From positions 9,314 through 73,313 of the forward strand of contig NZ_JASGEC010000060.1 of the NCBI RefSeq assembly GCF_047606685.1: a stretch of DNA of 64,000 nt. The letters run 5' to 3'. Under the pieces are notes generated by a model. The model did not search any database and had not been told where the DNA came from. It worked only from the letters and a program-made list of their open reading frames with translations. A program made the translations under genes and the position numbers. Below are positions 1 to 64,000 of this stretch, piece by piece. The stretch's first letter is position 1; each line of letters opens with the position of its first letter. Source of the stretch: Microbacterium sp. Lineage in GTDB: Bacteria; Actinomycetota; Actinomycetes; Actinomycetales; Microbacteriaceae.

Positions 1-3000
1 GCACTGACCGCCGACGAGTACCGCCAGTGGGTCGATTGGACGAACCCGCTCACCGGGGAGTCGATGGGCAAGCCCCGACTGCCCGGCGACGGCAGGCGTG
101 GATCGCCGCGGTTCGCGGAGATGGTCGTGAATGTCCCCAAGTCCCTCTCCGTCGCCGCCGCGCTCCACCCCGAGGTGTCCGAGGCGTTGGACGCGGCGCA
201 GCGCGACGCCGTGGCGGAGATTCGTTCCTGGCTCGGCCAGCACTCCGTCACGCGAGTCGGGCCGCGCGGCGCGCAGGAGGTGGTGCCGGTCGAGCAGTTG
301 GAGACAGTCGCTGTCTCGCACAAGACGAGCCGCGCCGGTGATCCGCACCGGCATATCCACTTCCAGATCGGCAGCCGAGTCTGGGCGGCCGGTGCGTGGC
401 GCGGGTTGGACACGGCGGCGTTGTTCCGGCAGCAGGGCGCGATCCGTGCCCTCGGCACCGCGGTCCTTGCGGCGCACCCGCAGCTCGCCCAGGTGCTCGA
501 CGCGCACGGCCTGACGCTCGATCCGGTGACCGGGGAGGTCGCGGAGCTGGAGCCGTGGAACGCGCTGATGTCCAAGCGCGGCGCGCAGGTGGCGCGCAAC
601 CTGGAGAAGTTCACCGCCGAGTGGGAGGCGGCGCATCCCGGCGTCGAGCCGGGGCCGGTGGTGCGCGCCAGGTTGCAGGCGAAGGCGTGGGATCACGAGC
701 GGCCGAGCAAGAAGCCCAGCACGCTCGGGTCCGAGGCGGGCTGGCTGCGCGAGTTGCAGGACGCCGGCTACACGCCCGACCTGCCGCGCGCCACCGTGCA
801 ACCGGCGCGCACGCTGGACGAGCTGACCGTGCAGCAGGTGGCCTCCCGTGCGCTCGACCGAACTGCGGCCGGGGCGTCGGCGTGGACCATGCATGACGTG
901 CAGGAGCAGGTGGCGCGCATCGTCACCGAGGCCGGCGTGCGGGCCACCCCGGACGAGCTGCGCGAGTTCATCGGGATCACGACACGGCTGGCCGCCGACG
1001 ACTGCCTCTCGATCCTCCCGCCCGGCGCACCTACGCACGAGCATGTGGCGCATCTGACGACGTTGCACGTCGTTGCGGTCGAGACGGAGCTGCGCGACCG
1101 GCTCGCTGCACGCGCCACCGTGCGCACGTCCGGTGCAAACCCGGCCGTGCGGGAGCCGGGGCTGGACGCGGACCAGGCGCGCGCCGCTGCCGCGGTCGCC
1201 TCGGCCCGGCCGCTGGTCGTGGTCGAGGGCGCGGCCGGCGCGGGCAAGACCACCATGCTCGGCGCAGCGATCCGCGCCGCCGAGCAGGACGGCCGCACCG
1301 TGCGGGTGGTGACGCCGACGAAGAAGGCCGCCGAGGTCGCCGCCAGCGAGCTCGGCGTGCCGACCGACTCCGTGGCCGCGCTCGTCCACGCACACGGGTT
1401 CCGGTGGAACGCCGACGGCGTCTGGACCCGCCTTGCCGTGGGCGACACGGACTCGGAAACGGGTGCAACCTACCGCGGCCCCGCGAAGGCGAACCGCCTG
1501 GCTGCCGGTGAGCGGATCGTGGTGGACGAGGCCGGGATGCTCGACCAGGACACCGCCCTCGCCCTCCTGACCATCGCGGACGAGGCCAGCGCAACGCTCG
1601 CGCTCGTCGGGGACCGGGCGCAGCTCCCCGCAGTCGGCAGGGGCGGCGTGTTCGACATCGCCGCCGCCCTGACTCCGCGGGTGTTCGACCTGACGAGCCT
1701 GCACCGCTTCACCGATCCCGACTACGCGCAGCTCACTCTCGACCTGCGGGCCGGCCGCGACCCCACCAAGCTGTTCGACCGGCTGTACGCGCTCGGCCTG
1801 GTCGTGCTGCACGAGGACGCCGAGACGCTGCATACCGCGGTCGCCGCCGAGCGGATCGACGGGGCCGCGATCACCACGGCGACAAACGACGAGGCCCGCG
1901 AGCTGAACGCCCTGATCCACGAGGACCGCGTGCGGGAGGGCGTGGTCGACGACGCCCGCACCACCGAAGGCTCGGACGGCCTCAGCATCGGCCGGGGCGA
2001 CTTGATCCAGACCCGCCGCAACGACGCGGAGGTGGGCGTGGCGAACCGGCAGACCTGGATCGTCCAACAGGTCGGAGACGACGGGAGCCTGTGGGCGCGG
2101 GACCCCGCCTCCGGCCGGAAGCAGCAGCGCACCGCGTGGCTGCCCGCCGAGTACGTCACGGAGCACACCCACCTGGCCTATGCCGCGACCGCCTACGGCG
2201 TCCAGGGCCTCACCGCCCCCGAGTCCCACACGATCCTCACCGACGCCCTCAGCGCGGCCGGCGTCTATGTCGGCCTCACCCGCGGCCGCGAGGCGAACCG
2301 CCTGCACGTCGTCTCCGCGGACCTCGGGGACGCGCGCGAGCAGTTCGCGGCCGCACTCGAGCGGGATCGCGCCGATCGGGGGCTCCGCGAGGCGACCGAA
2401 CGGGCGAGACTCGCCGTCGCCGGAATCGTCGCGGACGGTCCCGCGACGATCGTGAACGCCGAGCGCGCTCGTCTCACGAAGCTGATCGAACAAGCCGAGC
2501 GGGCGACGTCGAAGTGGGAACGGGAGGCAGCCGCGTTCGCCACGCTGGCAAACCGGCACAAGAACGAGACGGACAAGCAGAAGGCGATGGTCACTGCGGC
2601 CGAAGCGGAGGCACAGCGAGTGCGAGCGGCGGTCGCCGACCCGCTCATCGCCCAAGCAACCGCGGACGGCACGGCGGTCATCACCGCACAGTCGCGGGTG
2701 TGGGAGGCATCGCGGACGCGGAGTGCGACGCGAGGGTTCCGCAAGCGCAGCGCGGCCCGTGCGCTGAGTGCCGCGATACGCGAGCGTGAGACCGCCGAGA
2801 CGGCCGCTCGCCAGCGTTGGGGCAGCATCCCTGCCACGGCCACGAGCGTTGAGGGGTGGGCCGCGACCGTCGCAGGCCGTGAGGCCGACGCGCATCCTCG
2901 CGTGGTCGAGCAGCGTGAGCGCGTCGCGGATGCCAAGCAGAAGCAGCAGGAACTCGCAGCCCGGCACACGCAGCAGAACCGCGCCCTCATCGCCCAGGCG

Positions 3001-3276
3001 TTCGGGGATCGAACCCCGAGCAGCCCGCGGAAGCTCGCCGCCCAATGGCGGGCGCAGGTAGAGACGGCCCGCCGCGACCTCGCCACCATCGAGGCCCTAC
3101 CCGTGGCCGAGGCAGCGCAGCTCATTCGCGACCGCGCCGCTCAGGAGCAGGCCCGGCGCGAGGCTGCCGAGCGCGCCCTGGTCGCGCGGAAGGCACGCGC
3201 CATGCAGCTCCACGACTTCACTCGCCGCCCTCCAGACCGCGGGCCGACGCCGCCCAGTCATGGGCTTGGGCTATGA
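1..3276 (+). CDS. MobF/TrwC-type conjugative relaxase fused to a RecD-like helicase (TraA-like); 5' end lies outside the window
   Basis: Frame 1 is open from nt 1, with no stop before the listed ATG at 64, so the gene is truncated by the window edge. It carries the relaxase His motif SHKTSRAGDPHRHIHFQIG. The helicase part has P-loop GAAGAGKTT and Walker B VVDEAGM. The last ~350 aa form an Ala/Arg/Glu-rich coiled-coil tail. Confidence 0.85.
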   Translation, partial: ALTADEYRQWVDWTNPLTGESMGKPRLPGDGRRGSPRFAEMVVNVPKSLSVAAALHPEVSEALDAAQRDAVAEIRSWLGQHSVTRVGPRGAQEVVPVEQLETVAVSHKTSRAGDPHRHIHFQIGSRVWAAGAWRGLDTAALFRQQGAIRALGTAVLAAHPQLAQVLDAHGLTLDPVTGEVAELEPWNALMSKRGAQVARNLEKFTAEWEAAHPGVEPGPVVRARLQAKAWDHERPSKKPSTLGSEAGWLRELQDAGYTPDLPRATVQPARTLDELTVQQVASRALDRTAAGASAWTMHDVQEQVARIVTEAGVRATPDELREFIGITTRLAADDCLSILPPGAPTHEHVAHLTTLHVVAVETELRDRLAARATVRTSGANPAVREPGLDADQARAAAAVASARPLVVVEGAAGAGKTTMLGAAIRAAEQDGRTVRVVTPTKKAAEVAASELGVPTDSVAALVHAHGFRWNADGVWTRLAVGDTDSETGATYRGPAKANRLAAGERIVVDEAGMLDQDTALALLTIADEASATLALVGDRAQLPAVGRGGVFDIAAALTPRVFDLTSLHRFTDPDYAQLTLDLRAGRDPTKLFDRLYALGLVVLHEDAETLHTAVAAERIDGAAITTATNDEARELNALIHEDRVREGVVDDARTTEGSDGLSIGRGDLIQTRRNDAEVGVANRQTWIVQQVGDDGSLWARDPASGRKQQRTAWLPAEYVTEHTHLAYAATAYGVQGLTAPESHTILTDALSAAGVYVGLTRGREANRLHVVSADLGDAREQFAAALERDRADRGLREATERARLAVAGIVADGPATIVNAERARLTKLIEQAERATSKWEREAAAFATLANRHKNETDKQKAMVTAAEAEAQRVRAAVADPLIAQATADGTAVITAQSRVWEASRTRSATRGFRKRSAARALSAAIRERETAETAARQRWGSIPATATSVEGWAATVAGREADAHPRVVEQRERVADAKQKQQELAARHTQQNRALIAQAFGDRTPSSPRKLAAQWRAQVETARRDLATIEALPVAEAAQLIRDRAAQEQARREAAERALVARKARAMQLHDFTRRPPDRGPTPPSHGLGL

Positions 3277-3304
3277 CCACCGCACGGCGCGCTCCCGCGA
3301 ATAC

Positions 3305-3856
3305 TCAGTAAAGCTTCGACCGGGCCGCATCCACGAACTTCGGCACCCCGGCACGGGTGAGTGAGAGCAGGAAGTCATCGACAGTCATCGCCGGAGAGTC
3401 GTATCCCTCGACGAGTTCGACCAGGGCGCGAAGCGTCGGCGCGTGGTAGAGGTCGAGCTGATCCAGGAGGAAGTCGTCGGGGTGGACGACTTCGAGGTCG
3501 AACGGTTCGACGGCCTCCGCCGGGAAGTGCTTCGTGTTGAAGGTCACCAGCACTTCGGCGCCACCGCGGACGGCGGCTGCGAGGACGTGCCGATCCTTCT
3601 CGTCGTTCGTCATCGTCGGCACCAGATCGTCGTAGCCGGTGACCATCGCATCGGCGAAATAGTGCTCCATCGTGCCGACGCGCTTCTCGACGAGCGCCGG
3701 GTCCTCGCCGTTCTTCACGAGGTTCTTCGCCAGCTCGAACAGCACATCCTTCGACCACAACGGCCGGAACAGTCCACGATCAGCGAGTTCGAGGATGAAA
3801 TCGTTGAGCAGCGCCCCGTAGAGAACGTTGGTATCGAAGAAGGCGGGAAAGCTCAC
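3305..3856 (-). CDS. PIN-domain toxin (VapC-like ribonuclease)
   Basis: It has the N-terminal FFDTNVL acidic motif, DRHVLAAA, and LVTFNTKHF near the C-terminus, which is the PIN_3-like pattern. Its start overlaps the stop of the upstream HTH gene by 4 nt. Confidence 0.8.
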   Translation of the reverse strand: MSFPAFFDTNVLYGALLNDFILELADRGLFRPLWSKDVLFELAKNLVKNGEDPALVEKRVGTMEHYFADAMVTGYDDLVPTMTNDEKDRHVLAAAVRGGAEVLVTFNTKHFPAEAVEPFDLEVVHPDDFLLDQLDLYHAPTLRALVELVEGYDSPAMTVDDFLLSLTRAGVPKFVDAARSKLY

Positions 3857-4389
3857 TCAGCGTCCAGCTCCGCACGGCGCGTCACATCGGCCGGGTTACC
3901 GACCTGAACCTTCGCCCCCAGACTCGCGCGCTGCAACTCGCGCAGCGCAGCGCGACGCTCGGCACGGAAGTTCGCCTGGTACGCGACCAAGTCCTCCAAC
4001 CGGACACGACGGTGGCGGCCGGGCTTGTCGTAAGCGATGTCGCCCGCCTCCAGGAGACGGACCAGCGTCGGGCGGCTGATGCCAAGGAAGTCCGCGGCCT
4101 GCTGCGTCGTCATGGTCATGCCCTGCGGCACGATCGTGATGCCCTCACCCGCGGCGAGCGCGTTCGTCACCTGATCGAGGATGCGGAAGATCTCATCCGG
4201 GATGGGACGGGCGTTGCCCTGGGGGTCGACGAGCGCAGCCTTGGACGAGCTCTGCGCGAGGAAGACCTCGAGCTCGCGCATCAACTCGGCGAAGTCGAGA
4301 ATCTCCTCACGAGCGTCGGCCTCGGGGAGGTAGGTCTGTGCCTTGCGGGCACCGCGTGGGGTGGCGGTCGAGGTGCTCATAGTACTCAT
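3853..4389 (-). CDS. Excisionase/MerR-type HTH antitoxin partner of the PIN toxin
   Basis: The motif TTQQAADFLGISRPTLVRLLEAGDIAYDKPGRHRRVRLEDLVAY is a classic HTH_17 signature. I chose the start at MSTMSTS (ATG at 4389) rather than the listed 4494, because the upstream part looks non-coding. Confidence 0.75.
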   Translation of the reverse strand: MSTMSTSTATPRGARKAQTYLPEADAREEILDFAELMRELEVFLAQSSSKAALVDPQGNARPIPDEIFRILDQVTNALAAGEGITIVPQGMTMTTQQAADFLGISRPTLVRLLEAGDIAYDKPGRHRRVRLEDLVAYQANFRAERRAALRELQRASLGAKVQVGNPADVTRRAELDAE

Positions 4390-4567
4390 CCTACTTGGAC
4401 AAAACGAAAAAATCGAACACAAAGTCGGGTGGCGGACCTGCCGACCCTGGGCCATATCCGGGCCATTTCCGGCCACCGAACCAACTGCGAGCAACTGCGA
4501 CTATCCAGGAAAATACCTGGTCAGAAGCAAGCCGCCGCCATAGATACAGTGCGATTTCGCCCCCGAA

Positions 4568-4613
4568 CTCACTGAAAATCGTGAGGTCACGGGATCGACG
4601 CCCGTCGGAGCCA
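4568..4613 (+). other. tRNA-like 3' fragment (anticodon-arm-like hairpin, T-arm-like hairpin and acceptor-like tail); possible att remnant
   Basis: The segment reads CTCAC-TGAAAATC-GTGAG, then GTC, then ACGGG-ATCGACG-CCCGT, then CGGAGCC-A. There is no matching 5' acceptor strand or D-arm upstream, the T-loop is non-canonical (ATC instead of TTC), and the first loop has 8 nt. Confidence 0.25.
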
Positions 4614-4697
4614 CTGAACCCCCCGAGGTGGCTTCTACACCGAGGGGGTTCTTCATTTTTGGCGGTCGTGGCATCGAAACGGTGCGTCGTCGCGCCC

Positions 4698-4733
4698 CTC
4701 ACGCTCTGATCTTCACCGTGATCAGAGCGTGAG
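4698..4733 (-). terminator. Perfect 14-bp stem hairpin downstream of the TfoX_N-like gene
   Basis: CTCACGCTCTGATC and GATCAGAGCGTGAG pair across an 8-nt loop. The hairpin sits 73 nt after the stop at 4806 on the minus strand. It has no U-tract, which is common in actinobacteria. Confidence 0.4.
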
Positions 4734-4805
4734 TGCCGCGACTGTTCACGTCGGCTCCCGCGCGGTTCGCCGCTGAGAAAAGCGCTCGAGGACACGATCA
4801 GCGGC

Positions 4806-5159
4806 TCACGGGCGCCCGCCCGTCACGGCGCGGTTGTGCTCCATGGCGACCCCAACCCAGAACGACAGCTGCTCGTCGCCCCCGATCGCGTCAGCCGCGA
4901 CCTCGATCCAGCCCGGCCCCATGTCGCGCCCTGGCCCCATCTCCGCCTGCACCGCTCCCGGCCGGGCCAGCAGCTCGTCGTGCCGGCCAGCATCCACTCG
5001 CACCAGCAGCCTGCCGCCCTTCAACGCGCTGACGATCATCTTCTCGTTCACCATCACAGAGCGGCTGCCGAACATCGGCACTTCACGCACCACGGGCTCA
5101 TCTGCCACCAGCGCACGGATCCGTTCGATGAGCTCCGCCTGCTCGGGCGTCACAGCCAT
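4806..5159 (-). CDS. TfoX N-terminal domain family protein
   Basis: Matching motifs are VREVPMFGSRSVMVNEKMIVSA, LLVRVD and WIEV...DEQLSFWV. I chose the start at MAVTPEQ (5159); the upstream Arg-rich extension is unlikely to be coding. Confidence 0.65.
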   Translation of the reverse strand: MAVTPEQAELIERIRALVADEPVVREVPMFGSRSVMVNEKMIVSALKGGRLLVRVDAGRHDELLARPGAVQAEMGPGRDMGPGWIEVAADAIGGDEQLSFWVGVAMEHNRAVTGGRP

Positions 5160-5164
5160 CCCTC

Positions 5165-5434
5165 TCACTCCCCCTGGTCGGGCGGGCCGAAGGAGAGCCG
5201 GTCGAAGATCAGCACGCTCTCGGCGATCTTGCCGTCTCGGCGACGTAGCCCGTCGCGGTCTCGACGTCGCCACTCGTCCAGGCGCGGTGGTACGTGCGCA
5301 CGATGTCGTGCTCGGACTCTTGAGCCATCGGACTCTCCTTCGCTTGTGCCGCGAGTGCCGTCGTTGGTGGTCAAGTACTCGAACACGGTCTCGGGCGCCG
5401 CGGCGATGTCGATGGAGTCTCGGAACTCAGCCAC
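5165..5434 (-). pseudogene. Gene debris: an SRPBCC/AHSA1-like N-terminal stub joined to a frameshifted NTF2/SnoaL-like remnant
   Basis: The GTG-started frame gives AEFRDSIDIAAAPETVFEYLTTNDG, a typical SRPBCC start and the usual downstream partner of ArsR, and then turns into Arg-rich nonsense. An alternate frame reads MAQESEHDIVRTYHRAWTSGDVETATGYVAE. The original frame ends with DGKIAESVLIFDRLSFGP. These are the two ends of an NTF2-like protein with the middle missing. Confidence 0.5.
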
Positions 5435-5762
5435 GGGCGATCGGCTTCCGCGACTCGATGACCGCCTTCAGGTCGGCCAGCTTTCCGGGCCAGAAATCGT
5501 CGAGGTACGAGCGCACGGCCGCGAGCCCGTCGGTGTCGACCGCGAACAAGTGGCGCGTGCCATCCCGAGTGCCCACGGCGAGGCCCGCCCTCCGCAGCAC
5601 TCCGAGATGGTGGGAGGCCGTCTGCTGCGAAAGGCCGACCTCCTCGGCGATCGCCCCGACCGGCTGCGGAGCAGAGCGGATCACCCGCAGGATCGCGCGC
5701 CGGTTTCCGTCGGCCAACGCCCGCAGCGCGAGATCGAGGTCGACCGCAGCCTCCGCGCCCAT
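5427..5762 (-). CDS. ArsR/SmtB family transcriptional regulator
   Basis: LRALADGNRRAILRVI...PVGAIAEEVGLSQQTASHHLGVLRRAGLV is the canonical winged-HTH signature. Confidence 0.9.
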   Translation of the reverse strand: MGAEAAVDLDLALRALADGNRRAILRVIRSAPQPVGAIAEEVGLSQQTASHHLGVLRRAGLAVGTRDGTRHLFAVDTDGLAAVRSYLDDFWPGKLADLKAVIESRKPIARG

Positions 5763-5796
5763 CGCCGCCTCCTCGCTTGGTCGCGTTCACCATAAC

Positions 5797-5812
5797 ACAA
5801 ATGACTGTTTGT
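5797..5812. promoter_or_regulatory. Candidate ArsR operator in the divergent intergenic region
   Basis: ACAAA-N6-TTTGT is an inverted repeat inside the only AT-rich patch between the divergent arsR-like and ydeI-like genes. Confidence 0.3.
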
Positions 5813-5816
5813 ACTC

Positions 5817-6251
5817 ATGGTTACATGCACAAGCGACACCACCCCCGTCGGCACAGAGCCCGCGGGTAGCCTGGGCGACGGCACACCCATCACCCCGTCG
5901 AGGAAGGCGCGCACAGTGCAGCAAGATCTCGAGCGCCGGTCATTCGACTCTGTCGACGACCTGTGGGCATGGCTCGTCGAGAACCACGAGACTCACCCGG
6001 GCCTCTGGGTCGTGCTGCAGAAGGCCGACAGCTCGAAGCCCTCGGTCTCCTTCCACGATCTGCTGGAGGCGGGAATCGCCTTCGGCTGGAGTGAGAGCAC
6101 GCGTCGGGCGAACGACCGGACGTCGTACCTGCAGAAGTTCACGCCCCGCCGCACGAAGGGCACGGCATCGCCCCGCAACGCCGCGCTCGCCGATCGGCTC
6201 GAGGCCGAGGGGCGGATGACTCCCGCCGGGCGGAGCGCGCTCGGGCGTTGA
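5817..6251 (+). CDS. YdeI/OmpD-associated family protein
   Basis: Matching motifs are DDLWAWLVENHETHPGLWVVLQK, VSFHDLLEAGIAFGWSES, SYLQKFTPRRTKG and RNAALADRLEAEGRMTPAG. The true start may be an internal GTG near 5917. Confidence 0.7.
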   Translation: MVTCTSDTTPVGTEPAGSLGDGTPITPSRKARTVQQDLERRSFDSVDDLWAWLVENHETHPGLWVVLQKADSSKPSVSFHDLLEAGIAFGWSESTRRANDRTSYLQKFTPRRTKGTASPRNAALADRLEAEGRMTPAGRSALGR

Positions 6252-6313
6252 CCGCCGAGCCCATCCGGGTGGCGTTGGCTCAATCTCCCGACCCTCGGGG
6301 CCCGCCCCCGACC

Positions 6314-7249
6314 TCAACGGATGCTGCCGCGCGCCACCAGGCCGCAGAGCCCCACCACGAGCCACAGCCCGCCTGACCACCACAGCGCGAGCAGCAGCAT
6401 CCCGCTGTCGAAGACGCCCAGCAGCATCACGCCGACGCCGAGCACCCCGACGACCGCGTCGATCAGCGGCACGCGCGCCGCGAAGAGCACCGCGAGCAGC
6501 ACGACCACGAAGAACGTCACCCACATCGGCACGCTCGCGTCTTGCAGCGTTCCGGTGAGCAGGCCGCCGAAGGCGAGCATGGCCGGCAGCAGCAGCGCCA
6601 CCGCGCCGACGATGCGCCAGACGCGGCCGCCGCGCATCCAGATCGGCACGAGCATCGCCGCCCACAGCAGCAGCGCGAGCGGCACGTAGAAGCCGCCGAT
6701 CGTGAATCCGGCGAGGAGGGATGCCGCAGTCACCAGCCCCGCGACGGCCCACCCGGCGACGGCGCGCGCCCGCGACGGCAGCACGAGCGGCAGCAGCACG
6801 AGCGCCGCGGGCAGCAGCGGAAGCAGGCCGACGCCGATGCCCATCTGCTCGAAGAGAGTGGATGTCGCGTACACCTCCTGCTCGAAGCCGTTGCTGGACT
6901 GCACCGACTGGGCGGTCGTGTACAGCGGCAACAGGAAGGTCACGAACACAGCGGTCACCACCGCGAGCGCGAGCGCGGCCCCGTGCAGGATGCGGCCCGC
7001 CCGCGTGGCCGGATCGGCGGGCTCAGCGGGCGCGGCGGGCGGCAGACCCAGCTCTTCGCGGGCGGTGCGGGCGACCGCCTCCGGCGCGCCGAGCGCGGCG
7101 AGCACCGACTCGGGGTCGCGGCCGGCCTCGATCGCGTCGGCCGCGTGCGCGCGCACGTCGTCGAGGATCGTCTGGCGGGCGGCATCCGGAATCCCCGTGA
7201 GCGAGGCATCCAGTTCCCGCACGTACTTGTCGACGTCAGGATTGCTCAT
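6314..7249 (-). CDS. HAAS/DUF1700-type membrane protein, the sensor partner of PadR
   Basis: The N-terminus DKYVRELDASLTGIPDAARQTILDDVRAHAADAIEAGRDPESVLAALGAPEAVA is followed by about 6 hydrophobic helices. Its start overlaps the padR stop by 4 nt. Confidence 0.75.
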   Translation of the reverse strand: MSNPDVDKYVRELDASLTGIPDAARQTILDDVRAHAADAIEAGRDPESVLAALGAPEAVARTAREELGLPPAAPAEPADPATRAGRILHGAALALAVVTAVFVTFLLPLYTTAQSVQSSNGFEQEVYATSTLFEQMGIGVGLLPLLPAALVLLPLVLPSRARAVAGWAVAGLVTAASLLAGFTIGGFYVPLALLLWAAMLVPIWMRGGRVWRIVGAVALLLPAMLAFGGLLTGTLQDASVPMWVTFFVVVLLAVLFAARVPLIDAVVGVLGVGVMLLGVFDSGMLLLALWWSGGLWLVVGLCGLVARGSIR

Positions 7250-7584
7250 GACTCCTCCTTCAGAAGAGCGCCGACCTGCGGCACGATGGTCTGCCAGACG
7301 GCGGCGAAGGTGCGGAGCTGATCGCGGCCCCGGTCGGTGACGGCGTAGTAGCGGCGCGGGCGACCGGATGCCGCCGACTCCCAGCGCGTGCTGACGCTGC
7401 CGGTGTCGCGCATGCGCGCCAGCAGCGGGTACAGGCTGCCCTCGCTCGCGGTCAGGCCGCGCTCGACCAGCTCGTCGGCGAGCTGCAGGCCGTACATCTC
7501 ACGCCGCGCGAGCAGGGCGAGCACGCAGAACTCGAGCACTCCCTTGCGGATGTTCGTGGCGATCCGCTCGTCGTCGTCGGCCAT
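7246..7584 (-). CDS. PadR family transcriptional regulator
   Basis: The sequence KGVLEFCVLALLARREMYGLQLADEL...SEGSLYPLLARMRDTGSVSTRWE...GRPRRYYAVTDRG matches the family. Confidence 0.92.
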   Translation of the reverse strand: MADDDERIATNIRKGVLEFCVLALLARREMYGLQLADELVERGLTASEGSLYPLLARMRDTGSVSTRWESAASGRPRRYYAVTDRGRDQLRTFAAVWQTIVPQVGALLKEES

Positions 7585-7597
7585 GCCTCGACTCTAC

Positions 7598-7638
7598 CTT
7601 GCATAGCAAGACTTGTAAAGCAAGGCTTGCGCAGCAAG
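7598..7638. promoter_or_regulatory. Three tandem 14-bp palindromic boxes, CTTG(C/T)-N3-GCAAG, immediately upstream of the padR operon
   Basis: The boxes are CTTGCATAGCAAG (7598-7610), CTTGTAAAGCAAG (7612-7624) and CTTGCGCAGCAAG (7626-7638). They have an exact 14-bp phasing and begin 14 nt upstream of the padR start. Confidence 0.5.
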
Positions 7639-7756
7639 GTGTGCTGAGAGGAGGAGATGGGCCGAGGGGAGGATGCTTTCGCAGCATCCCGTCCTCCACT
7701 CGGCAGATCTCCTCCGCCCGGCCCCGTCAGCGGCGGGGATTCGCCCGCACGCGGAC

Positions 7757-7790
7757 GACATTGACGCGATGCTCCGACGCTCGGCGTCAG
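7757..7790. repeat. Partial copy (3' half) of a dispersed intergenic repeat
   Basis: GACATTGACGCGATGCTCCGACGCTCGGCGTCAG is identical over 34 nt to 9030-9063. Confidence 0.85.
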
Positions 7791-7890
7791 CCCCGCGCCT
7801 ACTAGACGGCATCAATCAGTGCACGGAGAGGTCGAAGTCGCGGGCGACGCTCAAGAGGCGAGGGTCGGCGCGATCGATCGCGTCGGCCTC

Positions 7891-8481
7891 CTAGCGCGCA
7901 ATCGACACTCCCTCGAACAGCGCCCAGCACTCGTACTGCCCAAGCCTTGACCCGTATCTGATCCCCGAGTACAGGAATCGCCCGTCCTCATCCACACGGC
8001 CGAAGAACCACTCGGCAAGGTAGCGGGTCAGGAACCGGTCTCTCCCGCGCACCGTAGCGACGTCCAACGTCTCGTGACCGAGCGCGGTCAACTGTGCAGG
8101 GATCTCAGCCGTGAGAAACGCGTGGGTTGCCGGGTGATCGATATCCACCAATGGCAGAGGGTCCTCCAAGCTGAACCGGACGATCTGGCGTCGCGTTCAC
8201 CAGTCCGCGGGGACGGCCCCGACTTCCATGAAGTGCTCATCGGCCTCGCGTGGCAGTGCTCGAATGGCTGCGGTCGGCCGGAACCGCGCCAGTGTCTCCG
8301 CGAATGCCCCGTCTGGATGGGTCGCCGCGTAGAGGACCCCGCCGCCCGGCACGTCAAAGCGATTGCCGCCGGCACGATTCTGCGCGTCGGTCGGACTGAT
8401 CCTCGAGAAGTTCAAGGGCTCCGGCCGGCGCCCCACGCGCCAAAGCTCGCGGGGCGCCTCGACAAGACGCGGCTCAACCAC
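7891..8481 (-). pseudogene. RES-domain toxin gene interrupted by an in-frame TGA
   Basis: The N-terminal part has GNRFDVPGGGVLYAATHPDGAFAETL (the R and E of RES). The C-terminal part has LYSGIRYGSRLGQYECWALF (the S of RES). Both parts are in the same frame, separated only by TGA at 8197-8199 (TGG TGA ACG). The likely GTG start at 8481 overlaps the antitoxin stop by 8 nt. Confidence 0.7.
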
Positions 8482-8868
8482 CGGCCGCGAAGGCCCGCGC
8501 AGCAGAGGCAACCTCTCGGAAGCGTTCAGCGGCAAGCGCCTCCGCAGGAGAGTCGTCGTCGAGCTGCGGATTCATTCCCATGAACCAGGCGCGAACCGTG
8601 TGGTCGCCCTCGACCGATGAGAGGAGCCCGTACACCTGGAACGTGTTGCGGAGCTTGCGCTCTTCCACAGTCCCCGGGTGGTTCTCGCCAGACACCCACC
8701 GTTGAACGGTGCGCACATCGCGATCAACGATGAGCGCGAGAGAAGGTGCTTGCCAAGCACGCGCTGCAGCTGTGCCGCGACGTCCTGAATATCGATCTGC
8801 ACAGCGTCGCTGTGAGCCTTCGACCTTGAAGCCGCAGGGGCCCTTGTCGTCGTTAGAGTCTCGGTCAT
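8474..8868 (-). pseudogene. Xre/MbcA/ParS-type antitoxin (DUF2384 C-terminal domain) with an apparent frameshift
   Basis: The frame starting at 8868 gives MTETLTT...DIQDVAAQLQRVLGKHL and then degenerates. The frame ending at 8474 gives LALIVDRDVRTVQRWVSGENHP...AWFMGMNPQLDDDSPAEAL. Joining the two near 8745 gives a typical ~130-aa antitoxin. A sequencing error cannot be excluded. Confidence 0.55.
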
Positions 8869-8984
8869 TGCGTCCCGATTCTGTCGCGCTTTTGTCTTCC
8901 CAGATTACGCCCACTCCATCGTCGCAGTCCCTACCGACACACATCTCGCGGCCGCCGTGCGGCCCGGGCAGGGGCCGGGTGGGT

Positions 8985-9063
8985 GTCGGAGAGCAGGGCG
9001 GATGTCGGAGGATTCGGCGCAGATCCTCCGACATTGACGCGATGCTCCGACGCTCGGCGTCAG
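8985..9063. repeat. Full copy of the dispersed intergenic repeat with a central hairpin
   Basis: The copy reads GTCGGAGAGCAGGGCGGATGTCGGAGGATTCGGCGCAGATCCTCCGACATTGACGCGATGCTCCGACGCTCGGCGTCAG. The core hairpin is GTCGGAGGAT-N9-ATCCTCCGAC, a 10-bp perfect stem. Confidence 0.85.
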
Positions 9064-9094
9064 CTCGAGAGCCCGCCCGACGGCCGCGACCGCG

Positions 9095-9727
9095 TCAGAC
9101 CAGGGCCCAGCCGACCGCGGCGAGGCGCTGCTCGACGCGCGCAACGTCCGCCTCGGACGGAAGCTCGCCGAGCACCTTCGTCATCAGCACCTGCGCGTCG
9201 ACCCGCGAGGCGTGCTGATCGGCGTCCGCCCCCTGCTGCGCGATGAGCGCGTCGGCGACCGCGCGCACCTCGTCGTCGCTCAGGCGGCGGCGCAGCAGAG
9301 CGAGGATGGGGGCGTAGTCCACCGACGGCACGCCGTCGGGGTAGCCCTCGCGCAGCCATGCGAGCACGCGCTCGACGGGGCCGCGCTCCGCACCGGACGC
9401 GCGCGGCGGCTCGTCCACCTCGTCGACGAGCCGCTGCACGCCGCCGCTGAGCGGCCAGCCGACCGCGGCGAGCCGAGCCGCGACCGCGCGAACCTCGTCT
9501 TCGCGCGGCGGCTCTGCGGTCACCCGCTCGATCGCCGCACGGATGTCGGACTTGCGCACCGGATCGGCGCTCAGCTCGTCGAGCTCGGCGATCACATCAT
9601 CGAACTCGGCCTCGGTGAGAGTGCGGCGCAGGAGCGCCAGCAGCGGGAAGTAGTCCTTCGGCGGGACGCCCTCGGGGTAGCCGACGCGCAGCCAGCGCAG
9701 CACCGACGAGATCACTCCTTCGGCCAT
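9095..9727 (-). CDS. Protein with two tandem DUF3349 domains
   Basis: It has two copies of the pattern V(L)xWLRxGYPxGVPxxDYxPLLALLRRxL(T/S)xxE...RLAAVGW. The gene order pit, small membrane protein, DUF3349 recalls M. tuberculosis pitA-Rv0544c-Rv0543c (from memory). Confidence 0.75.
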   Translation of the reverse strand: MAEGVISSVLRWLRVGYPEGVPPKDYFPLLALLRRTLTEAEFDDVIAELDELSADPVRKSDIRAAIERVTAEPPREDEVRAVAARLAAVGWPLSGGVQRLVDEVDEPPRASGAERGPVERVLAWLREGYPDGVPSVDYAPILALLRRRLSDDEVRAVADALIAQQGADADQHASRVDAQVLMTKVLGELPSEADVARVEQRLAAVGWALV

Positions 9728-9728
9728 G

Positions 9729-10016
9729 TCAGACTCCGAACAGCGAGATGCCGAGGTAGTGGTCCAGGCTGTGGCGGGTGATCCAGAGCACGCCCGTGAC
9801 GACCGCCGCGATCACGATCAGGAAGAGCACGTTGCCGGTGGCCGTCAGCGCGGGGCGACGAGCCGCCTGCACGCCGTCGGCGACCTCTCCGGCTCCGGCC
9901 GCGCGCAGCCGGATGCCGAGGGCGAACAGCGCGGGCAGTCCCGCGCCGAAGAGCAGCCCCACGCCCAGCACGCGCACGGCGGCGAGCAGGATCTCAGGGA
10001 AGTTGATGTCCATCAT
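9729..10016 (-). CDS. Small membrane protein with two hydrophobic helices
   Basis: It is a 95-aa ORF tightly packed between pit and the DUF3349 gene. I did not recognise any family. Confidence 0.55.
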   Translation of the reverse strand: MMDINFPEILLAAVRVLGVGLLFGAGLPALFALGIRLRAAGAGEVADGVQAARRPALTATGNVLFLIVIAAVVTGVLWITRHSLDHYLGISLFGV

Positions 10017-10049
10017 CGTCTTTCTTCTCGCTTCCGTTGAAACGCTAGC

Positions 10050-11246
10050 TCACACCGCGGACGCGGCGGCCTCGGCCTGGGGAACCACCGAGCCGTCCCA
10101 CTCCGCGTTGACGTTCGAGGGGTCGACGCGCTGCTTGCGACTGCGCAGGTACATGTACAGCGACAGGCCCACCAGGATGGCGAACACGGTGAGCGCACCC
10201 GCCAGCCCGCCGACGCCGTTCGCGATGAAGTAGCACACCGCTCCGACGACGCCGGCCGCCGGGAGCGTGGTCAGCCACGCCGTGACCATGCGCAGCGCGA
10301 CGTTCCACCGCACTTCGGCGCCGGGCTTGCCGACACCGGAGCCGAGGATCGACCCGGTCGCGACGTGCGTCGTCGACAGCGCCATGCCCATGGAGCTCGA
10401 GGTGAGGATGATCGCGGCGGAGGATGCCTCGGCCGCCATGCCCTGGGGCGACTCGATCTCGACGAGGCCCTTGCCGAGCGTGCGGATGATGCGCCAGCCG
10501 CCGAGGTAGGTGCCGAGGGCGATAGCGACACCGCAGACCACGATGATCCACACCGGCAGCCCGTCCTCGAGGATGCCGTCCACGGTCAGCGAGCCGTGCG
10601 CGATGAGCGCGAGGGCGATGACGCCCATGGTCTTCTGCGCGTCGCCGGTGCCGTGGGCGAGGGAGACGAGGGATGCCGTGCCGATCTGGCCCCAGCGGAA
10701 CCCGTTGTCGCGGCGCCTCTGGGACGCGCGCTTGGTGAGCGCGTAGACGAGCGCCGTGCCGGCCGCGGCCACGACGCAGGCGATGACCGGCGCGAAGAGG
10801 GCGGGGACGACAATCTTGGTCGCGATGCCCGACCAGTTGATGGTCGCGGCCCCGGCGATGCCGGCGCCGATGAGGCCGCCGAACAGGGCGTGCGACGAGC
10901 TGCTCGGAAGGCCCAGGAGCCACGTGAGCAGGTTCCACAGGATGCCGCCGACCAGGCCCGCGAAGATGATCGTCATCGCGGTCTGCGCGGTCAGCCCGTC
11001 GACGAGCGCTCCGCTCTCGGTCTGGATCTTCAGGACGTCCTTCGTGATGGTCGCGGCCACCTCGACCGACAGGAACGCGCCGACGAGGTTCAGGATCGCG
11101 GAGATCGTGACGGCGGTCTTCGGCTTGAGCGCCCCCGTGGCGATCGAGGTCGCCATGGCGTTGCCGGTGTCGTGGAAGCCGTTCGTGAAGTCGAAGGCAA
11201 GGGCGGTGACGATCACGAGGATCAGAATGAGTATCTCAGCGCTCAT
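10050..11246 (-). CDS. pit: Inorganic phosphate transporter, PiT (PHO4) family
   Basis: The N-terminal ALAFDFTNGFHDTGNAMATSIATGAL and the second half-repeat SLAHGTGDAQKTMGVI are the diagnostic PiT signature pair. Confidence 0.93.
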   Translation of the reverse strand: MSAEILILILVIVTALAFDFTNGFHDTGNAMATSIATGALKPKTAVTISAILNLVGAFLSVEVAATITKDVLKIQTESGALVDGLTAQTAMTIIFAGLVGGILWNLLTWLLGLPSSSSHALFGGLIGAGIAGAATINWSGIATKIVVPALFAPVIACVVAAAGTALVYALTKRASQRRRDNGFRWGQIGTASLVSLAHGTGDAQKTMGVIALALIAHGSLTVDGILEDGLPVWIIVVCGVAIALGTYLGGWRIIRTLGKGLVEIESPQGMAAEASSAAIILTSSSMGMALSTTHVATGSILGSGVGKPGAEVRWNVALRMVTAWLTTLPAAGVVGAVCYFIANGVGGLAGALTVFAILVGLSLYMYLRSRKQRVDPSNVNAEWDGSVVPQAEAAASAV

Positions 11247-11348
11247 AGTTCACGAGTCTCGCAGCGCGCCGAGCCCCGAATCGGCGGAATCAGGGAGTCT
11301 TCCTCGGCCGTTCACCGAGTGTTCACGAGGTGCGGGCCGCGCGGGCGT

Positions 11349-12827
11349 CTAACGGTCGAAGGCGACTGCCTGGATGCCGGTGGCCGCCCGCTCGGCCGCC
11401 GCCGCCTGGCGCTCGGCCTCGAGGTCGAGGCTGCGGCCCAGGACGAGGTATGCGACGGCGGAGACGATGAGCCCGACGAACAGCGCGATGTCGGCGTCGC
11501 CGAGCGCTGCGGCGGCCGGGCCGACCCACCACGCGGTGACCACGAACGGAAGCATGGCGAACAGGCCGATGAGGTACGCCAGCATCCCGCGCCACCCCCA
11601 GTTGCCGTAGACGCCGGTCGGCCGGAAGATCTCCGACACCGCATAGTGGCCGCGGCGCACGAAGTAGTAGTCGACGAGGTTGACGGATGTCCACGGCACC
11701 ATGACGTACAGAAGGATGACGAGGAAGCTGCCGAAGTTGTCCAGGAACTCGCCCGAGCTCACCGAAGCGCCGATGAGCGCAGACACGGCGACGACGCTGC
11801 ACGCGATGACGCGGACGAGACGAGTCGGGGTGATCGGGCGGATCGAGTCGACGGTCGTGATGAGCTCCATTGCCGCGGCGTAGATGTTGACTGTGATCAC
11901 GGCGACGAGGGCCGGGAGGGCTGCGAGGAGGAGGAATGTGCCCGAGCCTGGAAGCACCGCGTTCGAGAGCTGCTCGACCGCGCCGATCGGATCGCTGCTC
12001 GCGAACGCGGCGGCGACGAAGGCGCCCAGCAGCATCAGCCAGGACATGCCGACGAAGACTCCGCTGTAGGTGTAGAACAGCGCGCGCCCGGGCCTTGTCT
12101 CGGGCGGCAGGTATCGCGAGTAGTCGGAGACGTAGGGCGCCCAGCCGAGCGCGTATGCGGCCGCGGCGCCGAACTGGACGAGGAAGGACACCCACGTGAA
12201 GCCGGTGAGCGAGAGCTGCTCCGGGGGAAGGGGGACGAGGAATACCGCGGCGACGGTGACCAGGCCGAACGTGAGGAGGAACAGCCAGGTGAGCCACTTC
12301 TGAGTCTGGTGGATCCAGTGGTAGCCGAAGATCGAAAGCATGAGCGCGAGGCCGCTGATGATGAAGTACCAGAGCACGTTCGCCTGAAGACCCGTGGCCC
12401 GCACCAGGATCTCGGCGCCGAGCATCTGGTTGAACATGTTGAAGCCGACCAGGCTGAACACCACGACGACGCAGATGAGCGCGACGCCGCGGTAGCCGAA
12501 CTGCGCGCGCGACTGGATCATCTGCGGCAGGCCGAGCTGCGGCCCTTGCGCGGAGTGGAACGCCGTGAACACCGTTCCGACCGCCGCGCCCAACAGGATG
12601 GCAAGCACAGACGTCGTGAACGATGCGCCGAGAGCCGCGCCGAGCATCCCTGTCGCGAGCGTCGTGATGTTGGCGTTGGACATGAACCACAGAGAGAAGA
12701 GGCTTCGCGCGTTGCCCCGTCGCTCTTCGAGCGGCACCCACTCGATCGATCGCCGCTCGACGAGCACCGTGCCCCTCGTCGCGGCCGGCTGTGCCGCCAT
12801 CGTGTCCGCCATCGGCGCTCCCTTCAT
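11349..12827 (-). CDS. NCS1 family permease (purine-cytosine/hydantoin/allantoin type)
   Basis: IEWVPLEERRGNARSLFSLWFMSNANITTLATG is followed by about 12 TM helices. The start could be the downstream MADT. Confidence 0.85.
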   Translation of the reverse strand: MKGAPMADTMAAQPAATRGTVLVERRSIEWVPLEERRGNARSLFSLWFMSNANITTLATGMLGAALGASFTTSVLAILLGAAVGTVFTAFHSAQGPQLGLPQMIQSRAQFGYRGVALICVVVVFSLVGFNMFNQMLGAEILVRATGLQANVLWYFIISGLALMLSIFGYHWIHQTQKWLTWLFLLTFGLVTVAAVFLVPLPPEQLSLTGFTWVSFLVQFGAAAAYALGWAPYVSDYSRYLPPETRPGRALFYTYSGVFVGMSWLMLLGAFVAAAFASSDPIGAVEQLSNAVLPGSGTFLLLAALPALVAVITVNIYAAAMELITTVDSIRPITPTRLVRVIACSVVAVSALIGASVSSGEFLDNFGSFLVILLYVMVPWTSVNLVDYYFVRRGHYAVSEIFRPTGVYGNWGWRGMLAYLIGLFAMLPFVVTAWWVGPAAAALGDADIALFVGLIVSAVAYLVLGRSLDLEAERQAAAAERAATGIQAVAFDR

Positions 12828-12920
12828 CAGTGGGCGCCGCTCCGGGCGCTGAAACTGACGATAGGGAAAGGCTGACCTACATACCAGACGATAGTTGCCT
12901 TTAGAATTGATCGTTTTAAG

Positions 12921-13832
12921 CTATGGCTCTGTCGACGTGTTCAGCGCTGCCACCATCTCCGACGCAACGCGGACGAGCTCGGCAGCGGCCGGTGCCAGCG
13001 TCGAGTCCCGACGCCGGACGGCGGCGATCGTGTCGAACAGCGACGGGTCGAAGCGTCCCGTGTGCAGGCCTTTCGGAAAGTCGTCCCGTGCGGCGATCGT
13101 GCGCGAGACGAGCGTCTCGCCAATCCCTCGCCGCACCAGCTCCAACGCGGTGCTGACCGTCTCGACCTCGACGATCGGCTCCAGCCGCAGGCCTCGCACC
13201 TGCGCGCGCTCGGCGAGCTGTCGCCGCGTGGGGTCGTCCCATCCATAGTGGGCGTCGTAGGCGATGAGCGGGCGCACCGCGATGTCGTCGATCGTGACCG
13301 GGCGGGCCACGCGACCGGGGTCCCGACTCACCCAGAGCACTTCGTCGCGCAACAGCGGCGTGACCTCGAGCCCCTCGTCGTCGACGGGGAGGACGACAAT
13401 GCCCGCTTCGAGAGACCCGTCGCGGACGCCCGCCGCAACCTCCGCGGAGTTCTGGCCCACCAGCCGCAGGCGCACTCCGGGATGCTCGCGGTGGAACACA
13501 TCGATGAGGTCGGGAAGGAAGTAGTGACGGGCGTTTCGGAGCACGCCGATCGAGACCAGCCCCCCGCTGAGCCCGTGGAGCGCCTGGAGGGCGAGCACGC
13601 CGCCGTCCGCCCCGGCGACCGCGCGCTGCGCCCATGGCAGCAGCTCCTCCCCGGCCGCGGTGAGATGCAGCCGACGACCGCCGCGGACGAAGAGTGCGAG
13701 GCCGTGCTGCACCTCGAGCTTGCGCACCAGCTCTGAGATGGTGGGCTGGGTGGTTCCCAGCTCGTCGGCCGCCGCCGTGAACGACCCGAGCATGGCTGCG
13801 GCGAGAAAGGCGCGGAGCTGCGTCAAGGTCAT
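12921..13832 (-). CDS. LysR family transcriptional regulator
   Basis: It starts MTLTQLRAFLAAAMLGSFTAAADELGTTQPTISELVRKLE. It is divergent from the HisD-like/C-N hydrolase pair. Confidence 0.92.
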   Translation of the reverse strand: MTLTQLRAFLAAAMLGSFTAAADELGTTQPTISELVRKLEVQHGLALFVRGGRRLHLTAAGEELLPWAQRAVAGADGGVLALQALHGLSGGLVSIGVLRNARHYFLPDLIDVFHREHPGVRLRLVGQNSAEVAAGVRDGSLEAGIVVLPVDDEGLEVTPLLRDEVLWVSRDPGRVARPVTIDDIAVRPLIAYDAHYGWDDPTRRQLAERAQVRGLRLEPIVEVETVSTALELVRRGIGETLVSRTIAARDDFPKGLHTGRFDPSLFDTIAAVRRRDSTLAPAAAELVRVASEMVAALNTSTEP

Positions 13833-13904
13833 CGTTCAAGACTATGCCTCTCATACATGCTCTTCTCCTTGTGCGATATTTCGCGGGGAACGTACGATCG
13901 CACC

Positions 13905-15224
13905 ATGCTCCACACCTCCGCCGTCCTCACCGGCCTCGAGGGCCGTTTCCAGCGCCTCAAGACCCCGGGCGTCAGCGCCCCCTCCGCCCAGCGCGATCCG
14001 CGGGTCGTCCAGAAAGTCTCCGAGATGCTGAGCGACATCGAGCGCAACGGCCTGACCAGCGTGCGCCGTTACGCCGCAGAGTTGGACAACTGGGATGCCG
14101 ACGAATTCGAACTGGACGCGAAATCCATCCGCACGAGCGGCGACCGGCTGGATCCCGAGCTGCGCGCGGCCATCGAGCTAGGCTCCGAGCGCACCCAGGC
14201 GTTCGCGCGCGCGCAGCGCGAACTGCTGCGGGACTTCGAGGTGCAGCTTGCCCCCGGGCTCGTCACGGGCGTGCGTTACGTCCCCGTATCGCGCGTCGGC
14301 GCGTATCTGCCGGCGGGCCGCTTTCCGCTCACCGCCAGTGCGTTCATGACGGTCGGCGTCGCGAAAGTCGCGGGCGTCTCCACGGTCATCGCGTGCACAC
14401 CGCCGCAGCCCGGCGGGCGCGCCAACGACGCGGTCACCTACGCTGCGCACCTGTCCGGCGTCGACCGCGTCTTCGTGCTCGGGGGGGTCCAAGCGCTCGG
14501 CGCCATGGCGTTCGGCCTGCTCGACGAGGCGCCCGTCGACATGCTCGTCGGGGCGGGCAATGCGTTCGTGGCCGAGGCCAAGCGGCAGCTGTTCGGCACG
14601 GTCGCGATCGACCTCCTGGCCGGCCCGTCGGAAGTGGCCGTGATCGCCGACGAGACCGCGGACCCCGTGCTGGTCGCCGCCGATCTGCTCGGCCAGGCAG
14701 AGCACGGCCCGAACTCCCCCGCCGCCCTCGTGACGACGTCCGCAGAGCTCGGCCGCGCCGTTGCCGACGAGGTCGAGCGCCAACTGGCGACACTGTCCAC
14801 CGCGTCGATTGCCGGTCCCGCGTGGCACGACTTCGGCTCGATCACCGTCGCGTCCGACCGCGACGCCGCCATCGAGCTCATCGACGACCTTGCCCCTGAG
14901 CATCTCGAGGTCATCACGGCGGACGACACGTACTACCACGACCGTCTCCGCAACTACGGCTCGATCTTCCTCGGACCATGGAGCACCGTGGCATATTCCG
15001 ACAAGGGAATGGCCGGCACCAACCACGTGCTGCCCACGGCCGGCGGCGCGAAGCACTCGGCAGGACTCTCGGCGGGCCGCTTCCTGAAGCCGCTCACGTA
15101 CCAGCGGGTCGCCGAGGACGCGACGGGCCTGCTGGCGCCGGCGGTGGCGACGATCTCGAACTCGGAACGGATGGCGGCGCACGCCGCCACGGCGACGCTC
15201 CGCCTCGACCGGCTCGAGAGCTGA
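13905..15224 (+). CDS. Histidinol dehydrogenase (HisD) family dehydrogenase, probably a catabolic paralogue
   Basis: Matching motifs are GGVQALGAMAFG, AGPSEVAVIADE, GQAEHGPNSPAALVT, APEHLEV and GTNHVLPT. I chose the start at ATG 13905; the listed 13857 start would run into the LysR promoter region. Confidence 0.85.
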   Translation: MLHTSAVLTGLEGRFQRLKTPGVSAPSAQRDPRVVQKVSEMLSDIERNGLTSVRRYAAELDNWDADEFELDAKSIRTSGDRLDPELRAAIELGSERTQAFARAQRELLRDFEVQLAPGLVTGVRYVPVSRVGAYLPAGRFPLTASAFMTVGVAKVAGVSTVIACTPPQPGGRANDAVTYAAHLSGVDRVFVLGGVQALGAMAFGLLDEAPVDMLVGAGNAFVAEAKRQLFGTVAIDLLAGPSEVAVIADETADPVLVAADLLGQAEHGPNSPAALVTTSAELGRAVADEVERQLATLSTASIAGPAWHDFGSITVASDRDAAIELIDDLAPEHLEVITADDTYYHDRLRNYGSIFLGPWSTVAYSDKGMAGTNHVLPTAGGAKHSAGLSAGRFLKPLTYQRVAEDATGLLAPAVATISNSERMAAHAATATLRLDRLES

Positions 15225-15237
15225 GCCGGAGGCCACC

Positions 15238-16059
15238 GTGACCGCGAAGACCGTGCGCATCCGCTGCACCCAGCTCAGCCCGCGGATCGGCGCGGTGGCC
15301 GACAACCTCACCCGCATCGACAGCGAGCTCGCCCAGGCTGCCGCCGACGCGGTCGACCTCCTCGTTCTGCCCGAGCTCGCGACCTGTGGCTACGCCATGA
15401 CGGCCGAAGAGGCACGGGCGGCAGCCCTGCCCGCCGACGGGGAGGTGCTCCGCGGCTGGGCCGAGTCGCTGGCCGGCACGACCACGACGGCCGTGATCGG
15501 ATTCTGTGAGGACGGCGGCGACGTGCTGTACAACAGCGCGGCTGTCGTCGCTGCCGGGGCCGAGCCTGTGGTCTACCGCAAGCTGCATCTCTGGGACACC
15601 GAGAAGCTGCTGTTCTCGGCGGGCGGCCAACGGCCTCCGATCGTGCGGACGCCGGCCGGCGCGCTCGGCGTGATGATCTGCTACGACCTGGAGTTTCCCG
15701 AACTGCCGCGCTCTCTCGCCCTTGAGGGCGCCGAGATGATCGCGGTGCCCACCAACTGGCCATCGCGCGCCCGGCCCGGCGGCGAGCACCCGCACGAGAT
15801 CGTCCACGCGATGGCGGCCGCTCAGGCATCCGCGCTCGCAATCGCCTGCTGCGACAGGGCGGGCGACGAGCGCGGCCTGTCGTGGACCGAGGGGACCGCG
15901 GTGGTGGGGCCCGACGGCTGGCCGATCGGAGAGCTCGACGCCGACAGCCGCCTCGATGTCGAGGTGGAGTTGCCGGCAGCGCGCACGAAGACCAGTGGGC
16001 GCAACGACCTCTTCGGCGATCGTCGCCCGGAGTTCTACGGCCCGCTCGGCACACAGTGA
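15238..16059 (+). CDS. Carbon-nitrogen hydrolase (nitrilase superfamily amidase)
   Basis: VLPELATCGY carries the catalytic Glu, YRKLHLW the Lys, and MICYDLEFPE the Cys. It has a GTG start 14 nt after the HisD-like stop. Confidence 0.88.
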   Translation: MTAKTVRIRCTQLSPRIGAVADNLTRIDSELAQAAADAVDLLVLPELATCGYAMTAEEARAAALPADGEVLRGWAESLAGTTTTAVIGFCEDGGDVLYNSAAVVAAGAEPVVYRKLHLWDTEKLLFSAGGQRPPIVRTPAGALGVMICYDLEFPELPRSLALEGAEMIAVPTNWPSRARPGGEHPHEIVHAMAAAQASALAIACCDRAGDERGLSWTEGTAVVGPDGWPIGELDADSRLDVEVELPAARTKTSGRNDLFGDRRPEFYGPLGTQ

Positions 16060-16136
16060 TCTCAGCCGCCTTCAGCGCTCATGGCAGACCCGCCCAGCCA
16101 CCGAGGGCGCGGCCGTCGTCGGATCCGGACGACGGG

Positions 16137-16220
16137 CGGGCGGATGTCGGAGAGTCGGGCGGATGTCGGAGGATTCGGCGCAGATCCTCCGACATTCGCG
16201 CGATACTCCGACGTTCGGCG
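16137..16220. repeat. Third copy of the dispersed hairpin repeat, with an internal 5' duplication
   Basis: The copy reads GGGCGGATGTCGGAGAGTC GGGCGGATGTCGGAGGATTCGGCGCAGATCCTCCGACATTCGCGCGATACTCCGACGTTCGGCG. It differs from the 8985-9063 copy at about 6 positions over about 75 nt. Confidence 0.85.
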
Positions 16221-16535
16221 GATGCCCCCCGCTCGCAGCCGGGGAGGTGCTGCCCCGAACCTCAGGAACCTTCAGACTGTCTTAATTCCCGGTCTAGGTA
16301 TCGCCGAAGGCTTTCGCCGCTCGTACGTGGTGGATACACTTTAGAAGTCGCTGAGAGTCCCGGCGCCGCATGACCCTGTGGGAGGGGTCGCATGTGCGAC
16401 GCGAGCGACGCAAGTCGGGGCAGGTCAAGGGGTTGACCAAACACTGGGGAGTGGTGGCTAGACCGCCACCCACTGGGGAACTGGGGAAAAAATGGGAAAG
16501 CGTGTTCTCGCGCGCTCGGAGAGCGAGCGGACACT

Positions 16536-18128
16536 ATGACGTCCGTCGACGACGCCGTCTCGGCGTCCACCTTCACTTCTGCGCCGGCGGCGGCTTCGAC
16601 CACCGCGTCGCCGGGCGCGTTCGCGCCGATCGCGGCGCCGCGCACGGACGAGACGCCGGTCGTGCCCGGCACGCAGGTCGCACCGCGCGTCACGCCGACG
16701 CTCGAGCGCCGCCAGATGTGGGAGCGGCGGTACCGCCGTCGCCTGCGACTGACCGACACGCTCATCGTCGCCGCGTCTACGGTCGTGACGGCGGTCGTGC
16801 AGCACCAAGTGCTCGAGCCGGCGGTGCTCGCGGCCGACCCATGGATCCTGGCCCGCATTCCTGTCCTCGCGGCGGCGACGTGGCTGCTCGTTCTCGCGCT
16901 GTTCAGCACGCGCGACGCGCGCCTCATGGGCGCAGGCACCCGGGAGTACAAGCGCGTCGCGCACGCCACAGGGCTGGCCTTCGGCATCCTCGCGATCGCC
17001 TTTGTCGTCTTCCAGTGGCAGGGCATTCGCATGCAGCTGATCATCGCCCTGCCCGTGGGCCTGATCGGCCTGCTGTTCGGCCGGTGGGCGTCCCGCCGGT
17101 GGCTGCTGCGCCAGCGGAAGTTCGGCCACTACGTGTCGCGCGCCATCGTGGTGGGCCGCTCCGCCGACGTCGAGCACGCCATCCGCACTCTTCACCTCGA
17201 TGCGGCGAACGGCTACGTCGTCGTCGGCGCGACGCTCGACGACGACCACACCGGCGAAATCGTCGTGGACGGCCAGCCCTTCGCAACCGTGGGCAGCCTC
17301 AACACCGTCGCGCAGTCCGCCAACGAGCTCGGCGCCGACGCCATCATCGTTGCGAGCCAGCCCGACAACGACCCCGACTTCGTCAAGCGGCTGAGCTGGC
17401 AGCTGGAGGGAACGGCCGCCGAGCTGGTGCTGTCGAGCCGGTTGGTGGATGTCGCGGGCCCGCGCATCTCGCTGCGCCAGGTCGAGGGCCTGCCGCTCAT
17501 CAACGTCAAGATCCCGACGTACGAGGGCGGCCAGCACCTGCTCAAGCGGGCGCTCGACATCCTTGTCGCGACGATCGCGCTCATCTCGATCGGGCTGCTG
17601 TTCCCGTTCATCGCGCTCGCGATCAAGCTCGACTCGCGCGGCCCGGTGTTCTTCCGCCAAGAGCGCGTCGGCCGCGACGGCCGCCGGTTCCGGATGGTGA
17701 AGTTCCGCTCGATGAAGACGAACGCCGAGCAAGAGCTCGCGGCGCTGCTCGAAGAGAACGAGGGCTCGGGCCCGCTGTTCAAGATGAAGCACGACCCGCG
17801 CGTCACACGCGTCGGCCGCTTCCTGCGCAAGACGTCGCTCGACGAGCTGCCGCAGTTCTGGAACGTGCTCGTCGGCGACATGAGCGTCGTCGGCCCGCGC
17901 CCGCCGCTGCCGAGCGAAGTCACCGCCTACGACGGCACGGTGTTCCGCCGCCTGTACATCAACCCGGGCATCACCGGCCTGTGGCAGGTCAGCGGCCGCA
18001 GCGACCTCTCGTGGGAGGAGAGCGTGCGCCTCGACCTGCGCTACGTCGAGAACTGGTCGGTGATGAGCGACCTGCAGATCATGTGGCGCACCGCGAAGGT
18101 CATGGTGCGGCCGAACGGCGCGTACTAA
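16536..18128 (+). CDS. Polyprenyl glycosylphosphotransferase (WbaP/CpsE-type priming sugar transferase)
   Basis: It has N-terminal TM helices and a central Rossmann-like region. The C-terminal bacterial sugar transferase domain contains KRALDILVATIALI, GPVFFRQERVGRDGRRFRMVKFRSM, DELPQFWNVLVGDMSVVGPRPPLPSEV and RLDLRYVENWS. Confidence 0.92.
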   Translation: MTSVDDAVSASTFTSAPAAASTTASPGAFAPIAAPRTDETPVVPGTQVAPRVTPTLERRQMWERRYRRRLRLTDTLIVAASTVVTAVVQHQVLEPAVLAADPWILARIPVLAAATWLLVLALFSTRDARLMGAGTREYKRVAHATGLAFGILAIAFVVFQWQGIRMQLIIALPVGLIGLLFGRWASRRWLLRQRKFGHYVSRAIVVGRSADVEHAIRTLHLDAANGYVVVGATLDDDHTGEIVVDGQPFATVGSLNTVAQSANELGADAIIVASQPDNDPDFVKRLSWQLEGTAAELVLSSRLVDVAGPRISLRQVEGLPLINVKIPTYEGGQHLLKRALDILVATIALISIGLLFPFIALAIKLDSRGPVFFRQERVGRDGRRFRMVKFRSMKTNAEQELAALLEENEGSGPLFKMKHDPRVTRVGRFLRKTSLDELPQFWNVLVGDMSVVGPRPPLPSEVTAYDGTVFRRLYINPGITGLWQVSGRSDLSWEESVRLDLRYVENWSVMSDLQIMWRTAKVMVRPNGAY

Positions 18129-18251
18129 TCTGACAGTCCAGCCGGTCGATTCGAGAGCATGAACGGCACCACGGGGCATGAGATTCGCCGCCGGGCGAGC
18201 TCAAAGGGCATGCCCGAGGATTGAGGGCAACGACGACGAAGGAGTTCTCCC

Positions 18252-19130
18252 GTGACGCCTCCGCCATCGCTCTGCGGCCGTGCGAAGCTTTCGCGTGCAC
18301 ACGCACGGCATCAAGCGGCACAGGGAGCAACCCTCCTCGTGGGCGTGCTCGCGATCGCGTCGTGCAGCAGCGTGAGTCCAACACCACCCTCTTCGCCCTC
18401 CACCGTGGGCCCAACAAGCAGGTCCACCGAGCCCTTCGACACCGACCTGACCATCGTGTTCAGCATGAGCTTCGACTCGGAGGCCGACCCTCTGCAGGTT
18501 GAGCCGGTCGGCACCGCCAAGGTGACGGAACAGTCCGTTTTCGGCGGGAGCCTGAGTTTGGTCGACTCCTACCCGGGAGGGGGAGTGGCCGCCGAATTCC
18601 CCGAGTTCAGCGAAGGCAACGAGGAACCTGGTGTGGGGCTTGTCGCCTCGCCCGGGGACAAGCTGTTGCCGGAGCCATCGAATGCTGAGTTCGGTTTCGG
18701 AGCGGACGTTCGTCTGCGCAGCGTCGAGTCCTCGGACGACGACAACGGGGACAACATCATTCAGCGTGGGCTCGCCGCCGACCCCGCGCAGTTCAAGCTC
18801 CAGATCGACCACGGGGTGCCTTCGTGCTCCGTGACGGGCGATGCCGGCCGGCGTCTCGTGAAGGGGGAACTCCTCGAAGAGGGCATCTGGTATCGCCTTG
18901 CGTGCGTACGAGCGACAGGCGCGCTCAAGCTGACCGTTTCCGCAGTCGGGGAAGATGAACTCAAAGAGTACGAGGTTAAAGGATCCACCGGCCGGGTCGA
19001 TTTCGTGGATGCGACTCCGCTGGCAATTGGACGGAAAGCGACCGGCGCGGGAGAGATCGTGATCAAGCAGCCCGACCAGTTCAACGGAACACTGGATTCG
19101 GTCTGGGTCGGAATAGACGACGAGCGGTAG
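18252..19130 (+). CDS. Lipoprotein with a LamG-like (concanavalin A-like lectin) domain
   Basis: The lipobox is LAIASC. The C-terminus has DNIIQRGL...QFKLQIDHGVPSCSV...WYRLACVR...AIGRK...QPDQFNGTLDSVWV. It is a paralogue of 27535-28380. Confidence 0.7.
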   Translation: MTPPPSLCGRAKLSRAHARHQAAQGATLLVGVLAIASCSSVSPTPPSSPSTVGPTSRSTEPFDTDLTIVFSMSFDSEADPLQVEPVGTAKVTEQSVFGGSLSLVDSYPGGGVAAEFPEFSEGNEEPGVGLVASPGDKLLPEPSNAEFGFGADVRLRSVESSDDDNGDNIIQRGLAADPAQFKLQIDHGVPSCSVTGDAGRRLVKGELLEEGIWYRLACVRATGALKLTVSAVGEDELKEYEVKGSTGRVDFVDATPLAIGRKATGAGEIVIKQPDQFNGTLDSVWVGIDDER

Positions 19131-19247
19131 CGGCGCATCTACCCCGAACAGACGGCATCCACAAAGGAGATCTCCAGCAGCCGGCGGCGAGGAGCCTTTA
19201 TACGTAGCCGGTTCGAGTAGCCTCGCGCGACCTGGCCGAGGGTTAAG

Positions 19248-22200
19248 TCATCCTTCCGGCCTCAAGGCAATCGAAAGAAGGAACGCCCGGTTTCCCGCGG
19301 TCTCGACAGAGGATGTGATCCCACCTGCAGTACCAGCCACCAGCGGACCCGAATCCGCCGCCAATGCGGTGATGTTCCCGCTGCCCGTACCCGCAGAACT
19401 CGCTCGAGTGCTCACCTCGCTGGGTGCGGTGAGAACGTTGGCAACGTTGCTCTTGACTGCCCAGTAGGAGACGAGGGTTCCGTTCTGCGCCGCCGTGACG
19501 TCTGGGGTCGTGTACGAACCACTCGACGCGGCCAACACAGACGAAGCTTCGACGACCGGGTTTGCGGCATCCACGCCCCGGTAGACGAGGAGCGTGGCGT
19601 CTGCCTTTACAGCCGACGATGACGTCGGTGTGAACGTTTTCCCGAGATCGGCTGCCGCAACGACCTTCACCCAAGCCTTGCCGGTGACGCCATTCGACTG
19701 AGAGGCCGCCACCTCGGTCCAACCCGTCGGGGCGGACACCGTGGCCGTTGTGGAGTTGCTGGCGAAAGTCATCACCATCAGATCGTCGACCTGCGCGTCG
19801 CTGGGCACCTTGAGCGGGTGGGTCGTGGCGTTGCGATTTGTCGAAACGGCGCCGACATAGCTGATCGAATCCGTGAGCTCCACGGGCGACACCGACGTGG
19901 TCAGCGTTGCCTGGGCACCCTGTGAGTCGGTGACGACCAGCGTGACATCGTAATCGCCGGACCCAGAGAACACATGCTCAACCTCGGCGCCGGCCCCCTG
20001 AGTGCCGTCCCCAAAGTCCCACGCGTAGTCGGCCAACGGACCGTCGGCGTCACTGGACTCAGAAGCATCGAATGAGCACGTCAATGAGTCGCACTCAACC
20101 GTGTACGCAGCAACCGGATCGGCGAACACATGCTCGACCTGCAGCGTCTGGGACGACTGCGCCGTCTGCCCCGCCGAGTCGGTAACCGTCAGCGTCACCG
20201 TGTACTCGCCGTCAGCCGGGAAGGTGTGGGACACTCGCTCGCCCGAGTCCGTTGTGTCATCGCCAAACGTCCAGGAGTACCCCGCCAATGCTCCTTCAGC
20301 ATCTGTCGAGGCCGACGCATCAAGCTCACACTCAAGGTTGGTGCACGATGCGGTGAATGCCGCCTCGGGCAGGGTGTCGACAAATTGCACCTGCTTCGAA
20401 AGCGTCGCAGTGTTCGTTGCGCCCATGTCGTCCGTGAGGGTCAACGTGACAGTGTACGTTCCAGACGCTGCGTAGGCGTGCGTCGGGTTCGCGTCAGTGC
20501 TCTTGGCACCATCGCCGAAATCCCAGCTGTAGGACACGATGCTGCCGCCCTCATCCGAAGATCCCGATGAAGAGAACGAACACGTCTGGTCCACGCAGTC
20601 GACGCTTGCCTGGGCGATAGGCGCGAAGTTCAAGGCCGCGCCTGCAACGCCTTGGTAGGCGAACAACGCAGACGCCTGCCAGTTCACGCCGTCAATAGCG
20701 GGCCCGGAGACAGTGGACACCGAGCCTGCAACAAACGCGCCGCTCTGCCATCCAACTCGGACAAGAGAGCCGTCCGCCTGTGCCAGGAACACCCAATCTC
20801 CCGCGAGGAACATTCCACGCACCTGCGACAGGTTCAGGCCCGTTACCGAGCTCAGCGAGTACTCTGCCGCGCCCACGACATCGTTCTCCGCCGTGAAGTA
20901 GCGCATCTTCAGCGCGGAATCTCCTGTTTGTGTGTAGTACATCCGGCCATTGTCGAAGAAGGCACCAGTGAGCTTCGCGGCGCTCGTGTGCCACGCTGTC
21001 AGGGTGACGAGTTGGTCGTGAGTGCTGACCGCAACGGGAGCGCCCCAGGTCGTTCCGTCGAAGGAGCGACGAGTGAAGCTCCCATCGGAGCCTGCCAGGT
21101 ACACATTCCCGTTCAGCATGAACGCCGCTCGAGTGGTCGACCAGTCGATGGCTCCGCTCGACTGTGCAGTCCTGCCCACGGTCGTCCCGGAGAACTCGCT
21201 CAGTCGCACGCCGGACGTCGACGGGTTCTGTCCGGCCGTGGGGCCAAGCATCACAACTCCGGCAGGCAGTGTGGGCGCGTTGGTGGCAGGCAGGTCTTTA
21301 CCGCCAGAGAGTGGGAAATATGCAATCCGCCCGTGGTATTCGTTGTTGCCAATCCGATCCGTGTCGGAACCGACCCACAGTCCGGTCTCGGTCGCAAGCA
21401 TGTCAAAAACGCCGACGCCGCGCGTGCGACCCGGATTCCAGCTCAGAGGCATGCCGTTGGCGGGGTCGAGAGCTGCAATACCGTCGCGTGCGACAGCACC
21501 AGCGCCAGCTCGGTCCGCGGCGAACGGGTTGTTCGCCCACCGGAAGTGCCCGCCAACGTACACCACGGAACCGGTCACCTCGACGGCGTACGTCGTGTCT
21601 CCACCGGTGGTGTTGATCCACTCCGGTGTGATGCCTGTCCCGCTACGACTCGTGTTAAATCGTGCTTGTGAATCGCACGGAGAAGTGGCACCGCGGTAGG
21701 CGCCGGTAGTGCTGACGACGAAGAAGCTGCCGTCGGGCGCGAAGTCGAGGTCGCGCATGTACGTGTCGAAGGATGTGGAGCAGGTCGCGGCGTAGAAGTC
21801 GGTCTGCCAGTTGGCTACGGCTGCTGTGCTGCCCGTGGCATCCAGCATGAAGATCTGCCGTCGGTCGAGTCCTCCAACAGTGAGGAAGTTCCCGATGCCA
21901 ACCAGCCGGCTGCCGTCGGCTGTCACGTCGATTTTGTTGACACTGGTTGTTCCGCCATTTTGCGTCCCCGCCACCGTCAACGCCATGTAACCGTCGGTCG
22001 CCCCCGACGTGGCGTTCAGTGTCGTCAGTTGGCCCTGCGCCGAACCAGACATCGAAGTGAATGCGCCGGCCACCCACAACCGGTCTCCAACCAGGCGCAG
22101 GTCCTTCACGATCCCATTACCGGCGACGTTGCGGAATCCGGAGGTGTTCGTGCCGGTCGCGATATCCACGCGCGCCAACTTGCGCCGAGTCTGACCTGCG

Positions 22201-22586
22201 ACCGTGTTGAAGCTGCCGCCAAGGTACACGCTGTTGCCGTCCGCGCTCGGGATGACCGTCGTCACCGTGTTGTCGGGCGAGGGGTCGAACGAGCTGATCG
22301 CACCTGTCGTAGCGTCGAAAGCGACAACGTTGCGCCGTTGATAAGTCTGCGTGCGCTGCGCGTCGCTGACCTGGGTGAAGCTTCCACCGAGCACGATCAG
22401 GTTCCCTACCTGCGCAATCGAGTTGACCTCGCCGTCCAGCACATGAGGAGTGTTGTTCGCTGGGTCGTCACTCACGACCTTCGTGTGGGTGACCTCAGCA
22501 GCAGTTGCCGAGGGGACCAATCCGATCGACGTGACGATCAACGCAGCGACTGTAGAAAGAATGACTGTGAAACGCCATCGACGCAT
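19248..22586 (-). CDS. Large secreted protein: signal peptide, beta-propeller-like repeats, second beta-rich region, 3 PKD domains, unnamed ~205-aa C-terminal module
   Basis: The signal is MRRWRFTVILSTVAALIVTSIGLVPSATA. The blades repeat as GGSFxxVxGxxRxxLARxD. Three PKD units carry the (Y)xWDFGDG...H(T/V)(Y/F)...G(T/E)YxVTLTVTD motif. The C-terminal module lies at 19248-19871. Confidence 0.8.
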   Translation of the reverse strand: MRRWRFTVILSTVAALIVTSIGLVPSATAAEVTHTKVVSDDPANNTPHVLDGEVNSIAQVGNLIVLGGSFTQVSDAQRTQTYQRRNVVAFDATTGAISSFDPSPDNTVTTVIPSADGNSVYLGGSFNTVAGQTRRKLARVDIATGTNTSGFRNVAGNGIVKDLRLVGDRLWVAGAFTSMSGSAQGQLTTLNATSGATDGYMALTVAGTQNGGTTSVNKIDVTADGSRLVGIGNFLTVGGLDRRQIFMLDATGSTAAVANWQTDFYAATCSTSFDTYMRDLDFAPDGSFFVVSTTGAYRGATSPCDSQARFNTSRSGTGITPEWINTTGGDTTYAVEVTGSVVYVGGHFRWANNPFAADRAGAGAVARDGIAALDPANGMPLSWNPGRTRGVGVFDMLATETGLWVGSDTDRIGNNEYHGRIAYFPLSGGKDLPATNAPTLPAGVVMLGPTAGQNPSTSGVRLSEFSGTTVGRTAQSSGAIDWSTTRAAFMLNGNVYLAGSDGSFTRRSFDGTTWGAPVAVSTHDQLVTLTAWHTSAAKLTGAFFDNGRMYYTQTGDSALKMRYFTAENDVVGAAEYSLSSVTGLNLSQVRGMFLAGDWVFLAQADGSLVRVGWQSGAFVAGSVSTVSGPAIDGVNWQASALFAYQGVAGAALNFAPIAQASVDCVDQTCSFSSSGSSDEGGSIVSYSWDFGDGAKSTDANPTHAYAASGTYTVTLTLTDDMGATNTATLSKQVQFVDTLPEAAFTASCTNLECELDASASTDAEGALAGYSWTFGDDTTDSGERVSHTFPADGEYTVTLTVTDSAGQTAQSSQTLQVEHVFADPVAAYTVECDSLTCSFDASESSDADGPLADYAWDFGDGTQGAGAEVEHVFSGSGDYDVTLVVTDSQGAQATLTTSVSPVELTDSISYVGAVSTNRNATTHPLKVPSDAQVDDLMVMTFASNSTTATVSAPTGWTEVAASQSNGVTGKAWVKVVAAADLGKTFTPTSSSAVKADATLLVYRGVDAANPVVEASSVLAASSGSYTTPDVTAAQNGTLVSYWAVKSNVANVLTAPSEVSTRASSAGTGSGNITALAADSGPLVAGTAGGITSSVETAGNRAFLLSIALRPEG

Positions 22587-22719
22587 GGCCGAACCCCCAG
22601 AACTCGAACGCGCATGGCACCCCCGGGCCATGCGTCCCCGCGATGAATATAGCGCTACGGTCGGCGTCTCCGCGACTGCAATGCCCGAACCTGAGTCAAA
22701 ACTGAGGCGTCGCGCCCAG

Positions 22720-23322
22720 CTAACGCGGGAACGAGACGGTCAGTGAATTGCCTTGGACCGCCACGGTGAAGGGCGTTTGAGCCGCCGTCCCGACCCCGAA
22801 GACAAGAGCGCCACCAAGGTTGGTCGCCAGCAGCACTTGGCGGATCGCCGGCAAGTCATACGTCTCGTTGGTGATGACTTTCTTGGGGATGGTGCCGTTC
22901 TTTCCCGGCACGGAGTTCGTGAACGATACGGTGAGCACTGCCGAACCGTCGAGCAGGACCACATCGTCGTCGGAACGCAGGAGCTTGTCGACGTAACGAA
23001 TGTCATAACCCGGCACAGCGCGGTCCGCGAAAGCGAAGGTCAACGTGTCCGCCGCTCCGCTTGACGCCACCTTCACGGACATCAACTCCCCCTTCGCGTC
23101 GCTCTTCTCGACGCGCGGTGCCACACTCGTTTCGGCAGGTGGCACCGGCTCCAGAGTCGGCGCCGGCGTGATAGTGGGGATCGGGGCCGGCGATGAGCTT
23201 TCCGTGTCGACGGTCACGGATGATGCTGCAGTCTGAGGTGTCCCCGTGCACGCCGTCAACCCTAGACAGAGCGCGACGAATCCCGCAGCGACCCCGAAAC
23301 GCATCCTGTGCGCAATAGGCAT
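22720..23322 (-). CDS. Lipoprotein of unknown function between the two giant paralogues
   Basis: The lipobox is LGLTAC, followed by a Thr/Pro/Ser linker and a ~120-aa beta-rich domain. I did not recognise any family. The start is chosen at MPIAHRMRF. Confidence 0.55.
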   Translation of the reverse strand: MPIAHRMRFGVAAGFVALCLGLTACTGTPQTAASSVTVDTESSSPAPIPTITPAPTLEPVPPAETSVAPRVEKSDAKGELMSVKVASSGAADTLTFAFADRAVPGYDIRYVDKLLRSDDDVVLLDGSAVLTVSFTNSVPGKNGTIPKKVITNETYDLPAIRQVLLATNLGGALVFGVGTAAQTPFTVAVQGNSLTVSFPR

Positions 23323-23381
23323 GTCAACCCTCCCACCACGACCGGCTCCGCCAGTCTTCCACCGGTCTCTGCTGTACCAGG

Positions 23382-26300
23382 TCAACCTGCGGGGTTGAGG
23401 ACGAGGGAGAGGAGGAACGCCTTGTTGCTCGCTGCCGTCGCGGTCGCCGTGACACCACCGGCTTGACCACTCGACAAGGGGCCGGAATCAGCCGCCAACG
23501 CGGTGATGTTCCCGTTCGACGAGCCTGACGACGACGCGCGCTCTGTCACACTCTCCGGAGCCGTCAACGTGTCCGCGACATTGCCCTTCATCCCCCAGTA
23601 CGACACCAGAAGCCCGCCCGACACGCCAGCGACCTGCGGAGTCGTGTGCGTCGTGCCACTGACGGACTCGAAAGCACTCTCCACCGCCGCAACCGGGTCG
23701 GCGCTGTCTACTCCGCGATAGACGAGGAGCGTCGCTGCAGCCTTCACTGCCGAAGACGATGTCGGCGTCACCTGCCCGCCAAGGTCGCTGGCAGTTGCGA
23801 CCTTCGTCCACGCCCGACCGGTCACACTACCCGTGGACGACGTCGCCGCAGCCACCTCCGTCCACCCCGCCGGAGCCGACACGGTCGCCGACGACAAGTT
23901 GTTCGTGTACAGCAGCACCATCACATCGCCGACCTGGGTCGCGGCAGGCACCGCCGTCGGATGCGTCGTAGAGTTCCGGTTCGACGTCGCCGAACCCACG
24001 AACTCGATCACAGCAGACACCGTGGCGACCTCGACGGTCTCGGTGACCTCCGCAGTCTGGCCCGCCGAGTCCGTCACCGTCAGCGTCACGTCGTACTCGC
24101 CGTCCTCCGCGAACGTGTGCGACACCTCCGCGCCAGACCCGTCCGACCCATCCCCGAAGTCCCACGCGTAATCCGCGATCGAACCCTCCGCGTCAGACGA
24201 CCCCGACCCATCGAAAGAGCACACCAAGCTCGCACACGACACCTCGAACGAACCCGTCGGCAACCCATCGAGGAAGTCCACCGACTGCGTCGTAGACGCA
24301 GAGCCCGTGGCGCCGTCATTGTCGGTGACTGTCAGCGTGATGCTGTAAGTTCCCGCGGCTGCATAGGTGTGCGATGGGTTGGCCTGTGTGCTCGTCTCGC
24401 CGTCACCGAAGTCCCACAGGTAGCTCGCGATGCTGCCGCCCGCATCGCTCGAACCGTCCGACGTGAACTCACAGGCCTGGTTCTCGCACTCCACACCGAT
24501 CTCCGCCGTGGGCGGGTAGTTCGGAACGGAGCCGTCCGCCGACTGGTAGGCGAACAGCGCACCAGCAAGCCAGTTCTTTCCGTCGATCGCCGGACCCGAC
24601 ACGGAGGTGGCGCTTCCCGACACGAAGGCGCCGTCCTGCCAGCCAACCCGAGTAAGGGAGCCGTCAGGCTGCACCGCGAAGACGAAGTCGCCTGCCAGGA
24701 ACATCCCGCGAACCTGTGAGAGGTCTAGCCCCTCGATCGATTCGGATGCGACGTACTCTAGCGCGCCCACCGCGTCGTTCTGAGTTGTGAGGTAGCGCAT
24801 TCTGAGCGAATCGTCACCCGATTGCGTGTAGTACATCCGACCGTCGTCGTAGAAGACACCCGTGATGAGAGACACGTTGGTGTGCCAATCGCTCAGCGAC
24901 ACAATCTCGTCTTGGGTGTCTACCGAGACGGCATCGCCCCAGGTGGTTCCGTCATAGCTGCGACGAACGAAGTCGCCATTCGAGTAGGAGAGGTACACAT
25001 TCCCATTGAGCATGAACCCGCCACGCACACCAGTCCAGTCCCCCGCTCCGGCGACGTCGACGGTTTGACCAACCTCATCGCCGGAGAACTGCGTCGTCCG
25101 CACCCAGGTTGCCATGTCGACGGCTTCCACGTCCGTTCGGATGATCTCGATCGCGTTGACCAGGGGATTCTCCACGACGTGTCCGAAGTCGATGTTCACC
25201 GTGCCATCGCTCACGAGCTCGACCGAGCGCATGATGCCGATGTCGGTGCCGCCGGCCGCGGCGACAATGTCGAAGTCGTCCAGCACCAAGGAGCCGTCGA
25301 CGCTCACGTCAAAGACACGGTCACCTTCCTCAGCAGTCCCGGAGTAGCGGTTGGCGAAGTACAAGCGGACCTCGATGGGCGCCCCCTCCTCGACAGGCAA
25401 TGCCCATTGCATCTCGGGGGATCCGTCGTCATCCCATCGCTCCTGGTCGAACACTGACACGGGAGTACCAGTCGGCACCGACTCGTCGAGGGACACACTT
25501 GGGTCATAGGTGGCGACGTTCGTTCCACCAACACGGACGGAACTCGTGTCGGCTGTGTCAGCCGCCCAGTCCGGCCCTGAGTCCGATGAGCTGACCAAGG
25601 GGCCCGCTGCGTTGATGCGATACAGCACCGGGGACTCCGAAGCATCTGCCTTGGGCGCCAGCGAGATGATATTGGTAGGCAGAGACGGGGCCTCAGCCAC
25701 CGGGACGGTCGTCCCCCCGGCCAGCGGGAAGAACGCAACTCGGGCGTGGTACTCGCCCCCGATCCACTCGGTGTCGGAGCCGACCCACAGGCCGGTGTCG
25801 GTCGCCAGCATGTCGAACACACCCACGCCGCGATCACGGCCCGGGTTCCAACTCAAAGGCATGCCATTCTCGGGGTCTAGTGCCGCAATCCCCTCGCGGG
25901 CAATCGCGCCGGCACCCGCGCTGTCTCCGGAAAACGAGTTGTTCGCCCAGCGGAAGTGGCCACCCACATAGACGGCAGTTCCGGTGACCTCCACCGCGTA
26001 GGTGGTGTCGCCGCCGGTCGTGTTCAGCCACTCCGGGGTGACGCCGCTCCCCGTGCGATCGGTGTCGAATCGCGCTTGAGTGTCGCACGGCGATGTTGAG
26101 CCGAGGTATGCGCCTGTCGTGGTGACGACAAAAAAGCTGCCGTCGGGCGCGAAGTCAAGATCGCGCATGTAGGTATTGAAGGATGAGGAGCAGGTCGCGG
26201 TGTAGAAGTCAGTCTGCCAGTCAGCCAGCGCCGCTGAGTCGCCGGAGATATCGAGCATGAAGATCTGCTGTCGGCTCTGACCGCCAACGGTGAGGAAGTT

Positions 26301-26996
26301 GCCGATCCCGACCAAGCGGCTGCCGTCTGCCGTCACATCGATCTTGGTCACCTGCGTAGTGCCTCCGTTGTGCTGGCCGGCGACAGAGAGCGCCATGTAC
26401 GCGTCCGCGTTGCCGGTGGTGGCGTTCAGCGTCGCGAGCGAGCTCTGTGACGACCCAGACATCGAGGTGAATGCCCCCGCGACCCACAGCCGATTTCCAA
26501 CCAGCCGAAGATCCTTCACGATTCCGTTCGCCGCGACGTTGCGGAATCCTGTCGTGTTCTGGCCCGTCGCGATGTCCACGCGCGCGACCTTACGCCGTGT
26601 CTCACCGCTCACGGAGTTGAAGCTTCCTCCCAGATAGACGCTGTTCCCGTCCGCACTGGGAAGCACGGTTGTGACTGTGCCGTCCGGCGCAGGATTGAAC
26701 GCCGTGTCTATCACGCCCGTTGTGGCGTCGAATGCAACGACGTTGCTGCGCTGATAAGTCTGCGTGCGCTGGGCGTTGCTGACCTGAGTGAAGCTGCCGC
26801 CCAGAACGATCAGGTTCCCAACTTGCGCGATCGAGTTAACGTCTCCGTCAAGCACGTGCGGTGTGTAGTTCGCCGGGTTGTCGCTGACCACTTGCGATTG
26901 CGCGACCTCTGCCGCAGAGGCAGGTTGAGCAAGCCCCAGCGGTATCGCCAGCACTGCGATGACGGACGATACGACGAACACAGACCAACGGCGCAT
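23382..26996 (-). CDS. Large secreted protein: signal peptide, beta-propeller-like repeats, malectin-like domain, second beta-rich region, 2 PKD domains, unnamed ~210-aa C-terminal module
   Basis: It is a close paralogue of 19248-22586. It carries a ~165-aa insertion (aa ~455-620, nt ~25137-25634) with malectin hallmarks: LYRINAAG, ERW, IEVRLYFAN, GDRVFDVSVDGSLVLDDFDIVAAAGG and VNAIEI. Confidence 0.8.
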   Translation of the reverse strand: MRRWSVFVVSSVIAVLAIPLGLAQPASAAEVAQSQVVSDNPANYTPHVLDGDVNSIAQVGNLIVLGGSFTQVSNAQRTQTYQRSNVVAFDATTGVIDTAFNPAPDGTVTTVLPSADGNSVYLGGSFNSVSGETRRKVARVDIATGQNTTGFRNVAANGIVKDLRLVGNRLWVAGAFTSMSGSSQSSLATLNATTGNADAYMALSVAGQHNGGTTQVTKIDVTADGSRLVGIGNFLTVGGQSRQQIFMLDISGDSAALADWQTDFYTATCSSSFNTYMRDLDFAPDGSFFVVTTTGAYLGSTSPCDTQARFDTDRTGSGVTPEWLNTTGGDTTYAVEVTGTAVYVGGHFRWANNSFSGDSAGAGAIAREGIAALDPENGMPLSWNPGRDRGVGVFDMLATDTGLWVGSDTEWIGGEYHARVAFFPLAGGTTVPVAEAPSLPTNIISLAPKADASESPVLYRINAAGPLVSSSDSGPDWAADTADTSSVRVGGTNVATYDPSVSLDESVPTGTPVSVFDQERWDDDGSPEMQWALPVEEGAPIEVRLYFANRYSGTAEEGDRVFDVSVDGSLVLDDFDIVAAAGGTDIGIMRSVELVSDGTVNIDFGHVVENPLVNAIEIIRTDVEAVDMATWVRTTQFSGDEVGQTVDVAGAGDWTGVRGGFMLNGNVYLSYSNGDFVRRSYDGTTWGDAVSVDTQDEIVSLSDWHTNVSLITGVFYDDGRMYYTQSGDDSLRMRYLTTQNDAVGALEYVASESIEGLDLSQVRGMFLAGDFVFAVQPDGSLTRVGWQDGAFVSGSATSVSGPAIDGKNWLAGALFAYQSADGSVPNYPPTAEIGVECENQACEFTSDGSSDAGGSIASYLWDFGDGETSTQANPSHTYAAAGTYSITLTVTDNDGATGSASTTQSVDFLDGLPTGSFEVSCASLVCSFDGSGSSDAEGSIADYAWDFGDGSDGSGAEVSHTFAEDGEYDVTLTVTDSAGQTAEVTETVEVATVSAVIEFVGSATSNRNSTTHPTAVPAATQVGDVMVLLYTNNLSSATVSAPAGWTEVAAATSSTGSVTGRAWTKVATASDLGGQVTPTSSSAVKAAATLLVYRGVDSADPVAAVESAFESVSGTTHTTPQVAGVSGGLLVSYWGMKGNVADTLTAPESVTERASSSGSSNGNITALAADSGPLSSGQAGGVTATATAASNKAFLLSLVLNPAG

Positions 26997-27179
26997 GACT
27001 TGCCCCCAGATTCCCCAAAAAAGACACCGCGACCACCCCAGAACACAGACCGCAGTATGAGGGGACTCTAATGCGTTTGCGCAGACTGCGCAAGAGGCCG
27101 ACGAGACTCACGAAAGGTGCCCGCGATACGCCTTCGGTGCCTCAACTGAGTTTGCCCGCGAAACGGTGATCGTCGTGGC

Positions 27180-27523
27180 ATGGGTAGCGAGCTGTCGATG
27201 CGGTCACGGGCGGAGATCACGGCGAAGTGCGCCAGGGCGTACGCGAAGTCGTCGAAGAAGGATCGGGGGCGGATCCTGGACGAGGTGATGGCCACGACCG
27301 GGATGGGCCGCTCGACCGCGCGGCAGATGCTGGACCGCCCCGGGTTTGATGCCGCATCTTTTCTGGCTGGAAGGATCGCGCCATGCCGAAGAAGGTCGAC
27401 CCCGCGCTCAAGGAGCGCACCGTCCGGCTCGTGCGGGAACACCGAGTCGAGCACCCGTCGAAAGCGAAGGCAGAGAACGTGCGGCAGCTCACACTGGCAT
27501 CGGCTAGCCTTGGCACTATCTGA
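27180..27523 (+). mobile_element. Two juxtaposed transposase N-terminal fragments (IS remnants)
   Basis: Region 27180-27344 encodes SRAEITAKCARAYAKSSKKDRGRILDEVMATTGMGRSTARQML, a transposase HTH N-terminus of a family I cannot name. Region 27383-27523 encodes MPKKVDPALKERTVRLVREHRVEHPS..., an IS3-family OrfA-type N-terminus truncated at 46 aa. No catalytic domain follows either fragment. Confidence 0.65.
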
Positions 27524-27534
27524 AAGAGGCGACC

Positions 27535-28380
27535 ATGCGGCGGTTGATTCGATCAACGCGGGCAAAGGTAGTCGCGGCGATGGTGGTTGCCGGCACACTG
27601 ACTGCGCTCGTTGCCCCGCCTGCGCACGCGGCGACCTTGATGCTCAACCTCAGGTTCGACAACCAATCGCTCGGCAGCACGATTACCAGTCCGACGATCT
27701 CGGGCAGCGCATCGGAGTCGGTCACGTCGTCAGTCCTCACACTGAACGCCGGGCTGGCGGTCACGGACGTTGGCGCGCCAGGAAGCGGCCGTGCGATGCG
27801 GCTGCCTGCATACTCTCCTCTGGGAACACCACCACCACTCGCCGTCGTGTCGATCATCAACGGCTCGGGCACGGATGACCTGCTCAATCCAGGATCGGGC
27901 CGGTTCAGCTTCAGGGCCGACTTCTCCCTCGATGACACTTCGGGCAACGCCCCGAGCAACAGCGACGGAGACAACATCTTCCAGCGCGGTCTCAGCCCGA
28001 ATGCCCAATGGAAGCTGAGCGTTGATGGGCACATGGCGCAGTGCTCGGTCCGCGCCGCCGGAGCATCGGCAGCGGTGCATACTCCAGCAATTGCCATCCC
28101 CAACAAGACGGCCAACGTCAGCTGGTACCGAGCCGAGTGCTTGCGAGACACCGACGCGGCGGGCACCCTGAGCTTGACCGTCTCGTACTACGACACTTCT
28201 GCCGGCTCCTGGATCAGCCTCGCGTCCTCTCAAGCAGCGGGCGCAGCGGGCGATCTGACTATGAGCCGTACCATCCCGGTCAGCATCGGCGGGAAGCTCA
28301 ATAACAACAACACAATCCAGCAGAGCGCTCCAGACCAGTTCAATGGGCTCATCGACAACGTCAAGCTCATCATCGGTTGA
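27535..28380 (+). CDS. Secreted LamG-like (concanavalin A-like lectin) domain protein
   Basis: The signal peptide ends in PPAHA. Matching motifs are DGDNIFQRGL...QWKLSVDGHMAQCSV, WYRAECLR, SIGGK and APDQFNGLIDNVKL. Confidence 0.7.
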   Translation: MRRLIRSTRAKVVAAMVVAGTLTALVAPPAHAATLMLNLRFDNQSLGSTITSPTISGSASESVTSSVLTLNAGLAVTDVGAPGSGRAMRLPAYSPLGTPPPLAVVSIINGSGTDDLLNPGSGRFSFRADFSLDDTSGNAPSNSDGDNIFQRGLSPNAQWKLSVDGHMAQCSVRAAGASAAVHTPAIAIPNKTANVSWYRAECLRDTDAAGTLSLTVSYYDTSAGSWISLASSQAAGAAGDLTMSRTIPVSIGGKLNNNNTIQQSAPDQFNGLIDNVKLIIG

Positions 28381-28394
28381 CGCGGGAAACTGGG

Positions 28395-29408
28395 TCAGAT
28401 CCCGCGTCCGCGATTGTGCAAGAACTCCATCACCCGATCCGGCCGAACCAGTCCGACTGCGACTGCGACGGTCAACGGAGCGCGTAACTCGAGCGGGTTA
28501 CGTCTCCAAGAGCTAGCAGCCCAGCGAACGGCACGTCGCCGGTTCCCCATTGCGGCGTGAGCGAACGCAATCTGGCCTCGAACTCGGGCGGACCCTCGGC
28601 GCGATGCCTCAAACTCGGGGTAGCGCCGAAGAAGCCACGTCAAGCCGGCGGCCATTGTCTCCCAACGGCGGAAGAAAAAGGACTGCTTACCCCAGCGCAC
28701 GACGACGAGCGGGGCGGCGACGTTTACTATGGGGTGCAGCTTGGCGTGCCGCAAGAGGAACTCATAGTCTTCGCCAAAACCACCGGGTACCTGCTCGTCG
28801 ACCAACCCAACTGCATCGAGAAGGGAACGACGCAGGAGGAAGGTAGAGGGGTGAAGTTGAGTGTGACGATCTCGAAGGAGCGCGGTCATTGGAACTAATT
28901 CAGCGTCCAGCGTCCTATCAAACGTTTCACCGTCGTACTGCACCCGGATCCCTGTCGTCGCAAGGGAAGCATCCGGCCACGCAGAGATAGCCGCAATCTG
29001 TGCAGAGAGCCTGCCTGGAAGCCAATAATCATCGTCATCGCAGAAGGCGATGTACTCTCCCGCGGACGACCTGATGCCTGAGTTCCGCGCTCCCGCCAGA
29101 CCAACCTTGCGGGAATTTGTAGTTACACGAACTGAGCGGTGGTCACCCTCACGCTCGATGCCCTTGTCCGGCTCGCTCTGGTCAAACACGACGATCGTCT
29201 CAATGGGGCCAGAATAATCTTGACTCAACACGGCATCCACTGCTTCTCGGAGCATCTCCGGCCGGTCTCTAGTTGCTATAACAACCGAAACTAGCGGCAA
29301 CGGAGAGGTGATTGGACTCACCTCTTTAGGCAGCGTCTCGATCCGCTCTGAACCCCCGCCCGAAGTATACTTTCGCGCCAAGTGCTTCTCTTTCATGAGA
29401 GCGGGCAC
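28395..29408 (-). CDS. Family 2 glycosyltransferase
   Basis: The sequence has VSVVIATRDRPEMLREAVDAVLSQ, then ARNSGI, then YIAFCDDDDYWLP (the DxD motif). The start may be a few codons downstream. Confidence 0.88.
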   Translation of the reverse strand: MPALMKEKHLARKYTSGGGSERIETLPKEVSPITSPLPLVSVVIATRDRPEMLREAVDAVLSQDYSGPIETIVVFDQSEPDKGIEREGDHRSVRVTTNSRKVGLAGARNSGIRSSAGEYIAFCDDDDYWLPGRLSAQIAAISAWPDASLATTGIRVQYDGETFDRTLDAELVPMTALLRDRHTQLHPSTFLLRRSLLDAVGLVDEQVPGGFGEDYEFLLRHAKLHPIVNVAAPLVVVRWGKQSFFFRRWETMAAGLTWLLRRYPEFEASRRGSARVRGQIAFAHAAMGNRRRAVRWAASSWRRNPLELRAPLTVAVAVGLVRPDRVMEFLHNRGRGI

Positions 29409-29715
29409 AGCGAAAGGGCACTGCCTTCGCTCGAACGCTGCCTATCATCCGTCGATCGGCTGCACCAGAGTCTTGTTGACATGCCGAATCACTCCCCCTT
29501 GCAATCTTCCAGATGCCGAGCACCTTCAGAACCCGCCCTACGCGAGGTTATCATTTCCATACCTTCCACGTATCCTCCCCCTGGCTCTGGCGTGCGTTCG
29601 GCACAGCCGTGTCGGAGAGCTATGTGCAAACAGGTTCGCTGACCGCGGGCGACCCGGTTGCAGTACCTCGGTTGTGCGATCTTGAAGGGTGCGGCGGATG
29701 CACGTCCGCATACGC

Positions 29716-31152
29716 TCAGCTGTCGGTGTAGCCCAGCCAGGCCCGCACCGGTGCAGTCAGCAACTTCACCGTGCGGCGCTGTCGGTCCGGCATTGCTTCT
29801 CGCCACGCTTCGTCCGGGCGGATGATCACCGGCCCCAGCTGGAACCTCATCGGATTTCCTCCGATCGAGTGCCCGGTCTCCAATTCCACACCGTCCCGCG
29901 CCGACAGATCGACGTCGTAAACCCCGGGCAACTCCAGCGCATCCCATGCACGACGGAGCGTTTCGGTCGGAGCCCGAACGAAGTCCTCGTATCGCATGCG
30001 GTGCACTTGAGCACCCACGGCCCTTGTCAACTGAATGAGCAAGTTGTTCGATGCCCAGAGGGCGGATGCACTCGCTGACGAGTACCGAGCCATGCTGGCA
30101 GCCCGCTCGCCGGTCTCGGGTCGGCTGACTTCCTTTGACCACGAATAAGCAACTGCCACGCTGTCGCGGACAAGGTGCAAGATCCGCAGGTCGACCCGCC
30201 GGTCGTTGCTTAGCGCGAGTGCCAACGACGCGTGCTTGGACGAATCCACGACGATGTCCGCACCACTCACCTTGGCCGCGGCATCGTACACGGCTCGATA
30301 GAACGAGGTGTACCGCAGGATCTCGTCTCGGGCGGCGACGCTGCGAGGCCGCAGCGTCCGAAGCACACGTCTCTGCCTGTCCACGGCCTGGTGGAGTGCG
30401 AGTACCTCCTCAGGATCTACTGCGGACCACCCGCCGAAAGCCTGCTCGCCGACGGCGATCCAAAAGGCACATTGAGAGAAGGGAGTGCCGCAACCGCACA
30501 GCTCGTCCTCGATGAGCCCACGTCTCCACAGGTGCACAACCTCGCCCAAGGAGACTGCGTTCGGGATAGCCGTTACTGCCCTCTCGACAAGAGTCGATCC
30601 AGACCGGCCAAACCCTCCGATGTAGAGCACAACCGGACCGACTGGTGCGAGGGGGCGACGACGGTCTCGGTTCGCCTCGACCGTCGACTCGAACATACGC
30701 ACCGTCGATTTCACGGCAGAGCCCTCTCCGCTATGACTGCCCCTCTGGAGCCGCGTGCCACCCGACTGCGGATGCACGAAATCGTCGAGTTCGGCGATGT
30801 CCTCACACCTTGACACAAGGCCGTGGCTCTCCGCCCATCGGCTGAATCGCAACTGGTGGTCGTCCACGTGCTCTCCGTGTCGCGGGTCGCGCGGCACAAC
30901 GATCGGGTAGTGCCCGGCGGCTCGTGCCGCCGATATCGTTCCTGGGCCGCCGTGTGTGATGACAACGGCCGCCTCTGCCATGCGTGCGGCAAGATCCGCG
31001 GGGCTGAGGTAGTCGACGCCCTCAGCGTGCTCCGGCGGTTTCGCCGACCCGTATTGCACCAGCACCTTCTGGTCCGGATTACGACGTGCCCACTTGTCGG
31101 CCCACGCGACCGCACGGTTGAACGGATGGTGATCGGTGCCGAGGACCATCAT
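29716..31152 (-). CDS. Fusion protein: Alg13-like half-glycosyltransferase (Glyco_tran_28_C, PssE/Cps14G-type) plus a Stf0/Sulfotransfer_3-like sulfotransferase
   Basis: The N-terminal ~150 aa have VLGTDHHPFNR, VLVQYG, VITHGGPGTI, IVVPR and GEHVDDHQ. The C-terminal ~330 aa have the 5'-PSB loop YIGGFGRSGSTLVER, a CGCGTPFSQCAFW motif and the 3'-PB-like LHLVRDSVAVAYSW. The start is chosen at VMMVLG (about 31152). Confidence 0.8.
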   Translation of the reverse strand: MMVLGTDHHPFNRAVAWADKWARRNPDQKVLVQYGSAKPPEHAEGVDYLSPADLAARMAEAAVVITHGGPGTISAARAAGHYPIVVPRDPRHGEHVDDHQLRFSRWAESHGLVSRCEDIAELDDFVHPQSGGTRLQRGSHSGEGSAVKSTVRMFESTVEANRDRRRPLAPVGPVVLYIGGFGRSGSTLVERAVTAIPNAVSLGEVVHLWRRGLIEDELCGCGTPFSQCAFWIAVGEQAFGGWSAVDPEEVLALHQAVDRQRRVLRTLRPRSVAARDEILRYTSFYRAVYDAAAKVSGADIVVDSSKHASLALALSNDRRVDLRILHLVRDSVAVAYSWSKEVSRPETGERAASMARYSSASASALWASNNLLIQLTRAVGAQVHRMRYEDFVRAPTETLRRAWDALELPGVYDVDLSARDGVELETGHSIGGNPMRFQLGPVIIRPDEAWREAMPDRQRRTVKLLTAPVRAWLGYTDS

Positions 31153-31166
31153 GACATCCAGACCGG

Positions 31167-31658
31167 TCACAGCAGCGGGCCTATCACGATGGCATCGCGG
31201 TAAAGTCGCTGCTGCTCGGGCCACTGCACCATCATGATGCTGGTGAAGGGCCTAACCAGGCGGCCAGTGAGGGTCGGGGTCTCGACGCGGTCATACACCT
31301 CGATGTACACCGTCGTCATCCGAAAGATCCGCGCAAGAATGAAGAACGGCAAGGCGACCCCGGCGCCGGTTGAAACAACGATCTCAGGACGGCGACCACG
31401 AAGCACCTTCCACGCGAGGCGCGCGTTGCGAAGCAGATTGGGGATGTTGCGGGTTGTCGGATGGTACGCCCACAGGACGTCTGGCTCGTCCTTCAGCAGC
31501 GCGCTCGCCTCGGGCGTCTCGAACGTCACCCACGTGTGCGGCAAGTGAGACCACCACGGCTGCAGCGACCAAAGTTGAGCGAGATGCCCCCCGCTGGAGC
31601 CCACAAGCACCACTCGCCCCTCCGCGGCGAGACTGCTGAGTGGCGTGCTTGCGGACAT
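31167..31658 (-). CDS. Alg14-like membrane-anchoring half-glycosyltransferase (PssD/Cps14F-type)
   Basis: Matching motifs are VLVGSSGGHLAQL, ARLAWKVLRGRRPEIVVSTGAGVALPFFILARIF, TTVYIEVYDRV, PTLTG and VQWPEQ. The start is at MSAST (ATG 31658). Confidence 0.82.
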   Translation of the reverse strand: MSASTPLSSLAAEGRVVLVGSSGGHLAQLWSLQPWWSHLPHTWVTFETPEASALLKDEPDVLWAYHPTTRNIPNLLRNARLAWKVLRGRRPEIVVSTGAGVALPFFILARIFRMTTVYIEVYDRVETPTLTGRLVRPFTSIMMVQWPEQQRLYRDAIVIGPLL

Positions 31659-31791
31659 ATTCACAGCATTGTACTGACGCGGAAGAGGCTCGTTGTCACC
31701 AGTCGGTCGAGGCAGTGGCAGACTGCCAGGTAGACTGTTGTGTTGATCACACCACAAGCCAGTCCAACGCTGGGGGGAGCGTAGAACGGAA

Positions 31792-33450
31792 GTGGACCCA
31801 CTGACAACGGATGTCGGGAGGCTGGATGCCTCTCGCCCACTCAATGCTATTCGGCATCGATTGCCCACGATCGCCCTAATCACGGGCGCCGCTCTTGTTG
31901 GTGCCACGGTGTTCACCGCGCTGTCACCACGGACCTACGAGTCGAGCACGAGCGTGCTGGTGGCGCCCGTGTCGACCGGCGCAGATGTCGACATTGAGAA
32001 CGGGCGGACGAAAGGCACCATCAACCTGGATACCGAGGCCCAGATCGTGCGGTCAGTCGCCCTCGCGGACGAAGTGGCCGACATGCTCGACTCCGACCTC
32101 TCTCCTCGAAAGCTGGCCGAGTCCGTCTCGGTCACAGTCCCGGCGAACAGCCAGGTCCTCGATATCACCTTCGAGGGCCCAACCGCCGACGAGGCGATGG
32201 CGGGCGCCAAGACCTACGCCGAGGCCTATCTCGATCAGCGTCGCACCAGCACTGAGGATTCTTTGGCGGACGCGCGCAGCGACATCCTCGATCAGATCGA
32301 TGAGTTGCAGACGGAGTTCGCGGACGCGACCGCCCGCAGTCGCGACTCGAAGCTCAGCAAAGCCGACCGCACTATTGCCTCCACCAGACGAGACTTGCTC
32401 CTCAGCCAAATCTCTTCGCTCAACGCCAGCCTGACGTCGATCAGCGGGTCGAGAGTCGATCCGGGACACGTCCTCAGCACCGCGAACTATCCAGACAGCC
32501 CCGCCTCCCCCAGCTTTCCGATCAATTTGTCGGCAGGGCTCCTGCTAGGGCTGCTGATCAGTTTCGCGTTCGCCGTAGTGAGCGGGCGGTTCGACCATCG
32601 GATACGAACTCCACGTGACATCAGGCCGCCCACGGGAGCAGTGCGCGTGCATCAGGAACTCTTGAATCTCTCGGAAGGCATCGCTGAAGACCTCCCAGCG
32701 GACAACGTCGATCAGTTGAGGGTGGCAATCGATTCGTTCGGATCGAACGAGCCACGCGCTGTGCTGGTGGCTCCCGTGGGAGCGCACCGGGACGCCGACA
32801 CTCTCGCACTCGCTCTCGGCCATTCCTACGCTCGCCGGCTTGGCTCTGCCACCTGCGCGATTGCAAGCACAGCCGAATCGAATGAAACAGAAGCGATTGG
32901 ACTGACGGACCTCTTCGCCGGAGATGGGGCCGTGAAGCCTGTCGCGCTTGACGACTCGGGGCTGGCGGTGATCGGCCCCGGAAGAAACCCTGAGCGACTC
33001 GGCGTGATGCTTCAGCGGCCGCACGCCATCGAACGCGTGCTTCGACTGAGCGACACCGTCGTGGTCTTGTCTACTCCCTCACTTCACCTCTCGGCTGGCG
33101 CACAGTCCGTACTCCACGCGGTGGACCGGATCGTGCTCGTAGGTGTGGCCGGCTCCATGGACGACCGAGCGCTGGCACAGACGATCGAGGCTGTCGAACG
33201 GTCGCATTTCACAGGAACGACAACAGTTGTGCTGCTCAGCGCGGGTGATGAACTTCGGGATCGTCGCAAACGCCGGCTGGCCGGATCCGTGCCGAGCGAC
33301 GAGGTCGAGGCGCGCGCAGTAGACGAGGCACCCGAGACGGAAAGCGAGGCTGGGACGGATCACCGCCCCGAGCGTCTGCGATCTGACAGCGCGAGCAAAG
33401 GCGGCCGTCCACGCCCGACCACAAACGAGGAAGCGTCGGGCAGCGCATGA
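31792..33450 (+). CDS. Wzz/PCP-type chain-length determinant with a degenerate (P-loop-less) BY-kinase-like C-terminal domain
   Basis: The Wzz N-terminus has TM1, then YESSTSVLVAP...NLDTEAQIVRS, coiled-coil segments and TM2 (LSAGLLLGLLISFAFAVV). The C-terminus resembles a BY-kinase. However, Walker A is replaced by VAPVGAHRDADT, Walker B hhhhDTPP is replaced by VVVLSTPSL, and there is no C-terminal Tyr cluster. Confidence 0.75.
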   Translation: MDPLTTDVGRLDASRPLNAIRHRLPTIALITGAALVGATVFTALSPRTYESSTSVLVAPVSTGADVDIENGRTKGTINLDTEAQIVRSVALADEVADMLDSDLSPRKLAESVSVTVPANSQVLDITFEGPTADEAMAGAKTYAEAYLDQRRTSTEDSLADARSDILDQIDELQTEFADATARSRDSKLSKADRTIASTRRDLLLSQISSLNASLTSISGSRVDPGHVLSTANYPDSPASPSFPINLSAGLLLGLLISFAFAVVSGRFDHRIRTPRDIRPPTGAVRVHQELLNLSEGIAEDLPADNVDQLRVAIDSFGSNEPRAVLVAPVGAHRDADTLALALGHSYARRLGSATCAIASTAESNETEAIGLTDLFAGDGAVKPVALDDSGLAVIGPGRNPERLGVMLQRPHAIERVLRLSDTVVVLSTPSLHLSAGAQSVLHAVDRIVLVGVAGSMDDRALAQTIEAVERSHFTGTTTVVLLSAGDELRDRRKRRLAGSVPSDEVEARAVDEAPETESEAGTDHRPERLRSDSASKGGRPRPTTNEEASGSA

Positions 33451-34814
33451 TGGTCTCGGTCCTCTCGACCGAGACCGCCGCTGGCAAGCGGACGCTACCC
33501 CCGTCTTGGCCGGTTTGGGCCGCCACCGCCGCGTACCCCCTGTGGTGGGCGCTCGGCCTCACCACCGTGATCTACCCCCTGCTCGCCGTTGTACTCGCCC
33601 TTCGTCTGCTTTACATGCGACGTCTCAAACTTCCGCCCGGCTGGCTGTTCTGGGCCATGTTTCTGCTGGTGGTCGTGGCGAGCATCGTCATGCTGGACGT
33701 GGATGCACCTGGCACGGCCACGCAAAGCGGGATAGGCCCGTACGGCGCCTATGCGCTGCGGTTTCTCGATTATCTGTGCTTCACGCTGCTGCTGCTGTAC
33801 GTGGGGAACCACAGTGAACAGACGTTGCCCTTGCGCAGCGTTATCGCCGCGTTCTCAAGCTTGGCTGCGTCTGTGGGCCTTCTCGGACTAGCCGGCACAC
33901 TCCTCCCGACATTCTCGTTCCGCACTCCGGCGAGCTACGTGTTGCCCGAGGTTCTCGTGGGCGACGGCGCGGCGAGGCTCGCGCAAGTGCAGGACATTCT
34001 CGGCGAGGGGGCAGCCCCGAGGCCCTCCGCTCCGTTCGACTACACGAACACGTGGGGCGAGGTCTTGTCGATGGCCATGGTGTGGCTCGTCGTGTATGCC
34101 GTGGTCTTCCGCGCACGGCGGAAGTCAATCGGTCTCGTCCTGGGACTCTCGATTATTCCGACCATCGCCTCCCTGAACCGGGGGATGTGGATCGGAATTG
34201 TGCTCACGATCGCGTACGTGGCGGTGCGACTCGCGATGCGGCTTCGCCTCGCCTTGGCTGTCAGCATCGTTGCGCTAATCGCGGTGGCGGGCGGCGTGCT
34301 CGCTATCTCCCCTGCTGGCGAGCTGATCGAGGCGAGGCTTGAGAGCGGGCATTCTGACCAGATCCGCGAGAACCTCGCGAATGACTCCCTCCGGCTAGCG
34401 AACGAGTCTCCAATTCTCGGCTTCGGGTCGACTCGTCGAACTCAAGGCTCCTACGAGTCGATCGCGATCGGGCCATCCGCGAGCTGCAGCCAATGTGGCG
34501 AGCGTGTTATTGGCAGCACGGGACAGCTCTGGCTTCTCCTGGTTGCGCAAGGCTGGCTCGGCACAATCCTCTACTTCACCTTCTTCGCATACGCGCTATG
34601 GACCTTCAGGCGAGATCACTCGCCAGCCGGGATCGCAGCGTCGGCAGTGATCCTTCTCTCGATCTATTACTCCTACTTCTACTCTGCGATCGGGACTCCT
34701 CTTGCGATGGCGATGCTCGCCGTCGCGATGCTGTGGCGCAGTGCTCAGGAACGCTCTCTCGCTGCGGAACAGATGAGCACCAATGACGGCGAGAAGAGCG
34801 GCCTCAAGCCATGA
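33447..34814 (+). CDS. O-antigen ligase/Wzy-like polymerase, polytopic membrane protein
   Basis: It has about 10-12 TM helices and a periplasmic loop with LNRGMWIGIVL...RL, as in the Wzy_C family. Its start overlaps the Wzz-like stop by 4 nt. Confidence 0.7.
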   Translation: MMVSVLSTETAAGKRTLPPSWPVWAATAAYPLWWALGLTTVIYPLLAVVLALRLLYMRRLKLPPGWLFWAMFLLVVVASIVMLDVDAPGTATQSGIGPYGAYALRFLDYLCFTLLLLYVGNHSEQTLPLRSVIAAFSSLAASVGLLGLAGTLLPTFSFRTPASYVLPEVLVGDGAARLAQVQDILGEGAAPRPSAPFDYTNTWGEVLSMAMVWLVVYAVVFRARRKSIGLVLGLSIIPTIASLNRGMWIGIVLTIAYVAVRLAMRLRLALAVSIVALIAVAGGVLAISPAGELIEARLESGHSDQIRENLANDSLRLANESPILGFGSTRRTQGSYESIAIGPSASCSQCGERVIGSTGQLWLLLVAQGWLGTILYFTFFAYALWTFRRDHSPAGIAASAVILLSIYYSYFYSAIGTPLAMAMLAVAMLWRSAQERSLAAEQMSTNDGEKSGLKP

Positions 34815-35944
34815 TTGAAGAACCCCTCCTTGCCTGTCTGACTGACGTGTTCTCTTCCGACGGACAGGTCGGCATCCGCGATGTGCTTGCGCTCCCCACC
34901 TCTGGCGATCCACGCGCGTTTGTGCCCGTCGCTCACCGGCGGTCGGCCGCCCGTGCGCTGTGGAGACAGTACGCCGGGGGTGGAGCGCGCCGGAGGGCTG
35001 AGACCACAGCGCTGGCGTCGCTGGTGACGATTGGCTTCGCCGGCCGAGTTCCCCGATGGCGCGTGTCGTTTCCCGATCCGCCTTCAGAAAGCGCGTTCCA
35101 CCCCTGGCTGCGAACAGTGCTGCACCAGCCCTATTACGTGGGCATCGTCTTGATCGGCCCGAGGCGCGCCAACAGGAAGCCTGTGGTGATGCTCACCGAC
35201 CGTCAGGGTGCTCTCATCGCGGTCGCCAAACTCGGCTACAACCGCGTCACCCGGCCGCTGGTCCGGCATGAGGCCAACGCGCTGCGCGATGTGGCGGCCG
35301 CGCTCGAGGGTCGCGCGCACGTACCTGTGCTTCTCGCTTCCGATCGGCTTGAACACACAGAGGCGATGTTGATGAATCCGTTGCCCAAGATCAACTCGGG
35401 AAAGCGTGTATCAAGAGAGACTCTCGTGGCGGTCGTGCGCGGGATCGCTTCTTCGGCCGTGGGCAGACGCACCGACTTGTCCACGGTGATCGAACACCCT
35501 CGCATGAGGCCGATCGTGGACGCTGCCAACCGCGTCAGCGCTCGCACTAGCCAGGCACCGGTCGGTGCCGCACATGGCGACCTTCACGCAGGAAATCTCG
35601 GGGTTGCGGAAGACGGACGACCGGTGATCTGGGACTGGGAGAGATGGACACACGGCGTCCCCGTCGGGTTCGACCTGCTGCATCACGACCTCCAATCGTG
35701 GGTATCGGGCGGAAGCGATCCACAGGAGGCCGCTCGGCGTCTGCTCGCCACCGCGCCCGAGATCTTGGCTCCGCTGGGGGTCCCGACGCACCTTGCCGCT
35801 GACATCGCCTGCGACTACCTGGTACGGCTTGCCGCACGGTACGTTGACGATGCGCAGGATCAGGCCGGATCAAAATTGGGCACCGTGGAGAATTGGCTGT
35901 TCCCCGCCGTGCTCGACCACCAACAGAACGAGGAGCGCACGTGA
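34811..35944 (+). CDS. APH/choline-kinase-like phosphotransferase family protein
   Basis: The Brenner-type catalytic loop is AAHGDLHAGNLGV, followed by VIWDWERW, as in the aminoglycoside phosphotransferase fold. It overlaps both neighbours by 4 nt. Confidence 0.7.
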   Translation: MIEEPLLACLTDVFSSDGQVGIRDVLALPTSGDPRAFVPVAHRRSAARALWRQYAGGGARRRAETTALASLVTIGFAGRVPRWRVSFPDPPSESAFHPWLRTVLHQPYYVGIVLIGPRRANRKPVVMLTDRQGALIAVAKLGYNRVTRPLVRHEANALRDVAAALEGRAHVPVLLASDRLEHTEAMLMNPLPKINSGKRVSRETLVAVVRGIASSAVGRRTDLSTVIEHPRMRPIVDAANRVSARTSQAPVGAAHGDLHAGNLGVAEDGRPVIWDWERWTHGVPVGFDLLHHDLQSWVSGGSDPQEAARRLLATAPEILAPLGVPTHLAADIACDYLVRLAARYVDDAQDQAGSKLGTVENWLFPAVLDHQQNEERT

Positions 35945-36807
35945 CGACCCCAAAAGACCTGCTCAGGCGTCTTGAGCCGCTTGCGCGAGGAACCGTGAGC
36001 ACTATGGCTCCTGTCACTGCGGCTCTGCGGTTGAAGCCGGCGTTCTTGATCGTCGGCGGGCAGCGCTGCGGCACCACATCGCTCTTCAAGACACTCGCGC
36101 AACACCCCGCAGTGGCACGCCCCTTCATTTTCAAGGGCATCCACTACTTCGACATGCACTATTCGAGATCCTTCGCCTGGTACCGGGGGCACTTTCCGCT
36201 TGAAGTCACGTCACGCCTTCGTCGGCTTCGCGGAGCGGGTCCGATCACCGGGGAGTCCAGCCCGTTCTACGGCTTCCACCCCCTCGCAGCGCAACGGATC
36301 GCGAACGACCTTCCCAATGTCCGCCTCATCATGCTGCTCCGCGATCCCGTGGAGCGCGCATACTCTGCCCACAGCCATGAGCGCGCGCGCGGCTTTGAGA
36401 ATGAGACGTTCGACCGAGCGCTAGAGCTCGAACAAGAAAGAACTCACGGAGAACGAGAGCGAATGATGCAGGACCCGTCCTACGTGAGCTTCCACCTACA
36501 GCATCACTCTTACATCGCACGCGGCCGGTATATCGAGCAGATCGAAGCGTTGCAATCCGCCGTCGGCAGGGAGCGTCTGCACGTCGTCGACTCGCACGAG
36601 TTCTTCACCCAGCCCGAAACCGTCTTCCCGGGGATCCTCCAGTTCCTCGGGTTAGAGCGCCACGCCGGCATCACCTTCGAACGGCACAACGCGCGAGACA
36701 GGAATCCCATGGAGACGAAGCTGCGCGAGCAGCTATTGTCGCGTTTCGACGAGTCAGATGCTCGTCTAGCCGAATGGTGGGGGCGTCCGCTTTCGTGGCG
36801 ACAGTAA
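35941..36807 (+). CDS. Sulfotransferase (Sulfotransfer_1-like, heparan-sulfate-sulfotransferase-type fold)
   Basis: The 5'-PSB loop is PAFLIVGGQRCGTTSLFKTLAQHP (Arg where Lys is more usual). Other matches are HYFD, WYRGHF, GESSPFY and the 3'-PB motif IMLLRDPVERAYS. The GTG start overlaps the previous stop (GTGA). Confidence 0.85.
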   Translation: MTTPKDLLRRLEPLARGTVSTMAPVTAALRLKPAFLIVGGQRCGTTSLFKTLAQHPAVARPFIFKGIHYFDMHYSRSFAWYRGHFPLEVTSRLRRLRGAGPITGESSPFYGFHPLAAQRIANDLPNVRLIMLLRDPVERAYSAHSHERARGFENETFDRALELEQERTHGERERMMQDPSYVSFHLQHHSYIARGRYIEQIEALQSAVGRERLHVVDSHEFFTQPETVFPGILQFLGLERHAGITFERHNARDRNPMETKLREQLLSRFDESDARLAEWWGRPLSWRQ

Positions 36808-38351
36808 GCGGAGCGGATGACGGGGCCCGACACGAGGCGGCAGGCACGAAAAATGTCGCGCGAGGAGGCCTAGCCAACCTCGTCGGCGCGGGTTACTCAG
36901 GTGTGGCCTCTTTCGTCACAACGGTGATCGTCGCCCGGATCGCCACGCCACAAGACGCAGGCTTCTACTTCTCTGCGGTTGCGCTCGTGCTGATCGCTGC
37001 CGCGCTGGTCGAGCTCGGTGTGCCTGTCGGCTACGTGTACTTCCTGGCCAGATACCGAGGACTGGAGCGCACGGATGGCTTGCGCGGCATCCTCACTGCG
37101 GGCGCTGCACCGATGCTGAGCCTAGGGGTGATCGTTGCGGCCGTGGGAGTCGTTTTCAGGGAGCCGTTGGGGACGCTGCTTCTCGGCGACGAGGCCGACA
37201 GCCGTGCGATGATCATGACGATCGTGGCAGGGTCGGTCCTTCTTGCAATCGTCGCCGACAGCGCTCTGAGCGCGACTCGTGGCTTTGGCGTCATGCGGCC
37301 GACCGTGGTGGCCGACAAGTTTGTCAATCCCACTATCCAGCTAGCTGCGCTCTTGCTTCTGTCGGTCGTGGGTTGGACCGGAGGCGAAGAACTCGTCTGG
37401 ACGCGCGCACTCGGTTTCGCCGCTGTCGCGGTGATCGGCACCGTCTGGCTCACCCGACTGCTTCGCCGGTATCCTCGCCCCCTCGGTGAGTCTCTGCGAG
37501 ATGCCTGGACCCCGGAAGGAGCGACAACTCGAGCGTTCTGGAAGTATGCGGGACCACGCGCCGTTGGTCAGATCGCACAGGTCGGCGTCCAACGGGTAGA
37601 TATCGTTCTGGTGGCGCTCTGGTTGAGCCCGTCCGAGGCGGCTGTGTACGCAGCCGCGACTCGGTTCCTCATATTCGGCCAGTTAGCGGCAAACGCGATC
37701 GGTACGGCAGTCCAGCCTCGGTTCAGCAACCTGACTGCCCGAGGCGAGATGAGCGCTCTGCAGGATCTCTACCGGACTTCAACCGCGTGGGTGATGTTCG
37801 CCACGTGGCCCTTCTACCTCACCTTCATCGTGCACGCAGACCTGCTGATGGATGTCTTCGGCGAGGTGTACGCGAGTGGCGCCTCGGTGCTCCGGATCCT
37901 GTCCGCGGCGATGCTGGTCGCGACAGCGTGCGGAGCCGTGGATGCAGTTCTGCTGATGGCGGGCCGGTCGACGTGGACGATGATCAACGCGTGGGTGGCA
38001 CTCGTGGTGAATCTCGGACTGAACATCTGGCTGATTCCACGCCTCGGAATCCTCGGCGCCACGATCGCTTGGGTTGCAGCGATCCTCGTCAATAACGTCG
38101 TCCCACTCATCCAGGTGCTACGGGGCCTTCACGTTCACCCGTTCGACCGGATCACAATGCTGGCTGCCCTCGCCCCCGTCTTGCTGTTCGGAGTCGGACC
38201 GTGCATCGTGGCGCAGCTTGGGGGCGGGTTGGTCGGCGGGATCGCTTCCCTCACTGTGGCTGCGGCCATTTATTGCCCGCTTCTGTGGCGATGGAGGCGA
38301 CCCCTTGGACTCGTTGGCCTCTTCCGACGAAATGGTCGCGGGAAGAGCTAA
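36774..38351 (+). CDS. Wzx-like oligosaccharide flippase (MOP superfamily)
   Basis: It has about 12-14 TM helices and the typical N-terminus ARGGLANLVGAGYSGVASFVTTVIVARI. The start is uncertain, lying between 36774 and 36795. Confidence 0.8.
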   Translation: MVGASAFVATVSGADDGARHEAAGTKNVARGGLANLVGAGYSGVASFVTTVIVARIATPQDAGFYFSAVALVLIAAALVELGVPVGYVYFLARYRGLERTDGLRGILTAGAAPMLSLGVIVAAVGVVFREPLGTLLLGDEADSRAMIMTIVAGSVLLAIVADSALSATRGFGVMRPTVVADKFVNPTIQLAALLLLSVVGWTGGEELVWTRALGFAAVAVIGTVWLTRLLRRYPRPLGESLRDAWTPEGATTRAFWKYAGPRAVGQIAQVGVQRVDIVLVALWLSPSEAAVYAAATRFLIFGQLAANAIGTAVQPRFSNLTARGEMSALQDLYRTSTAWVMFATWPFYLTFIVHADLLMDVFGEVYASGASVLRILSAAMLVATACGAVDAVLLMAGRSTWTMINAWVALVVNLGLNIWLIPRLGILGATIAWVAAILVNNVVPLIQVLRGLHVHPFDRITMLAALAPVLLFGVGPCIVAQLGGGLVGGIASLTVAAAIYCPLLWRWRRPLGLVGLFRRNGRGKS

Positions 38352-39949
38352 CCTCCGACGACAGCCTTCCACGCCGCCTTCGACAGCGAATCCTTCAACC
38401 GGAAGTCACCTTCACTGCAGACGGTATCGAAGTAGGTGACGAACAAGGAGCCCTTGCCGCTAAGGTAGCTGGCCGTGCTCTTGAGCCAGGCTGCGCGGCC
38501 CGCGCCCTTGTCGCCGCCCATGAGGAGCGATCCTGTCTCGGCAATTCCGAACGGCTTGCCGGCGGCCTTGGAAGTCGCAACAACCTTGTCGAAGATGGAC
38601 GAAGGAGACACGTAGGTGTCGTTGTACTGCCACGGGTTGTACGGATCCCATCCGAGGACATCGATGTAGGCGGATCCTGGGTAGTAGTCGCTGAACGTGC
38701 GACCCGAGCGAGAGTCCACCGTCCAGTCCATCAGAATCAGCGTGGCGTGAAGGTTGGGCTGGCACTCCTCTCGAGAGATGGACACAATTCGCTTCCACGC
38801 TTCGCGATAGTCCTTAGCGGTGAACTCGCCCTTGGTGATGTTGTCCTCAGGCTCATGGAAGTAGCTCCAGTAAATCTCCACATCCGTCGGCGCCGATTGG
38901 AACCATGACCGAAGCTTGCTGTCGTACTTTCCAGACAAGACATCCTTCGGCGCGATCTTGAACGAGACCACGAGGTCGGCTCCCTTCGCGACTGTGGCGG
39001 CCGTCCAGTTTGGCGGCGCCCCCGGATGGAAGATGCGAACAACCTCCGGCGTGCCGTAGGAGCTCTTTGCATAAGCCCAGGCTTCCGTGAGGACCTTGCC
39101 CCCCGGAATGTCGAGCGCGACTCCAAAGTCGGTGCCGCTCAAGGTGGTCTGCTGGCACGTCTGACCCGCGGAAGCCTCGGTAACGGCCTCTGCCTCGGCC
39201 TCTGCGTCAGCCTCAGCGACCGTAGACGCCGCGCTGGACACCACCTTCAGAGACAGATCATCAACCTGCAGCGGCTGATAGGGCGAGGCTCCGCTCGCCA
39301 CCACGCTGAAGTCGAGCGCCGCGTTCGACTTCGTGGTGGTGAACGTGAATGTGACGTTCGTCCACTTAGCGTCACTCAGATGGAAGGAGCTGCCGTGCGA
39401 GACGACGGTCGACCCGACGACCTCGCGCACACGGAGTCGGCCGGAGAGAGACCCCCGCTGAGTGCGCACCTGCGCGGATGCCTGATAAGTCACACCCGAG
39501 TCTCCAGACGCGACCGTGCGCTTGGAATCACTGACTTTGAGGGAACCGCCCTTGGCAGCCCACACCGATCCGTACGCCCCCCTCTTCCCACTCCGAGGAA
39601 CGAGCGTCTGAGATGCGCTACCGGACTTCCAGCCCGTGACGCCGTTTGCGAACGTGCCGTTCTTCACCAATTCTGGACCGGTCGTCTGTTCGACGGCAGA
39701 TGCTGCCGCCACGGGCGACAGCGCTATCGTCACAGCAGCGAGGAGGGCGAGAGAGAGGCGTCCGGTGAGGCGGGGTCGGGCGGCACGGCGAACGTGATGA
39801 GGAGAGGTGGGCACGGGGGAACCTTCGGTCTTGGGGTACACGACAGGCGATTGTTGCTGTCGACCAGTGTTGGGGGCTTCGGGTCGGGAGCCTCGCACGG
39901 GGTGGTTCGGGGGCGCGAGACGCTCCTTCGACGGTAGCGGACAATGCAC
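38348..39949 (-). CDS. Secreted CBM_4_9-like carbohydrate-binding module plus a clan GH-A (GH5/GH26-like) glycoside hydrolase
   Basis: The N-terminus has LVKNGTFANGVTGWKS...LQVDDLSLKV, which is CBM4/9-like. An acidic linker EADAEAEAEAV follows. The TIM-barrel part has YWSYFHEPED (acid/base Glu) and FGIAETGS (nucleophile Glu). The start is uncertain. Confidence 0.7.
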   Translation of the reverse strand: MHCPLPSKERLAPPNHPVRGSRPEAPNTGRQQQSPVVYPKTEGSPVPTSPHHVRRAARPRLTGRLSLALLAAVTIALSPVAAASAVEQTTGPELVKNGTFANGVTGWKSGSASQTLVPRSGKRGAYGSVWAAKGGSLKVSDSKRTVASGDSGVTYQASAQVRTQRGSLSGRLRVREVVGSTVVSHGSSFHLSDAKWTNVTFTFTTTKSNAALDFSVVASGASPYQPLQVDDLSLKVVSSAASTVAEADAEAEAEAVTEASAGQTCQQTTLSGTDFGVALDIPGGKVLTEAWAYAKSSYGTPEVVRIFHPGAPPNWTAATVAKGADLVVSFKIAPKDVLSGKYDSKLRSWFQSAPTDVEIYWSYFHEPEDNITKGEFTAKDYREAWKRIVSISREECQPNLHATLILMDWTVDSRSGRTFSDYYPGSAYIDVLGWDPYNPWQYNDTYVSPSSIFDKVVATSKAAGKPFGIAETGSLLMGGDKGAGRAAWLKSTASYLSGKGSLFVTYFDTVCSEGDFRLKDSLSKAAWKAVVGG

Positions 39950-40141
39950 GGCCCATCCGAGCGAATGAGAGATGCCTCATTCCATCGTCATGTTGGTGTG
40001 GCCTGGCGCCAGAGCCCATCAAAGGGGATGACCAGAGCTCACGGGGCATGGATATCAGCGTGAAAGAGGGGTAGAGTCCTCGGAATCGAGAGGTCGTTGG
40101 GGGACGGTCGTATCGGGCCTTTCGATGGCCTTGGGGGTCTC

Positions 40142-42745
40142 ATGAACAAGGTTGCACGTCTCCGCGACCGCATCGCCACCAACGTACCTCGCGAGCGTTT
40201 CAACCACAGAGTGATGCGCCGCGCAGTGGCCAGAGCAACAGTGGCTGTCGTCATCGCGTCGGCGGGAGCCGTCACGATCGCAATGCCAGCGCATGCGATC
40301 GCGTCCCGGACCGTCGCCTTTTACAGCATGGACGAGCAGCCGGCCCAGGCGACGCTCCGCGACTCGTCGGGCAACGGTCGCAACGGAACCATCGGTGCCG
40401 ATGTCACGCCCGGTGTGATCTACGAGGGCGCCACCGCGCAGCGTTTCGCGACCCACCTGCCCAGCGATGGCGCATTCCCCGGCCATGTTGATCGCGTGCC
40501 GCACAACACGGACTTGAATCCTGACTCCGGTGACTTCTCAGTTGAGATCAGGCTCCGCACGACCTATCGGTTCGGCAACATCTTGCAGAAGGGCCAAGGC
40601 GCGACAGCCGGCGGGTACTGGAAGGTCGAGAACCCGGAAGGTCTGCCGAGGTGCCTCTTCCGTGGAGGTGACGGCGCCTCGCGTACTGGCTACTCGACAA
40701 CCCCGATCAACGACGGTCAATGGCACACGATCCGATGCAATCGCACGTCGGCTTTCGTGGAGATGTGGGTCGATGGAGTGCGGCAGAGCCGGCTGAACGG
40801 CCAGACCGGGAACATATCGAACAGCTCGGAGATGTCGATAGGCGGGAAAGGCTCCTGCGACGGGCAGAGCGTGACATGTGACTACTTCGTCGGCGACATC
40901 GATTACGTGCGCGTCGAGAAAGGCGCTGGCGGCGCACCGAACTCCCCGCCCGTGGCGGTTGCGGACGTCGACTGCTTCGGGCTCGTCTGCACGATGACCG
41001 GTGCCGCATCCACCGATTCGGATGGCGCGATCCAGCGTTATCACTGGGACTTTGGTGACGGAACGGCCTACGACGGCTTCAGCACGCCCACCGCCACGCA
41101 CACGTTCGCGACGGCCGGCACGCACAACATCGCGCTCTCGGTGACAGACGATCGTGGGGCGACCGGTTCTACGACCCGTGAGGTGCACGTCGCGCCTGTC
41201 TCGGAGAAGATCTCGTACGTCGGGCAGGCGACGAGCAATGGCAACGCGACCTCTCATCAAGTGACCGTGCCGAGCGCGGTTCAGGCAGGCGACGCACTGC
41301 TCCTGTTCGTCAGCCAGAACTCGCAGGCGAGCCGCACCGGGCCAAGCGGAGTGACAGGCTGGACTCAGGCCGACAGCATCGCCCAGGGATATGGCCGGAC
41401 TACCGTGTGGTCGAAGGTCGCTCAGCCTGCCGATGCGGGCCGCCCGGTGCAGATGACCTTCTCGAGCATCTCAAAAGCCAACATGGTGCTGGTCGCCTAC
41501 CGAGGAACGCACGCGACCAACCCTGTGTCGTCCTTTGCCGCAGCCACTGACAGCGCGAGCTCCGCAGTCCGAGTGACACCCCTCACCACAGCGGCAACCG
41601 CACAGAGTTGGGCGGTCTCGTACTGGATGCACGGCGACGCGTCGTCGTCCGCTTTGACCGCGCCCGACGGCGTCACGGTACGGAGCAACAGTTCGCAAAC
41701 CGGCGGAGGACGCGTCACCGGCCTGCTCGCCGATAGCTCGGCATCCGTGCCGACGGGCGACTACGGCGGGTTGAGCGCGACGGCCGCGAGCGCAAGCACC
41801 ACGAACACCGCGTGGACGCTGATTCTGCGGCCGAGCGAGTCGGGCTCTCCCGCGAACCAGCCGCCCACGGCATCGTTCACGACAGCCTGCGAGGCGCTGG
41901 TCTGCACATTCGACGCGTCCGCGTCAAGCGATCCGGAGGGTCTTCTCGTGTCCTACGAGTGGGACTTTGGCGATGGTGAGTCTCAAACAACCTCCGGCCC
42001 GTCGACAACCCGGACCTATCAAGCCGAGGGAACCTTCACCGTTCAACTCACGGTCGCAGACGGCAGCGGTCTGACGGGAACCACCACCCGGCAGGCGAAC
42101 CCAACCGCGCCCGACCCCGATCCGACAAACATCGAGTTCGTCGACGTGGCGAGCGCCAATCGGACGAGCGCGACACACGCGATCACCATTCCGAGCTCCA
42201 TCGAGGCCGGTGACACTCTCGTGATGTTCATGAGCGTGGTGTCCCCGGTGACCATCACCAACCCCGCCGGATGGCAAGCGCTCGACACCGCGGACGGCGG
42301 GAGCCTGCGCACCCGCGCGTGGTGGCGCACCGCGAGCGCCGGCGACGCGGGAGCGACTGTGCAAGTGCCCGTCGGCAGTTCGGTCAAAGGCAACCTGATG
42401 GTGGCCGGCTACCGCGGAGTCCAAGCCGGCCCGCCGACGTTCGCTGCCATGTCGGGCCAAGGGAGCACCTCGTCCCGGTCGACCCCGAACGCCACGGTTT
42501 CGGTGTCCGGTTCATGGGCTCTTTCCTTCTGGGCACACCGTGATGGCACGACCACCACGCTGTCGGTACCGCAAGGCGTGCAATCCCGAGCCACCGGAAC
42601 TCAGTCAGGTGGCGGGCATGTCACGACCCTTCTGGCGGACTCGTCTGGAGGCGTTCCTCACGGCACCTACGGAGGGAAGGTGGCTGAAGCGGAGGCTGCA
42701 AGCACCCACGGCGTGACATGGACGATCGTCCTCCAGCCGGAATGA
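40142..42745 (+). CDS. Secreted multidomain protein: LamG, PKD, unnamed ~210-aa module, PKD, unnamed ~205-aa module
   Basis: The signal ends in AMPAHA. The LamG region has FSVEIRL, GNILQKG, WHTIRCNR, MWVDG and SIGGK. The PKD units have YHWDFGDG...HNIALSVTDD and YEWDFGDG...FTVQLTVADG. The modules lie at 41207-41839 and 42128-42745. Confidence 0.8.
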   Translation: MNKVARLRDRIATNVPRERFNHRVMRRAVARATVAVVIASAGAVTIAMPAHAIASRTVAFYSMDEQPAQATLRDSSGNGRNGTIGADVTPGVIYEGATAQRFATHLPSDGAFPGHVDRVPHNTDLNPDSGDFSVEIRLRTTYRFGNILQKGQGATAGGYWKVENPEGLPRCLFRGGDGASRTGYSTTPINDGQWHTIRCNRTSAFVEMWVDGVRQSRLNGQTGNISNSSEMSIGGKGSCDGQSVTCDYFVGDIDYVRVEKGAGGAPNSPPVAVADVDCFGLVCTMTGAASTDSDGAIQRYHWDFGDGTAYDGFSTPTATHTFATAGTHNIALSVTDDRGATGSTTREVHVAPVSEKISYVGQATSNGNATSHQVTVPSAVQAGDALLLFVSQNSQASRTGPSGVTGWTQADSIAQGYGRTTVWSKVAQPADAGRPVQMTFSSISKANMVLVAYRGTHATNPVSSFAAATDSASSAVRVTPLTTAATAQSWAVSYWMHGDASSSALTAPDGVTVRSNSSQTGGGRVTGLLADSSASVPTGDYGGLSATAASASTTNTAWTLILRPSESGSPANQPPTASFTTACEALVCTFDASASSDPEGLLVSYEWDFGDGESQTTSGPSTTRTYQAEGTFTVQLTVADGSGLTGTTTRQANPTAPDPDPTNIEFVDVASANRTSATHAITIPSSIEAGDTLVMFMSVVSPVTITNPAGWQALDTADGGSLRTRAWWRTASAGDAGATVQVPVGSSVKGNLMVAGYRGVQAGPPTFAAMSGQGSTSSRSTPNATVSVSGSWALSFWAHRDGTTTTLSVPQGVQSRATGTQSGGGHVTTLLADSSGGVPHGTYGGKVAEAEAASTHGVTWTIVLQPE

Positions 42746-42758
42746 GACCGCCAGACGG

Positions 42759-43745
42759 TCACTGCTGGACGATCGTCCGCCATGCCTCCCTTGAGGGAAC
42801 GTCTGTCAGCCTGAAGTCGTTGCCTCTGGATGACACGGTGTCGTAGTACGTGACGAACAGAGCTCCTTCTGCACGCAGGTAGACAGCGATATCCCTCAGC
42901 CATTCGGCGCGTTGCGTCCCGTTGTCGGCACCCATCAGCAGAGAACCAGTCTCCGCGATCGCGAATGGCTTCTTCTCCGCCTTCGACACCTCGATCGGCG
43001 CGCTGAAGATAGTGTCCGGCGACTGGTAGCCGGAACCGTCAATTGCGTTATACGGGTCCCAGCCCAGCACATCGACGTACGCGGCCCCCGGATAGTAATC
43101 ATCGAAGTCCCGGCCCGATGCCGGTTCTACCGTCCAGCCCATCAGGATCAAGGTGGAGTGCAGGTTGGAGCGACATTGCTCGCGAGAGAGCATCGCAATG
43201 TGCTTCCAGGCCCGACGAAACTCGTCCGCGCTGAACGCACCGCGCTCGATCTCATCTTCCGGCTCGTGAAAGTACGTCCAGAACACTTGGACGTCGCGGG
43301 GCGCGTTGCCGAACCAAGCCCGTAGCGCGGCATCGTGTCGCCCCGTCAGAACGCTCTTCGGATCTATCTTGAAGGACACGACGAGGTCAGTGCCTTTGCG
43401 GGTCGAAATCTCCTGCCAGTCCGGCAGACCGCCGAAGAATACGCGAATCGCTCGCGGTGTGCCGTAGTTGGTCATCGCGACATCCCACGCCTCCGCGACG
43501 CTTCGGCCGCTCGACCGGTCAAGAGACACTCCAAACTCCGTTCCGTGAACGGTGTCGGTGGCGCACGTGGCCATCCGGACAATCCGCGGGACGACCCAGA
43601 CCAACACCGCCGTGAGGAGCAGAATCAGGAGAATCGAAAGCAGGATGGACCGCCGTACGATGCGTGGCCCGCGGAACTGCCGCGGGCCCACGCTGATATC
43701 AGGTTCGATCGTGCACCTCTCAGCGCTGCGCGTTGACCGTGACAC
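42759..43745 (-). CDS. Membrane-anchored clan GH-A glycoside hydrolase, paralogue of 38348-39949 without the CBM
   Basis: It has an N-terminal TM helix (ILLSILLILLLTAVLVWVV). The catalytic motifs are VFWTYFHEPEDE and FAIAETGSLL. It is collinear with the catalytic part of the other hydrolase. Confidence 0.72.
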   Translation of the reverse strand: MSRSTRSAERCTIEPDISVGPRQFRGPRIVRRSILLSILLILLLTAVLVWVVPRIVRMATCATDTVHGTEFGVSLDRSSGRSVAEAWDVAMTNYGTPRAIRVFFGGLPDWQEISTRKGTDLVVSFKIDPKSVLTGRHDAALRAWFGNAPRDVQVFWTYFHEPEDEIERGAFSADEFRRAWKHIAMLSREQCRSNLHSTLILMGWTVEPASGRDFDDYYPGAAYVDVLGWDPYNAIDGSGYQSPDTIFSAPIEVSKAEKKPFAIAETGSLLMGADNGTQRAEWLRDIAVYLRAEGALFVTYYDTVSSRGNDFRLTDVPSREAWRTIVQQ

Positions 43746-43884
43746 ATCGCCTGTGCGATGCGACCATGGGCACTCCAGGGTCCATCGATCCTAAACGAGC
43801 GGCTCCTGCGACCGCTGAGTAGGCAAAGGAGGACACTGGCCACCAGGACCGCTGCGCGCCGGCTCCACCTAGCCTCGGGCCGCA

Positions 43885-44170
43885 CCACCTCGATCAAGCC
43901 GCGGCGGCGGCGGCGCTTCTGAACGATCACCGGCTCGAACGTGCCGGCACGGTCCCTGAGCACGTCGATCCGCACCGGGCCGGCCTTGGTCGACACCGTC
44001 TTCGACCGCGTCCTGTTCCGCGCGTTCCCCGCCTTTCGTGGCGGTGCCCTTGTCGCGCATGTCATAGCCGAGGTGGCCGGTCAGCTCGTCCTCCAGGGTG
44101 TACTCCACGACCAGCTTGGTCAGCTGCGCCAGCAGGCCACCCTCCCCGTCGAGCGCGACCCCGCGGGGCG
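43885..44170 (-). mobile_element. IS256-family transposase N-terminal remnant, frameshifted and truncated
   Basis: One frame reads LDGEGGLLAQLTKLVVEYTLEDELTGHLGYD. The next frame reads GNARNRTRSKTVSTKAGPVRIDVLRDRAGTFEPVIVQKRRRR. Together they match the first ~95 aa of IS256 Tnp. The DDE part is absent. Confidence 0.75.
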
Positions 44171-44313
44171 CAACAGGTGCTTGGCGAGGTGGTCCGCGCT
44201 GTGTCCATGTGGGTGGAGGCGCCGAAAGCAAACCGCGTCGTTCCGCGGAAGATCGCGCTGTTCGAGCCCACATCACGCGAGGTCTGGACGCTCCCCAGTC
44301 GACGATGTGAGCG

Positions 44314-45495
44314 TCAGGACAGGATCCCCCGCTGCGTGAGCAGCCCCGTTACGGCGTCGACGCACTCTTCGACGCTCAGCTGCGACGTGTCGAGCACGAG
44401 GTCGGCGTCGGTTGGCTCCTCGTACGGCGAGTCGATGCCCGTGAAGTCGGAGATCAGGCCCGCGCGCGCCTTCGCGTAGAGACCCTTGCGATCACGCGAC
44501 TCGGCGACCGCGAGCGGGGTCGACACATAGACGACGACGAACGGCGAGTCGGGCTCGACCTTGCCCCGCATCGCATCGCGCGACGACGCGAACGGCGCGA
44601 TCGGCGCGCACACCGCGAGCCCGCCTGCCTCCGCGACCCGGGCGCCCACCCACGCGATGCGACGCAGATTCGTGTCGCGGTCGTCGCGGCTGAAGCCGAG
44701 CTCGGCAGCCAGCTCGTGCCGCACGTGGTCGCCGTCGAGCAGCACCGCCTTGTGCCCCCCGGTCGACGACACGCGCTCGACGAGCGCGCGGGCGACGGTC
44801 GACTTGCCCGCCCCCGACAGCCCGGTGAACAGCACGACCGCGCCGCCGGTTGCTGCGGAGACCGGATGCCGCAGGTCGACGACCTCGGCGGCTCCCCGGC
44901 CCTCGGCCACGACGCGGGCGACATCGGCGTCTGCGCCGAGGTCGACGGCGGGCAGATACCACGCGCGCGCGTCGGGCAGCAGCGCCGCCGCGTCACGCAG
45001 GTCGGCGACGAGCGCCGCCGAGCCCGCGTCGCCGGCGACGCCGACCGCGACGAGGTCGAGGCCGCGATGCCCCGCGGCTTGCGCCGCGCGCAGCACGTCG
45101 GCGGCGGCCACTGCCCCGCCGAACAAAGCGACCACGCGGTCGTCGAAGCGCGTTGCCGACGTGATGCGCAGGTCGCGGGCGATGCCGTGCGCCGGAGGTC
45201 GCAGCTCGGCGACCGGGCCGCTCAGCCACGCCGACCCGCTCGCCGACGCGACGGCGTCGATGCGCAGCTCGGCCAGCGGCGTGTTCTCGGGGTCGCACAA
45301 GTGCACGAGCTGGCCGCGACCGAGGCCCGCCGCCACGCTCGGGGCCACCTCGAGGAGCGCCGCCACCGGCCACGCGTCGGGCTTGGAATCGGGCAGGCAG
45401 TAGCCGTTGACAGGAGCCAGCGCCCCGCCCAGGATCAGCTCGAGCGCCTCGAGCCGGTCGCCGGCGAGCACGAGCACGGCGTCGGCGGGCATCAT
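44314..45495 (-). CDS. cysC: Adenylylsulfate (APS) kinase with a ~210-aa N-terminal extension resembling a degenerate ATP-sulfurylase PUA-like region
   Basis: The C-terminal half has VVLFTGLSGAGKSTVARAL, LLDGDHVRHEL, LGFSRDDRDTNLRRIAWV, APIAPF and DRKGLYAKAR. The N-terminus has DRLEALELILGGALAPVNGYCLP. I did not see the sulfurylase QxRNPxH/HxxH motifs. Confidence 0.85.
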   Translation of the reverse strand: MMPADAVLVLAGDRLEALELILGGALAPVNGYCLPDSKPDAWPVAALLEVAPSVAAGLGRGQLVHLCDPENTPLAELRIDAVASASGSAWLSGPVAELRPPAHGIARDLRITSATRFDDRVVALFGGAVAAADVLRAAQAAGHRGLDLVAVGVAGDAGSAALVADLRDAAALLPDARAWYLPAVDLGADADVARVVAEGRGAAEVVDLRHPVSAATGGAVVLFTGLSGAGKSTVARALVERVSSTGGHKAVLLDGDHVRHELAAELGFSRDDRDTNLRRIAWVGARVAEAGGLAVCAPIAPFASSRDAMRGKVEPDSPFVVVYVSTPLAVAESRDRKGLYAKARAGLISDFTGIDSPYEEPTDADLVLDTSQLSVEECVDAVTGLLTQRGILS

Positions 45496-46547
45496 CCGTT
45501 CACCTCGCCGGGATCGCCGCGTTTCGTCTCGCTTCGCTCGCTCAACGACCGGGACGGCTCAGTCCCACTCAACGACCGCGAGGGCTCAGCCTTCGCAAGA
45601 CTCTCCTCCCGCAGCCGTTTTGCTTCACGCCAGCGTCGATTCTCCACGCTCGCGAGCGGGTGGAAGCCGTGGTGGCGGCGGATGAGCGCCCACACGACGG
45701 GCCCGAGCACGAGGGCGGAGACCAGGATGACACCCGTCGCCTCGTTGCTGACCTCGAGCAGCTTCAGGCCCGACGCGAGCAGCACGAAAGCGAGCGCGCG
45801 GCGGATGAAGCCGCCGGGCAGCCGCGACGACAGCTGCGCGCCGATGTAGGCGCCGGGCACACTGCCGATGATGAGCGGGATCGAGATCGCAAGATCGAGA
45901 TCGCCGAACAACGCGTGCGCGATCGCCGCTGAGACGACAAGCGGCACAGCCTGCACGAGATCGGTGCCCACGAGCTGGCTGGCCTTCAGACCCGCGTACA
46001 TCATCATGAGGCCGATGATGATGAGCGACCCCGACCCGACCGACGTCATGCCGACGATAAGGCCGCCGATCGCGCCGAGCGCGATCGTGGGAATCACCTT
46101 CACCTCGATGTCGGGCCGGTCCTGCGGCAGCGGCTCGCCCTTGCCGTCGCGGCTGCGCGCCCGCTCGACGAGCCGCATGTACGCGCGCACCATGAGCATC
46201 GTCGCGGTGAACAGGATCGCAATGCCGAGGGCGAGCTTGACGGCATGCTGCACGTTCGCGTCGTCACCGAGCCCCTTGAGGATGAAGACGCCGGCGAACG
46301 CGGTGGGCACCGAGCCGATGCAGAGGTAGAGCACGAGCTTGAGGTTCACCGTGCCGCGCCGCAGGTGCACGAACGAGCCGACAGGCTTCATCACCGCGCT
46401 CGCAACTAGATCGCTCGAGACCGCCGCGAGCGGCGAGACGCCGAAGAAGAGCACGAGCATCGGCGTCATGAGCGCCCCGCCGCCCATTCCCGTCAGCCCG
46501 ACCACGATGCCGACGAACAACGCGCCGAGAACCATCCCCCAGTCCAT
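45492..46547 (-). CDS. TauE/SafE (DUF81) family anion permease, candidate sulfate importer of the CysZ(Cg) type
   Basis: The sequence has MDWGMVLGALFVGIVVGLTGMGGGALMTPMLVLF, then about 8 TM helices. The second half-repeat is IGGLIVGMTSVGSGSLII. The start is at ATG 46547. Its stop overlaps the cysC start (ATGA). Confidence 0.82.
   Translation of the reverse strand: MDWGMVLGALFVGIVVGLTGMGGGALMTPMLVLFFGVSPLAAVSSDLVASAVMKPVGSFVHLRRGTVNLKLVLYLCIGSVPTAFAGVFILKGLGDDANVQHAVKLALGIAILFTATMLMVRAYMRLVERARSRDGKGEPLPQDRPDIEVKVIPTIALGAIGGLIVGMTSVGSGSLIIIGLMMMYAGLKASQLVGTDLVQAVPLVVSAAIAHALFGDLDLAISIPLIIGSVPGAYIGAQLSSRLPGGFIRRALAFVLLASGLKLLEVSNEATGVILVSALVLGPVVWALIRRHHGFHPLASVENRRWREAKRLREESLAKAEPSRSLSGTEPSRSLSERSETKRGDPGEVNG
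45531..45589. repeat. Two tandem copies of a short dispersed motif (CTCAACGACCG-N6-8-GCTCAG) inside the 3' end of the TauE gene
   Basis: The sequence is GCTTCGCTCGCTCAACGACCGGGACGGCTCAG followed by CACTCAACGACCGCGAGGGCTCAG. The 16-mer TCGCTCAACGACCGGG recurs at 56533-56548. Confidence 0.7.
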
Positions 46548-46747
46548 GGTTCGCCATTGTTCCACACGAAGTCCCCCGACCTGGTATGGAAGCTGAAGGA
46601 TGGAGGCGCAGCGGCGCGGGATGTTGCTAGGGTGGTACGCGGGGGAACGCGTGCACTGGGGGCGCGCGCTCAAACGGCGATTGCGCCGGGAATTCGCCGC
46701 GCGGTGCGCGGCGCCTCTATTCAGCATCGGGGGATGGGGAATGACAC

Positions 46748-47506
46748 GTGACCAATGACGCGAAGGCGGCCGCCGCGCTCGCCCGCGAAGCGGGCCAGCT
46801 ACTGCTCGACGTGCAGCGCAACGCGAGCGCGGACGAGCTCGGCACGAAAGATCTGAAAGACAGAGGGGATGCCGCGAGCCAGCGGTACCTCGCGCAGGCG
46901 CTGGCGGAGCGGCAGCCGGGCGACGCCGTGCTGTCGGAGGAGGCGGCCGACGACCTCGCCCGCCTCGATGCCAAGCGCGTCTGGATCATCGACCCGCTCG
47001 ACGGCACCCGCGAGTTCTCTGAGGGCCGCCACGACTGGGCGGTGCACGTCGCGCTGTGGTCGGAGGGCGAGCTGAGCGCCGGCGCGGTGGCGCTGCCCGG
47101 CGTCGACACCGTGCTCTCCAGCGCCGACGCGCCCCGTCAGTGGCAGCGACCCGACCGCATCCGCCTCGCCGTCTCGCGCAGCCGCGCGACCGCCCTCGTG
47201 CAGGCCCTCGCCGACGAGCTCGGCGCCGAGCTCGTGCCGATGGGGTCGGCCGGCTACAAGGCCGCGGCCGTCGTGCGCGGCGAGGTCGACGCCTACGTGC
47301 ACACCGGCGGCCAGTACGAGTGGGACTCGGCAGCCCCGGTCGCCGTCGCCCGCGCCGCCGGCCTGTTCACGTCGCGGGTGGACGGCTCGCCGCTGGTGTA
47401 CAACAACGAGAACCCGTACCTGCCCGACTTGGTAGTCTGCAATCCGCTGATCGCCGACGATGTGTTGCGACGCCTGAGCGCGCTCCTGGAGGGGGAGTCC
47501 CGATGA
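46748..47506 (+). CDS. cysQ: 3'(2'),5'-bisphosphate nucleotidase (PAP phosphatase), inositol monophosphatase family
   Basis: Matching motifs are VLSEEAADD, WIIDPLDGTREF and the WDSAAP motif. It has a GTG start. Its stop overlaps the cysD start (ATGA). Confidence 0.85.
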   Translation: MTNDAKAAAALAREAGQLLLDVQRNASADELGTKDLKDRGDAASQRYLAQALAERQPGDAVLSEEAADDLARLDAKRVWIIDPLDGTREFSEGRHDWAVHVALWSEGELSAGAVALPGVDTVLSSADAPRQWQRPDRIRLAVSRSRATALVQALADELGAELVPMGSAGYKAAAVVRGEVDAYVHTGGQYEWDSAAPVAVARAAGLFTSRVDGSPLVYNNENPYLPDLVVCNPLIADDVLRRLSALLEGESR

Positions 47507-48423
47507 CCGAAGTGACCGAGGCAGACCGCTACGGGCTCACCCAGCTCGACTACCTCGAGGCCGAGGCGATCTTCATCATCCGCGAGATCGTCGCCGAGAA
47601 CGAGAGCCCCGGCATGCTCTTCTCGGGCGGCAAAGACTCGATCGTGATGCTGCACCTCGCCGCAAAGGCGTTCGCGCCGGCATCCATTCCCTTCCCGGTC
47701 GTCCACGTCGACACCGGCCACAACTTCGACGAGGTGATCGAGTACCGCGACCGCCGCGTCGCCGAGCTCGGCGTGCGCCTCATCGTCGGCTCGGTGCCCG
47801 ACGCGATCGCCGCGGGCCTGGTGCGCGAGGAGCCGAACGGCTCGCGCAACCGCATCCAGACCCCCGTGCTGCTGAAGACGGCCGAGGACCACGGCCTGAC
47901 CGCGCTCATGGGCGGCGCGCGGCGCGACGAGGAGAAGGCCCGCGCGAAAGAGCGCGTCTTCTCGTTCCGCGACGACTTCGGCCAGTGGGATCCGAAGAAC
48001 CAGCGCCCCGAGCTGTGGTCGCTGTACAACGGCCGCATCCACCCGGGCGAGAGCATCCGCTGCTTCCCGCTGTCGAACTGGACCGAGCTCGACATCTGGG
48101 AGTACATCGCCCGCGAAGGCATCGAGGTGCCCTCGATCTACTACGCGCACGAGCGCGAGGTGTTCCTGCGAGGCGGCATGTACATGGCCGTGAACCAGCA
48201 CTGCCAGCCCAAAGAAGGCGAAGAGGTCTTCACCGAGACCGTGCGCTATCGCACGGTCGGCGACGCCACGCTGACTGCCGCCGTGCTATCGCAAGCGCGC
48301 ACCGCGGAGGACGTGGTGGCCGAAGTGGCCGCGACGCGCATCACCGAGCGCGGCGCGACGCGCGGCGACGACAAGGTCAGCGAAGCGGCGATGGAAGACC
48401 GCAAGAAAGAGGGCTACTTCTGA
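47503..48423 (+). CDS. cysD: Sulfate adenylyltransferase subunit 2
   Basis: The sequence contains LTQLDYLEAEAIFIIREIVAE...MLFSGGKDSIVMLHLA (PP-loop SGGKDS), ARRDEEKARAKERVFSFRD and WELYN-type WSLYNGR. The long upstream extension in the ORF track is an artefact. Confidence 0.95.
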   Translation: MTEVTEADRYGLTQLDYLEAEAIFIIREIVAENESPGMLFSGGKDSIVMLHLAAKAFAPASIPFPVVHVDTGHNFDEVIEYRDRRVAELGVRLIVGSVPDAIAAGLVREEPNGSRNRIQTPVLLKTAEDHGLTALMGGARRDEEKARAKERVFSFRDDFGQWDPKNQRPELWSLYNGRIHPGESIRCFPLSNWTELDIWEYIAREGIEVPSIYYAHEREVFLRGGMYMAVNQHCQPKEGEEVFTETVRYRTVGDATLTAAVLSQARTAEDVVAEVAATRITERGATRGDDKVSEAAMEDRKKEGYF

Positions 48424-49667
48424 TGGACATCCTCCGCTTTGCCACCGCGGGCTCGGTCGACGACGGCAAGAGCACCCTCATCGGGCGCCTGCTGTACGAC
48501 TCGAAGTCGATCTTCACCGACCAGCTCGACGCCGTCGAGCGCACGAGCGAGCAGCGCGGCGACCAGTACACCGACCTGGCGCTTTTGACCGACGGCCTGC
48601 GCGCCGAGCGCGAGCAGGGCATCACGATCGACGTGGCGTACCGCTACTTCTCCACGCCGCTGCGCAAGTTCATCATCGCCGACACCCCCGGGCACATCCA
48701 GTACACGCGCAACATGGTCACCGGCGCCTCGACCGCCGACCTCGCCATCATCTTGATCGACGCGCGCAAGGGCCTGCTCGAGCAGAGCCGCCGGCACGCG
48801 ACGATCGTGTCGCTGCTGCGCGTGCCGCACGTCGTGCTCGCGATCAACAAAATGGACCTCGTCGACTGGTCGCAAGACGTCTACAACGAGATCAGCGGGG
48901 CGTTCCGCGACTTCGCGGCGCGGCTCGACTTCGCCGACGTCACCGCCATCCCGGTTTCCGCCCTCACCGGCGACAACGTGGTGACCCGCTCGCAGAACAT
49001 GCCGTGGTACGAGGGCCCGTCGCTGCTGCACCACCTCGAGCACGTCTACATCGCGAGCGACCGCAACCTGGTCGACGTGCGGTTCCCGGTGCAGTATGTG
49101 ATCCGGCCGCAGAACGGCCGCGGCGACTTCCGCGGCTTCGCCGGCCAGCTGGTCAGCGGCGTCATCCGCCCCGGCGACGAGATCGTCGCACTGCCCAGCG
49201 GCCTGCCGTCGCGCGTGCGCGCGGTGAGCACCGCCGACGGCGAGCTCGAAGAGGCCTACCCGCCCATGTCGATCACGGTGCAGCTCGAGGACGAGGTCGA
49301 CATCTCGCGCGGCGACATGATCAGCCGCCCGCACAACCAGCCGCTGGCGACGCAGGATGTCGACGCGATGGTCTGCTGGATGGACACGGCCCCGATGAAC
49401 GTGGGAGCCAAGTACGCGATCAAGCACACGACGCGCTCGGCGCGGGCGATGGTGAAAGACATCCAGTACGAGCTCGACATCAACACGCTGCACCGTGAAC
49501 AGTCGCCCAGCAGCCTCGGGCTCAACGGCATCGGCCGCGTGACGCTGCGCACGACGCAGCCGCTGCTGGTCGACCCCTACCGCCGCAACCGGCAGACCGG
49601 GTCGTTCATCCTGATCGACGAGGCAACCAACCGCACGGTCGGCGCGGGGTTCATCACCGAGAACTGA
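48423..49667 (+). CDS. cysN: Sulfate adenylyltransferase subunit 1 (GTPase), without a fused APS-kinase domain
   Basis: The sequence contains LRFATAGSVDDGKSTLIGRLL (G1), DGLRAEREQGITIDVAY, ADTPGH (G3) and NKMD (G4). It ends at 415 aa with no CysC domain. Confidence 0.95.
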   Translation: MDILRFATAGSVDDGKSTLIGRLLYDSKSIFTDQLDAVERTSEQRGDQYTDLALLTDGLRAEREQGITIDVAYRYFSTPLRKFIIADTPGHIQYTRNMVTGASTADLAIILIDARKGLLEQSRRHATIVSLLRVPHVVLAINKMDLVDWSQDVYNEISGAFRDFAARLDFADVTAIPVSALTGDNVVTRSQNMPWYEGPSLLHHLEHVYIASDRNLVDVRFPVQYVIRPQNGRGDFRGFAGQLVSGVIRPGDEIVALPSGLPSRVRAVSTADGELEEAYPPMSITVQLEDEVDISRGDMISRPHNQPLATQDVDAMVCWMDTAPMNVGAKYAIKHTTRSARAMVKDIQYELDINTLHREQSPSSLGLNGIGRVTLRTTQPLLVDPYRRNRQTGSFILIDEATNRTVGAGFITEN

Positions 49668-49865
49668 CGCGGGGCACCGAGCATGTCGCAGAAGGTGCGG
49701 GTGCCCACGCGGTGTCGTCGCATCTTCCCTGACACGCGCAGTGGGGATGTCAGAGAAGAAGCGACCTCGGACGGCATCCACTCGCACTTTCCCTGACACC
49801 CTCCGCCGGGGTACGAGCGCGCTCCAACAGGATGCGGGCGCGCAGCGCGGACCAGAACGGGGCCG

Positions 49866-51017
49866 CTACAGCTCGCCGGGCGACATTGCCTGCTCGTCGA
49901 TCTTCTCCACGAGTTGGCGGGCGGGCGACGCCGTCTCGCCCTTTCGCGGCGCGTAGACCACGAGCGAATGGAACACGAACCGCACGACGAAGGCGACCAC
50001 AAGCGTGACCGCGGTGGCGACGACAGCGGTGATGTGTCCCGACTCGACCATCAGCGCCACGATGGGTATGCGGACGACAAGCTCGGCGTTGTTGAACGAG
50101 ACCGACTTCGCAAAGCGCCACCACACGCTCGACGCGGCGGCGCGCATCTCGCCGAAGACGAAGCGCTCGATCAGCAGGAAATTGCCGATGATCGTGACCT
50201 CGGCCGCGATGATCGCCGCCGCGACGTAGTTCACGCCGAGCCTGGTCAGCGCCCACACGATGAGCACGTTCGCGAGCGCGCCGAGCCCGCCGATCACCGC
50301 GAAGATCGACATCTTGCCGAACCGCAGCTCGGTCAGCTGAGTGAGGAAGTGGATGCCTTGGCGAACCGTCGCCTTGGACTGGCCGCCGTGGCGGTCGTCG
50401 AACGCGAACGGCACCTCGGCCGCGCGCAGCGACCGGCGCGCGAGGATCTCGAGCAGGATCTTGTAGCCGTGCGGGCGCAGCGCGTGCAGGTCGAGGGCCC
50501 TGCGGTCGACCAGGAAGAAGCCGGTCATGGGGTCGGAGACATCCCGCAATCGAATCGGGAACATCGCTTTCGTGAGCACCGTCGACAGCTTCGACACCAA
50601 CACGCGCCGCCGGTCGGCCAGCCCGCGGTGCGAGCCGCCGGCCTGATAGCGGGATGCCACGACGATGTCGACGCCGCCCTGCTCGAACCGCTCGAGCAGC
50701 TCGGGGATCGTCTCGGGCGGATGCTGCAGGTCGCCGTCCATCACAATGCACGTGTCGGCCGCGGCGGCGGCGAAGCCCTCCAGCACCGCCCCGCCAAGGC
50801 CCCCGTGGGGCCGGTCACGGTGGACCAGGCGGACCGGGATGCCCGCCGACACGGCAGCGGCGCGGATGAGCTGCGGCGTCTCGTCCGTGCTGTCGTCGAC
50901 GAACAGCAGCTCGGCGTCAATCCCCCGCGTCGCGGCGACGACGCGCTCAACGAGCTCCGCGATGTTGGGAGCCTCGTTGAACGTCGGGACGATCACCGTG
51001 AGCTGCATAGGCATCAA
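49866..51017 (-). CDS. GT2 polyprenol-phosphate glycosyltransferase (Ppm1/DPM1-like) fused to a GtrA-like C-terminal membrane domain
   Basis: Matching motifs are LTVIVPTFNEAPNI, FVDDSTDETP, VMDGDLQHPPE and VASRY. The C-terminal 4 TM helices contain FAVIGGLGALANVLIVW...IGNFLLIERFVF, which is GtrA-like. Confidence 0.85.
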   Translation of the reverse strand: MMPMQLTVIVPTFNEAPNIAELVERVVAATRGIDAELLFVDDSTDETPQLIRAAAVSAGIPVRLVHRDRPHGGLGGAVLEGFAAAAADTCIVMDGDLQHPPETIPELLERFEQGGVDIVVASRYQAGGSHRGLADRRRVLVSKLSTVLTKAMFPIRLRDVSDPMTGFFLVDRRALDLHALRPHGYKILLEILARRSLRAAEVPFAFDDRHGGQSKATVRQGIHFLTQLTELRFGKMSIFAVIGGLGALANVLIVWALTRLGVNYVAAAIIAAEVTIIGNFLLIERFVFGEMRAAASSVWWRFAKSVSFNNAELVVRIPIVALMVESGHITAVVATAVTLVVAFVVRFVFHSLVVYAPRKGETASPARQLVEKIDEQAMSPGEL

Positions 51018-51051
51018 TGGTGCCAGGCAAGCTTTTGAGCCGGCTGCGCGT

Positions 51052-51507
51052 TCAGCGCCGCTCGTAGACGCCCTCGCCCCGCAGCAGCGAGGTCACCTCG
51101 ACCGGCAAGTCGCCCGAGACCACGTCGTCGATGGTCGTCGATTCGAGCACGACGCGCATGCTCGCGCGCACCGCGACCCACACGTCGCGCAGCGGCTCGG
51201 CCACCCCGGCGTAGCGCATCGCCTCGGGCGCGACTCCGCGCACGGCGGCCAGCGGGCCGTCGACGGCTCGCACGGCGTCGGCGATCGTGATGCCGTCGGC
51301 GTCGCGAGCGAGCAGGTAGCCGCCGGTCGAGCCGCGCAGCGCGAGAACGAGCCCCGCCTTCTTCAGGTCGGCGAGGATCGCCTCAAGGAACTTCGGCGGA
51401 ATGCCCTGCGCGTCGGCGAGCTCGTTGCGCGTCGCGCTCTCGCCATCGCGGGCGGCGAGCTCGGCGAGCGCGCGCACCGCGTAGTCCGCGCGTGCCGTGA
51501 TCTGCAC
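51052..51507 (-). CDS. Rrf2 family transcriptional regulator with no Cys ligands
   Basis: The sequence contains MQITARADYAVRALAELA...IPPKFLEAILADLKKAGLV...RGSTGGYLLAR. The protein has no cysteine at all, so it cannot bind an Fe-S cluster. Confidence 0.88.
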   Translation of the reverse strand: MQITARADYAVRALAELAARDGESATRNELADAQGIPPKFLEAILADLKKAGLVLALRGSTGGYLLARDADGITIADAVRAVDGPLAAVRGVAPEAMRYAGVAEPLRDVWVAVRASMRVVLESTTIDDVVSGDLPVEVTSLLRGEGVYERR

Positions 51508-51576
51508 GCGGACATCACCCCCTCCCCGGCCGATACTCCGACAATCCTACTGAGGAGGGGGTGATGTGGGGGGATG

Positions 51577-52467
51577 CTACAGACGCACCGTGCCGAGGCC
51601 GCGGCGCCGGCGGATGCCGTTGGCCAGCCACGAAAAGACGCCGTCGACGACCATGCCGATGATGAGGATCACGATCATGACCGCGAGCAGCGTCGGCGCG
51701 TCGGCGAAGTTGCGCGCGTTCGACAGCAGCACGCCGAGCGCAAGCACCTGCGAAATCGTCACGAGCAGCTCACCGGCCAGCAGCGAGCGCCACGCGAACG
51801 CCCACCCCTGCTTGAGGCCGGCGACATAGGTCGGCAGCGCCGCGGGCAGGATGACGTAGCGCAGCATGCGGATTCCGCGCGCGCCGAGCGTGTGGCCCGC
51901 GCGCAGCAACTGCGGCGGCACGTCGTCGATTCCCGAGATGAGGCCGTTCGCGATCGACGGCGCCGCGCCCAGCACGATCACGAACATGATGGCCTGCTCG
52001 GTCAGCCCGAAGAACAGGATCGCCAGCGGGAACCACGCGATCGACGGCATCGTCTGCAGCCCCGACAACAGCGACCCGACGGCGGCGCGAAGGATGCGCG
52101 AGCGCGCCACCGCGGCGCCGAGCACCGTGCCGATCACAAGCGCGATGACGAAGCCGAGCACCGCGCGGCCCATCGTCGTCGCCGCCCCGGCCCAGAACGC
52201 GGGCTCGCCGAGCAACTCGCCCAGCCGGCCGAACACCGTGAACGGATCGGGCAGCACGTACGCAGGCTTCACTCCGGAGAGGTACAGCAACTCCCACGCG
52301 ATCACGACGATCGCCACGGCCAGCAGGGGCGGCCACAGCTTCGTCCATGCGCTCTTGGCCAGGGCACCGGGGCGCGCGGGCTCCGCAGACAGCAGCGGCG
52401 GTGCGGCATCCATCTTCTGCCTCGTCTCGTTCTTCTGCTCGAGCACGGGCTCTACCACCGCGGTCAT
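51577..52467 (-). CDS. ABC transporter permease, NitT/TauT (SsuC-like) family
   Basis: The start is at MTAVVEP (52467). It has the EAA-type loop LLRAGHTLGARGIRMLRYVILPAALP and 6 TM helices. It overlaps the ATPase stop (ATGA). Confidence 0.88.
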   Translation of the reverse strand: MTAVVEPVLEQKNETRQKMDAAPPLLSAEPARPGALAKSAWTKLWPPLLAVAIVVIAWELLYLSGVKPAYVLPDPFTVFGRLGELLGEPAFWAGAATTMGRAVLGFVIALVIGTVLGAAVARSRILRAAVGSLLSGLQTMPSIAWFPLAILFFGLTEQAIMFVIVLGAAPSIANGLISGIDDVPPQLLRAGHTLGARGIRMLRYVILPAALPTYVAGLKQGWAFAWRSLLAGELLVTISQVLALGVLLSNARNFADAPTLLAVMIVILIIGMVVDGVFSWLANGIRRRRGLGTVRL

Positions 52468-53228
52468 GCTGCCACACTCCTGCGCTCGAGCTCGCTCTGT
52501 TCGTCGAGCTGGTCGTGCAGCATTCGCGCGCGCAGCGCGATATCGGGGTCGTCCATCTTGCGCGGGCGCGGCAGGTCGACGACCAGATCGCTGGCGACCC
52601 GGCCGGGGCCTGGCTGCATGAGCACGACCCGATCGCCCAGACGCACGGCCTCGCGCACGTTGTGCGTGACGAACAGCACCGTGAGCGCGCGCTCGGTCGA
52701 GATGCGCTCGATCTCGTCGTGCATCGCGTCGCGAGTGATGGCGTCGAGGGCCGCGAACGGCTCGTCCATCAGCAGCACCTGGCACTCCTGCGCGAGCGTG
52801 CGGGCGAGGGCGACGCGCTGCCGCATCCCTCCCGACAGCTCGTGCGGGCGCCGGTGCTGCACGCCGGGAAGGCGCACCACGTCGAGCAACTCGGCGACGC
52901 GATCTGACCACGCGGCCTTCGGCACGCCCGACAGCCGCAGCGCGAGCTCGATGTTGCCCTGCACGGTCAGCCATGGGAACAGGCCGGAGTCTTGGAACAT
53001 CATGCCGACGCGGCGTCCGCCGACGTCGATGCGGCCAGCGGTCGGCGTCTCCAGGCCCGCCGCGAGCGAGAGCAGCGTGCTCTTGCCACAGCCGGAGCGG
53101 CCGAGGAAGCAGACGAACTCGCCCTCGTTCACGACGAGGTTGACGTCGGACAGCGCCAGCACGGGCGAGCGGCCGTAACGCATCGAGAGGTGGTCGACGC
53201 GGACCGCGGGAGTCGTCGTGGCAGTCAT
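52464..53228 (-). CDS. ABC transporter ATP-binding protein (SsuB/TauB-like)
   Basis: It has Walker A GRSGCGKSTLL, signature LSGGMRQRVALAR and Walker B VLLMDEPF. The start is at MTATTTP (53228). Confidence 0.92.
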   Translation of the reverse strand: MTATTTPAVRVDHLSMRYGRSPVLALSDVNLVVNEGEFVCFLGRSGCGKSTLLSLAAGLETPTAGRIDVGGRRVGMMFQDSGLFPWLTVQGNIELALRLSGVPKAAWSDRVAELLDVVRLPGVQHRRPHELSGGMRQRVALARTLAQECQVLLMDEPFAALDAITRDAMHDEIERISTERALTVLFVTHNVREAVRLGDRVVLMQPGPGRVASDLVVDLPRPRKMDDPDIALRARMLHDQLDEQSELERRSVAA

Positions 53229-54283
53229 CACTCCCCCTCCACCGGGTCGTCGCCACGCTCGGCGAGCAGCGCGTTGAGCGGGTCGAGCGCGTAGAGGCCG
53301 GTCAGGTCGGTCTCCTCCAGCAGGTCGACGGCGACAGCGTGGTCGGCCTGCGCGACGAGCGTCGCGGCGAGCGGGTCGGCGGTGAACACGACGTTCTCCC
53401 ACGCCTTGGCGAGCTCGTCGGCCTTCGGCTCGGAGCCGGTGAGGCTGCCGATCTGGGTGGCGACGGTCTCCTGCGCGGCGGCCGGGTCGGCCTCCATCTC
53501 ATCGAGCGTCGTGAGCAGCCCCGACAGGAAGTCGCTGACAGCCTGCGGGTGCTCGGTGAGGAACGTGGTGCTGACGATGACGTTGGTCGTGACGAACTGG
53601 CCGCCCTCCCACAGGTCGGGCTCGTTGACGAGCACGTGCGCCCCGGCCTCCTCGACCATGCGCGTCGCCCACGGCTCGGGCACCCACGCGCCGTCGATCT
53701 CGCCGGTCTGCAGCGCAGTGAGCGCGACCGCGTTGTCTTGCGGCTGCACGCTGACGTCGCCGCCGCCGGCCTGGTCGGTCGTGTAGCCCTGCTCCTTGAG
53801 CCAGTAGCGCAGCGCGACATCCTGCGTGTTTCCGAGGCTCGGGCTCGCGATGGTCGTGCCCTTCAGGTCCTCGGGCGAGTCGATGCCGTCGCGCACGACG
53901 AGCGCGGCGCCGTTCGCCGCCGCGCCGGCGATGACGTGCAGAGCCTCGCCGTTGCTCTTCTGCCAGCCCGTGACAGTCGGGCTCGGGCCGATGAAGCCGA
54001 TGTCGATGCCGCCGGCGAAGAGCGCCTCGATCTCCTCCGTGCCGGAGTTGAACGTCGCGGTCTTGATCTCGACGTCGTCGCCGAGCGCCTCTTGGTATGT
54101 GCCGTCGGCGAGGCCGACGATCGCCGGCGCGTGCGTCAGGTTCGGGAAGTACCCGATCGTGACGGCGTCGGGCGCATCCTCGGCGGTGGCGCTGCTGGAC
54201 GGCGTGGAGCCGCCCGAGCAGGCGGACAGTGTGAGTGCCCCCGCCGCGACAGTGGCGACGGCAAGCATGCGAATAGTGCGCAT
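53228..54283 (-). CDS. ABC transporter substrate-binding lipoprotein, NMT1/SsuA-like (aliphatic sulfonate type)
   Basis: The lipobox is LTLSAC. Other matches are VTIGYFPNLTHAPAIVG and GEIDGAWVPEPW. The start is at MRTIRML (54283). Confidence 0.85.
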   Translation of the reverse strand: MRTIRMLAVATVAAGALTLSACSGGSTPSSSATAEDAPDAVTIGYFPNLTHAPAIVGLADGTYQEALGDDVEIKTATFNSGTEEIEALFAGGIDIGFIGPSPTVTGWQKSNGEALHVIAGAAANGAALVVRDGIDSPEDLKGTTIASPSLGNTQDVALRYWLKEQGYTTDQAGGGDVSVQPQDNAVALTALQTGEIDGAWVPEPWATRMVEEAGAHVLVNEPDLWEGGQFVTTNVIVSTTFLTEHPQAVSDFLSGLLTTLDEMEADPAAAQETVATQIGSLTGSEPKADELAKAWENVVFTADPLAATLVAQADHAVAVDLLEETDLTGLYALDPLNALLAERGDDPVEGE

Positions 54284-54320
54284 TTCGGTTCCCCCAGGTT
54301 CTCCGGCGTGAGCCGGATCG

Positions 54321-54376
54321 AAAAGACGTAACACACATTATTACCACATGTTTGGTAGGAAATATAGTTAATTGGA
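54321..54376. promoter_or_regulatory. AT-rich island upstream of the ssuABC-like operon, a candidate promoter/operator
   Basis: AAAAGACGTAACACACATTATTACCACATGTTTGGTAGGAAATATAGTTAATTGG stands out in a ~70% G+C context. It lies 38 nt upstream of the SBP start and is shared with the divergent coiled-coil gene. Confidence 0.4.
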
Positions 54377-54512
54377 CGCGGAGCGGCGCGGCACCCTGCA
54401 CAGGCCGTCACGCCGGCCGTGTTATCCCCATTCCCCGTTCCGTGGCCCAACCGTGCCGCCGGCGGTGGCAGAGTCGAGCCATCCGGCGGACAATGGGAGG
54501 GTGTTCGACCTC

Positions 54513-54971
54513 ATGAATCCAGACAACTGGGTCTACATCGCGGCTCTCACCACCGTGATGCTGGGCGGCACGACGATCATCGTCACGCTCACGAATCGGT
54601 CGCTGACGGCGGCGATCCAGGGGGTGACCGGGCGTATCGACGGGATGGAAGGGTCGCTCAACGCCCGCATCGACGCCCTGGACAGCTCGGTCAACGCCCG
54701 CATCGACGCCCTCGACAGCTCGGTCAACGCCCGCATCGACGCCCTCGACAGCTCGGTCAATGCCCGCATCGACGCCCTGGACGGCAGGCTCAGCGGGCGC
54801 ATCGGGGCGCTGGAAGGCGAGATGCGCGGGCTGCGCGGCGAGATGAACGCGCGCTTCGAGGCCGTGGATGCGCGCTTCGAGGCCGTCGACGCGCGCTTCA
54901 CCGCGCTGGAGCACCGCATCGACCACCTCGATCGCGACGTGAACGCGCTTGTCAACCGGGCTTTGGACTGA
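54513..54971 (+). CDS. Small N-terminally membrane-anchored coiled-coil protein built from 11-aa and 7-aa tandem repeats
   Basis: The TM helix WVYIAALTTVMLGGTTIIVTL is followed by 4x (S/L)(V/L)NARIDALDS and then ARFEAVD ARFEAVD ARFTALE. The start is ATG 54513 (GGGAGG 12 nt upstream) or GTG 54501. Confidence 0.6.
   Translation: MNPDNWVYIAALTTVMLGGTTIIVTLTNRSLTAAIQGVTGRIDGMEGSLNARIDALDSSVNARIDALDSSVNARIDALDSSVNARIDALDGRLSGRIGALEGEMRGLRGEMNARFEAVDARFEAVDARFTALEHRIDHLDRDVNALVNRALD
54657..54788 (+). repeat. 33-bp tandem repeat x4 inside the CDS; an adjacent 21-bp x3 repeat lies at 54849-54911
   Basis: The units start at 54657, 54690, 54723 and 54756 and are nearly identical ((C/G)TCAA(C/T)GCCCGCATCGACGCCCT(G/C)GACAGCTCG; the last unit diverges at its 3' end, GGCAGG in place of AGCTCG). 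The 21-bp units GCGCGCTTCGAGGCCGT(G/C)GA(T/C) start at 54849, 54870 and 54891; the third has diverged (GCGCGCTTCACCGCGCTGGAG). Confidence 0.9.
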
Positions 54972-54977
54972 GACCCG

Positions 54978-56225
54978 GTGCGCGCGCTGAGGGACTTCGC
55001 GGCGGAGGCGGAGGCCCTCGACGCGGCCGACCCGTTGCGCGAGTGCCGCGCGGGGTTCGTCGGGTCCGAGGCATCCCTCGTCTACTTCGACGGGAACTCG
55101 CTCGGCCGGCCGCCCGCGGCGGTGCTCGATCGGCTGGGCGCGTTCGTGCGCGGGCCGTGGGCCGACCGGCTGATCCGCTCGTGGGACGAGGAATGGATGG
55201 CGTTGCCGTTCGAGCTCGGCGACCGTATCGGCGCCGCCGCCCTAGGCGCGGCCGCCGGGCAGACGGTGGTAGGCGACTCGACGACCGTGCTGCTGTACAA
55301 GCTGGTGCGGGCGGCGTTTGACGCGGCCGTGACATCCGATCCGCGGCGCCTCGAGATCGTGGCCGATCGCGACAACTTCCCCACCGACCGGTATGTCGTG
55401 GAGGGCGTCGCCGCCGAACGCGGCGGGCGCGTGCGGTGGGCGGATGCGAATGCGTCCGCGGGTGTGGACGAAGCCGCGCTGCGCTCGACGGTCGGCCCCG
55501 AGACCGCGCTTATCGTGCTCAGCCATGTCTCATACCGCTCCGCGTATATGTCCGACGCGGCGGCGCTGACCCGGGTGGCCCACGACGCCGGGGCCATGAT
55601 CCTGTGGGATCTGTGCCATTCTGTGGGCGCCGTTCCCGTCGCGTTGGACCGCTGGGGCGTCGACCTCGCCGTCGGCTGCACGTACAAGTACCTCAACGGC
55701 GGGCCAGGATCGCCCGCGTTCGCGTACGTGGCGGCCCGGCATCAGGAGCGGCTCACGCAGCCGATCCAGGGCTGGATGGGCAACGCCGATGTATTCGCGA
55801 TGGGCCCCGACTACCGCCCGGCCCCCGGCATGCGGCGCTTCTTGTCGGGCACGCCCCCGGTGCTCGGCATGCTGGCGATGCAAGCCACGCTCGACATGAT
55901 CGAGGCGGTGGGGATTGACGCCATCCGCTCCAAGTCTGTGGCGCTGACCGAGTTCGCCGTGCGAATCTCCGACGCGCTGCTCTCCCCGCACGGGGTGTCG
56001 CTCGCGTCGCCGCGCGACCCTGCATGGCGCGGCGGGCACGTGACGCTGTCGCACCCGGCAATGCGCGCCGTGACCGCACGACTGTGGGAGCGGGATGTCA
56101 TCCCCGACTACCGCGACCCCGACGGGCTGCGCATCGGGCTGTCGCCGCTGTCGACGAGCTTCGCGGAGCTCGAGCGCGGCATGCGCGCCGTCGAGGCCAC
56201 GCTCGCCGCCGAGCTTGCCCGCTGA
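54978..56225 (+). CDS. kynU: Kynureninase (PLP-dependent, class V aminotransferase fold)
   Basis: Matching motifs are VYFDGNSLGRPP, LIRSWDEEWM, DLAVGCTYKYLNGGPGSPAF, FLSGTPPVL and PDYRDPDGLRIG. It has a GTG start. Confidence 0.88.
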   Translation: MRALRDFAAEAEALDAADPLRECRAGFVGSEASLVYFDGNSLGRPPAAVLDRLGAFVRGPWADRLIRSWDEEWMALPFELGDRIGAAALGAAAGQTVVGDSTTVLLYKLVRAAFDAAVTSDPRRLEIVADRDNFPTDRYVVEGVAAERGGRVRWADANASAGVDEAALRSTVGPETALIVLSHVSYRSAYMSDAAALTRVAHDAGAMILWDLCHSVGAVPVALDRWGVDLAVGCTYKYLNGGPGSPAFAYVAARHQERLTQPIQGWMGNADVFAMGPDYRPAPGMRRFLSGTPPVLGMLAMQATLDMIEAVGIDAIRSKSVALTEFAVRISDALLSPHGVSLASPRDPAWRGGHVTLSHPAMRAVTARLWERDVIPDYRDPDGLRIGLSPLSTSFAELERGMRAVEATLAAELAR

Positions 56226-56259
56226 CGAGGCGCCTTAGACCCTCTGACAGACTCAGCGA

Positions 56260-56300
56260 CCGAGTGCGCCCAGCTCAGGGGGCCGAGTGCGCCCAGCTCA
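56260..56300. repeat. Direct repeat CCGAGTGCGCCCAGCTCA x2 with a 23-bp period
   Basis: The copies lie at 56260-56277 and 56283-56300. The motif tail (AGCTCAGGGGGCCG) resembles the 17-mer array 260 bp downstream. Confidence 0.8.
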
Positions 56301-56379
56301 CCAGTCCCAAAGTGCGGGTGCGCGCCGCGCGCGACCCACAATTAGTGACTGGCAAGCAGAGGGGCCGGCGTCGGGCGCG

Positions 56380-56465
56380 CGAAGGTGGCGGGTCGTGCCG
56401 CATCAGGCGAAGGGATGCGGCGCAGCGCGCCACCTTCGTTGCGAGGCCGGCGCGCGAAGGTGGCG
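56380..56465. other. Three-arm structured element able to form two mutually exclusive hairpins
   Basis: CGAAGGTGGCG (56380-56390) and its exact copy (56455-56465) are both complementary to CGCCACCTTCG (56428-56438). The first pairing encloses an inner 8-bp stem GCCGCATC/GATGCGGC (56397-56404 / 56414-56421) with a 9-nt loop. Confidence 0.45.
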
Positions 56466-56556
56466 CGGCGGGCTGGGGCTGCTGTTGTGGCGAGGGTCGT
56501 TGCGTTTCGACTCGGGCGCGCTGCGCGCGGCCTCGCTCAACGACCGGGCCCTTCGA

Positions 56557-56641
56557 CAAGCTCAGGGGCCGGGCAAGCTCAGGGGCCGGGCAAGCTCAGG
56601 GGCCGGGCAAGCTCAGGGGCCGGGCAAGCTCAGGGGCCGGA
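56557..56641. repeat. 17-bp tandem repeat CAAGCTCAGGGGCCGGG x5, overlapping the stop and last 3 codons of pip
   Basis: The units start at 56557, 56574, 56591, 56608 and 56625; the first four are perfect and the last ends in A instead of G. The array is preceded by TCGCTCAACGACCGGG (56533-56548), which is shared with 45535-45550. The pip stop TGA lies at 56630-56632. Confidence 0.92.
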
Positions 56642-57613
56642 GGCTGCGAAGCGATCGGTCGCGGCGCGCAGGGCGCGGGCGATGCCCTCCTCCGACGCGG
56701 CGTGCCCCGCGTCATCCACCACCACGAACTCCGCGTCGGGCAGCGCGCGGTACAGCTCCCACGCTGTCATCATCGGGGTGCACATGTCGTAGCGGCCCTG
56801 CACGATGACCGTGGGGATGCCGCGCAGCAGCACTGCGTCCTCGATCAACTGGCCCGGCCGGAACCAGCCCTGGTGTATGAAGTAGTGGTTCTCGATGCGG
56901 GCGAACGCGGTCGCGCCGGCGGGCTCCGACATCCGCTCCACCGTGTCGGGGTCGGGGCGCAGGCTGATCGTCGCCGCCTCCCAGCGCGACCACGCCACCG
57001 CGGCCGGCACGTGCACGGCAGGGTCGGGGTCGCTGAGCCGCCGATGGTACGCCTCGATCAGCCGCGAGCGCTCGAGCACCGGAATGCCCGCGATGAACTC
57101 CTCCCACAGCTCGGGGAACACCGCCGACGCGCCGCCCTCGTAGAACCACTCCAGCTCGTGCCGGCGCAGCGTGAAGACGCCGCGCAGCACCAGCTCGGTC
57201 ACCGCGTCGGGATGCGTCTCGGCGTACGCGAGCGCGAGCGCGCTGCCCCACGACCCGCCGAACACCTGCCATCGCGGGATGCCGAGGTTCTTGCGCAGCA
57301 GCTCGATGTCGGCCACCAGGTGCCACGTCGTGTTGTGCCGCAGGCTGCCGCCGGGCTCGCTCGCGTGCGGTGTGCTGCGGCCGCATCCGCGCTGGTCCAG
57401 CAGCACGATGCGGTACCGCTCGGGGTCGAAGAACTGCCGGTGCCACGGCGACGCGCCCGCGCCCGGCCCGCCGTGCAGGAACACGACCGGCTTGCCGTGG
57501 GGGTTGCCGCACTGCTCCCAATAGACGCGGTTGCCGTCGCCGACGATGAGCATGCCGCTGTCGTACGGCTCGATTGGCGGATACAGGATGCCGTCGAGCT
57601 CGGCTTCGCTCAT
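56630..57613 (-). CDS. pip: Prolyl aminopeptidase (proline iminopeptidase), alpha/beta hydrolase
   Basis: Matching motifs are YPPIEPYDSGML, VYWEQCGNPHGKPVVFLHGGPGAG, VLLDQRGCGRSTP and GGSWGSALALAY (nucleophile Ser). Confidence 0.93.
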   Translation of the reverse strand: MSEAELDGILYPPIEPYDSGMLIVGDGNRVYWEQCGNPHGKPVVFLHGGPGAGASPWHRQFFDPERYRIVLLDQRGCGRSTPHASEPGGSLRHNTTWHLVADIELLRKNLGIPRWQVFGGSWGSALALAYAETHPDAVTELVLRGVFTLRRHELEWFYEGGASAVFPELWEEFIAGIPVLERSRLIEAYHRRLSDPDPAVHVPAAVAWSRWEAATISLRPDPDTVERMSEPAGATAFARIENHYFIHQGWFRPGQLIEDAVLLRGIPTVIVQGRYDMCTPMMTAWELYRALPDAEFVVVDDAGHAASEEGIARALRAATDRFAASGP

Positions 57614-57702
57614 CGTTCTGACTTCCGCATCGTCGTGAAGGCCATGCTTGACAGTAGCGCGTGCGCCACTTCGGCCGCGACGAGGCCGATTAGGCTCGGG
57701 GC

Positions 57703-59418
57703 GTGGAGCTGCTGCTCATCGTCGTGGTCGCGGTCGTCGCGATCGCGGTCGTCACCGCCCTCGCCCAGCGCCTGCGGGTCGCCGGCCCGCTGCTGCTGGT
57801 CGCCGTCGGGCTCGGCGTCGCGCTGCTGCCGTTCGTCGATCCCGTGGAGCTCGACCCGGAGTGGATTCTCATCGGCGTGCTGCCGCCGTTGCTGTACTCC
57901 GCCGCCGTGCGGCTGCCCGCGATCGAGTTCCGCCGCGACTTCCGGCCGATCGCCGGGCTCTCGGTCGGGCTCGTCGTGGTCAGCGCGCTCGCGCTGGGGC
58001 TGTTCTTCTTCCTCGCCGTGCCCGAAGTGGGCTTCCCGCTCGGCGTGGCGCTCGGAGCCATCCTGAGTCCGACGGATGCCGTGGCCACCTCGATCGCGAA
58101 ACGCCTCGGCCTTTCCGCCCGGGTCGTGACGCTGCTCGAGGGCGAGAGCCTGCTCAACGACGCCACGGCGCTCGTGCTGCTGCGCACCGCCATCGTCGCG
58201 ATCGCCGGCTCGTTCTCGCTGTGGAGCGCGGTGGGCTCGTTCGCGCTCGCGGTGGTCGTCGCCGTCGCCGTGGGCGCGATCGTCGGCTACGCCACGCTGC
58301 GGCTGCGCGCCGCGCTCGGCAACTCCGCCGCGAGCGCGGCCATCAGCTTCACCGTGCCGTTCCTGGCCTACGTGCCGGCCGAGCACCTCGGCGGGTCGGG
58401 CCTGGTGGCAGCGGTCGTGGCCGGCATCGTCACCGGCCAGGGCTCGACGCGCTGGTTCACGGCGGAGGAGCGGCTGTCCGACCACGTGAACTGGCGCACG
58501 GTCGAGCTCGTGCTCGAAGGCGGCGTGTTCCTGGTGATGGGGCTCGAGCTCACGAGCATCGTCGACGAGATCCAGCAACAGCACGAGAGCCTGTGGCACG
58601 GCACGTGGCTGGCGCTGGCGGCGCTCGGCATCGTGATCGTGATCCGCGCCGGCTGGGTGTCGCTGCTCGTGCTGACGCAGGGCCGGCGCGCGCGCCGGCT
58701 CAGCAGCCAGCACCGCGAGCGGCTCGAGCAGATCGGCGCCCGGCTCGATAAAGCGGCGGCAGGGCCCACGGACACGTCGCCGGTGCTCCTCCCCGACGAT
58801 CGGCGGCGGCGCGTCGAGACGATGCGCTCGCGAGTCACCCGGATGCTGGCCGACATCGACTACTACGGCGCATCGCCGCTCGGCTGGAAGCACGGCACGA
58901 TCATCGTGTGGGCCGGGATGCGCGGCGTCGTCACGCTCGCCGCCGCGCAAACACTGCCGCGCGACACCGACGGCCGGCCGCTGCTGGTGTGGGTGGCGTT
59001 CATGGTGGCCCTGCTCAGCCTCATGCTGCAGGGGTTCACGCTGCCCTGGCTCGTGCGGCGGCTCGGCCTTGCCGGATCGGACGACGACGAGGAGAGCCTC
59101 GACGAGCGCACGCGGCTGGACGACGAGCTGCGGCTCGCCGCGGCATCCGCCCTGCTCTCCCCCGGGCTCGTGTCGCGCGATGGCGAGCCGTTCGACGACG
59201 AGCTGACGGCGCGCATGGGCACGCGGCTGAGCAAGCGGCCCGACGACGACGACGCCGAGCGCGACGCGCTCGAGCTGCGGCTCTGCGCGATCGCCGCGAT
59301 GCGCACGCGGCTGAGAGAGCTGTCGAGCGACGGCACGTACAGCACGGGGGCGCTGCGCCGCGCGCTGGCCGAGCTCGACGCCGACCAGCTCAGCGTCGAG
59401 CTGCGCCTCGACGGGTGA
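57703..59418 (+). CDS. Na+/H+ antiporter, CPA1 (NhaP-type) with a cytoplasmic C-terminal domain
   Basis: It has about 12 TM helices with GAILSPTDAVA, LLEGESLLNDATALVLL and VWAGMRGVVTLAAA. The hydrophilic tail is ~170 aa. Confidence 0.9.
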   Translation: MELLLIVVVAVVAIAVVTALAQRLRVAGPLLLVAVGLGVALLPFVDPVELDPEWILIGVLPPLLYSAAVRLPAIEFRRDFRPIAGLSVGLVVVSALALGLFFFLAVPEVGFPLGVALGAILSPTDAVATSIAKRLGLSARVVTLLEGESLLNDATALVLLRTAIVAIAGSFSLWSAVGSFALAVVVAVAVGAIVGYATLRLRAALGNSAASAAISFTVPFLAYVPAEHLGGSGLVAAVVAGIVTGQGSTRWFTAEERLSDHVNWRTVELVLEGGVFLVMGLELTSIVDEIQQQHESLWHGTWLALAALGIVIVIRAGWVSLLVLTQGRRARRLSSQHRERLEQIGARLDKAAAGPTDTSPVLLPDDRRRRVETMRSRVTRMLADIDYYGASPLGWKHGTIIVWAGMRGVVTLAAAQTLPRDTDGRPLLVWVAFMVALLSLMLQGFTLPWLVRRLGLAGSDDDEESLDERTRLDDELRLAAASALLSPGLVSRDGEPFDDELTARMGTRLSKRPDDDDAERDALELRLCAIAAMRTRLRELSSDGTYSTGALRRALAELDADQLSVELRLDG

Positions 59419-59479
59419 CAGGCCGGGCTGATCGCCCACCGGCGAGGGTGGGGCAGAATGGGAGAGGCGAGAGGATGCC

Positions 59480-59959
59480 ATGGCCGACACGAGCGGGACT
59501 GTGGATGCCGCGACGCGGCACGCGGCATCCGATCCTGCCGAAACGAGCCCGATCCACCTGCCCCACTCCGCCGCCGACTGCCCGAAGTGCTTCGCCCAGC
59601 TGCAGCGCGATCGCGACTGGTGGCAGGCCCGCCCCGACGGATCGCGCTTGGTCGGACTCGTCGTCGCGCGCGACGGGATGCCGTCGGTCGTCGAGCAGCG
59701 CGAGGACCTCGCGCGCTTCGGGGTGCCGATCGAGGGGTTCCGGCATCCCGCTCCCGAGACGATGGAGTCGTGGGAGGAGCGGCTCGTGCGGCTGTTCGGC
59801 ACGCTGCGGCGCGGCGACGTGCTCGTGGTCGCCAACGTGCACGCGCTCGGGCGCAGCCTCGACGAGGAGACCCGCACCGTGGCGGCGCTGCACGAGCGCG
59901 GCATCATGGTGAAGGTGCTCGGCCACGGCGGGCGGCACCTGTTCGACACCGGGCGCTGA
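59480..59959 (+). CDS. Resolvase-like (serine recombinase catalytic-domain-like) protein, apparently catalytically degenerate, with no DNA-binding domain
   Basis: RRGDVLVVANVHALGRSLDEETRTVAALHERGIMVKVLG resembles the GDxLvVxxLDRLgRs...G core. The position of the YxRVS nucleophile reads LVVARDG, with no Ser. The N-terminus has a CPKC half-site. Confidence 0.45.
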   Translation: MADTSGTVDAATRHAASDPAETSPIHLPHSAADCPKCFAQLQRDRDWWQARPDGSRLVGLVVARDGMPSVVEQREDLARFGVPIEGFRHPAPETMESWEERLVRLFGTLRRGDVLVVANVHALGRSLDEETRTVAALHERGIMVKVLGHGGRHLFDTGR

Positions 59960-59960
59960 G

Positions 59961-60881
59961 TCAGAGCAGCTCGGCCGGGAACCGCTCCGCGAGGAAGTAG
60001 TCGGGCACCGTGCCCACAGAAGGCACGAGCACTCCGTCGAGCGCTGCCACCGCCGCGAACGGCACGTGCTGCATGCGGCCGTCGGCGGCGCCCAGCACGA
60101 CCAGGTCGGCGCGGGGGATCAGCGTGCGCACGCCTTCGGAGAGCGTCGTGTAGGTGATGCGCTCGCCCGCGGGGTTGTCGGCGAGGGTCAAAGTGGCGAC
60201 CAGGACATCGTCGCCCGCGGCCGCGTACGTGTCGTGCAGCACCTTCTGGGCCGCCGTGTACTCGATGGCGTCCCAGCGCCGGCGCATCCGCCCCACCTCG
60301 GCGCCCACGGCATCCGGCCACTCGAACTCGGCCCACCCACTGCCGGAGCGCACGAGCGGCGTGACCGAGACGGGGCGGTCGGTCTGCGCGATCACCTGCT
60401 CCGCGACGCTCGCGACCGAGGAGAGGGATGCCACGTCTTCGGCGAACCCGACGAGCACATGGCCTGCGTCGGGCACGACGATGACCGGAGTGCCCTCGCC
60501 GAGGCGCGAGACGGCGGCCGGGTCGCGCAGCGCGGCCGCCGCGAAGGCGACGGATGCGACCACGAGGGCGTCGCCGACCTGGTCGAGCGGAGCGTCGTCT
60601 TGAGCGCGCAGGTTCGACGCGAGGTCGACGACGACATCCATGCTGACCCCCCACTCGCCGAGCATCGAGGTCGAGACGGGAACGTCGGCGGTCGGCAGGT
60701 CGAGGAACGCGCCGACGTAGTAGTCGGCGACGACGGGCACCGCGGCATCCAGTGCTCCCTGGGCGCCCTGCAACGCGAGCTGCTGCGCGCGGATCTGGAA
60801 CGGAACAAGGCCCAAAGGCCGCGCCGCGAGCAGGTCTCGAGCATCGGCCAGACTCGGGGGGATCTCAATGTCGCCGGTCAC
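59961..60881 (-). CDS. Hypothetical cytoplasmic protein (~306 aa), last gene of the toxin-immunity operon-like string
   Basis: The coding-like composition begins at GTG 60881, preceded by AGGAGG 7 nt upstream. The longer listed ORF upstream is Arg/Pro junk. I did not recognise any family. Confidence 0.5.
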   Translation of the reverse strand: MTGDIEIPPSLADARDLLAARPLGLVPFQIRAQQLALQGAQGALDAAVPVVADYYVGAFLDLPTADVPVSTSMLGEWGVSMDVVVDLASNLRAQDDAPLDQVGDALVVASVAFAAAALRDPAAVSRLGEGTPVIVVPDAGHVLVGFAEDVASLSSVASVAEQVIAQTDRPVSVTPLVRSGSGWAEFEWPDAVGAEVGRMRRRWDAIEYTAAQKVLHDTYAAAGDDVLVATLTLADNPAGERITYTTLSEGVRTLIPRADLVVLGAADGRMQHVPFAAVAALDGVLVPSVGTVPDYFLAERFPAELL

Positions 60882-60919
60882 GGGCGGCCTCCTTCGGTGT
60901 CTCCAGCACAGTAGTCCAG

Positions 60920-61702
60920 TCAGCCCCGGGCAGGCGGCGGCCCGAGCACGGCCATCGTGCGGCGGGCGATCTCGGTCGGCTCGTTCGTCAGCGTCACCTC
61001 GACGCCCGACATCGCCGCGGCCACGCACACCGCTGCCAGCAACGGGCGCACCGCGTCGGGCTCGACCGCCGTGTCGAGCGGGATGCGGACACCGCCATGG
61101 TCGAAGATCACCTCGAACGCGCCGCGCAACGGGCGCGGCGCGGCGTCGCGGAGCTCGCGCACACCGCGGACCCCGAGCACAAGTTCGGCGCGGGCCACCC
61201 CCGCCGCGCGCGACAGCGCCTCCGCCGGTCGGCGCGCGAGGGGGATGTGGGCCGCGCGGTCGTCGAAGCCGACGCCGCCCACGACCTGTGCCCACCGCAG
61301 CTGCACGGCCCCCGCGACGCGCATGCCCTCGGCCGACACCGCGACGTATTCGTCGGCGGAGGCGACCGCGGCGCGCACCCGCCGACGGGCGAGCCAGAAT
61401 CTCAGGAGCAGCGCGGCCGCGGCCGCGCCGAGCAACGCGGACAGAAGGAAGGTGAGCGCCCGGCCGGACTGCGTGAGCGCGAGTGCGGCGAGGATGGCGA
61501 CGCAGACCGCGATGACGGTGGCCGCGATCACGAGCACGGCGGTGTTCACACGCGCGCGGCGACGGGCGCGCGGGCGGTCGAGCGGCACGGCGAACGTCTG
61601 CCCGCGCTCGAAGAACGCGCGCCACTGCGCGGCGTCGCTGGCGTCGAGCGCGAGCGCGCTCAGGTCCGACACGGTCGGCTCCGTGTCATCCTGCCCGCTC
61701 AT
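60920..61702 (-). CDS. Hypothetical membrane protein (2 TM helices plus a ~150-aa C-terminal domain)
   Basis: The start is at MSGQDD (61702), overlapping the end of the PoNi-like gene by 17 nt. The TM helices are VLVIAATVIAVCVAILAALAL and FLLSALLGAAAAALLLRFWL. Confidence 0.5.
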   Translation of the reverse strand: MSGQDDTEPTVSDLSALALDASDAAQWRAFFERGQTFAVPLDRPRARRRARVNTAVLVIAATVIAVCVAILAALALTQSGRALTFLLSALLGAAAAALLLRFWLARRRVRAAVASADEYVAVSAEGMRVAGAVQLRWAQVVGGVGFDDRAAHIPLARRPAEALSRAAGVARAELVLGVRGVRELRDAAPRPLRGAFEVIFDHGGVRIPLDTAVEPDAVRPLLAAVCVAAAMSGVEVTLTNEPTEIARRTMAVLGPPPARG

Positions 61703-62447
61703 CGGCCAACAGGTCGCGCGGGTAGTACTCGTTGTCACGGAACGACGCGTCGTCGACGCCGAGCGCCGTCACGACGCCGAGCACCTCGAAGGCCCAGTAG
61801 CCGTAGTACAAATACTGAGGTACATGCTCGTGAGTTCCCCAGCCCCGGATCCCCTTCCACGCCGTGTACCACTTGGACAGGTAGCGGGCGATCAGCTTGG
61901 CCGGGTCGGCACTGTCGAACGCGCTTTCCAACGGGCCCACGATCCGCGGGAACTGGAGGTCTGCGCCGATGGGATGATCCGGCCGCCGCGTCGCGATCAG
62001 GCAATCGATGAGGTGGTCGCCCCGCCCGAACTCGACGGCTGCCACCACTCGGTCGAACGTGGCGTCGTCGACCTGAAACGTAATGGCCAGCGATACCAAC
62101 AACAGCCACTCGCGGTAGTAGTCCTTGATCCTCGGATTGCGGAACTGCAACTCGACGAGTTCGGGCGGAAAATACTGCCTTTCCAGCAGGACCGCTCGTT
62201 CCGCCGCGACAAGCACGTCTTCGTACTCGTCTCGAAGCGCCTGCGTCGACGCCCCCTGCGAGTAAAGCGCGCTGAAACGGTTCCACCGTACCTTTACCAC
62301 GTTGCCCGCCGCCATCGCCAGCGACTTCGGGGCGCGCCATTGGTCGACGGGTAGTGTCAGTTCTTCCTCATCGCTCTCGACGAACACCGCGAGTCGCTCA
62401 ACGATGGCATCGAAGTAGGCCTGATCTGCCCGAATGTCACGCAACAC
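61686..62447 (-). CDS. PoNi-like (DUF1910/DUF1911) immunity protein candidate
   Basis: It is a 253-aa acidic cytoplasmic protein. The N-terminus is LRDIRADQAYFDAIVERL. The C-terminal region WYTAWKGIRGWGTHEH...YLYYGYWAFEVLGVVTALGVDDASFRDNEYYPRDL matches my memory of DUF1911. It has a GTG start with GGAGGG 5 nt upstream. It lies directly downstream of a PD-(D/E)xK toxin domain. Confidence 0.5.
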   Translation of the reverse strand: MLRDIRADQAYFDAIVERLAVFVESDEEELTLPVDQWRAPKSLAMAAGNVVKVRWNRFSALYSQGASTQALRDEYEDVLVAAERAVLLERQYFPPELVELQFRNPRIKDYYREWLLLVSLAITFQVDDATFDRVVAAVEFGRGDHLIDCLIATRRPDHPIGADLQFPRIVGPLESAFDSADPAKLIARYLSKWYTAWKGIRGWGTHEHVPQYLYYGYWAFEVLGVVTALGVDDASFRDNEYYPRDLLADERAG

Positions 62448-62600
62448 GGGAGCCCTCCGTTCTTCGCGTGGTCATGTCGCGACGCGTCGCGGGTCGCCAT
62501 CGACGACGCGCCGTGACGATGGTCTGGCCGCTCATGGGAAAGACTGTAACGGCTCGCCTCACCGAACGCGCGCACCGGCCGCCCCACAGCTGCTCGGGAG

Positions 62601-64000
62601 TCAGGACGCGACCCCTTGATCGCTCATCGCGTCGAAGGCGGCGTCGGTGCCCCTGACGACGAAGCCGTCGACATCCAACTCGCGCACCCGCACAGACCCG
62701 TCGGGCATCACCCGGACAAGCCCAGACCTGAGGTCGCCACGACGGAACGCGCGCAGGATGCTATTACGCAGGTCCGGATCTGCGTTCGCGAGGGCGTACT
62801 CCAATCGATACGAGTGGAATCCGATGCCTTCGAGCCAATCGCGGCTCATCTGCCGGATGCCGCCAACCCCCGTGTCCAGTCTGGCCGTGTTGTACTTCGC
62901 TTCGATCACCGCGTACTCCGGGCCGTCGGGAGTGTCGCGCGTGTAGACGCCATCGATGCCGTTCGCGGCCGTGTGACTGCTCGCATCGACGCGGGTCCAG
63001 CCTTGCGACTCCATGTACTGCTGGGTGCGGAGCTCGCCGTACTCGCCCTTGTTGTGGTTGAGCGGAGCGTCGGGGTCGCCGTGCGCCGCGTTCCAGTCGT
63101 CGAACGAGCGGATGTTGCCGTCCGCGTCGAACAGGGTCTGGACCTTCGGGTTCGGGGACTCGTGCGGCATGTTGGCGGCGCCGTCGGCCGTGTCGCCATC
63201 GGCGACCGGCGCATCAGCCTCGGGGCCGTCAGCGGGCGGAGCGTCGCCGGCAGGAGCGTCCGCCTCGGGGCCGTCAGCCTCCGGTCCGTCAGCCGGAGGC
63301 GCGTCGCCGGCGGGGCCGTCCAGCGCGGGGCCGTCCGTGGCCGGACCGTCAGCCGATGGGCTGTCGGCGCTGGGGGCGTCCGTGGACGGGGTGTCCGCGG
63401 CAGGGCTGCCGGCCGGAGCGTCGACCGCGGGACTGTCGACCGTCGGCGTGCCCGAGGCCGGATCGTCCGTGGAAGGACCGCGGGACGAGCCGTCCGCGGG
63501 CGGGGTGTCCGCGGCGGGGCCGTCCGCGACCGGGCTGTCGACCGCCGAGCTGCCGTCCGGAGCATCGCCGCCACCGCTGCCGCTCTCCGGGGTGACATGC
63601 ACGTCCTGTGCCGCGGGCGCGTCTCCGTGGTTGCTGGGGGCGGCGCCGCCCTCGCCTCCCGAGCCGCTGAGCTCGCCGCCGGCGCCGGTCGGGCCGTCGT
63701 AGTCGGGCCGAGCCGTGGGGCCGCCCGTCGATGACGAGCCCCCACCCGAGCCGCCAGAGCCGCCGCTCGATGCGACGTTGAGCTCGGGCGTCTGCGTGCT
63801 GCCGCCGCCGGTGGGGGCAGAGGAGGAGGCCGGGGGACGGCGGCTAGGCAGGCGCGCCGACATCGCCACGCCCAGTCCGGCGCCGGCGATCACCGACGCG
63901 GCGGTGATCTCATCGCCGCGCATACCGAGGTCGGCCACCGTTCCGGCCGCGCCCCCGGCGCCGTTGGCCAACGCCTGGACAACGAACTTCTGGCCGTACC
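62601..64000 (-). CDS. Polymorphic toxin with a C-terminal PD-(D/E)xK nuclease-like (PoNe/Tox-REase-like) domain; the frame stays open to the window edge
   Basis: The listed start at 63971 is a TTG, and the frame has no stop up to nt 64000, so the N-terminus may lie outside the window. A hydrophobic segment ITAASVIAGAGLGVAMSA comes first, followed by ~250 aa of Gly/Ser and then (D/A/P/G/S/T)-only low complexity. The C-terminal ~185 aa have GEYGELRTQQYMESQGW, ANGIDGVY, YAVIEAKYN and QMSRDW, which fits the D...ExK pattern. Confidence 0.65.
   Translation of the reverse strand, partial: YGQKFVVQALANGAGGAAGTVADLGMRGDEITAASVIAGAGLGVAMSARLPSRRPPASSSAPTGGGSTQTPELNVASSGGSGGSGGGSSSTGGPTARPDYDGPTGAGGELSGSGGEGGAAPSNHGDAPAAQDVHVTPESGSGGGDAPDGSSAVDSPVADGPAADTPPADGSSRGPSTDDPASGTPTVDSPAVDAPAGSPAADTPSTDAPSADSPSADGPATDGPALDGPAGDAPPADGPEADGPEADAPAGDAPPADGPEADAPVADGDTADGAANMPHESPNPKVQTLFDADGNIRSFDDWNAAHGDPDAPLNHNKGEYGELRTQQYMESQGWTRVDASSHTAANGIDGVYTRDTPDGPEYAVIEAKYNTARLDTGVGGIRQMSRDWLEGIGFHSYRLEYALANADPDLRNSILRAFRRGDLRSGLVRVMPDGSVRVRELDVDGFVVRGTDAAFDAMSDQGVAS

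Follow-up and report, generated by a model that had tools for sequence, protein, structure and literature searches.

A glycan-assembly locus with two sulfotransferases and an adjoining PAPS module in Microbacterium: a candidate sulfated polysaccharide system

Gene content of the locus

The window analysed here, a stretch of 64,000 nt from Microbacterium sp., was annotated by Pfam profile scans of selected open reading frames with GC3 support; a few frames, such as those near 51.6-52.5 kb and 60-62.4 kb, had no Pfam match or lay outside the scan. All genes named in an earlier note on this DNA were recovered at or near the positions it gave (Table 1), and its inventory of a priming transferase, a GT2 glycosyltransferase, a split Alg14/Alg13 enzyme, Wzz, Wzy and Wzx proteins and two sulfotransferases of different families is borne out. 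The note had the locus begin at 27,535, and the gene content from that point on stands, but the functional unit begins at 16,536; correct as far as it went, the gene list omitted the conserved kinase-like gene, a pair of GH26-like genes and, among secreted products, five LamG, PKD or AMIN proteins. The glycan island (18-43.7 kb) has a GC content of about 63%, against about 70% in the flanks and the cys genes.

Table 1. Features of the glycan locus and the adjoining sulfate-activation genes
Feature	Coordinates	Strand	Evidence and remarks
Priming polyprenyl-phosphate hexose-1-phosphate transferase, WbaP/CpsE type	16536..18128	+	Bac_transf E 1e-70; CoA_binding_3
LamG-like lipoprotein	18252..19130	+	lipobox LAIASC; weak Laminin_G_3 E 0.014
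Secreted 1127-aa PKD-repeat protein	19248..22631	-	PKD_4 E 2e-64; signal peptide
AMIN-like lipoprotein	22720..23385	-	PF24837 E 3e-10; lipobox
Secreted 1204-aa malectin + PKD protein	23382..26996	-	Malectin E 7e-18; PKD_4 E 2e-43
Secreted LamG-like protein	27535..28380	+	signal peptide; no Pfam match; 32% identity to paralog 18252..19130
GT2 glycosyltransferase	28395..29396 or 29408	-	Glycos_transf_2 E 2e-22; position of WpsA
Alg13-like GT half fused to sulfotransferase A	29716..31152	-	Glyco_tran_28_C + Sulfotransfer_3; position of WpsB
Alg14-like membrane-anchoring GT half	31167..31658	-	PF08660 E 6e-10; ATG start checked
Wzz-like chain-length protein	31792..33450	+	Wzz E 6e-6; degenerate C-terminal domain
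Wzy-like polymerase (Wzy_C)	33447..34814	+	PF04932 E 3e-8
Kinase-like phosphotransferase	34811..35944	+	weak APH match; position of WpsI
Sulfotransferase B, heparan-sulfate-sulfotransferase-like	35941..36807	+	Sulfotransfer_1 E 9e-11; Sulfotransfer_3 E 2e-11; position of WpsH
Wzx flippase	36774..38351	+	Polysacc_synt E 4e-14; MatE
CBM4_9 + GH26-like hydrolase	38348..39949	-	Pfam; weak match to PDB CtLic26A GH26 domain; position of WpsE
Secreted LamG + PKD protein	40097..42745	+	Laminin_G_2 E 5e-11; PKD_4 E 1e-35
Membrane-anchored GH26-like paralog	42759..43745	-	weak GH26 match; 56% identical to GH26 domain of 38348..39949
IS256-family transposase remnant	43901..44153	-	Transposase_mut
APS kinase CysC	44314..45495	-	APS_kinase E 3e-54; above TIGR00455 cut-off
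TauE/DUF81 permease, C. glutamicum CysZ type, candidate sulfate importer	45492..46547	-	TauE E 1e-45
CysQ-type PAP phosphatase	46748..47506	+	Inositol_P E 4e-36
CysD, ATP sulfurylase small subunit	47503..48423	+	NF009214 432 bits (cut-off 413)
CysN, ATP sulfurylase GTPase subunit	48423..49667	+	NF003478 601 bits (cut-off 590)
GT2 fused to GtrA, polyprenyl-phosphate glycosyltransferase type	49866..51017	-	Pfam

The priming transferase scores 414 bits against the NCBIfam model TIGR03025 (EPS_sugtrans; cut-off 296). The Alg14-like protein is 53-68% identical to homologs encoded upstream of the Alg13-sulfotransferase fusion in related loci, in nearly all of which the GT2 gene comes after that of sulfotransferase A; the latter two are themselves fused in some relatives (e.g. 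P0019, P0089). The Wzz-like gene, whose product lacks a Walker A motif, opens a conserved five-gene block. Overlaps of 4 nt join Wzz to Wzy, Wzy to the kinase-like gene, the kinase-like gene to sulfotransferase B, TauE to cysC and cysQ to cysD, and cysD and cysN overlap by 1 nt, which points to translational coupling in both the glycan and the cys operons.

The two sulfotransferases, labelled RSGST- and CGTT-type in the earlier note, carry those motifs with intact PAPS-binding sites (GGFGRSGST and RDSVAVAYS in A, GGQRCGTTS and RDPVERAYS in B), and both pass the profile, motif and fold tests. The fusion protein has more than 1200 homologs, and their alignment reveals invariant HGGPGT, GEHVDDHQ, GxGRSGSTL, DSSK and RDxxxVxxSW motifs and an H/C/C/C cluster. 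In its AF2 model (pLDDT 85.7) two domains are seen, the N-terminal one matching the C-terminal halves of GT-B enzymes and the C-terminal one the CurM, TPST and Stf sulfotransferases. Sulfotransferase A is no closer to carbohydrate sulfotransferases than to tyrosylprotein and polyketide ones, which counts against the reading preferred below. The PDB matches of sulfotransferase B are 3rnl (E 7e-19), NDST and 3-OST (both about 1e-11). Between Wzy and sulfotransferase B lies the kinase-like gene, with 83 homologs, every one annotated as hypothetical; K140, E154, H255-G-D257, N262 and D275 are invariant, and Foldseek places the AF2 model (pLDDT 92.7) among APH, choline kinase, FN3K and homoserine kinase II folds. 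By-eye inspection found no obvious signal peptide or membrane segment in this protein or in either sulfotransferase, consistent with enzymes working at the cytoplasmic face, with access to PAPS and ATP.

The two largest secreted proteins share 74% identity over their N-terminal 460 residues; homologs of the PKD-repeat protein occur in many related loci, and the malectin protein is 71% identical to its counterpart in a second Microbacterium (L167), where the AMIN-like gene likewise adjoins a PKD-protein gene. A homolog of the LamG-like lipoprotein is present in the Cellulomonas fulva locus (L001), and one of the CBM4_9/GH26-like hydrolase is kept beside the locus in six others (L002, L006, L011, L086, L125, L167). 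The LamG + PKD gene is an insertion relative to L167, from which it is absent.

The IS256 scar that the note placed between the glycan and cys genes is real, consisting of two frame-shifted N-terminal fragments (Transposase_mut positions 57-100, E 4e-9, and 19-61, E 0.15, of a profile of length 379), and the five PAPS genes described beyond it were identified with Pfam and NCBIfam. CysC has an N-terminal extension of about 205 residues that is conserved in relatives, APS-kinase domains in the PDB matching only residues 217-392; CysN is without a fused CysC domain. The best NCBIfam match of CysQ, bisphos_cysQ, falls under the equivalog cut-off, a point against the preferred reading, and cysQ is linked to cysD-cysN throughout the related loci. 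The DUF81 protein CysZ of C. glutamicum is a high-affinity sulfate transporter by genetic behaviour (PMC1266029). TauE-family proteins also carry annotations as sulfite or sulfonate exporters, which likewise counts against that reading. In agreement with the note, neither cysH nor sulfite reductase was found in the window by Pfam scans of the selected reading frames, and six-frame motif searches for ECGLH, CCxxRKxxP and TGCxNxC gave no matches.

Conservation of gene order

The locus of Microbacterium sp. bgisy189 (L167) is collinear with the one described here: a PKD protein, GT2, sulfotransferase, Wzz, Wzy, kinase-like protein, sulfotransferase, Wzx and GH26 are followed by cysC-TauE and cysQ-cysD-cysN, and the glycan genes abut cysC directly, with no IS at the junction. 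Three further Microbacteriaceae genomes (L169, L170, L171), found through CysD alone, carry this five-gene module too, with sulfotransferase, APH, Wzz, Wzy or PKD genes on its flanks; in L171 a sulfotransferase gene starts 2 nt past cysN. The complete module is flanked by sulfotransferase or glycan genes in 5/5 Microbacteriaceae genomes sampled (these four and L014). In at least six other lineages cysQ-cysD-cysN is part of a glycan locus, where it comes directly after the priming transferase gene and reads in the same direction. Of the 12 fusion-centred loci that span 17 kb or more, 6 have this arrangement, where chance would give about 0.5% per locus, and the chance probability of the recurrent glycan/cys adjacency is about 1e-7 or lower.

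The Wzz-Wzy-kinase-sulfotransferase B-Wzx and (Alg14-Alg13)-sulfotransferase A-GT2 blocks recur in Microbacterium, Actinotalea, Cellulomonas, Micromonospora, Phytohabitans, Actinocatenispora and many metagenomic contigs. TauE-cysC abuts the former block in Actinocatenispora (L040); in Phytohabitans (L043) a GH26-like gene separates it from cysC, and TauE was not detected. TauE adjoins cysC in 22 of 80 cysC-centred loci, and neither gene was found within 10 kb in any of 80 metagenomic loci centred on sulfotransferase A, so the full module is not always contiguous with the glycan genes. On the question whether the two travel together, raised in the earlier note, the cys module recurs beside or inside glycan loci, but cysC and TauE do not always accompany it. 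Its proposal that the module feeds sulfation of the neighbouring repeat unit is supported by this comparison of gene order, as far as such evidence reaches. The scenario it named as refuting, a chance adjacency created by the IS, is rejected: given the IS-free collinear locus and the same adjacency in further Microbacteriaceae and other lineages, the IS is not its origin.

Relation to the wps-1 cluster

The system is not unprecedented. A homologous cluster of Actinoplanes missouriensis, wps-1, was described in June 2026 as a putative locus for a sulfated exopolysaccharide, and the novelty claimed in the earlier note needs tempering accordingly. The cluster is required for sporangium formation, and its product is predicted, not proven, to be a sulfated exopolysaccharide (AEM, June 2026). 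Deletion of wpsH, wpsI, the Wzx, Wzy or Wzz gene, or AMIS_7390, an APS-kinase-family gene adjacent to wps-1, disrupts sporangium formation in each case, and for all but AMIS_7390 squashed sporangia like those seen on loss of the whole cluster are described (AEM, June 2026). Both loci have the Wzz-Wzy-kinase-like-sulfotransferase-Wzx block and GT2, together with GH26, another sulfotransferase and an APS-kinase gene alongside. Three things are new relative to wps-1: the joining of Alg13 to a sulfotransferase in one protein, the inclusion of a complete PAPS module in the system, and how widely the family is spread. The combination of glycan, sulfotransferase and PAPS genes recurs across many actinobacteria, which probably make a sulfated surface polymer; sulfation in all members of the family, wps-1 included, is predicted rather than chemically demonstrated.

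Predicted pathway and alternative interpretations

The analysis establishes what the genes are, that the catalytic and PAPS-binding motifs are intact, that reading frames overlap as in operons and that the synteny recurs across actinobacterial families. We consider it likely (probability about 0.72) that 16.5-49.7 kb forms one functional unit for the Wzx/Wzy-dependent synthesis of a sulfated heteropolysaccharide, either extracellular or wall-associated, and for supplying it with PAPS. We infer the order of steps, the acceptors, the substrate of the kinase, which way TauE transports, and that the final polymer bears sulfate. The WbaP-type transferase would load hexose-1-phosphate onto undecaprenyl phosphate, Alg14 would bring the Alg13-like catalytic half to the membrane for addition of a second sugar, and GT2 would attach a further one. 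Sulfotransferases A and B would each use PAPS to sulfate a hydroxyl or amino group of the repeat while it is lipid-linked at the cytoplasmic face, and the kinase-like protein probably places phosphate on a sugar. Wzx would flip the repeat unit, Wzy polymerise it and the Wzz-like protein fix chain length; outside the cell, GH26-like enzymes may trim or release the polymer, which the LamG, malectin and PKD proteins probably bind. Sulfate would enter through TauE, to be converted to APS by CysD and CysN and to PAPS by CysC, with CysQ clearing the inhibitory by-product PAP.

Alternatively, a sulfated oligosaccharide could be made and the Wzy_C protein act as a ligase or O-oligosaccharyltransferase, moving it onto the secreted PKD, malectin or LamG proteins or another envelope acceptor; the products would be sulfated glycoproteins in place of a free EPS. 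PF04932 is the O-antigen-ligase family, and Wzy_C domains occur in PglL-type O-oligosaccharyltransferases as well; in many genera large secreted proteins of these kinds are conserved beside the locus, and Pfam scans of the locus found no LCP-type wall ligase. Against this, a Wzz-like gene keeps its place immediately before the Wzy_C gene, to which it is translationally coupled, as befits polymerisation, and loss of the Wzz and Wzy equivalents in A. missouriensis reproduces the phenotype of deleting the whole cluster, a cluster that the authors read as an EPS pathway (AEM, June 2026). We regard such protein glycosylation as unlikely.

That cysC-TauE-cysQ-cysDN serves ordinary cysteine synthesis, and came to lie beside the glycan island through insertion of island and IS, might be argued from the GC contrast, the IS remnant at the junction and the two sulfur-nutrition genes, an Rrf2 regulator and a sulfonate-type ABC importer, just past cysN. 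This explanation is largely refuted by synteny, to judge from the genomes compared, and appears highly improbable: IS-free adjacency is found in L167, Leifsonia, Leucobacter, Beutenbergiaceae, Actinotalea, Micromonosporaceae and others; same-strand arrangements join cysQDN to the priming transferase, and cysN to a sulfotransferase, far beyond chance; and no cysH motif adjoins any PAPS module of the related loci. Actinobacterial assimilation, moreover, runs through APS reductase and does not need CysC (PMC1266029). At least one Microbacterium is without any sulfate-activation genes, which marks the module as accessory in the genus. CysDN may nonetheless have a role in assimilation, with cysH elsewhere in the genome.

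A third alternative is that the substrate of the sulfotransferases is not a glycan but a lipid, menaquinone, peptide or secondary metabolite, as for mycobacterial Stf, or that they are inactive relics, the polysaccharide being unsulfated; we consider this very improbable. In its favour, structure comparison puts polyketide (CurM, OLS) and tyrosylprotein sulfotransferases and the mycobacterial enzymes Stf1 and Stf9 nearest to A. Against it, A forms a single protein with a glycosyltransferase half in this locus and with GT2 in some relatives, its family has invariant PAPS-binding motifs, B matches heparan-sulfate N- and 3-O-sulfotransferases and has its gene between those of the kinase-like protein and Wzx in an operon with translational coupling, and Pfam scans found no PKS, lipid or peptide biosynthesis genes in the locus.

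The GT2-GtrA gene beyond cysN is also found after cysN in L167 and near the module in L171, and is possibly associated with the putative sulfated glycan.

Gene content of the locus

Likely genes were chosen by GC3 and annotated with Pfam and NCBIfam, and by one or the other all five classes of the Wzx/Wzy pathway are present: priming phosphoglycosyl transferase, cytoplasmic glycosyltransferases, flippase, polymerase and chain-length regulator. The genes named in an earlier note, which from the sequence alone had proposed a sulfated exopolysaccharide locus fed by adjacent genes for the sulfate donor PAPS, were all recovered; the kinase-like gene, the two GH26-like genes and five secreted or lipoprotein LamG, malectin, PKD or AMIN proteins are components that it had missed. 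The genes from Wzz to Wzx form a translationally coupled operon with a 4-nt overlap at each of its first three junctions. Its Wzy_C protein is the predicted polymerase, although it could be a ligase instead. In the PAPS module (the TauE-cysC pair and cysQ-cysD-cysN), cysD and cysN pass NCBIfam cut-offs, as do the two genes so marked in the table, cysQ is a family-level call and CysN has no fused CysC domain. The GC content is ~63% across 18-43.7 kb, against ~70% in the flanks, and no Rfam family matches the window, hence no riboswitch upstream of the cys genes.

Features of the locus and its surroundings (window positions)
Feature	Position	Strand	Remarks
TrwC relaxase with AAA_30 helicase	64-3276		left end
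PIN and HTH_17 pair	3305-4494		left end
RES-domain protein	8197-8535		left end
Priming transferase, WbaP/CpsE-type	16536-18128		passes NCBIfam cut-off
Three large secreted PKD proteins	19248-26996, 40097-42745		
GT2	28395-29396	-	Pfam
Alg13-like GT28 C-terminal half fused to Sulfotransfer_3 domain (sulfotransferase A)	29716-31152	-	Pfam
Alg14	31167-31658	-	Pfam
Wzz	31792-33450		Pfam Wzz; first gene of operon
Wzy_C	starts 33447		Pfam; same operon
Kinase-like gene	34811-35944		same operon
Sulfotransferase B	35941-36807	+	same operon
Wzx	36774-38351		Pfam Polysacc_synt/MatE; last gene of operon
GH26-like genes	38348-39949, 42759-43745		paralogs, 56% identical
IS256-family transposase fragments	~43.9-44.15 kb	-	Transposase_mut positions 19-100 of 379, two frames
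cysC	44314-45495	-	passes NCBIfam cut-off
cysC N-terminal extension, residues 1-205	44881-45495	-	
TauE-cysC pair	46547 to 44314	-	4-nt overlap; divergent from cysQ-cysD-cysN
cysQ-cysD-cysN	46748 to 49667		overlaps of 4 and 1 nt
GT2-GtrA fusion	49866-51017	-	polyprenyl-phosphate glycosyltransferase type
Rrf2 regulator, then sulfonate-type ABC importer	51052-54334	-	
Resolvase-like fragment	59480-59959		weak; right end
Proline-rich protein with Mrr_cat restriction-endonuclease domain	62601-63971		right end

In the Wzz-like protein, the long C-terminal domain lacks a Walker A motif; the equivalent of this protein in Microbacterium sp. HD4P20 carries an intact ParA/AAA_31 domain of the BY-kinase type and is followed by a low-molecular-weight (LMW) phosphotyrosine phosphatase. 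The three large secreted proteins have in common PKD repeats and a similar C-terminal tail (...ALAADSGPL...AFLLS..L.P.G), and the N-terminal ~460 residues are 74% identical between the two largest. A sequence search of solved structures matched none of these ~460-residue parts. Homologs of the large PKD proteins accompany the locus in many genera.

The sulfotransferases and the kinase-like protein

The two sulfotransferases belong to different families and sit at different places, sulfotransferase A next to GT2 and sulfotransferase B next to Wzx. PDB hits for sulfotransferase B include the structure of a bacterial sulfotransferase (3rnl, E 7e-19) and the human heparan-sulfate enzymes NDST and 3-OST (~1e-11), and the protein carries the motifs GGQRCGTTS and RDPVERAYS. 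The fusion protein that contains sulfotransferase A gave only a spurious PDB match in a plain sequence search, its relatives emerging by profile and fold searches, in which the C-terminal domain resembles CurM/OLS, tyrosylprotein and mycobacterial Stf sulfotransferases (with a distant fold match to Stf0, Stf1 and Stf9) and the N-terminal domain resembles the C-terminal halves of GT-B enzymes. Its AlphaFold model (pLDDT 85.7) consists of two domains joined by a disordered linker. The fusion has more than 1200 homologs, mostly actinobacterial, some of them additionally fused to the neighbouring GT2. An alignment of 18 family members (44-70% identity) shows no variation in the glycosyltransferase motifs HGGPGT and GEHVDDHQ, in the PAPS-binding loop GxGRSGSTL, or in DSSK and RDxxxVxxSW. 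Equally invariant is a cluster of H207, C219, C221 and C228 inside the sulfotransferase domain, which suggests a structural zinc site.

Both proteins thus passed the check proposed for them in the earlier note, with Pfam, PDB and fold matches and with intact motifs: each has the 5'-PSB loop, the 3'-PB motif and the sulfotransferase fold that mark PAPS-dependent enzymes, and both are credible as predicted PAPS-dependent sulfotransferases. Inspection by eye revealed no clear signal peptide or transmembrane stretch in either of them, consistent with enzymes that work in the cytoplasm, the compartment that provides PAPS.

All 83 detectable homologs of the kinase-like protein are annotated as hypothetical. 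Residues K140, E154, H255-G-D257, N262 and D275 are invariant and make up the catalytic signature of the APH and choline-kinase enzymes. In a fold comparison, its structure model (pLDDT 92.7) resembles homoserine kinase II, aminoglycoside phosphotransferases, fructosamine-3-kinase and LicA. We read the protein as an active kinase, putatively of a small molecule or sugar. The reading as a degenerate pseudokinase was rejected because every catalytic residue is invariant.

Linkage of the PAPS module to the glycan genes

Three samples of related loci, centred on different proteins, were compared with the window. The first comprised 80 genomic loci fetched via the cysC protein and searched with the window proteins. 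In its closest members, from a Beutenbergiaceae MAG, Leucobacter, an unclassified actinomycete, Microbacterium sp. HD4P20, Spirillospora, Actinocatenispora and Phytohabitans, TauE-cysC, usually together with cysQ-cysD-cysN, directly adjoins the same glycan genes, including the collinear block Wzz-Wzy-kinase-sulfotransferase B-Wzx; in HD4P20 one border of the module is a sulfotransferase gene, and at the opposite border lie genes for a priming transferase, Wzz-BY-kinase and LMW phosphatase.

The second sample consisted of 80 metagenomic loci centred on sulfotransferase A, among which the blocks (Alg14-Alg13)-sulfotransferase A-GT2 and Wzy-kinase-sulfotransferase B-Wzx are conserved. Where at least 17 kb of DNA was available, cysD-cysN was found in 6 of 12 loci, typically in the same-strand order priming transferase-cysQ-cysD-cysN, the aligned segments lying ~80-150 nt apart; in Actinotalea, the called genes of this arrangement overlap. 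The six loci and Actinotalea represent at least six lineages with nucleotide identity no more than ~80%, and if ~0.5% per locus is taken as the chance rate, such a result has a probability of ~1e-11, or ~1e-7 with a conservative count. Neither cysC nor TauE was found within 10 kb in these metagenomic loci.

In the third sample, the contexts of the nearest named CysD homologs, the five-gene module is present in all four cases (a complete Microbacterium genome, Microbacterium sp. GCS4, Microbacterium sp. bgisy189 and Leifsonia sp. Root112D2) and has sulfotransferase, APH-like, Wzz, Wzy or PKD/LamG genes as its neighbours; a sulfotransferase begins 2 nt past cysN in GCS4. Collinearity of the bgisy189 locus with the window extends from the PKD protein through the GT2-GtrA gene; relative to bgisy189, the window has gained Alg14 and the sulfotransferase-fused Alg13, a pair of LamG-PKD and second GH26 genes, and the IS remnant. 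In bgisy189 GH26 directly adjoins cysC with no IS between them, so the IS256 remnant decorates the junction and did not create it, and the notion that an insertion sequence had brought the cys genes next to the glycan genes is dismissed by synteny.

Overall, linkage of genes of the cysD, cysN or cysC type to a sulfotransferase was seen in over 15 loci, which span several actinobacterial families. The earlier note had asked whether the glycan locus always travels with cysC and cysQ; the association recurs in the cysC- and cysD-centred relatives, but for cysC and TauE it does not extend to the 10 kb around sulfotransferase A in the metagenomic loci. The note's proposal that the module feeds glycan sulfation gains support from the synteny. 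In three Acidobacteriota/Thermoanaerobaculia MAGs (L033, L055, L063), cysC-cysQ adjoins distant homologs of both sulfotransferases, Wzx and the priming transferase, and the arrangement of cysC with sulfotransferase glycan genes may extend beyond the Actinomycetota.

As had been noted from the sequence, neither cysH nor sulfite reductase was found in the window, which covers 64 kb of an 83-kb MAG contig, by a domain scan of selected ORFs and a six-frame motif search: CysD is the only PAPS_reduct protein, and the motifs ECGLH, CCxxRKxxP and TGCxNxC have no match. The window cysDN genes therefore lack the linkage to cysH and sulfite reductase that characterises an assimilatory cluster of the Corynebacterium glutamicum cysIXHDNYZ type. 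Among the cysC-centred loci, none of those carrying cysDN has a cysH motif, and one of them (L013) has a lone TGCxNxC match ~2 kb from cysQ; isolated cysH-type matches occur only in two loci without cysDN (L009, L036), 5-10 kb from cysC. In C. glutamicum, the CysH of which is an APS reductase and which has no APS kinase, the DUF81/TauE protein CysZ behaves as the transporter for high-affinity sulfate uptake (PMC1266029); it follows that CysC in such actinobacteria serves PAPS-dependent sulfation and not assimilation. A literature search on sulfated glycans in Microbacterium or cysH in the genus yielded nothing usable besides the genome report of Microbacterium fakhimi, a species without any genes for sulfate transport, activation or reduction and unable to use sulfate (10.1101/2023.05.04.539371); the module is therefore accessory within Microbacterium.

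The N-terminal extension of cysC is retained at 39-47% identity in Microbacteriaceae, Beutenbergiaceae and Aeromicrobium; the N-terminal regions of Micromonospora relatives are longer. Pfam gives it only a faint PUA_2 match and PDB matches cover the kinase domain only; it may be a degenerate N-terminal domain of ATP sulfurylase.

Relation to known sulfation systems

The closest described counterpart is wps-1 of Actinoplanes missouriensis (AMIS_7280-7380, with AMIS_7390; Appl Environ Microbiol, June 2026, PMC13390465). It encodes WpsA (GT2), WpsB (sulfotransferase), WpsC (GT26), WpsD (DUF4262), WpsE (GH26), WpsF (methyltransferase), WpsG (Wzx), WpsH (heparan-sulfate-type sulfotransferase), WpsI (protein-kinase-like), WpsJ (Wzy) and WpsK (Wzz), adjoined by AMIS_7390 of the sulfate adenylyltransferase/APS kinase family. 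Every gene except wpsD is needed for normal sporangium formation or spore release; a wpsB mutant has normal-looking sporangia that release ~ten-fold fewer spores, and deletion of AMIS_7390 has a severe phenotype that the authors treat as unexplained (PMC13390465). A sulfated EPS is their prediction and, by their own statement, awaits verification; the APS-kinase gene was left unconnected to PAPS supply (PMC13390465).

Both clusters combine Wzx, Wzy and Wzz of a Wzx/Wzy-dependent toolkit with a GH26 gene, with two sulfotransferases of different families, one of the Sulfotransfer_3/Gal-GlcNAc type next to GT2 and the other heparan-sulfate-type, and with a protein-kinase-like gene between Wzy and the second sulfotransferase. 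The sulfate adenylyltransferase/APS kinase gene lies immediately by Wzz in wps-1, and cysC is adjacent to the cluster in the window. The order WpsK-J-I-H-G is that of Wzz-Wzy-kinase-sulfotransferase B-Wzx, and it recurs in three Micromonosporaceae loci (L040, Actinocatenispora; L043, Phytohabitans; L166) that, with 32-61% protein identity to the window, bridge the two. We infer homology to WpsA-K from the gene order and domain families as described (PMC13390465) together with the identity to these Micromonosporaceae loci. Judged by its sequence, the window locus belongs to the recently described wps-1 kind, with which it is filed because the K-J-I-H-G order and the APS kinase are shared, and in which sulfation is likewise predicted. 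The differences are that wps-1 has GT26 in place of Alg14/Alg13, a free-standing instead of an Alg13-fused first sulfotransferase, and methyltransferase and DUF4262 genes that are absent from the window, whereas the window adds TauE, cysQ, cysD and cysN, which complete a contiguous PAPS module, and the five LamG, PKD or AMIN secreted proteins. The Actinoplanes product serves the sporangium matrix, and Microbacterium forms no sporangia. What is new here is the breadth of the locus family, the embedded PAPS module and the fusion enzyme.

Dedicated copies of sulfate-activation genes of the cysD/cysN/cysC type beside a PAPS-dependent sulfotransferase are also known from rhizobial nodP/nodQ with nodH and from Xanthomonas raxP/raxQ with raxST, which follow the same logic of donor supply for sulfating a secreted molecule. 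Their acceptors are a lipo-chitooligosaccharide and a peptide, respectively, as opposed to the predicted Wzy-polymerised glycan of the window, and they are not known to include CysQ or TauE. In the mycobacterial cysDNC/cysQ/Stf sulfolipid pathway, CysC and CysQ serve sulfotransferases while assimilation proceeds via APS reductase. The window differs in that CysC is not fused to CysN, in its predicted acceptor, a lipid-linked oligosaccharide, and in the absence of PKS, MmpL and trehalose-lipid genes from the locus. Of the bacterial pathways for sulfated EPS that our literature search returned, the best characterised is that for synechan (xss) in Synechocystis sp. PCC 6803, reported to be a Wzx/Wzy-type EPS locus with its own sulfotransferases (eLife 2021, PMC8205485); it belongs to another phylum. 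The same search returned sulfated capsules of Vibrio and Cobetia, so that the earlier note overstated the rarity of sulfated bacterial polysaccharides.

Proposed pathway and implications

From gene identities, topology and synteny, the following pathway can be proposed. The priming transferase, Alg14/Alg13 and GT2 would build the repeat unit on undecaprenyl phosphate. In the cytoplasm, sulfotransferase A, tethered to Alg13, and sulfotransferase B would then add sulfate to the lipid-linked intermediate, and the kinase-like protein would probably phosphorylate it. Wzx would flip the unit and Wzy polymerise it under the chain-length control of Wzz, after which GH26-like enzymes may process the polymer outside the cell and the LamG, malectin and PKD proteins may bind it. 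TauE would import sulfate, CysDN and CysC make PAPS, and CysQ remove PAP. We put the probability that the window locus makes a sulfated glycan, as predicted, with its own PAPS supply at roughly 70%.

A broader reading is tentative and rather unlikely. It would make the window locus one representative of a phylum-wide class, so far unrecognised, of actinomycetotal envelope polysaccharides that are sulfated and might be phosphorylated as well (for example in Microbacteriaceae, Cellulomonadaceae, Nocardioidaceae, Micromonosporaceae and Geodermatophilaceae), with their own module for sulfate import, activation and PAP recycling, with polyanion binding by secreted LamG, malectin and PKD proteins of their own, forming a bacterial counterpart of a sulfated-glycan extracellular matrix, and with an Alg13::sulfotransferase fusion that couples glycosyl transfer and sulfation while the intermediate is lipid-linked.

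Far more is known of sulfated polysaccharides in animals, algae and cyanobacteria than in bacteria of other kinds. For actinobacteria the sole lead is the June 2026 genetic study of Actinoplanes, in which sulfation is predicted and the role of the APS kinase went unrecognised (PMC13390465). Its cluster is one of a large family of conserved loci with physical linkage to a module that supplies and recycles PAPS, and PAPS supply would account for the unexplained AMIS_7390 phenotype. As the family also occurs in easily grown, non-sporulating genera (Microbacterium, Leifsonia, Cellulomonas), the question of actinobacterial sulfated glycans is directly testable there. A natural glycosyltransferase-sulfotransferase fusion and a self-contained PAPS cassette could also be of use in engineering microbial sulfated polysaccharides.

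Genes around the locus

The genes at the left end of the window look like the remnant of a conjugative or integrative element. That the glycan island rides on this TrwC element was ruled out by the housekeeping genes between them (PHO4, cytosine permease, hisD, nitrilase). The right end holds the resolvase-like fragment and the Mrr_cat protein. The best named matches of the Rrf2 regulator are CymR and IscR, both below cut-off; in the ABC importer, SsuA_fam is above its cut-off, and an ABC ATPase and what is probably a permease accompany it. In GCS4 this Rrf2-ABC set likewise comes after cysN-sulfotransferase-APH, and it may serve either regulation of the PAPS module or organosulfur nutrition. 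The GT2-GtrA gene directly past cysN is likewise found beside the module in bgisy189 and GCS4, and in A. missouriensis a separate GtrA-type cluster (gsf) is tied to the same phenotype as wps-1 (PMC13390465).

Follow-up and report, generated by a model that had tools for sequence, protein, structure and literature searches.

Analysis of a 64,000-nt stretch of the genome of Microbacterium sp. (assembly GCF_047606685.1, contig NZ_JASGEC010000060.1; hereafter the window) revealed a gene whose product joins an Alg13-like half-glycosyltransferase (GT) of the PssE/Cps14G type to a PAPS-type sulfotransferase (ST). As judged from its sequence, this fusion is a genuine two-domain protein, neither an artefact nor unique, and its two domains probably act as enzymes in a Wzx/Wzy-dependent pathway that is predicted to make a sulfated surface polysaccharide. 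We infer this pathway from features that were observed directly, i.e. the domain identities, the intact cofactor motifs of both halves, the adjacent pssD gene, the gene context and the recurrence of the fusion. The features discussed below are listed in Table 1.

Table 1. Features of the fusion gene and of the surrounding polysaccharide cluster (positions in the window)
Feature	Position	Strand	Basis or remark
Priming phosphoglycosyl transferase (Bac_transf, WbaP/PssA-like)	16536..18128	+	Family search of the whole genome, rescan
GT2 glycosyltransferase gene, downstream of the fusion	28395..29408	-	
PssE-sulfotransferase fusion gene	29716..31152	-	478 aa; ORF, Pfam, NCBIfam
PAPS-type sulfotransferase domain (Sulfotransfer_3), aa 173-478 + stop codon	29716..30636	-	Pfam, AF2, Foldseek, PDB profile matches
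3'-phosphate-binding (3'-PB) motif R329-S337 (RDSVAVAYS)	30142..30168	-	Aligned to VRDGRASVHS of TPST1, VRHPYAVIES of OLS ST
Subfamily Cys motif C219-G-C221-G-x5-C228-x-F-W231	30460..30498	-	86-domain alignment
E204, probable catalytic base (from alignment)	30541..30543	-	Invariant in 86/86 domains; aligned to GEE of TPST1
5'-phosphosulfate-binding (5'-PSB) loop G180-L188 (GFGRSGSTL)	30589..30615	-	Alignment to PRSG(T/S)TL of TPST1, OLS ST, CurM ST
Variable segment, then PssE C-terminal helix (AF2 helix 143-161), then Arg-rich linker RDRRRP; aa 131-172	30637..30762	-	AF2, alignment
PssE/Cps14G/Alg13-like nucleotide-sugar-binding C-terminal Rossmann half of GT-B, aa 1-130	30763..31152	-	Pfam, NCBIfam, invariant columns, Foldseek, profile search
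pssD/Alg14-like gene, acceptor-binding N-terminal half of split GT-B	31167..31658	-	PF08660, NCBIfam PssD; entry P0002
Wzz-like gene of divergent operon 31792..38351	31792-33450	+	
Wzy gene (Wzy_C) of divergent operon	33447-34814	+	
APH-like kinase gene of divergent operon	34811-35944	+	
Second sulfotransferase gene of divergent operon	35893-36807	+	
Wzx flippase gene (Polysacc_synt/MatE) of divergent operon	36774-38351	+	
APS kinase (CysC), makes PAPS	44314..45495	-	
CysD + CysN (sulfate adenylyltransferase)	47056..49667	+	Within ORFs 47056-48423 and 47985-49667

Reading frame and domain structure of the fusion protein

Inspection of the ORFs showed that the minus-strand frame is open from 31224 to 29716. 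Translation from the ATG at 31152 yields the 478-aa product, while an in-frame GTG at 31170-31168 is an alternative start giving 484 aa, the version present in the protein collection as entry P0003. Depending on the start, the fusion gene either overlaps the pssD stop codon (GTGA; GTG start) or is separated from pssD by a 14-nt gap (ATG start). At the domain junction only frame 0 is open, and the linker contains stops in both other frames. The preliminary description of this DNA had called for a check for a stop or frameshift at the junction; in the assembled sequence frame 0 is open throughout, and with both Pfam domains above their cut-offs its central claim, a single polypeptide composed of a half-GT and a sulfotransferase, holds. 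In the AF2 model (mean pLDDT 90.2) the protein consists of two well-folded domains connected by a low-confidence linker; given this linker and a pTM of 0.70, the model lends no support to a fixed geometry between the domains.

The N-terminal part (approximately 150 aa) had been described as a Glyco_tran_28_C half-GT, with which the Pfam and NCBIfam matches agree. PF04101 was detected on aa 11-122 (38 bits versus a cut-off of 22), where the match spans profile positions 14-133 of 166, i.e. the donor-binding Rossmann domain only, and the PssE/Cps14G model was detected on aa 2-127 (E 2e-18; NF041548, 66.5 bits, below the equivalog cut-off of 120). The product of pssD matches PF08660 (Alg14; 41.7 bits versus a cut-off of 27) and the PssD/Cps14F model (E 2e-30; 106.4 bits, below the equivalog cut-off of 110). 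Since both scores lie below the equivalog cut-offs, the two proteins can be regarded only as homologues, and neither the transferred sugar nor the linkage can be named. The split GT-B pair also matches both halves of WelK (NCBIfam) which, like GelK and SpsK, is a single-chain glucuronosyltransferase.

Alignment of 41 fused homologues revealed three groups of invariant residues in the GT half: (i) G5, T6, D7 and H9, (ii) H67, G68, G69 and P70, and (iii) E94, H95, D97, H99 and Q100. The motifs HGGPGT and EHVDDHQ are likewise invariant, and we take these conserved residues (HGGxGT loop; E-x2-D-x-HQ) to correspond to the donor-binding motifs of Alg13 and MurG. Foldseek matched the GT half to the C-domains of GT-B enzymes (e.g. 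2iyf, 7yan, 2o6l), with approximately 130-150 residues aligned to the C-domains of OleD and UGT2B, and a profile search of the PDB matched it to MurG (7d1i) and ALG13 (2ks6), the similarity to ALG13 being weak (profile E ~0.5).

The pssD gene is located directly upstream of pssE in all related loci that contain pssE. The preliminary description had presented its product as an Alg14-like membrane anchor. The identification as an Alg14/PssD partner stands but the anchor is not supported: no N-terminal transmembrane (TM) helix was found in PssD, and its sole hydrophobic stretch, IVVSTGAGVALPFFILARI, is a segment of the Rossmann core, so that a role as TM anchor was rejected.

Between the domains, aa 131-172 have low AF2 pLDDT values (55-70), including helix 143-161 (55-68), whose counterpart in alignments is the C-terminal tail of unfused PssE proteins. 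In ALG13 the equivalent C-terminal helix is required for ALG14 binding (PMC9527342). The PssE helix appears to be retained in the fusion, where it probably docks onto PssD. The sequence and length of the linker vary among the fused homologues; in that of the window there is no trace of an ATGA junction, and the fused homologues can be aligned to it in frame from both sides.

The sulfotransferase domain

The remaining part of the protein had been called a complete sulfotransferase, which is substantiated by the near full-length profile coverage and by the fold match. PF13469 (Sulfotransfer_3) was found on aa 177-409 (44.3 bits versus a cut-off of 27; profile positions 3-213 of 216), and the domain was modelled by AF2 with pLDDT >90. 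Foldseek matched it (probability 1.0, E ~1e-5) to TPST1/2, OLS ST (4gox), CurM ST (4gbm), Stf9 and Stf1, with target-normalised TM-scores of 0.5-0.6 for 5wrj, 3ap1, 4gox and 4gbm, and 0.34-0.38 for 2z6v and 2zq5. A single-sequence search of the PDB gave marginal matches only; the clear ones came from the profile search and Foldseek.

All three motifs quoted in the preliminary description, GGFGRSGSTL (aa 179-188), CGCG-x5-C-x-FW (aa 219-231) and RD..AVAYS (aa 329-337), are present, and their key residues vary little or not at all among 86 related ST domains. In the 5'-PSB loop S184 and G185 are found in all 86 and R183 in 85; in the Cys motif C219, C221, C228 and W231 are invariant (86/86); and in the 3'-PB motif R329 occurs in 85 and S337 in 79. 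E204 is probably the catalytic base and aligns with the GEE of TPST1, although a one-residue gap in the alignment decides which Glu of TPST1 it corresponds to. The Cys motif, which persists even in degenerate ST copies, may be a structural or metal site. H207 was considered as a fourth ligand of such a Cys3 site and rejected, as it is conserved in only 54 of the 86 domains.

Genomic context

The fusion gene lies in a low-GC Wzx/Wzy island of a draft genome (103 contigs), and this island is absent from 24 congeneric genomes. The locus is complete for its type, containing a priming transferase (the only Bac_transf copy in the genome), flippase, polymerase and co-polymerase. The order of the divergent operon is the same in three related loci (L001, L082, L083). 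Both PF13469 matches found in the genome are inside the cluster, and the PAPS supply genes, cysC and cysDN, are encoded beside it. The genome has no other true CysC copy, and a real APS kinase was detected in only 2 of 16 genomes of the same genus.

Distribution and states of the pssD-pssE-ST module

The PssE-ST fusion occurs in more than 100 protein clusters (43-69% identity) from independent assemblies, which argues that it is not an artefact. Hundreds of database proteins have this architecture, auto-annotated as "sulfotransferase" or "ALG13 subunit". The preliminary description knew of no described example, and we too found no published description of a half-GT-sulfotransferase fusion in the open-access literature; the rarity that this might imply is contradicted by the databases. 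The novelty is therefore limited to the absence of a paper on the fusion, and the architecture itself is common in Actinomycetota.

Both halves were encoded in one ORF in 18 of the 80 genome loci retrieved. With the exception of one contig, which is probably misbinned, all of the fused loci belong to Actinomycetota, of which the carriers span several orders. In 20 other loci pssE and the ST gene are separate and adjacent, and in 15 of 19 examined they share a 4-nt stop/start overlap (ATGA/GTGA), so that a single frame change would merge both genes. More generally, 62 of the 86 ST copies have pssDE within 6 kb. In the nearest relatives of the window the ST gene stands alone, with pssDE ~6 kb away in the same cluster, and the fusion is thus not required for the association. 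In the nearest fused relative (P0004/L082) the genes are arranged as in the window, and the five closest relatives (P0004-P0008), whose assemblies are independent, share its fusion point and are of similar length. Of the cultured carriers, Catellatospora isolates (C. aurea, C. coxensis) have the fused gene, whereas in Pilimelia (P. terevasa) pssE and the ST gene are separate.

Further variants were identified, including triple PssE-ST-GT2 fusions (P0021, P0091) and PssE fused to a degenerate ST domain without any PAPS motif (L035, L039, L052, L066). On the ST tree the fused state changes at least 12 times, and at least six of these changes are forced by strongly supported branches. In evolutionary terms the fusion is a labile form of the pssD-pssE-ST module, which itself is conserved. 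Within the clade of the window the fused state accompanies the location of pssDE next to the ST gene rather than ~6 kb away, and either event may have come first.

Comparison with known systems

In the PssD/PssE system of Rhizobium leguminosarum EPS and Cps14F/Cps14G of Streptococcus pneumoniae type 14, as in the window, an Alg14-like gene directly precedes the Alg13-like one. The window differs from both, and from WelK, in that its PssE half bears a 300-aa C-terminal sulfotransferase; it differs from the two split systems also in its scores, which fall below the equivalog cut-offs, and in its PssD without an N-terminal TM helix. A comparable pair is the eukaryotic UDP-GlcNAc transferase ALG13/ALG14, whose half-GT needs Alg14 for activity and docks onto it through the Alg13 C-terminal helix (PMC9527342). 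Human ALG13 isoform 1, in which the Alg13 half carries extra C-terminal domains (OTU and others), is a precedent for the architecture. This isoform is without the docking helix and inactive with ALG14, showing that an Alg13 half extended at its C-terminus can lose the ability to bind Alg14 (PMC9527342), whereas in the bacterial fusion the helix appears to be kept, and the domain added there would belong to the same pathway.

The ST domain shares with TPST1/2, CurM ST, OLS ST and Stf1/Stf9 the fold, the 5'-PSB loop and the 3'-PB motif, along with an acidic residue, probably catalytic, at an aligned position; the identity is 13-20%. CurM ST and OLS ST are also sulfotransferase domains within multi-domain biosynthetic proteins. 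No counterpart of the invariant C-x-C-x6-C-x2-W insert of the window's subfamily was found in those parts of the TPST, CurM, OLS and Stf structures that were aligned, and the substrate is presumably a lipid-linked glycan instead of a peptide or polyketide.

As far as the passages on wps-1 of Actinoplanes missouriensis (PMC13390465) and the abstract on the xss/synechan cluster of Synechocystis (PMC8205485) describe them, these are the predicted sulfated-EPS clusters most readily likened to that of the window, with which they have in common Wzx/Wzy, a pair of sulfotransferases that belong to different families, a GT2, and proteins resembling a GH26 hydrolase and a kinase. In these passages the sulfated polymer of wps-1 is predicted only. 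The window order Wzz-Wzy-kinase-ST-Wzx equals wpsK-J-I-H-G, gene content and order being compared by the description in that paper, in which a GT26 (WpsC) takes the place of PssD/PssE and no GT half is mentioned for the sulfotransferase WpsB (PMC13390465). Neither the passages on wps-1 (PMC13390465) nor the synechan abstract (PMC8205485) report a GT-ST fusion.

Proposed function and alternative explanations

In the pathway that we consider probable, the WbaP-like transferase would act first, priming undecaprenyl phosphate by attachment of a sugar phosphate. PssD as the acceptor half and PssE as the nucleotide-sugar half, the latter probably docked through its retained C-terminal helix, would form one GT-B glycosyltransferase. 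Since the Wzx/Wzy cluster has a Bac_transf priming enzyme, this glycosyltransferase is expected to attach the second sugar, as do Cps14F/G, PssD/E and WelK. The ST domain, tethered just past the docking helix, would obtain its PAPS from the CysDN/CysC encoded nearby and transfer sulfate to the lipid-linked oligosaccharide at the cytoplasmic face; by Rosetta-stone logic the fusion points both to the order of this step, after the addition of the second sugar, and to its site, the lipid-linked unit at that face. Three further proteins would act next, namely the GT2 encoded downstream, the second sulfotransferase and the kinase-like one, whereupon Wzx would flip the unit and Wzy polymerise it. This suggests that sulfate is added while the sugar unit is still under construction on the lipid carrier.

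The preliminary description went further, proposing that glycosyl transfer and sulfation are physically coupled at the membrane. Coupling as such is a reasonable deduction, strengthened by the recurrence of the fusion, the ATGA translational coupling found elsewhere and the triple fusions with the next GT2; its physical form at the membrane we only infer. More tentatively, the pssD-pssE-ST(-GT2) module, be it fused, ATGA-coupled or triple-fused, may be a dedicated assembly line, in which the lipid-linked unit has to be sulfated after the second glycosyl transfer and before the third, with the ST held at the acceptor site of the split GT; we regard this as possible, with the balance somewhat against it.

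It is rather unlikely that the fusion is neutral, i.e. that both domains are active in the same pathway and were linked by accident (stop loss at an ATGA junction or a rearrangement) with neither channelling nor kinetic coupling, the link being tolerated because the two proteins are co-expressed 1:1 anyway. Such an origin would fit the repeated changes of state on the ST tree (at least 12), the ATGA-overlapped split genes, which are as common as fusions, the distance of ~6 kb within one cluster in the closest relatives, and the variable linker of low pLDDT. The fusion has, however, persisted in deeply diverged proteins (43-69% identity) from several orders of Actinomycetota and been extended to triple fusions, and its repeated independent formation is the outcome expected of selection for proximity. 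That one domain is a non-catalytic scaffold, with PssE merely docking the ST on PssD or the ST merely binding the glycan, seems very unlikely: the nucleotide-sugar (HGGPGT, EHVDDHQ) and PAPS (GRSGST, E204, RD..S) motifs are all intact in the window's protein and invariant among homologues, and the genome holds no further PssE or Sulfotransfer_3 copy to supply the missing activity, even though the four lineages with a degenerate ST show that pseudo-enzyme versions of the architecture occur.

A one-base error in the linker could have merged truly separate pssE and ST genes, as they exist in Pilimelia and many MAGs. A draft of 103 contigs and the 20 related loci with separate genes, one frame shift at the ATGA junction from fusion, leave room for this; we nevertheless hold it to be extremely unlikely, given the same fusion point in P0004-P0008, the fused state of the cultured Catellatospora isolates, and a linker that is devoid of an ATGA remnant and in frame on both sides. 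It is equally hard to credit that the ST acts on a non-glycan, e.g. protein tyrosine (TPST/RaxST-like) or a small molecule, and that its link to PssE has nothing to do with polysaccharide sulfation. Structurally the ST does match tyrosylprotein sulfotransferases best, but at only 15-20% identity, which reflects the common Sulfotransfer_3 fold, and the gene is inside a Wzx/Wzy cluster, the ST being tied in relatives to pssDE and GT2 by fusion, overlap or adjacency. A role of both domains in the synthesis of a sulfated polysaccharide is thus the reading that we prefer.

Sulfated polysaccharides are valued as biomaterials. To our knowledge, those of bacteria are considered rare outside cyanobacteria, and the literature treats them as essentially cyanobacterial. 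Passages of a 2026 Actinoplanes paper raise their occurrence in actinomycetes only as a possibility (PMC13390465). The PssE-ST family provides a concrete, widespread marker for predicted sulfated-polysaccharide pathways in Actinomycetota. It opens the timing of sulfation in the Wzx/Wzy pathway to a direct test, for which three or four recombinant proteins would suffice, cultured carriers being on hand for chemistry (Catellatospora, fused; Pilimelia, split), and, with its two predicted activities, the fusion would be a compact part for engineering sulfated glycans. If the module is indeed a dedicated assembly line, its spread over many families (Catellatospora, Pilimelia, Nocardioides, Nocardiopsis, Actinotalea, Acidimicrobiia and others) would imply that Actinomycetota commonly produce surface polysaccharides that are sulfated and resemble glycosaminoglycans.

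A half-glycosyltransferase fused to a sulfotransferase

The minus strand was found to be uninterruptedly open from position 29716 to 31224, and both expected Pfam domains scored above their cut-offs, i.e. Glyco_tran_28_C at aa 11–122 (38 bits, cut-off 22) and Sulfotransfer_3 at aa 177–409 (44.3 bits, cut-off 27). This bears out the preliminary description of a half-glycosyltransferase (GT half) and a sulfotransferase (ST) in a single polypeptide, including the ST assignment of the C-terminal part; the three motifs quoted there are all present in the protein. Besides the ATG start of the 478-aa product (P0001; residue numbers refer to this form), there is an in-frame GTG at 31170, forming a GTGA overlap with the stop codon of the upstream gene, and the 484-aa product deposited in a public protein collection (P0003) starts at this codon. 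In NCBIfam searches, aa 2–127 matched PssE/Cps14G (E 2e-18), and the upstream ORF, pssD, matched PssD/Cps14F (E 2e-30) as well as Alg14 (PF08660), which agrees with the Alg14-like partner proposed for this position. The fusion's GT half and the pssD product also matched, respectively, the C- and N-terminal halves of the single-chain WelK. The NCBIfam scores do not reach the equivalog cut-offs, and neither the sugars nor the sulfated position can be read from them. No NCBIfam model matched the ST domain of the fusion.

Features of the fusion locus and of related loci (window positions unless a locus is named)
Feature	Position	Strand	Remarks
Fusion (P0001)	29716-31152	-	ATG at 31152; 478 aa
Cys site of the ST domain	30460-30498		aa 219–231
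pssD (P0002)	31167-31658	-	Alg14-like partner
Priming transferase (Bac_transf)	16536-18128		genome's only copy
GT2 gene	28395-29408		3' of the fusion
Gap between fusion and GT2 gene	29409-29715		307 nt
Divergent operon			Wzz-like, Wzy, APH-like kinase, second sulfotransferase (Sulfotransfer_1 type), Wzx
APH-like kinase of this operon	34811-35944		377 aa; between Wzy and second ST
Other genes of the island and its edges			GH26-like hydrolases; PKD, LamG and malectin surface proteins
APS kinase (CysC)	44314-45495		N-terminal extension of ~215 aa without family match
Stand-alone Alg14 + PssE pair	L001:14299-15296; L083:12949-13967	opposite to ST	between PKD/LamG surface-protein genes
PssE with degenerate ST	L035:5998-7341; L039:6001-7320; L052:6001-7104; L066:5389-6393

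Could the fusion have been produced by an assembly or sequencing error? We consider this very improbable. Across the linker in the window, frame 0 alone is open, and the comparative evidence against an artefact is strong. Among 5.8 billion proteins searched, more than 100 clusters, originating from NCBI, ENA, JGI and Logan assemblies, were found to have the PF04101+PF13469 architecture (43–69% identity, ~99% coverage). Scanning a single genome for each species gave 492 relatives, and in 18 of the best 80 of these loci both halves lie within one ORF, among them those of the cultured Catellatospora aurea, C. coxensis and Catellatospora sp. The five closest relatives (P0004–P0008) are fused at the same point as the window protein (70–75% identity in the ST halves, 59–71% in the GT halves), and around P0004 (locus L082) the genes are arranged as in the window.

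Structure and conserved residues

An AlphaFold2 model built with 41 fused homologues (mean pLDDT 90.2, pTM 0.70) shows two domains modelled with confidence and, at aa 130–172, a weakly modelled segment. Foldseek comparison with the PDB matched the C-terminal domain, at probability 1.0, to tyrosylprotein sulfotransferases, the olefin-synthase (OLS) and CurM ST domains, and mycobacterial Stf9 and Stf1. For the N-terminal domain the matches were GT-B enzymes such as OleD and UGT2B, in their C-terminal, donor-binding domains. Profile searches aligned GRSGST with the 5'-phosphosulfate-binding (PSB) loop of TPST1, OLS ST and CurM ST, E204 with GEE of TPST1, and VRDSVAVAYS with VRDGRASVHS (TPST1) and VRHPYAVIES (OLS ST). 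Among 86 related ST domains, fused and unfused, nine residues are invariant (S184, G185, G203, E204, C219, C221, C228, W231, R436), while R183, T187 and R329 are each conserved in 85. In the GT half, H67-G-G-P70 and E94-H-x-D-x-H-Q100, which correspond to the motifs that bind the donor in Alg13 and MurG, are invariant in all 41 fused proteins. With the motifs intact and conserved in these two sets, both halves appear catalytically competent.

The Cys site comprises C219, C221, C228 and W231 (each in 86/86 ST domains); possibly it has a structural role or binds a metal, and it may mark an unnamed sulfotransferase subfamily. H207 was found in only 54 of the 86.

In alignments, helix 143–161 falls on the C-terminal helix of PssE proteins that stand alone (pattern A..V.RF..LV), and the ST is appended to it via a short Arg-rich stretch. 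Binding of ALG14 requires the C-terminal helix of ALG13, and human ALG13 isoform 1, which lacks this helix, is inactive (PMC9527342); in contrast, the bacterial fusion retains it. We infer that in the reconstituted glycosyltransferase this tether places the ST domain right beside the acceptor half, PssD. The role of membrane anchor previously ascribed to PssD found no support: neither P0002 nor its upstream extension has an N-terminal hydrophobic helix, and the only hydrophobic stretch is the core segment IVVSTGAGVALPFFILARI. Membrane association of PssD, if any, would be peripheral.

Arrangements of the pssD-pssE-ST module

The module is conserved, and the fusion is one of the states in which it occurs. 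In every related locus having pssE, pssD is directly upstream of it. Separate but adjacent pssE and ST genes were detected in 20 loci (including Pilimelia terevasa and P. anulata); 19 of these were examined, and in 15 the stop codon of pssE (TGA) shares bases with the ST start codon (ATG or GTG), giving ATGA or GTGA. The order ST-pssD-pssE occurs in three loci, including Nocardioides jensenii and Streptomyces specialis; pssDE is placed otherwise, but no more than 6 kb away, for 21 ST copies, and for 24 none was seen within this distance. Triple PssE-ST-GT2 fusions also exist (P0021, 818 aa; P0067; P0080; P0091, 733 aa), matching the gene order of the window, where the GT2 gene follows the fusion.

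On the maximum-likelihood tree of ST domains the fused state must have changed 12 times or more, and strongly supported branches force no fewer than 6 of these changes. The nearest ST to that of the window (73% identity) is the stand-alone protein of L001. The ST genes of L001 and L083 lie in the corresponding place, divergent from Wzz and with a GT2 next in line, but the Alg14 + GT28_C pair is found on the opposite strand at a distance of ~6 kb, among surface-protein genes, which indicates that the window differs by a rearrangement within the cluster. Thus, in the window's own clade the fused state accompanies the placement of pssDE directly upstream of the ST. Outside this clade, pssE and ST genes that overlap at an ATGA junction could be merged by a single change of frame.

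Several other observations concern these loci. The gap between the fusion and the GT2 gene contains no convincing ORF, and spans 50–100 nt in L001 and L082. In Arthrobacter sp. Soil763 and several Nocardioides/Actinomycetota MAGs, PssE is fused to an ST that has lost the PSB loop, GE, DSSKH, RD..S and the C-terminal third, and retains the C-x-C...C-x-FW...FGGW segment; judging from their sequences, these copies represent a pseudo-enzyme branch of the architecture. The only non-actinobacterial match among the fetched loci (best 80 of 492), a MAG labelled 'Burkholderiales' (CAZCVW010000057.1), clusters closely with sequences from Acidimicrobiia and Actinomycetes in the ST phylogeny, and is therefore probably a misbinned contig.

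Genomic context and predicted pathway

The fusion is located in an island of 63% G+C (~18–44 kb) within DNA of ~70% G+C, and is absent from 24 same-genus genomes. It and the second ST are the genome's only Sulfotransfer_3 matches. CysC (APS kinase) and CysD/CysN are encoded just outside the island, and a true APS kinase was detected in only 2 of 16 same-genus genomes. PAPS synthesis therefore looks accessory and linked to the locus, which resembles a self-contained sulfation system.

The APH (phosphotransferase) match of the protein encoded between Wzy and the second ST is weak (E 0.0014); L001, L082 and L083 have the protein in this position too, and WpsI of Actinoplanes is a parallel case. 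Compared at the level of gene content and order, the locus is similar to the wps-1 cluster of Actinoplanes missouriensis, which has GT26 in place of PssD/PssE and for which its authors predict a sulfated EPS as the product (PMC13390465).

We propose that the priming transferase would prime Und-P, PssD and the PssE half would add the second sugar, and the tethered ST would sulfate the lipid-linked intermediate with cytoplasmic PAPS. The GT2, the second ST and the kinase-like protein would complete the unit, to be flipped by Wzx and polymerised by Wzy. In such a pathway sulfation must precede flipping, since PAPS is cytoplasmic and neither a signal peptide nor a TM-type hydrophobic stretch was found in the fusion protein.

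The preliminary description knew of no described example of this architecture. None was found in the literature searched, including a review of polysaccharide sulfotransferases, but hundreds of PssE-ST fusion proteins are already present in databases under automatic names. We rate the fusion as a combination of two known kinds of enzyme, a split GT-B enzyme and a PAPS sulfotransferase. It is useful mainly as a testable clue to the timing and place of sulfation and as a marker for sulfated polysaccharides, which may be widespread in Actinomycetota.

Follow-up and report, generated by a model that had tools for sequence, protein, structure and literature searches.

A C-terminal domain family of actinomycete PKD proteins, related to phage tail-region proteins and possibly binding glycans or cell surfaces

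What is the unnamed module of about 200 residues that recurs in three PKD proteins encoded beside a glycan cluster of Microbacterium, and what might it do? The stretch of DNA that we analysed (the window, 64,000 nucleotides) carries the three genes, here called A, B and C (Table 1). A first-pass annotation had counted four copies of the module in their products, and the searches agree: a module HMM run against all six-frame ORFs of the window returned four copies of about 205 residues and no more, all four being segments of long ORFs, and BLASTP aligned the copies over their full length in all six pairs, with 33-58% identity and E-values from 1e-30 to 6e-76 (58% and 6e-76 for copy 4 against copy 3; 40% and 1e-50 for copy 2 against copy 1). 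The coordinates given earlier located the copies, except that 'about 23382-24015' was a few bases off the frame of copy 4 (23385-24011). That two of the copies lie on the minus strand had gone unmentioned.

Table 1. Positions in the window of the module copies, the genes that carry them and the surrounding cluster
Feature	Position	Strand	Content and evidence
Module copy 1	41207-41839	+	Translation; HMM 309.6 bits; internal copy of a LamG-PKD-module-PKD-module protein
Module copy 2	42128-42742	+	Translation; HMM 315.7 bits
Module copy 3	19251-19871	-	HMM 305.9 bits; C-terminal end of a propeller-3xPKD-module protein
Module copy 4	23385-24011	-	HMM 301.1 bits; C-terminal end of a propeller-malectin-2xPKD-module protein
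Gene A	19248-22631	-	Signal peptide, beta-propeller-like region, unnamed region of about 200 residues, three PKD (PKD_4 2.2e-64, three stretches), module
Gene B	23382-26996	-	Signal peptide, beta-propeller-like region, malectin (Malectin 7.1e-18), unnamed region of about 200 residues, two PKD (PKD_4 1.9e-43), module
Gene C	40142-42745	+	Signal peptide, LamG, PKD, module 1, PKD, module 2; start codon uncertain (TTG 40097, ATG 40142 or ATG 40214)
Gene C, LamG	about 40520-40921	+	Laminin_G_2 4.8e-11
Gene C, PKD domains	about 40946-41200, about 41855-42085	+	PKD_4 1.4e-35, two stretches
Wzx/Wzy cluster core with sulfation genes	28395-39949		Pfam and NCBIfam matches
Region flanking gene C	42759-46727	-	GH26-like, APS kinase and TauE genes
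GH26-like gene	42759-43745	-	
APS kinase gene	44314-45495	-	
TauE sulfite-exporter-family gene	45492-46727	-	

The shared landmark motifs described earlier were found in the module copies (IxYVG, GW, YRG, SYW, LTAP, ADS and a terminal WTLxLxP), and it is equally true that no copy contains a cysteine and that each of the four immediately follows a PKD domain. The proteins had also been called secreted, and all three N-termini are signal-peptide-like, with a basic stretch, a hydrophobic stretch and an AxA motif. Genes A and B are paralogous, their propellers being 74% identical. Copy 2 runs to the last residue of its protein (stop codon 42743-42745). The AlphaFold model of copy 1 has a pLDDT of 97.3, a pTM of 0.93 and 14 beta strands; with its roughly 205 residues the module forms a separate all-beta domain that folds on its own. 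An internal duplication within the module was considered and rejected (hhalign probability of 0.3 between the N-terminal and C-terminal halves).

Does this domain belong to a described family? Isolated modules gave only noise against Pfam and NCBIfam at E <= 10 (best value 0.068, 14 bits), with no match to sorting-signal models, and the matches of the full window proteins were limited to PKD, LamG and malectin. The module region of the phage and stand-alone relatives is likewise without a Pfam match. Among PDB sequences, hmmsearch with profiles A1 and A2 retrieved PKD chains only, and nothing at the module positions. Foldseek, which the first-pass annotation had proposed to run on an AlphaFold model, was applied to two independent models (window copy 1, and a prophage homolog with a pLDDT of 92.2) and found no PDB fold at E <= 1e-3, the best TM-scores being 0.30 and 0.26. 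We rejected the highest-ranking matches, among them PRD1 P3 double jelly-roll, bicupins and tandem CBM22, as too weak (TM <= 0.30). Neither CBM4_9, LamG and malectin nor any other CBM or lectin fold matched the module by sequence profile or structure, and our literature search found no paper describing this post-PKD domain. A confident match to a described domain, on which the first-pass annotation would have given up its view that no named family could be assigned, thus appeared in neither the sequence nor the fold searches. The module belongs to a large extracellular family without a name, and its fold is absent from the PDB.

The fold does occur in phages. A Foldseek search of BFVD matched it to 82 predicted phage proteins at E <= 1e-3 and TM 0.7-0.82, the best matches having TM 0.74-0.82, rmsd 2.5-3.3 Å and a probability of 1.0. 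Many are annotated 'minor tail protein', including proteins of Mycobacterium and Gordonia phages (named cases are Hawkeye, MooMoo, Shauna1 and TChen), and a GDPD-annotated protein of a Microbacterium phage is also among them. Many phage homologs consist of the module alone, as stand-alone proteins of about 200-250 residues. A strict HMM, built from 90 cellular PKD-linked modules only, with bridging sequences excluded, detected Gordonia phage Button gp30 (E = 2.2e-11, model positions 7-199) and Mycobacterium phage Dori gp34 (E = 2.6e-10, in the C-terminal part of the protein). Both genes are annotated 'hypothetical' and lie inside tail-gene blocks; judged only by this position, their products are putative virion tail components. 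Three PHROGs contain the domain (3329, 13624 and 6813), and in PHROG 13624, labelled 'hydrolase', it lies at the N-terminus. The bridge to phages passes only through HMMs and a distant family member (P0020): the window modules matched no PHROG at E <= 0.01, and tblastn with window module 1 and P0022 found no match in the phage collection.

The cellular and phage domains share the motifs P..G..GD, P.GW, Y.KVA and a terminal L.P, a similar length and a position that is often C-terminal or stand-alone. The phage domain differs in that no PKD precedes it, that Y98, R159 and D176 are often lost, and that it may be fused to DUF7172, beta-helix, FN3 or GDPD-annotated regions. The module has a common ancestor with a domain of phage tail-region or 'minor tail' proteins, a kinship that names a relative and not a mechanism, since these phage proteins are themselves uncharacterised. 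The first-pass annotation had not mentioned this phage link. Host-range mutations of phages Muddy and BPs map to minor tail proteins. A link of the module to these two phages was rejected, as it is absent from the tail-gene regions scanned (record positions 9000-27000) in the records taken to be theirs.

How large is the family, and what company does it keep? The rarity implied by the first-pass annotation does not hold: clustering at 50% gives 6,350 cluster representatives. PKD domains occur in 36 of the 39 relatives sampled, with heads of the malectin (12), DUF5122 propeller (8), LamG (4), phytase (3), sulfatase (1) and VWA (1) types. The exclusive association with PKD, LamG, malectin and propeller domains proposed earlier is therefore a property of the window and not of the family, where phytase, sulfatase and VWA are further heads in close relatives and where a distant branch lacks PKD altogether. 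In close relatives, a (PKD-module)n unit reaches the exact C-terminus behind these varied heads: tandem copies are spaced by one PKD length (about 90-100 residues), and nearly every complete protein has only 0-3 residues after its last module. In the actinomycete branch, Sec-secreted proteins carry the module at their extreme C-terminal end, as a (PKD-module)n cassette. The distant branch comprises stand-alone phage and prophage proteins and fusions to DUF7172, pectate-lyase-type beta-helix, LamG, FN3 and cadherin-like regions. Among 102 PKD-linked modules, conservation is 98% for Y98 and W52, 95% for D29, 94% for D176 and 91% for R159 (86-98% in this subfamily for Y98, R159, D176, W52 and W140). 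Only P22, G28-D29, P46 and G51-W52 are common to both branches; Y98, R159 and D176 are substituted in Button gp30, Dori gp34 and P0020.

The first-pass annotation had placed the module genes next to a glycan cluster, and they are in fact embedded in one, of the Wzx/Wzy type. Its core encodes a GT2, a PssE/Alg13-like GT fused to a sulfotransferase, an Alg14-like protein, Wzz, Wzy, a 377-residue protein, a sulfotransferase, a Wzx flippase and a CBM4_9 and GH26-like protein (the GH26 matches are weak, with E from 1e-4 to 5e-4). From this gene content it is probably a sulfated-polysaccharide gene cluster; the sulfation genes had not been noted before. The wps-1 cluster of Actinoplanes missouriensis (putative sulfated EPS, PMC13390465) has in common with it Wzx, Wzy, Wzz, GT2, two sulfotransferases, GH26 and an adjacent APS kinase-family gene, and a wps-1-like set (Wzx, Wzy, Wzz, GTs, sulfotransferases, GH26 and PAPS supply) is present together in the window. 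However, a PssE/Alg13-14-type GT pair replaces the GT26 of wps-1, and the window has the GT-sulfotransferase fusion. The sulfated product is putative for both clusters (PMC13390465). Bacterial sulfated exopolysaccharide has so far been reported only in cyanobacteria; for actinomycetes, putative sulfated polysaccharides have only recently begun to be proposed (PMC13390465). The word 'PKD' does not occur in the text on wps-1, so PKD-module proteins are not reported in or near that cluster (PMC13390465).

Is such a neighborhood typical of the family? Eight loci have usable flanks. Glycan context is strong in three of them, namely the window and the loci of Nocardioides mangrovicus (L003) and Blastococcus (L008), where orthologs of the cluster core adjoin PKD-module genes. 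It is partial in two, with a TauE neighbor in L006 (as also in L008) and a Bac_transf neighbor in L009, and absent in the last three (L005, L012 and L013). We therefore rejected the idea that every family member has a glycan-cluster context.

We lean, with modest confidence, towards a non-catalytic, multivalent unit that binds glycans or the cell surface. The binding or anchoring role that the first-pass annotation had found plausible gains indirect support from the strictly C-terminal, often tandem (PKD-module)n arrangement behind varied heads, from homology to the phage tail-region domain, from the recurrence of these polysaccharide genes beside module genes in Blastococcus and Nocardioides, and from the fact that no polar site is conserved throughout the family and no catalytic signature is seen. 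The fusion partners of the distant branch (beta-helix, LamG, FN3, cadherin-like) are in keeping with glycan-directed proteins. The module would recognise a cell-envelope or extracellular glycan without catalysis, the likeliest ligand at this locus being the probably sulfated polysaccharide made by the Wzx/Wzy cluster. With PKD domains as spacers and one to three modules providing avidity, it may keep whichever lectin-like or enzymatic head stands at the N-terminus (propeller, malectin or LamG here, phytase or sulfatase elsewhere) attached to the cell surface or within the polysaccharide matrix. In phages, the same fold would sit at the tail tip and bind host surface polymers; peripheral tail proteins of mycobacteriophages are reported to engage host glycans and to bear CBM-like domains (PMC13252515). 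Several points speak against binding: the module resembles no known CBM or lectin fold, 'minor tail protein' is a label given mostly by position in the records of actinophages, and the glycan-cluster context is missing from three of eight loci.

The stand-alone phage modules of about 210-230 residues, with no obvious virion attachment, might rather serve a structural or protein-binding purpose. The module would then oligomerise or dock, into a surface layer or fibril in bacteria and as a baseplate accessory in phages, with no glycan binding. That so many phage homologs consist of nothing else is in keeping with this, as are the beta-sandwich accessory proteins of about 205 residues that form heterotrimers and hexamers in mycobacteriophage baseplates (PMC13252515) and the structural nature (P, G, W) of the residues invariant in both branches. 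However, tandem copies with PKD spacers, joined to many unrelated heads, are more commonly seen in ligand-binding modules, the synteny with polysaccharide synthesis genes is recurrent, and no coiled coil or trimerisation segment was seen beside the module in the window proteins. We regard a purely structural role as unlikely, if still worth weighing.

Could the module be an enzyme acting on the polysaccharide (a lyase, an esterase or a modifying enzyme)? The conservation of Y98, R159, D176, W52, W140 and D29 in PKD-linked modules would also fit an active site, with Y98, R159, D176 and H122 as its candidate residues, and both the 'hydrolase' label of PHROG 13624 and the GDPD annotation of one structural relative point the same way. 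These labels, however, belong to proteins of 650-800 residues of which the module is only one part, and three of the candidate residues are the ones replaced in Button gp30, Dori gp34 and P0020. It would be unusual for an enzyme domain to be repeated in tandem after a head that is itself an enzyme (phytase, sulfatase), and no PDB enzyme matches the fold. We give catalysis little credence.

Still less probable is a function in export or sorting, comparable to that of the T9SS CTD, in which a dedicated secretion or attachment machinery would read the module, even though the last module almost always ends within three residues of the C-terminus and carries a conserved terminal L-x-P. Internal and tandem copies are common, window copy 1 among them; Sec signal peptides are already present; relative P0256 has a true T9SS sorting domain (PF18962) besides its module; the synteny reveals no conserved partner machinery; and a signal of this kind would be useless to phage proteins. 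A low-complexity artefact of Ala/Ser/Thr/Gly-rich, high-GC coding sequence, brought to mind by the 50-54% of S, T, A and G among module residues, is refuted by full-length, in-register, ungapped alignments with invariant W, Y, P, R and D, by the E-values (down to 6e-76), by the thousands of family members and by the pLDDT of 97.

If the module binds glycans or surfaces, it resembles known systems in its manner of working. The clostridial collagenases ColG and ColH share its layout: a secreted head comes first, PKD spacers (one or more) follow, and the extreme C-terminus consists of one or more binding domains. The ColH PKD matches the window PKD domains (E = 2.5e-26), and the top PDB sequence matches for the PKD region are collagenase PKDs. 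The terminal domain, however, is unrelated: the module has no Pfam PPC/CBD match, is about twice as long, and has no collagen-binding domain among its top PDB fold matches, so the likeness is not one of family membership. CBMs and lectin-like sandwiches (CBM4_9, LamG/ConA-like, malectin, phage-baseplate CBM66-like) are likewise all-beta, non-catalytic-looking domains of 150-200 residues, found in tandem on glycan-related proteins, and both the module's own proteins and its cluster contain such domains as well. It differs from them in profile and structure, and its affinity for carbohydrate would be a putative common trait. We would class the module as a new family of domains whose kind is familiar.

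A bolder proposal, which we consider doubtful, is that the module founds a new carbohydrate-binding family with a fold absent from the PDB, that it binds an actinomycete sulfated exopolysaccharide and tethers lectin and propeller proteins to it, and that actinophage tail tips use the same domain on such receptors. Were it merely a structural spacer, it would amount to one more domain of unknown function. Should the binding reading be true, thousands of proteins now called 'PKD domain-containing' or 'hypothetical' would gain an interpretable C-terminal domain. In that case a single crystal structure would also bring structural classifications a family that they lack, as nothing with this fold has been solved, and the actinomycete polysaccharides that are putatively sulfated (PMC13390465) would have a candidate probe or affinity handle in the module. 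The module would also offer a testable host-recognition candidate for many actinophage tail proteins, which bears on host-range engineering.

The first-pass annotation had described a module of about 200 residues occurring four times, always behind a PKD domain, in three secreted proteins of this locus. ORF calling and translation recover the three genes (A, B and C) and all four copies; the only corrections needed are to strand and, by a few bases, to frame. The six pairwise BLASTP alignments between copies are all full length (E 1e-30 to 6e-76), and in the four-way alignment 39 columns are invariant and mean column identity is 61%. Every landmark motif originally listed is visible in it, and Cys is absent from all four copies. 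A module HMM run against every ORF in the six frames of the window matched exactly four places and no further copy, and a PKD domain ends a few residues before the start of each. The initial observation is thus confirmed by alignment, BLASTP, HMM, PKD position and translations alike. Each of the three N-termini has the form typical of a Sec signal peptide, a basic stretch followed by a hydrophobic one and AxA; the module is the last element of the chain in each, and no other anchor is read from the translations.

Features of the module locus (window positions)
Feature	Position	Strand	Remarks
Cluster and associated genes overall	16536-46727		Wzx/Wzy polysaccharide cluster in lower-GC island (18.2 to 44.3 kb), with flanking genes
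Gene A ORF	19248-22631	-	1127 aa
Module copy 3	19251-19871	-	C-terminal end of gene A protein
Second unnamed ~200-aa region, gene A	20652-21254	-	between propeller/malectin part and first PKD
AMIN-like domain protein gene	22720-23385	-	PF24837, E 3e-10; between genes A and B
Gene B ORF	23382-26996	-	1204 aa
Module copy 4	23385-24011	-	C-terminal end of gene B protein
Second unnamed ~200-aa region, gene B	24522-25124	-	between propeller/malectin part and first PKD
PssE/Alg13-like GT-sulfotransferase fusion ORF	29716-31224	-	apparent; GT28 C-terminal residues 24-151, Sulfotransfer_3 residues 201-433
Alg14-like partner gene	31167-31916		overlaps start of fusion ORF
377-aa protein	34811-35944	+	no Pfam or NCBIfam match
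Gene C ORF	40097/40142-42745	+	about 870 aa
Module copy 1	41207-41839	+	translation of gene C
Module copy 2	42128-42742	+	translation of gene C

Genes A and B are paralogs, with 74% identity over the N-terminal propeller of ~460 aa and 60% over A residues 475-837. The latter block comprises the first PKD domains and a second unnamed region, which has no Pfam or NCBIfam match and is conserved in the orthologs at five loci carrying relatives (L003, L004, L005, L008 and L009). The malectin domain of gene B (Pfam, residues about 457-616) is an insertion where the two aligned blocks meet, and the inserted segment is B residues 463-631. At its first possible start, a TTG at 23385, the AMIN-like gene shares 4 nt (TTGA) with the end of the gene upstream, including that gene's TGA stop, which suggests that the two are co-translated; the true start may be further downstream.

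Does the module belong to a described family? At E<=10, isolated modules returned only noise from Pfam-A and NCBIfam, and whole window proteins matched PKD, LamG and malectin models only, none of them on the module. Profile searches of PDB sequences, using the 4-copy and 25-sequence alignments, recovered PKD chains (ColH at 2.5e-26) and left the module positions without a match. AlphaFold2 modelled copy 1 (pLDDT 97.3, pTM 0.93) with very high confidence as 14 beta strands plus a single helical turn of three residues (74-76). Foldseek found no PDB match to this model at E<=1e-3 (entries to April 2026; best TM-score 0.30), and an independent second model, built for P0019, a prophage homolog (pLDDT 92.2), was likewise negative against the PDB (best TM 0.26). 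We found no description of the domain in the literature, and its relatives are publicly annotated only as 'PKD domain-containing protein' or 'hypothetical protein'. The view that the module fits no named family therefore holds across Pfam-A, NCBIfam, PDB sequences and PDB folds, where profile and fold searches gave no confident match to an already described domain. Low-complexity artefact as the source of the similarity was refuted.

The family is large: an exhaustive HMMER search retrieved 6,350 proteins at E<=1e-3 among 1.84 billion cluster representatives (1,618 at 1e-10, 491 at 1e-30). Relatives with organism names come from Blastococcus, Nocardioides, Nocardioidaceae and other Actinomycetes. 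We sampled the architecture of 39 relatives out of the best 150; PKD domains are present in 36, behind varied N-terminal heads (malectin 12, DUF5122 propeller 8, LamG 4, phytase 3, sulfatase 1, VWA 1). The sampled proteins have one to three full modules, and one of them, P0148, has six partial matches. Tandem modules are spaced by about 90-100 residues, that is, one PKD, and in nearly all complete proteins only 0-3 residues follow the final module. Positions conserved in at least 80% of 102 extracted modules are P22, G28, D29, P46, G51, W52, A72, G78, Y98, G100, P125, S138, W140, P153, R159, G166, G168, D176, G184, A191 and L207. No internal duplication of the module is detectable.

The module demonstrably shares this unnamed family with phage tail-region proteins. 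Foldseek against BFVD gave 82 matches at E<=1e-3 (top TM 0.74-0.82, probability 1.0), including minor tail proteins of Mycobacterium phages Hawkeye, MooMoo, Shauna1, DroogsArmy, Stubby and TChen and of Gordonia phages, uncharacterised Rhizobium, Sinorhizobium and Synechococcus phage proteins, and a Microbacterium phage protein with a GDPD annotation. A strict HMM, built from 90 PKD-linked cellular modules only, detects two phage proteins. One is Button gp30 (E 2.2e-11 over model positions 7-199), immediately after minor tail gene gp29; the other is Dori gp34 (E 2.6e-10, C-terminal part), between minor tail genes gp25-29 and tail-fibre gene gp36. Family member P0020 finds Mycobacterium and Gordonia phage genes by tblastn, and distant members match PHROGs 3329, 13624 and 6813. 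Domain partners in the distant branch are DUF7172 (mycobacterial prophages), pectate-lyase-type beta-helix, FN3, cadherin/VCBS, LamG and a T9SS sorting domain; one Myxococcus protein there is annotated 'cell wall anchor protein'. Contact with host glycans, and the presence of CBM-like domains, have been reported for peripheral tail proteins of mycobacteriophages (PMC13252515).

A two-part protein, DUF7172 followed by a C-terminal module, recurs in phages and prophages (Dori gp34, L001 8305-9591; P0183; P0204; and relatives). Prophages of Mycobacterium and Mycobacteroides abscessus often encode it, and the P0204 cluster holds 61 member sequences on 32 contigs. In Streptomyces anandii (L007, JBIRUF010000005.1, 445980-466693), a stand-alone 237-aa module protein (P0019) sits within a prophage-like block of many small co-oriented genes, with a portal/Mu F-like and a Phage_zn_bind_8 protein nearby. 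At least seven further Streptomyces genomes encode close homologs of it (68-76% identity).

Stand-alone phage forms of the module would suit a structural or protein-docking domain, a reading we consider unlikely. An enzymatic role, to which the strongly conserved Y98, R159 and D176 of PKD-linked modules might point, appears improbable: these residues are substituted in several phage members, and only P22, G28-D29, P46 and G51-W52 are conserved across both branches. That the module is a sorting signal is very improbable given its internal copies and phage members.

The window copies lie in a region (about 18.2 to 44.3 kb) of lower GC (61-65% versus 68-73% in the flanks), with third-position GC likewise lower. 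A Bac_transf priming transferase is encoded just upstream of it, and APS kinase and TauE genes lie just outside. The cluster encodes a GT2, the PssE/Alg13-like fusion and its Alg14-like partner, Wzz, Wzy, the 377-aa protein, a second sulfotransferase, the Wzx flippase and two GH26-like proteins, one with CBM4_9; two or three sulfotransferase domains are present in all. This gene content matches that of wps-1 of Actinoplanes missouriensis, proposed in 2026 as the maker of a sulfated polysaccharide, a class of polymer reported among bacteria only in cyanobacteria, according to its authors (PMC13390465). The 377-aa protein, which keeps its position between Wzy and sulfotransferase in Blastococcus and has a partial match in Nocardioides, may be a counterpart of the kinase-like WpsI of A. 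missouriensis.

Similar genes accompany the module elsewhere. Orthologs of Wzx, sulfotransferase, 377-aa protein, Wzy, Wzz, TauE and GH26-like genes directly adjoin a three-module protein in Blastococcus (L008), where GC content does not fall across the homologous cluster. The Nocardioides mangrovicus ortholog (L003) is flanked by sulfotransferase, Wzy, Wzz and the 377-aa protein, and PKD-module genes adjoin a priming transferase at L009 and TauE at L006. No such genes occur within 10 kb at L005, L012 and L013; the link is frequent, not obligatory. At metagenomic L006 (9026-10936, on the contig with P0003), the LamG and PKD-module parts are two adjacent gene calls, of 276 and 311 aa respectively; the neighbouring MMPL, WS_DGAT, amidase and Cpn60 genes are split as well, which suggests assembly frameshift errors and not real gene fission.

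The evidence best supports reading it as a non-catalytic binding module, in line with the binding or anchoring role first suggested. In favour are the terminal, portable and repeated architecture, kinship with peripheral phage tail proteins, recurrent polysaccharide synteny and the lack of a universally conserved polar constellation. We infer this role, and put it no higher, since no known CBM has a similar fold and the label 'minor tail protein' reflects gene position. The module would tether the differing heads of secreted proteins to a glycan, either of the cell envelope or extracellular, with PKD as spacer and tandem modules providing avidity.

In its presumed mode of working, this cassette resembles the CBM tails of glycanases and the tails of clostridial collagenases, made of PKD and collagen-binding domains, but the module belongs to neither family. 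As every membership test against named families was negative and the only demonstrable family is the unnamed one shared with phage tail-region proteins, we would rate it, from sequence and model comparison, as a new domain family among the accessory binding modules of secreted and phage proteins. Its interest lies in a large unannotated family without a solved fold, in the link between phages and hosts, and in the tie to putative sulfated polysaccharides of actinomycetes.
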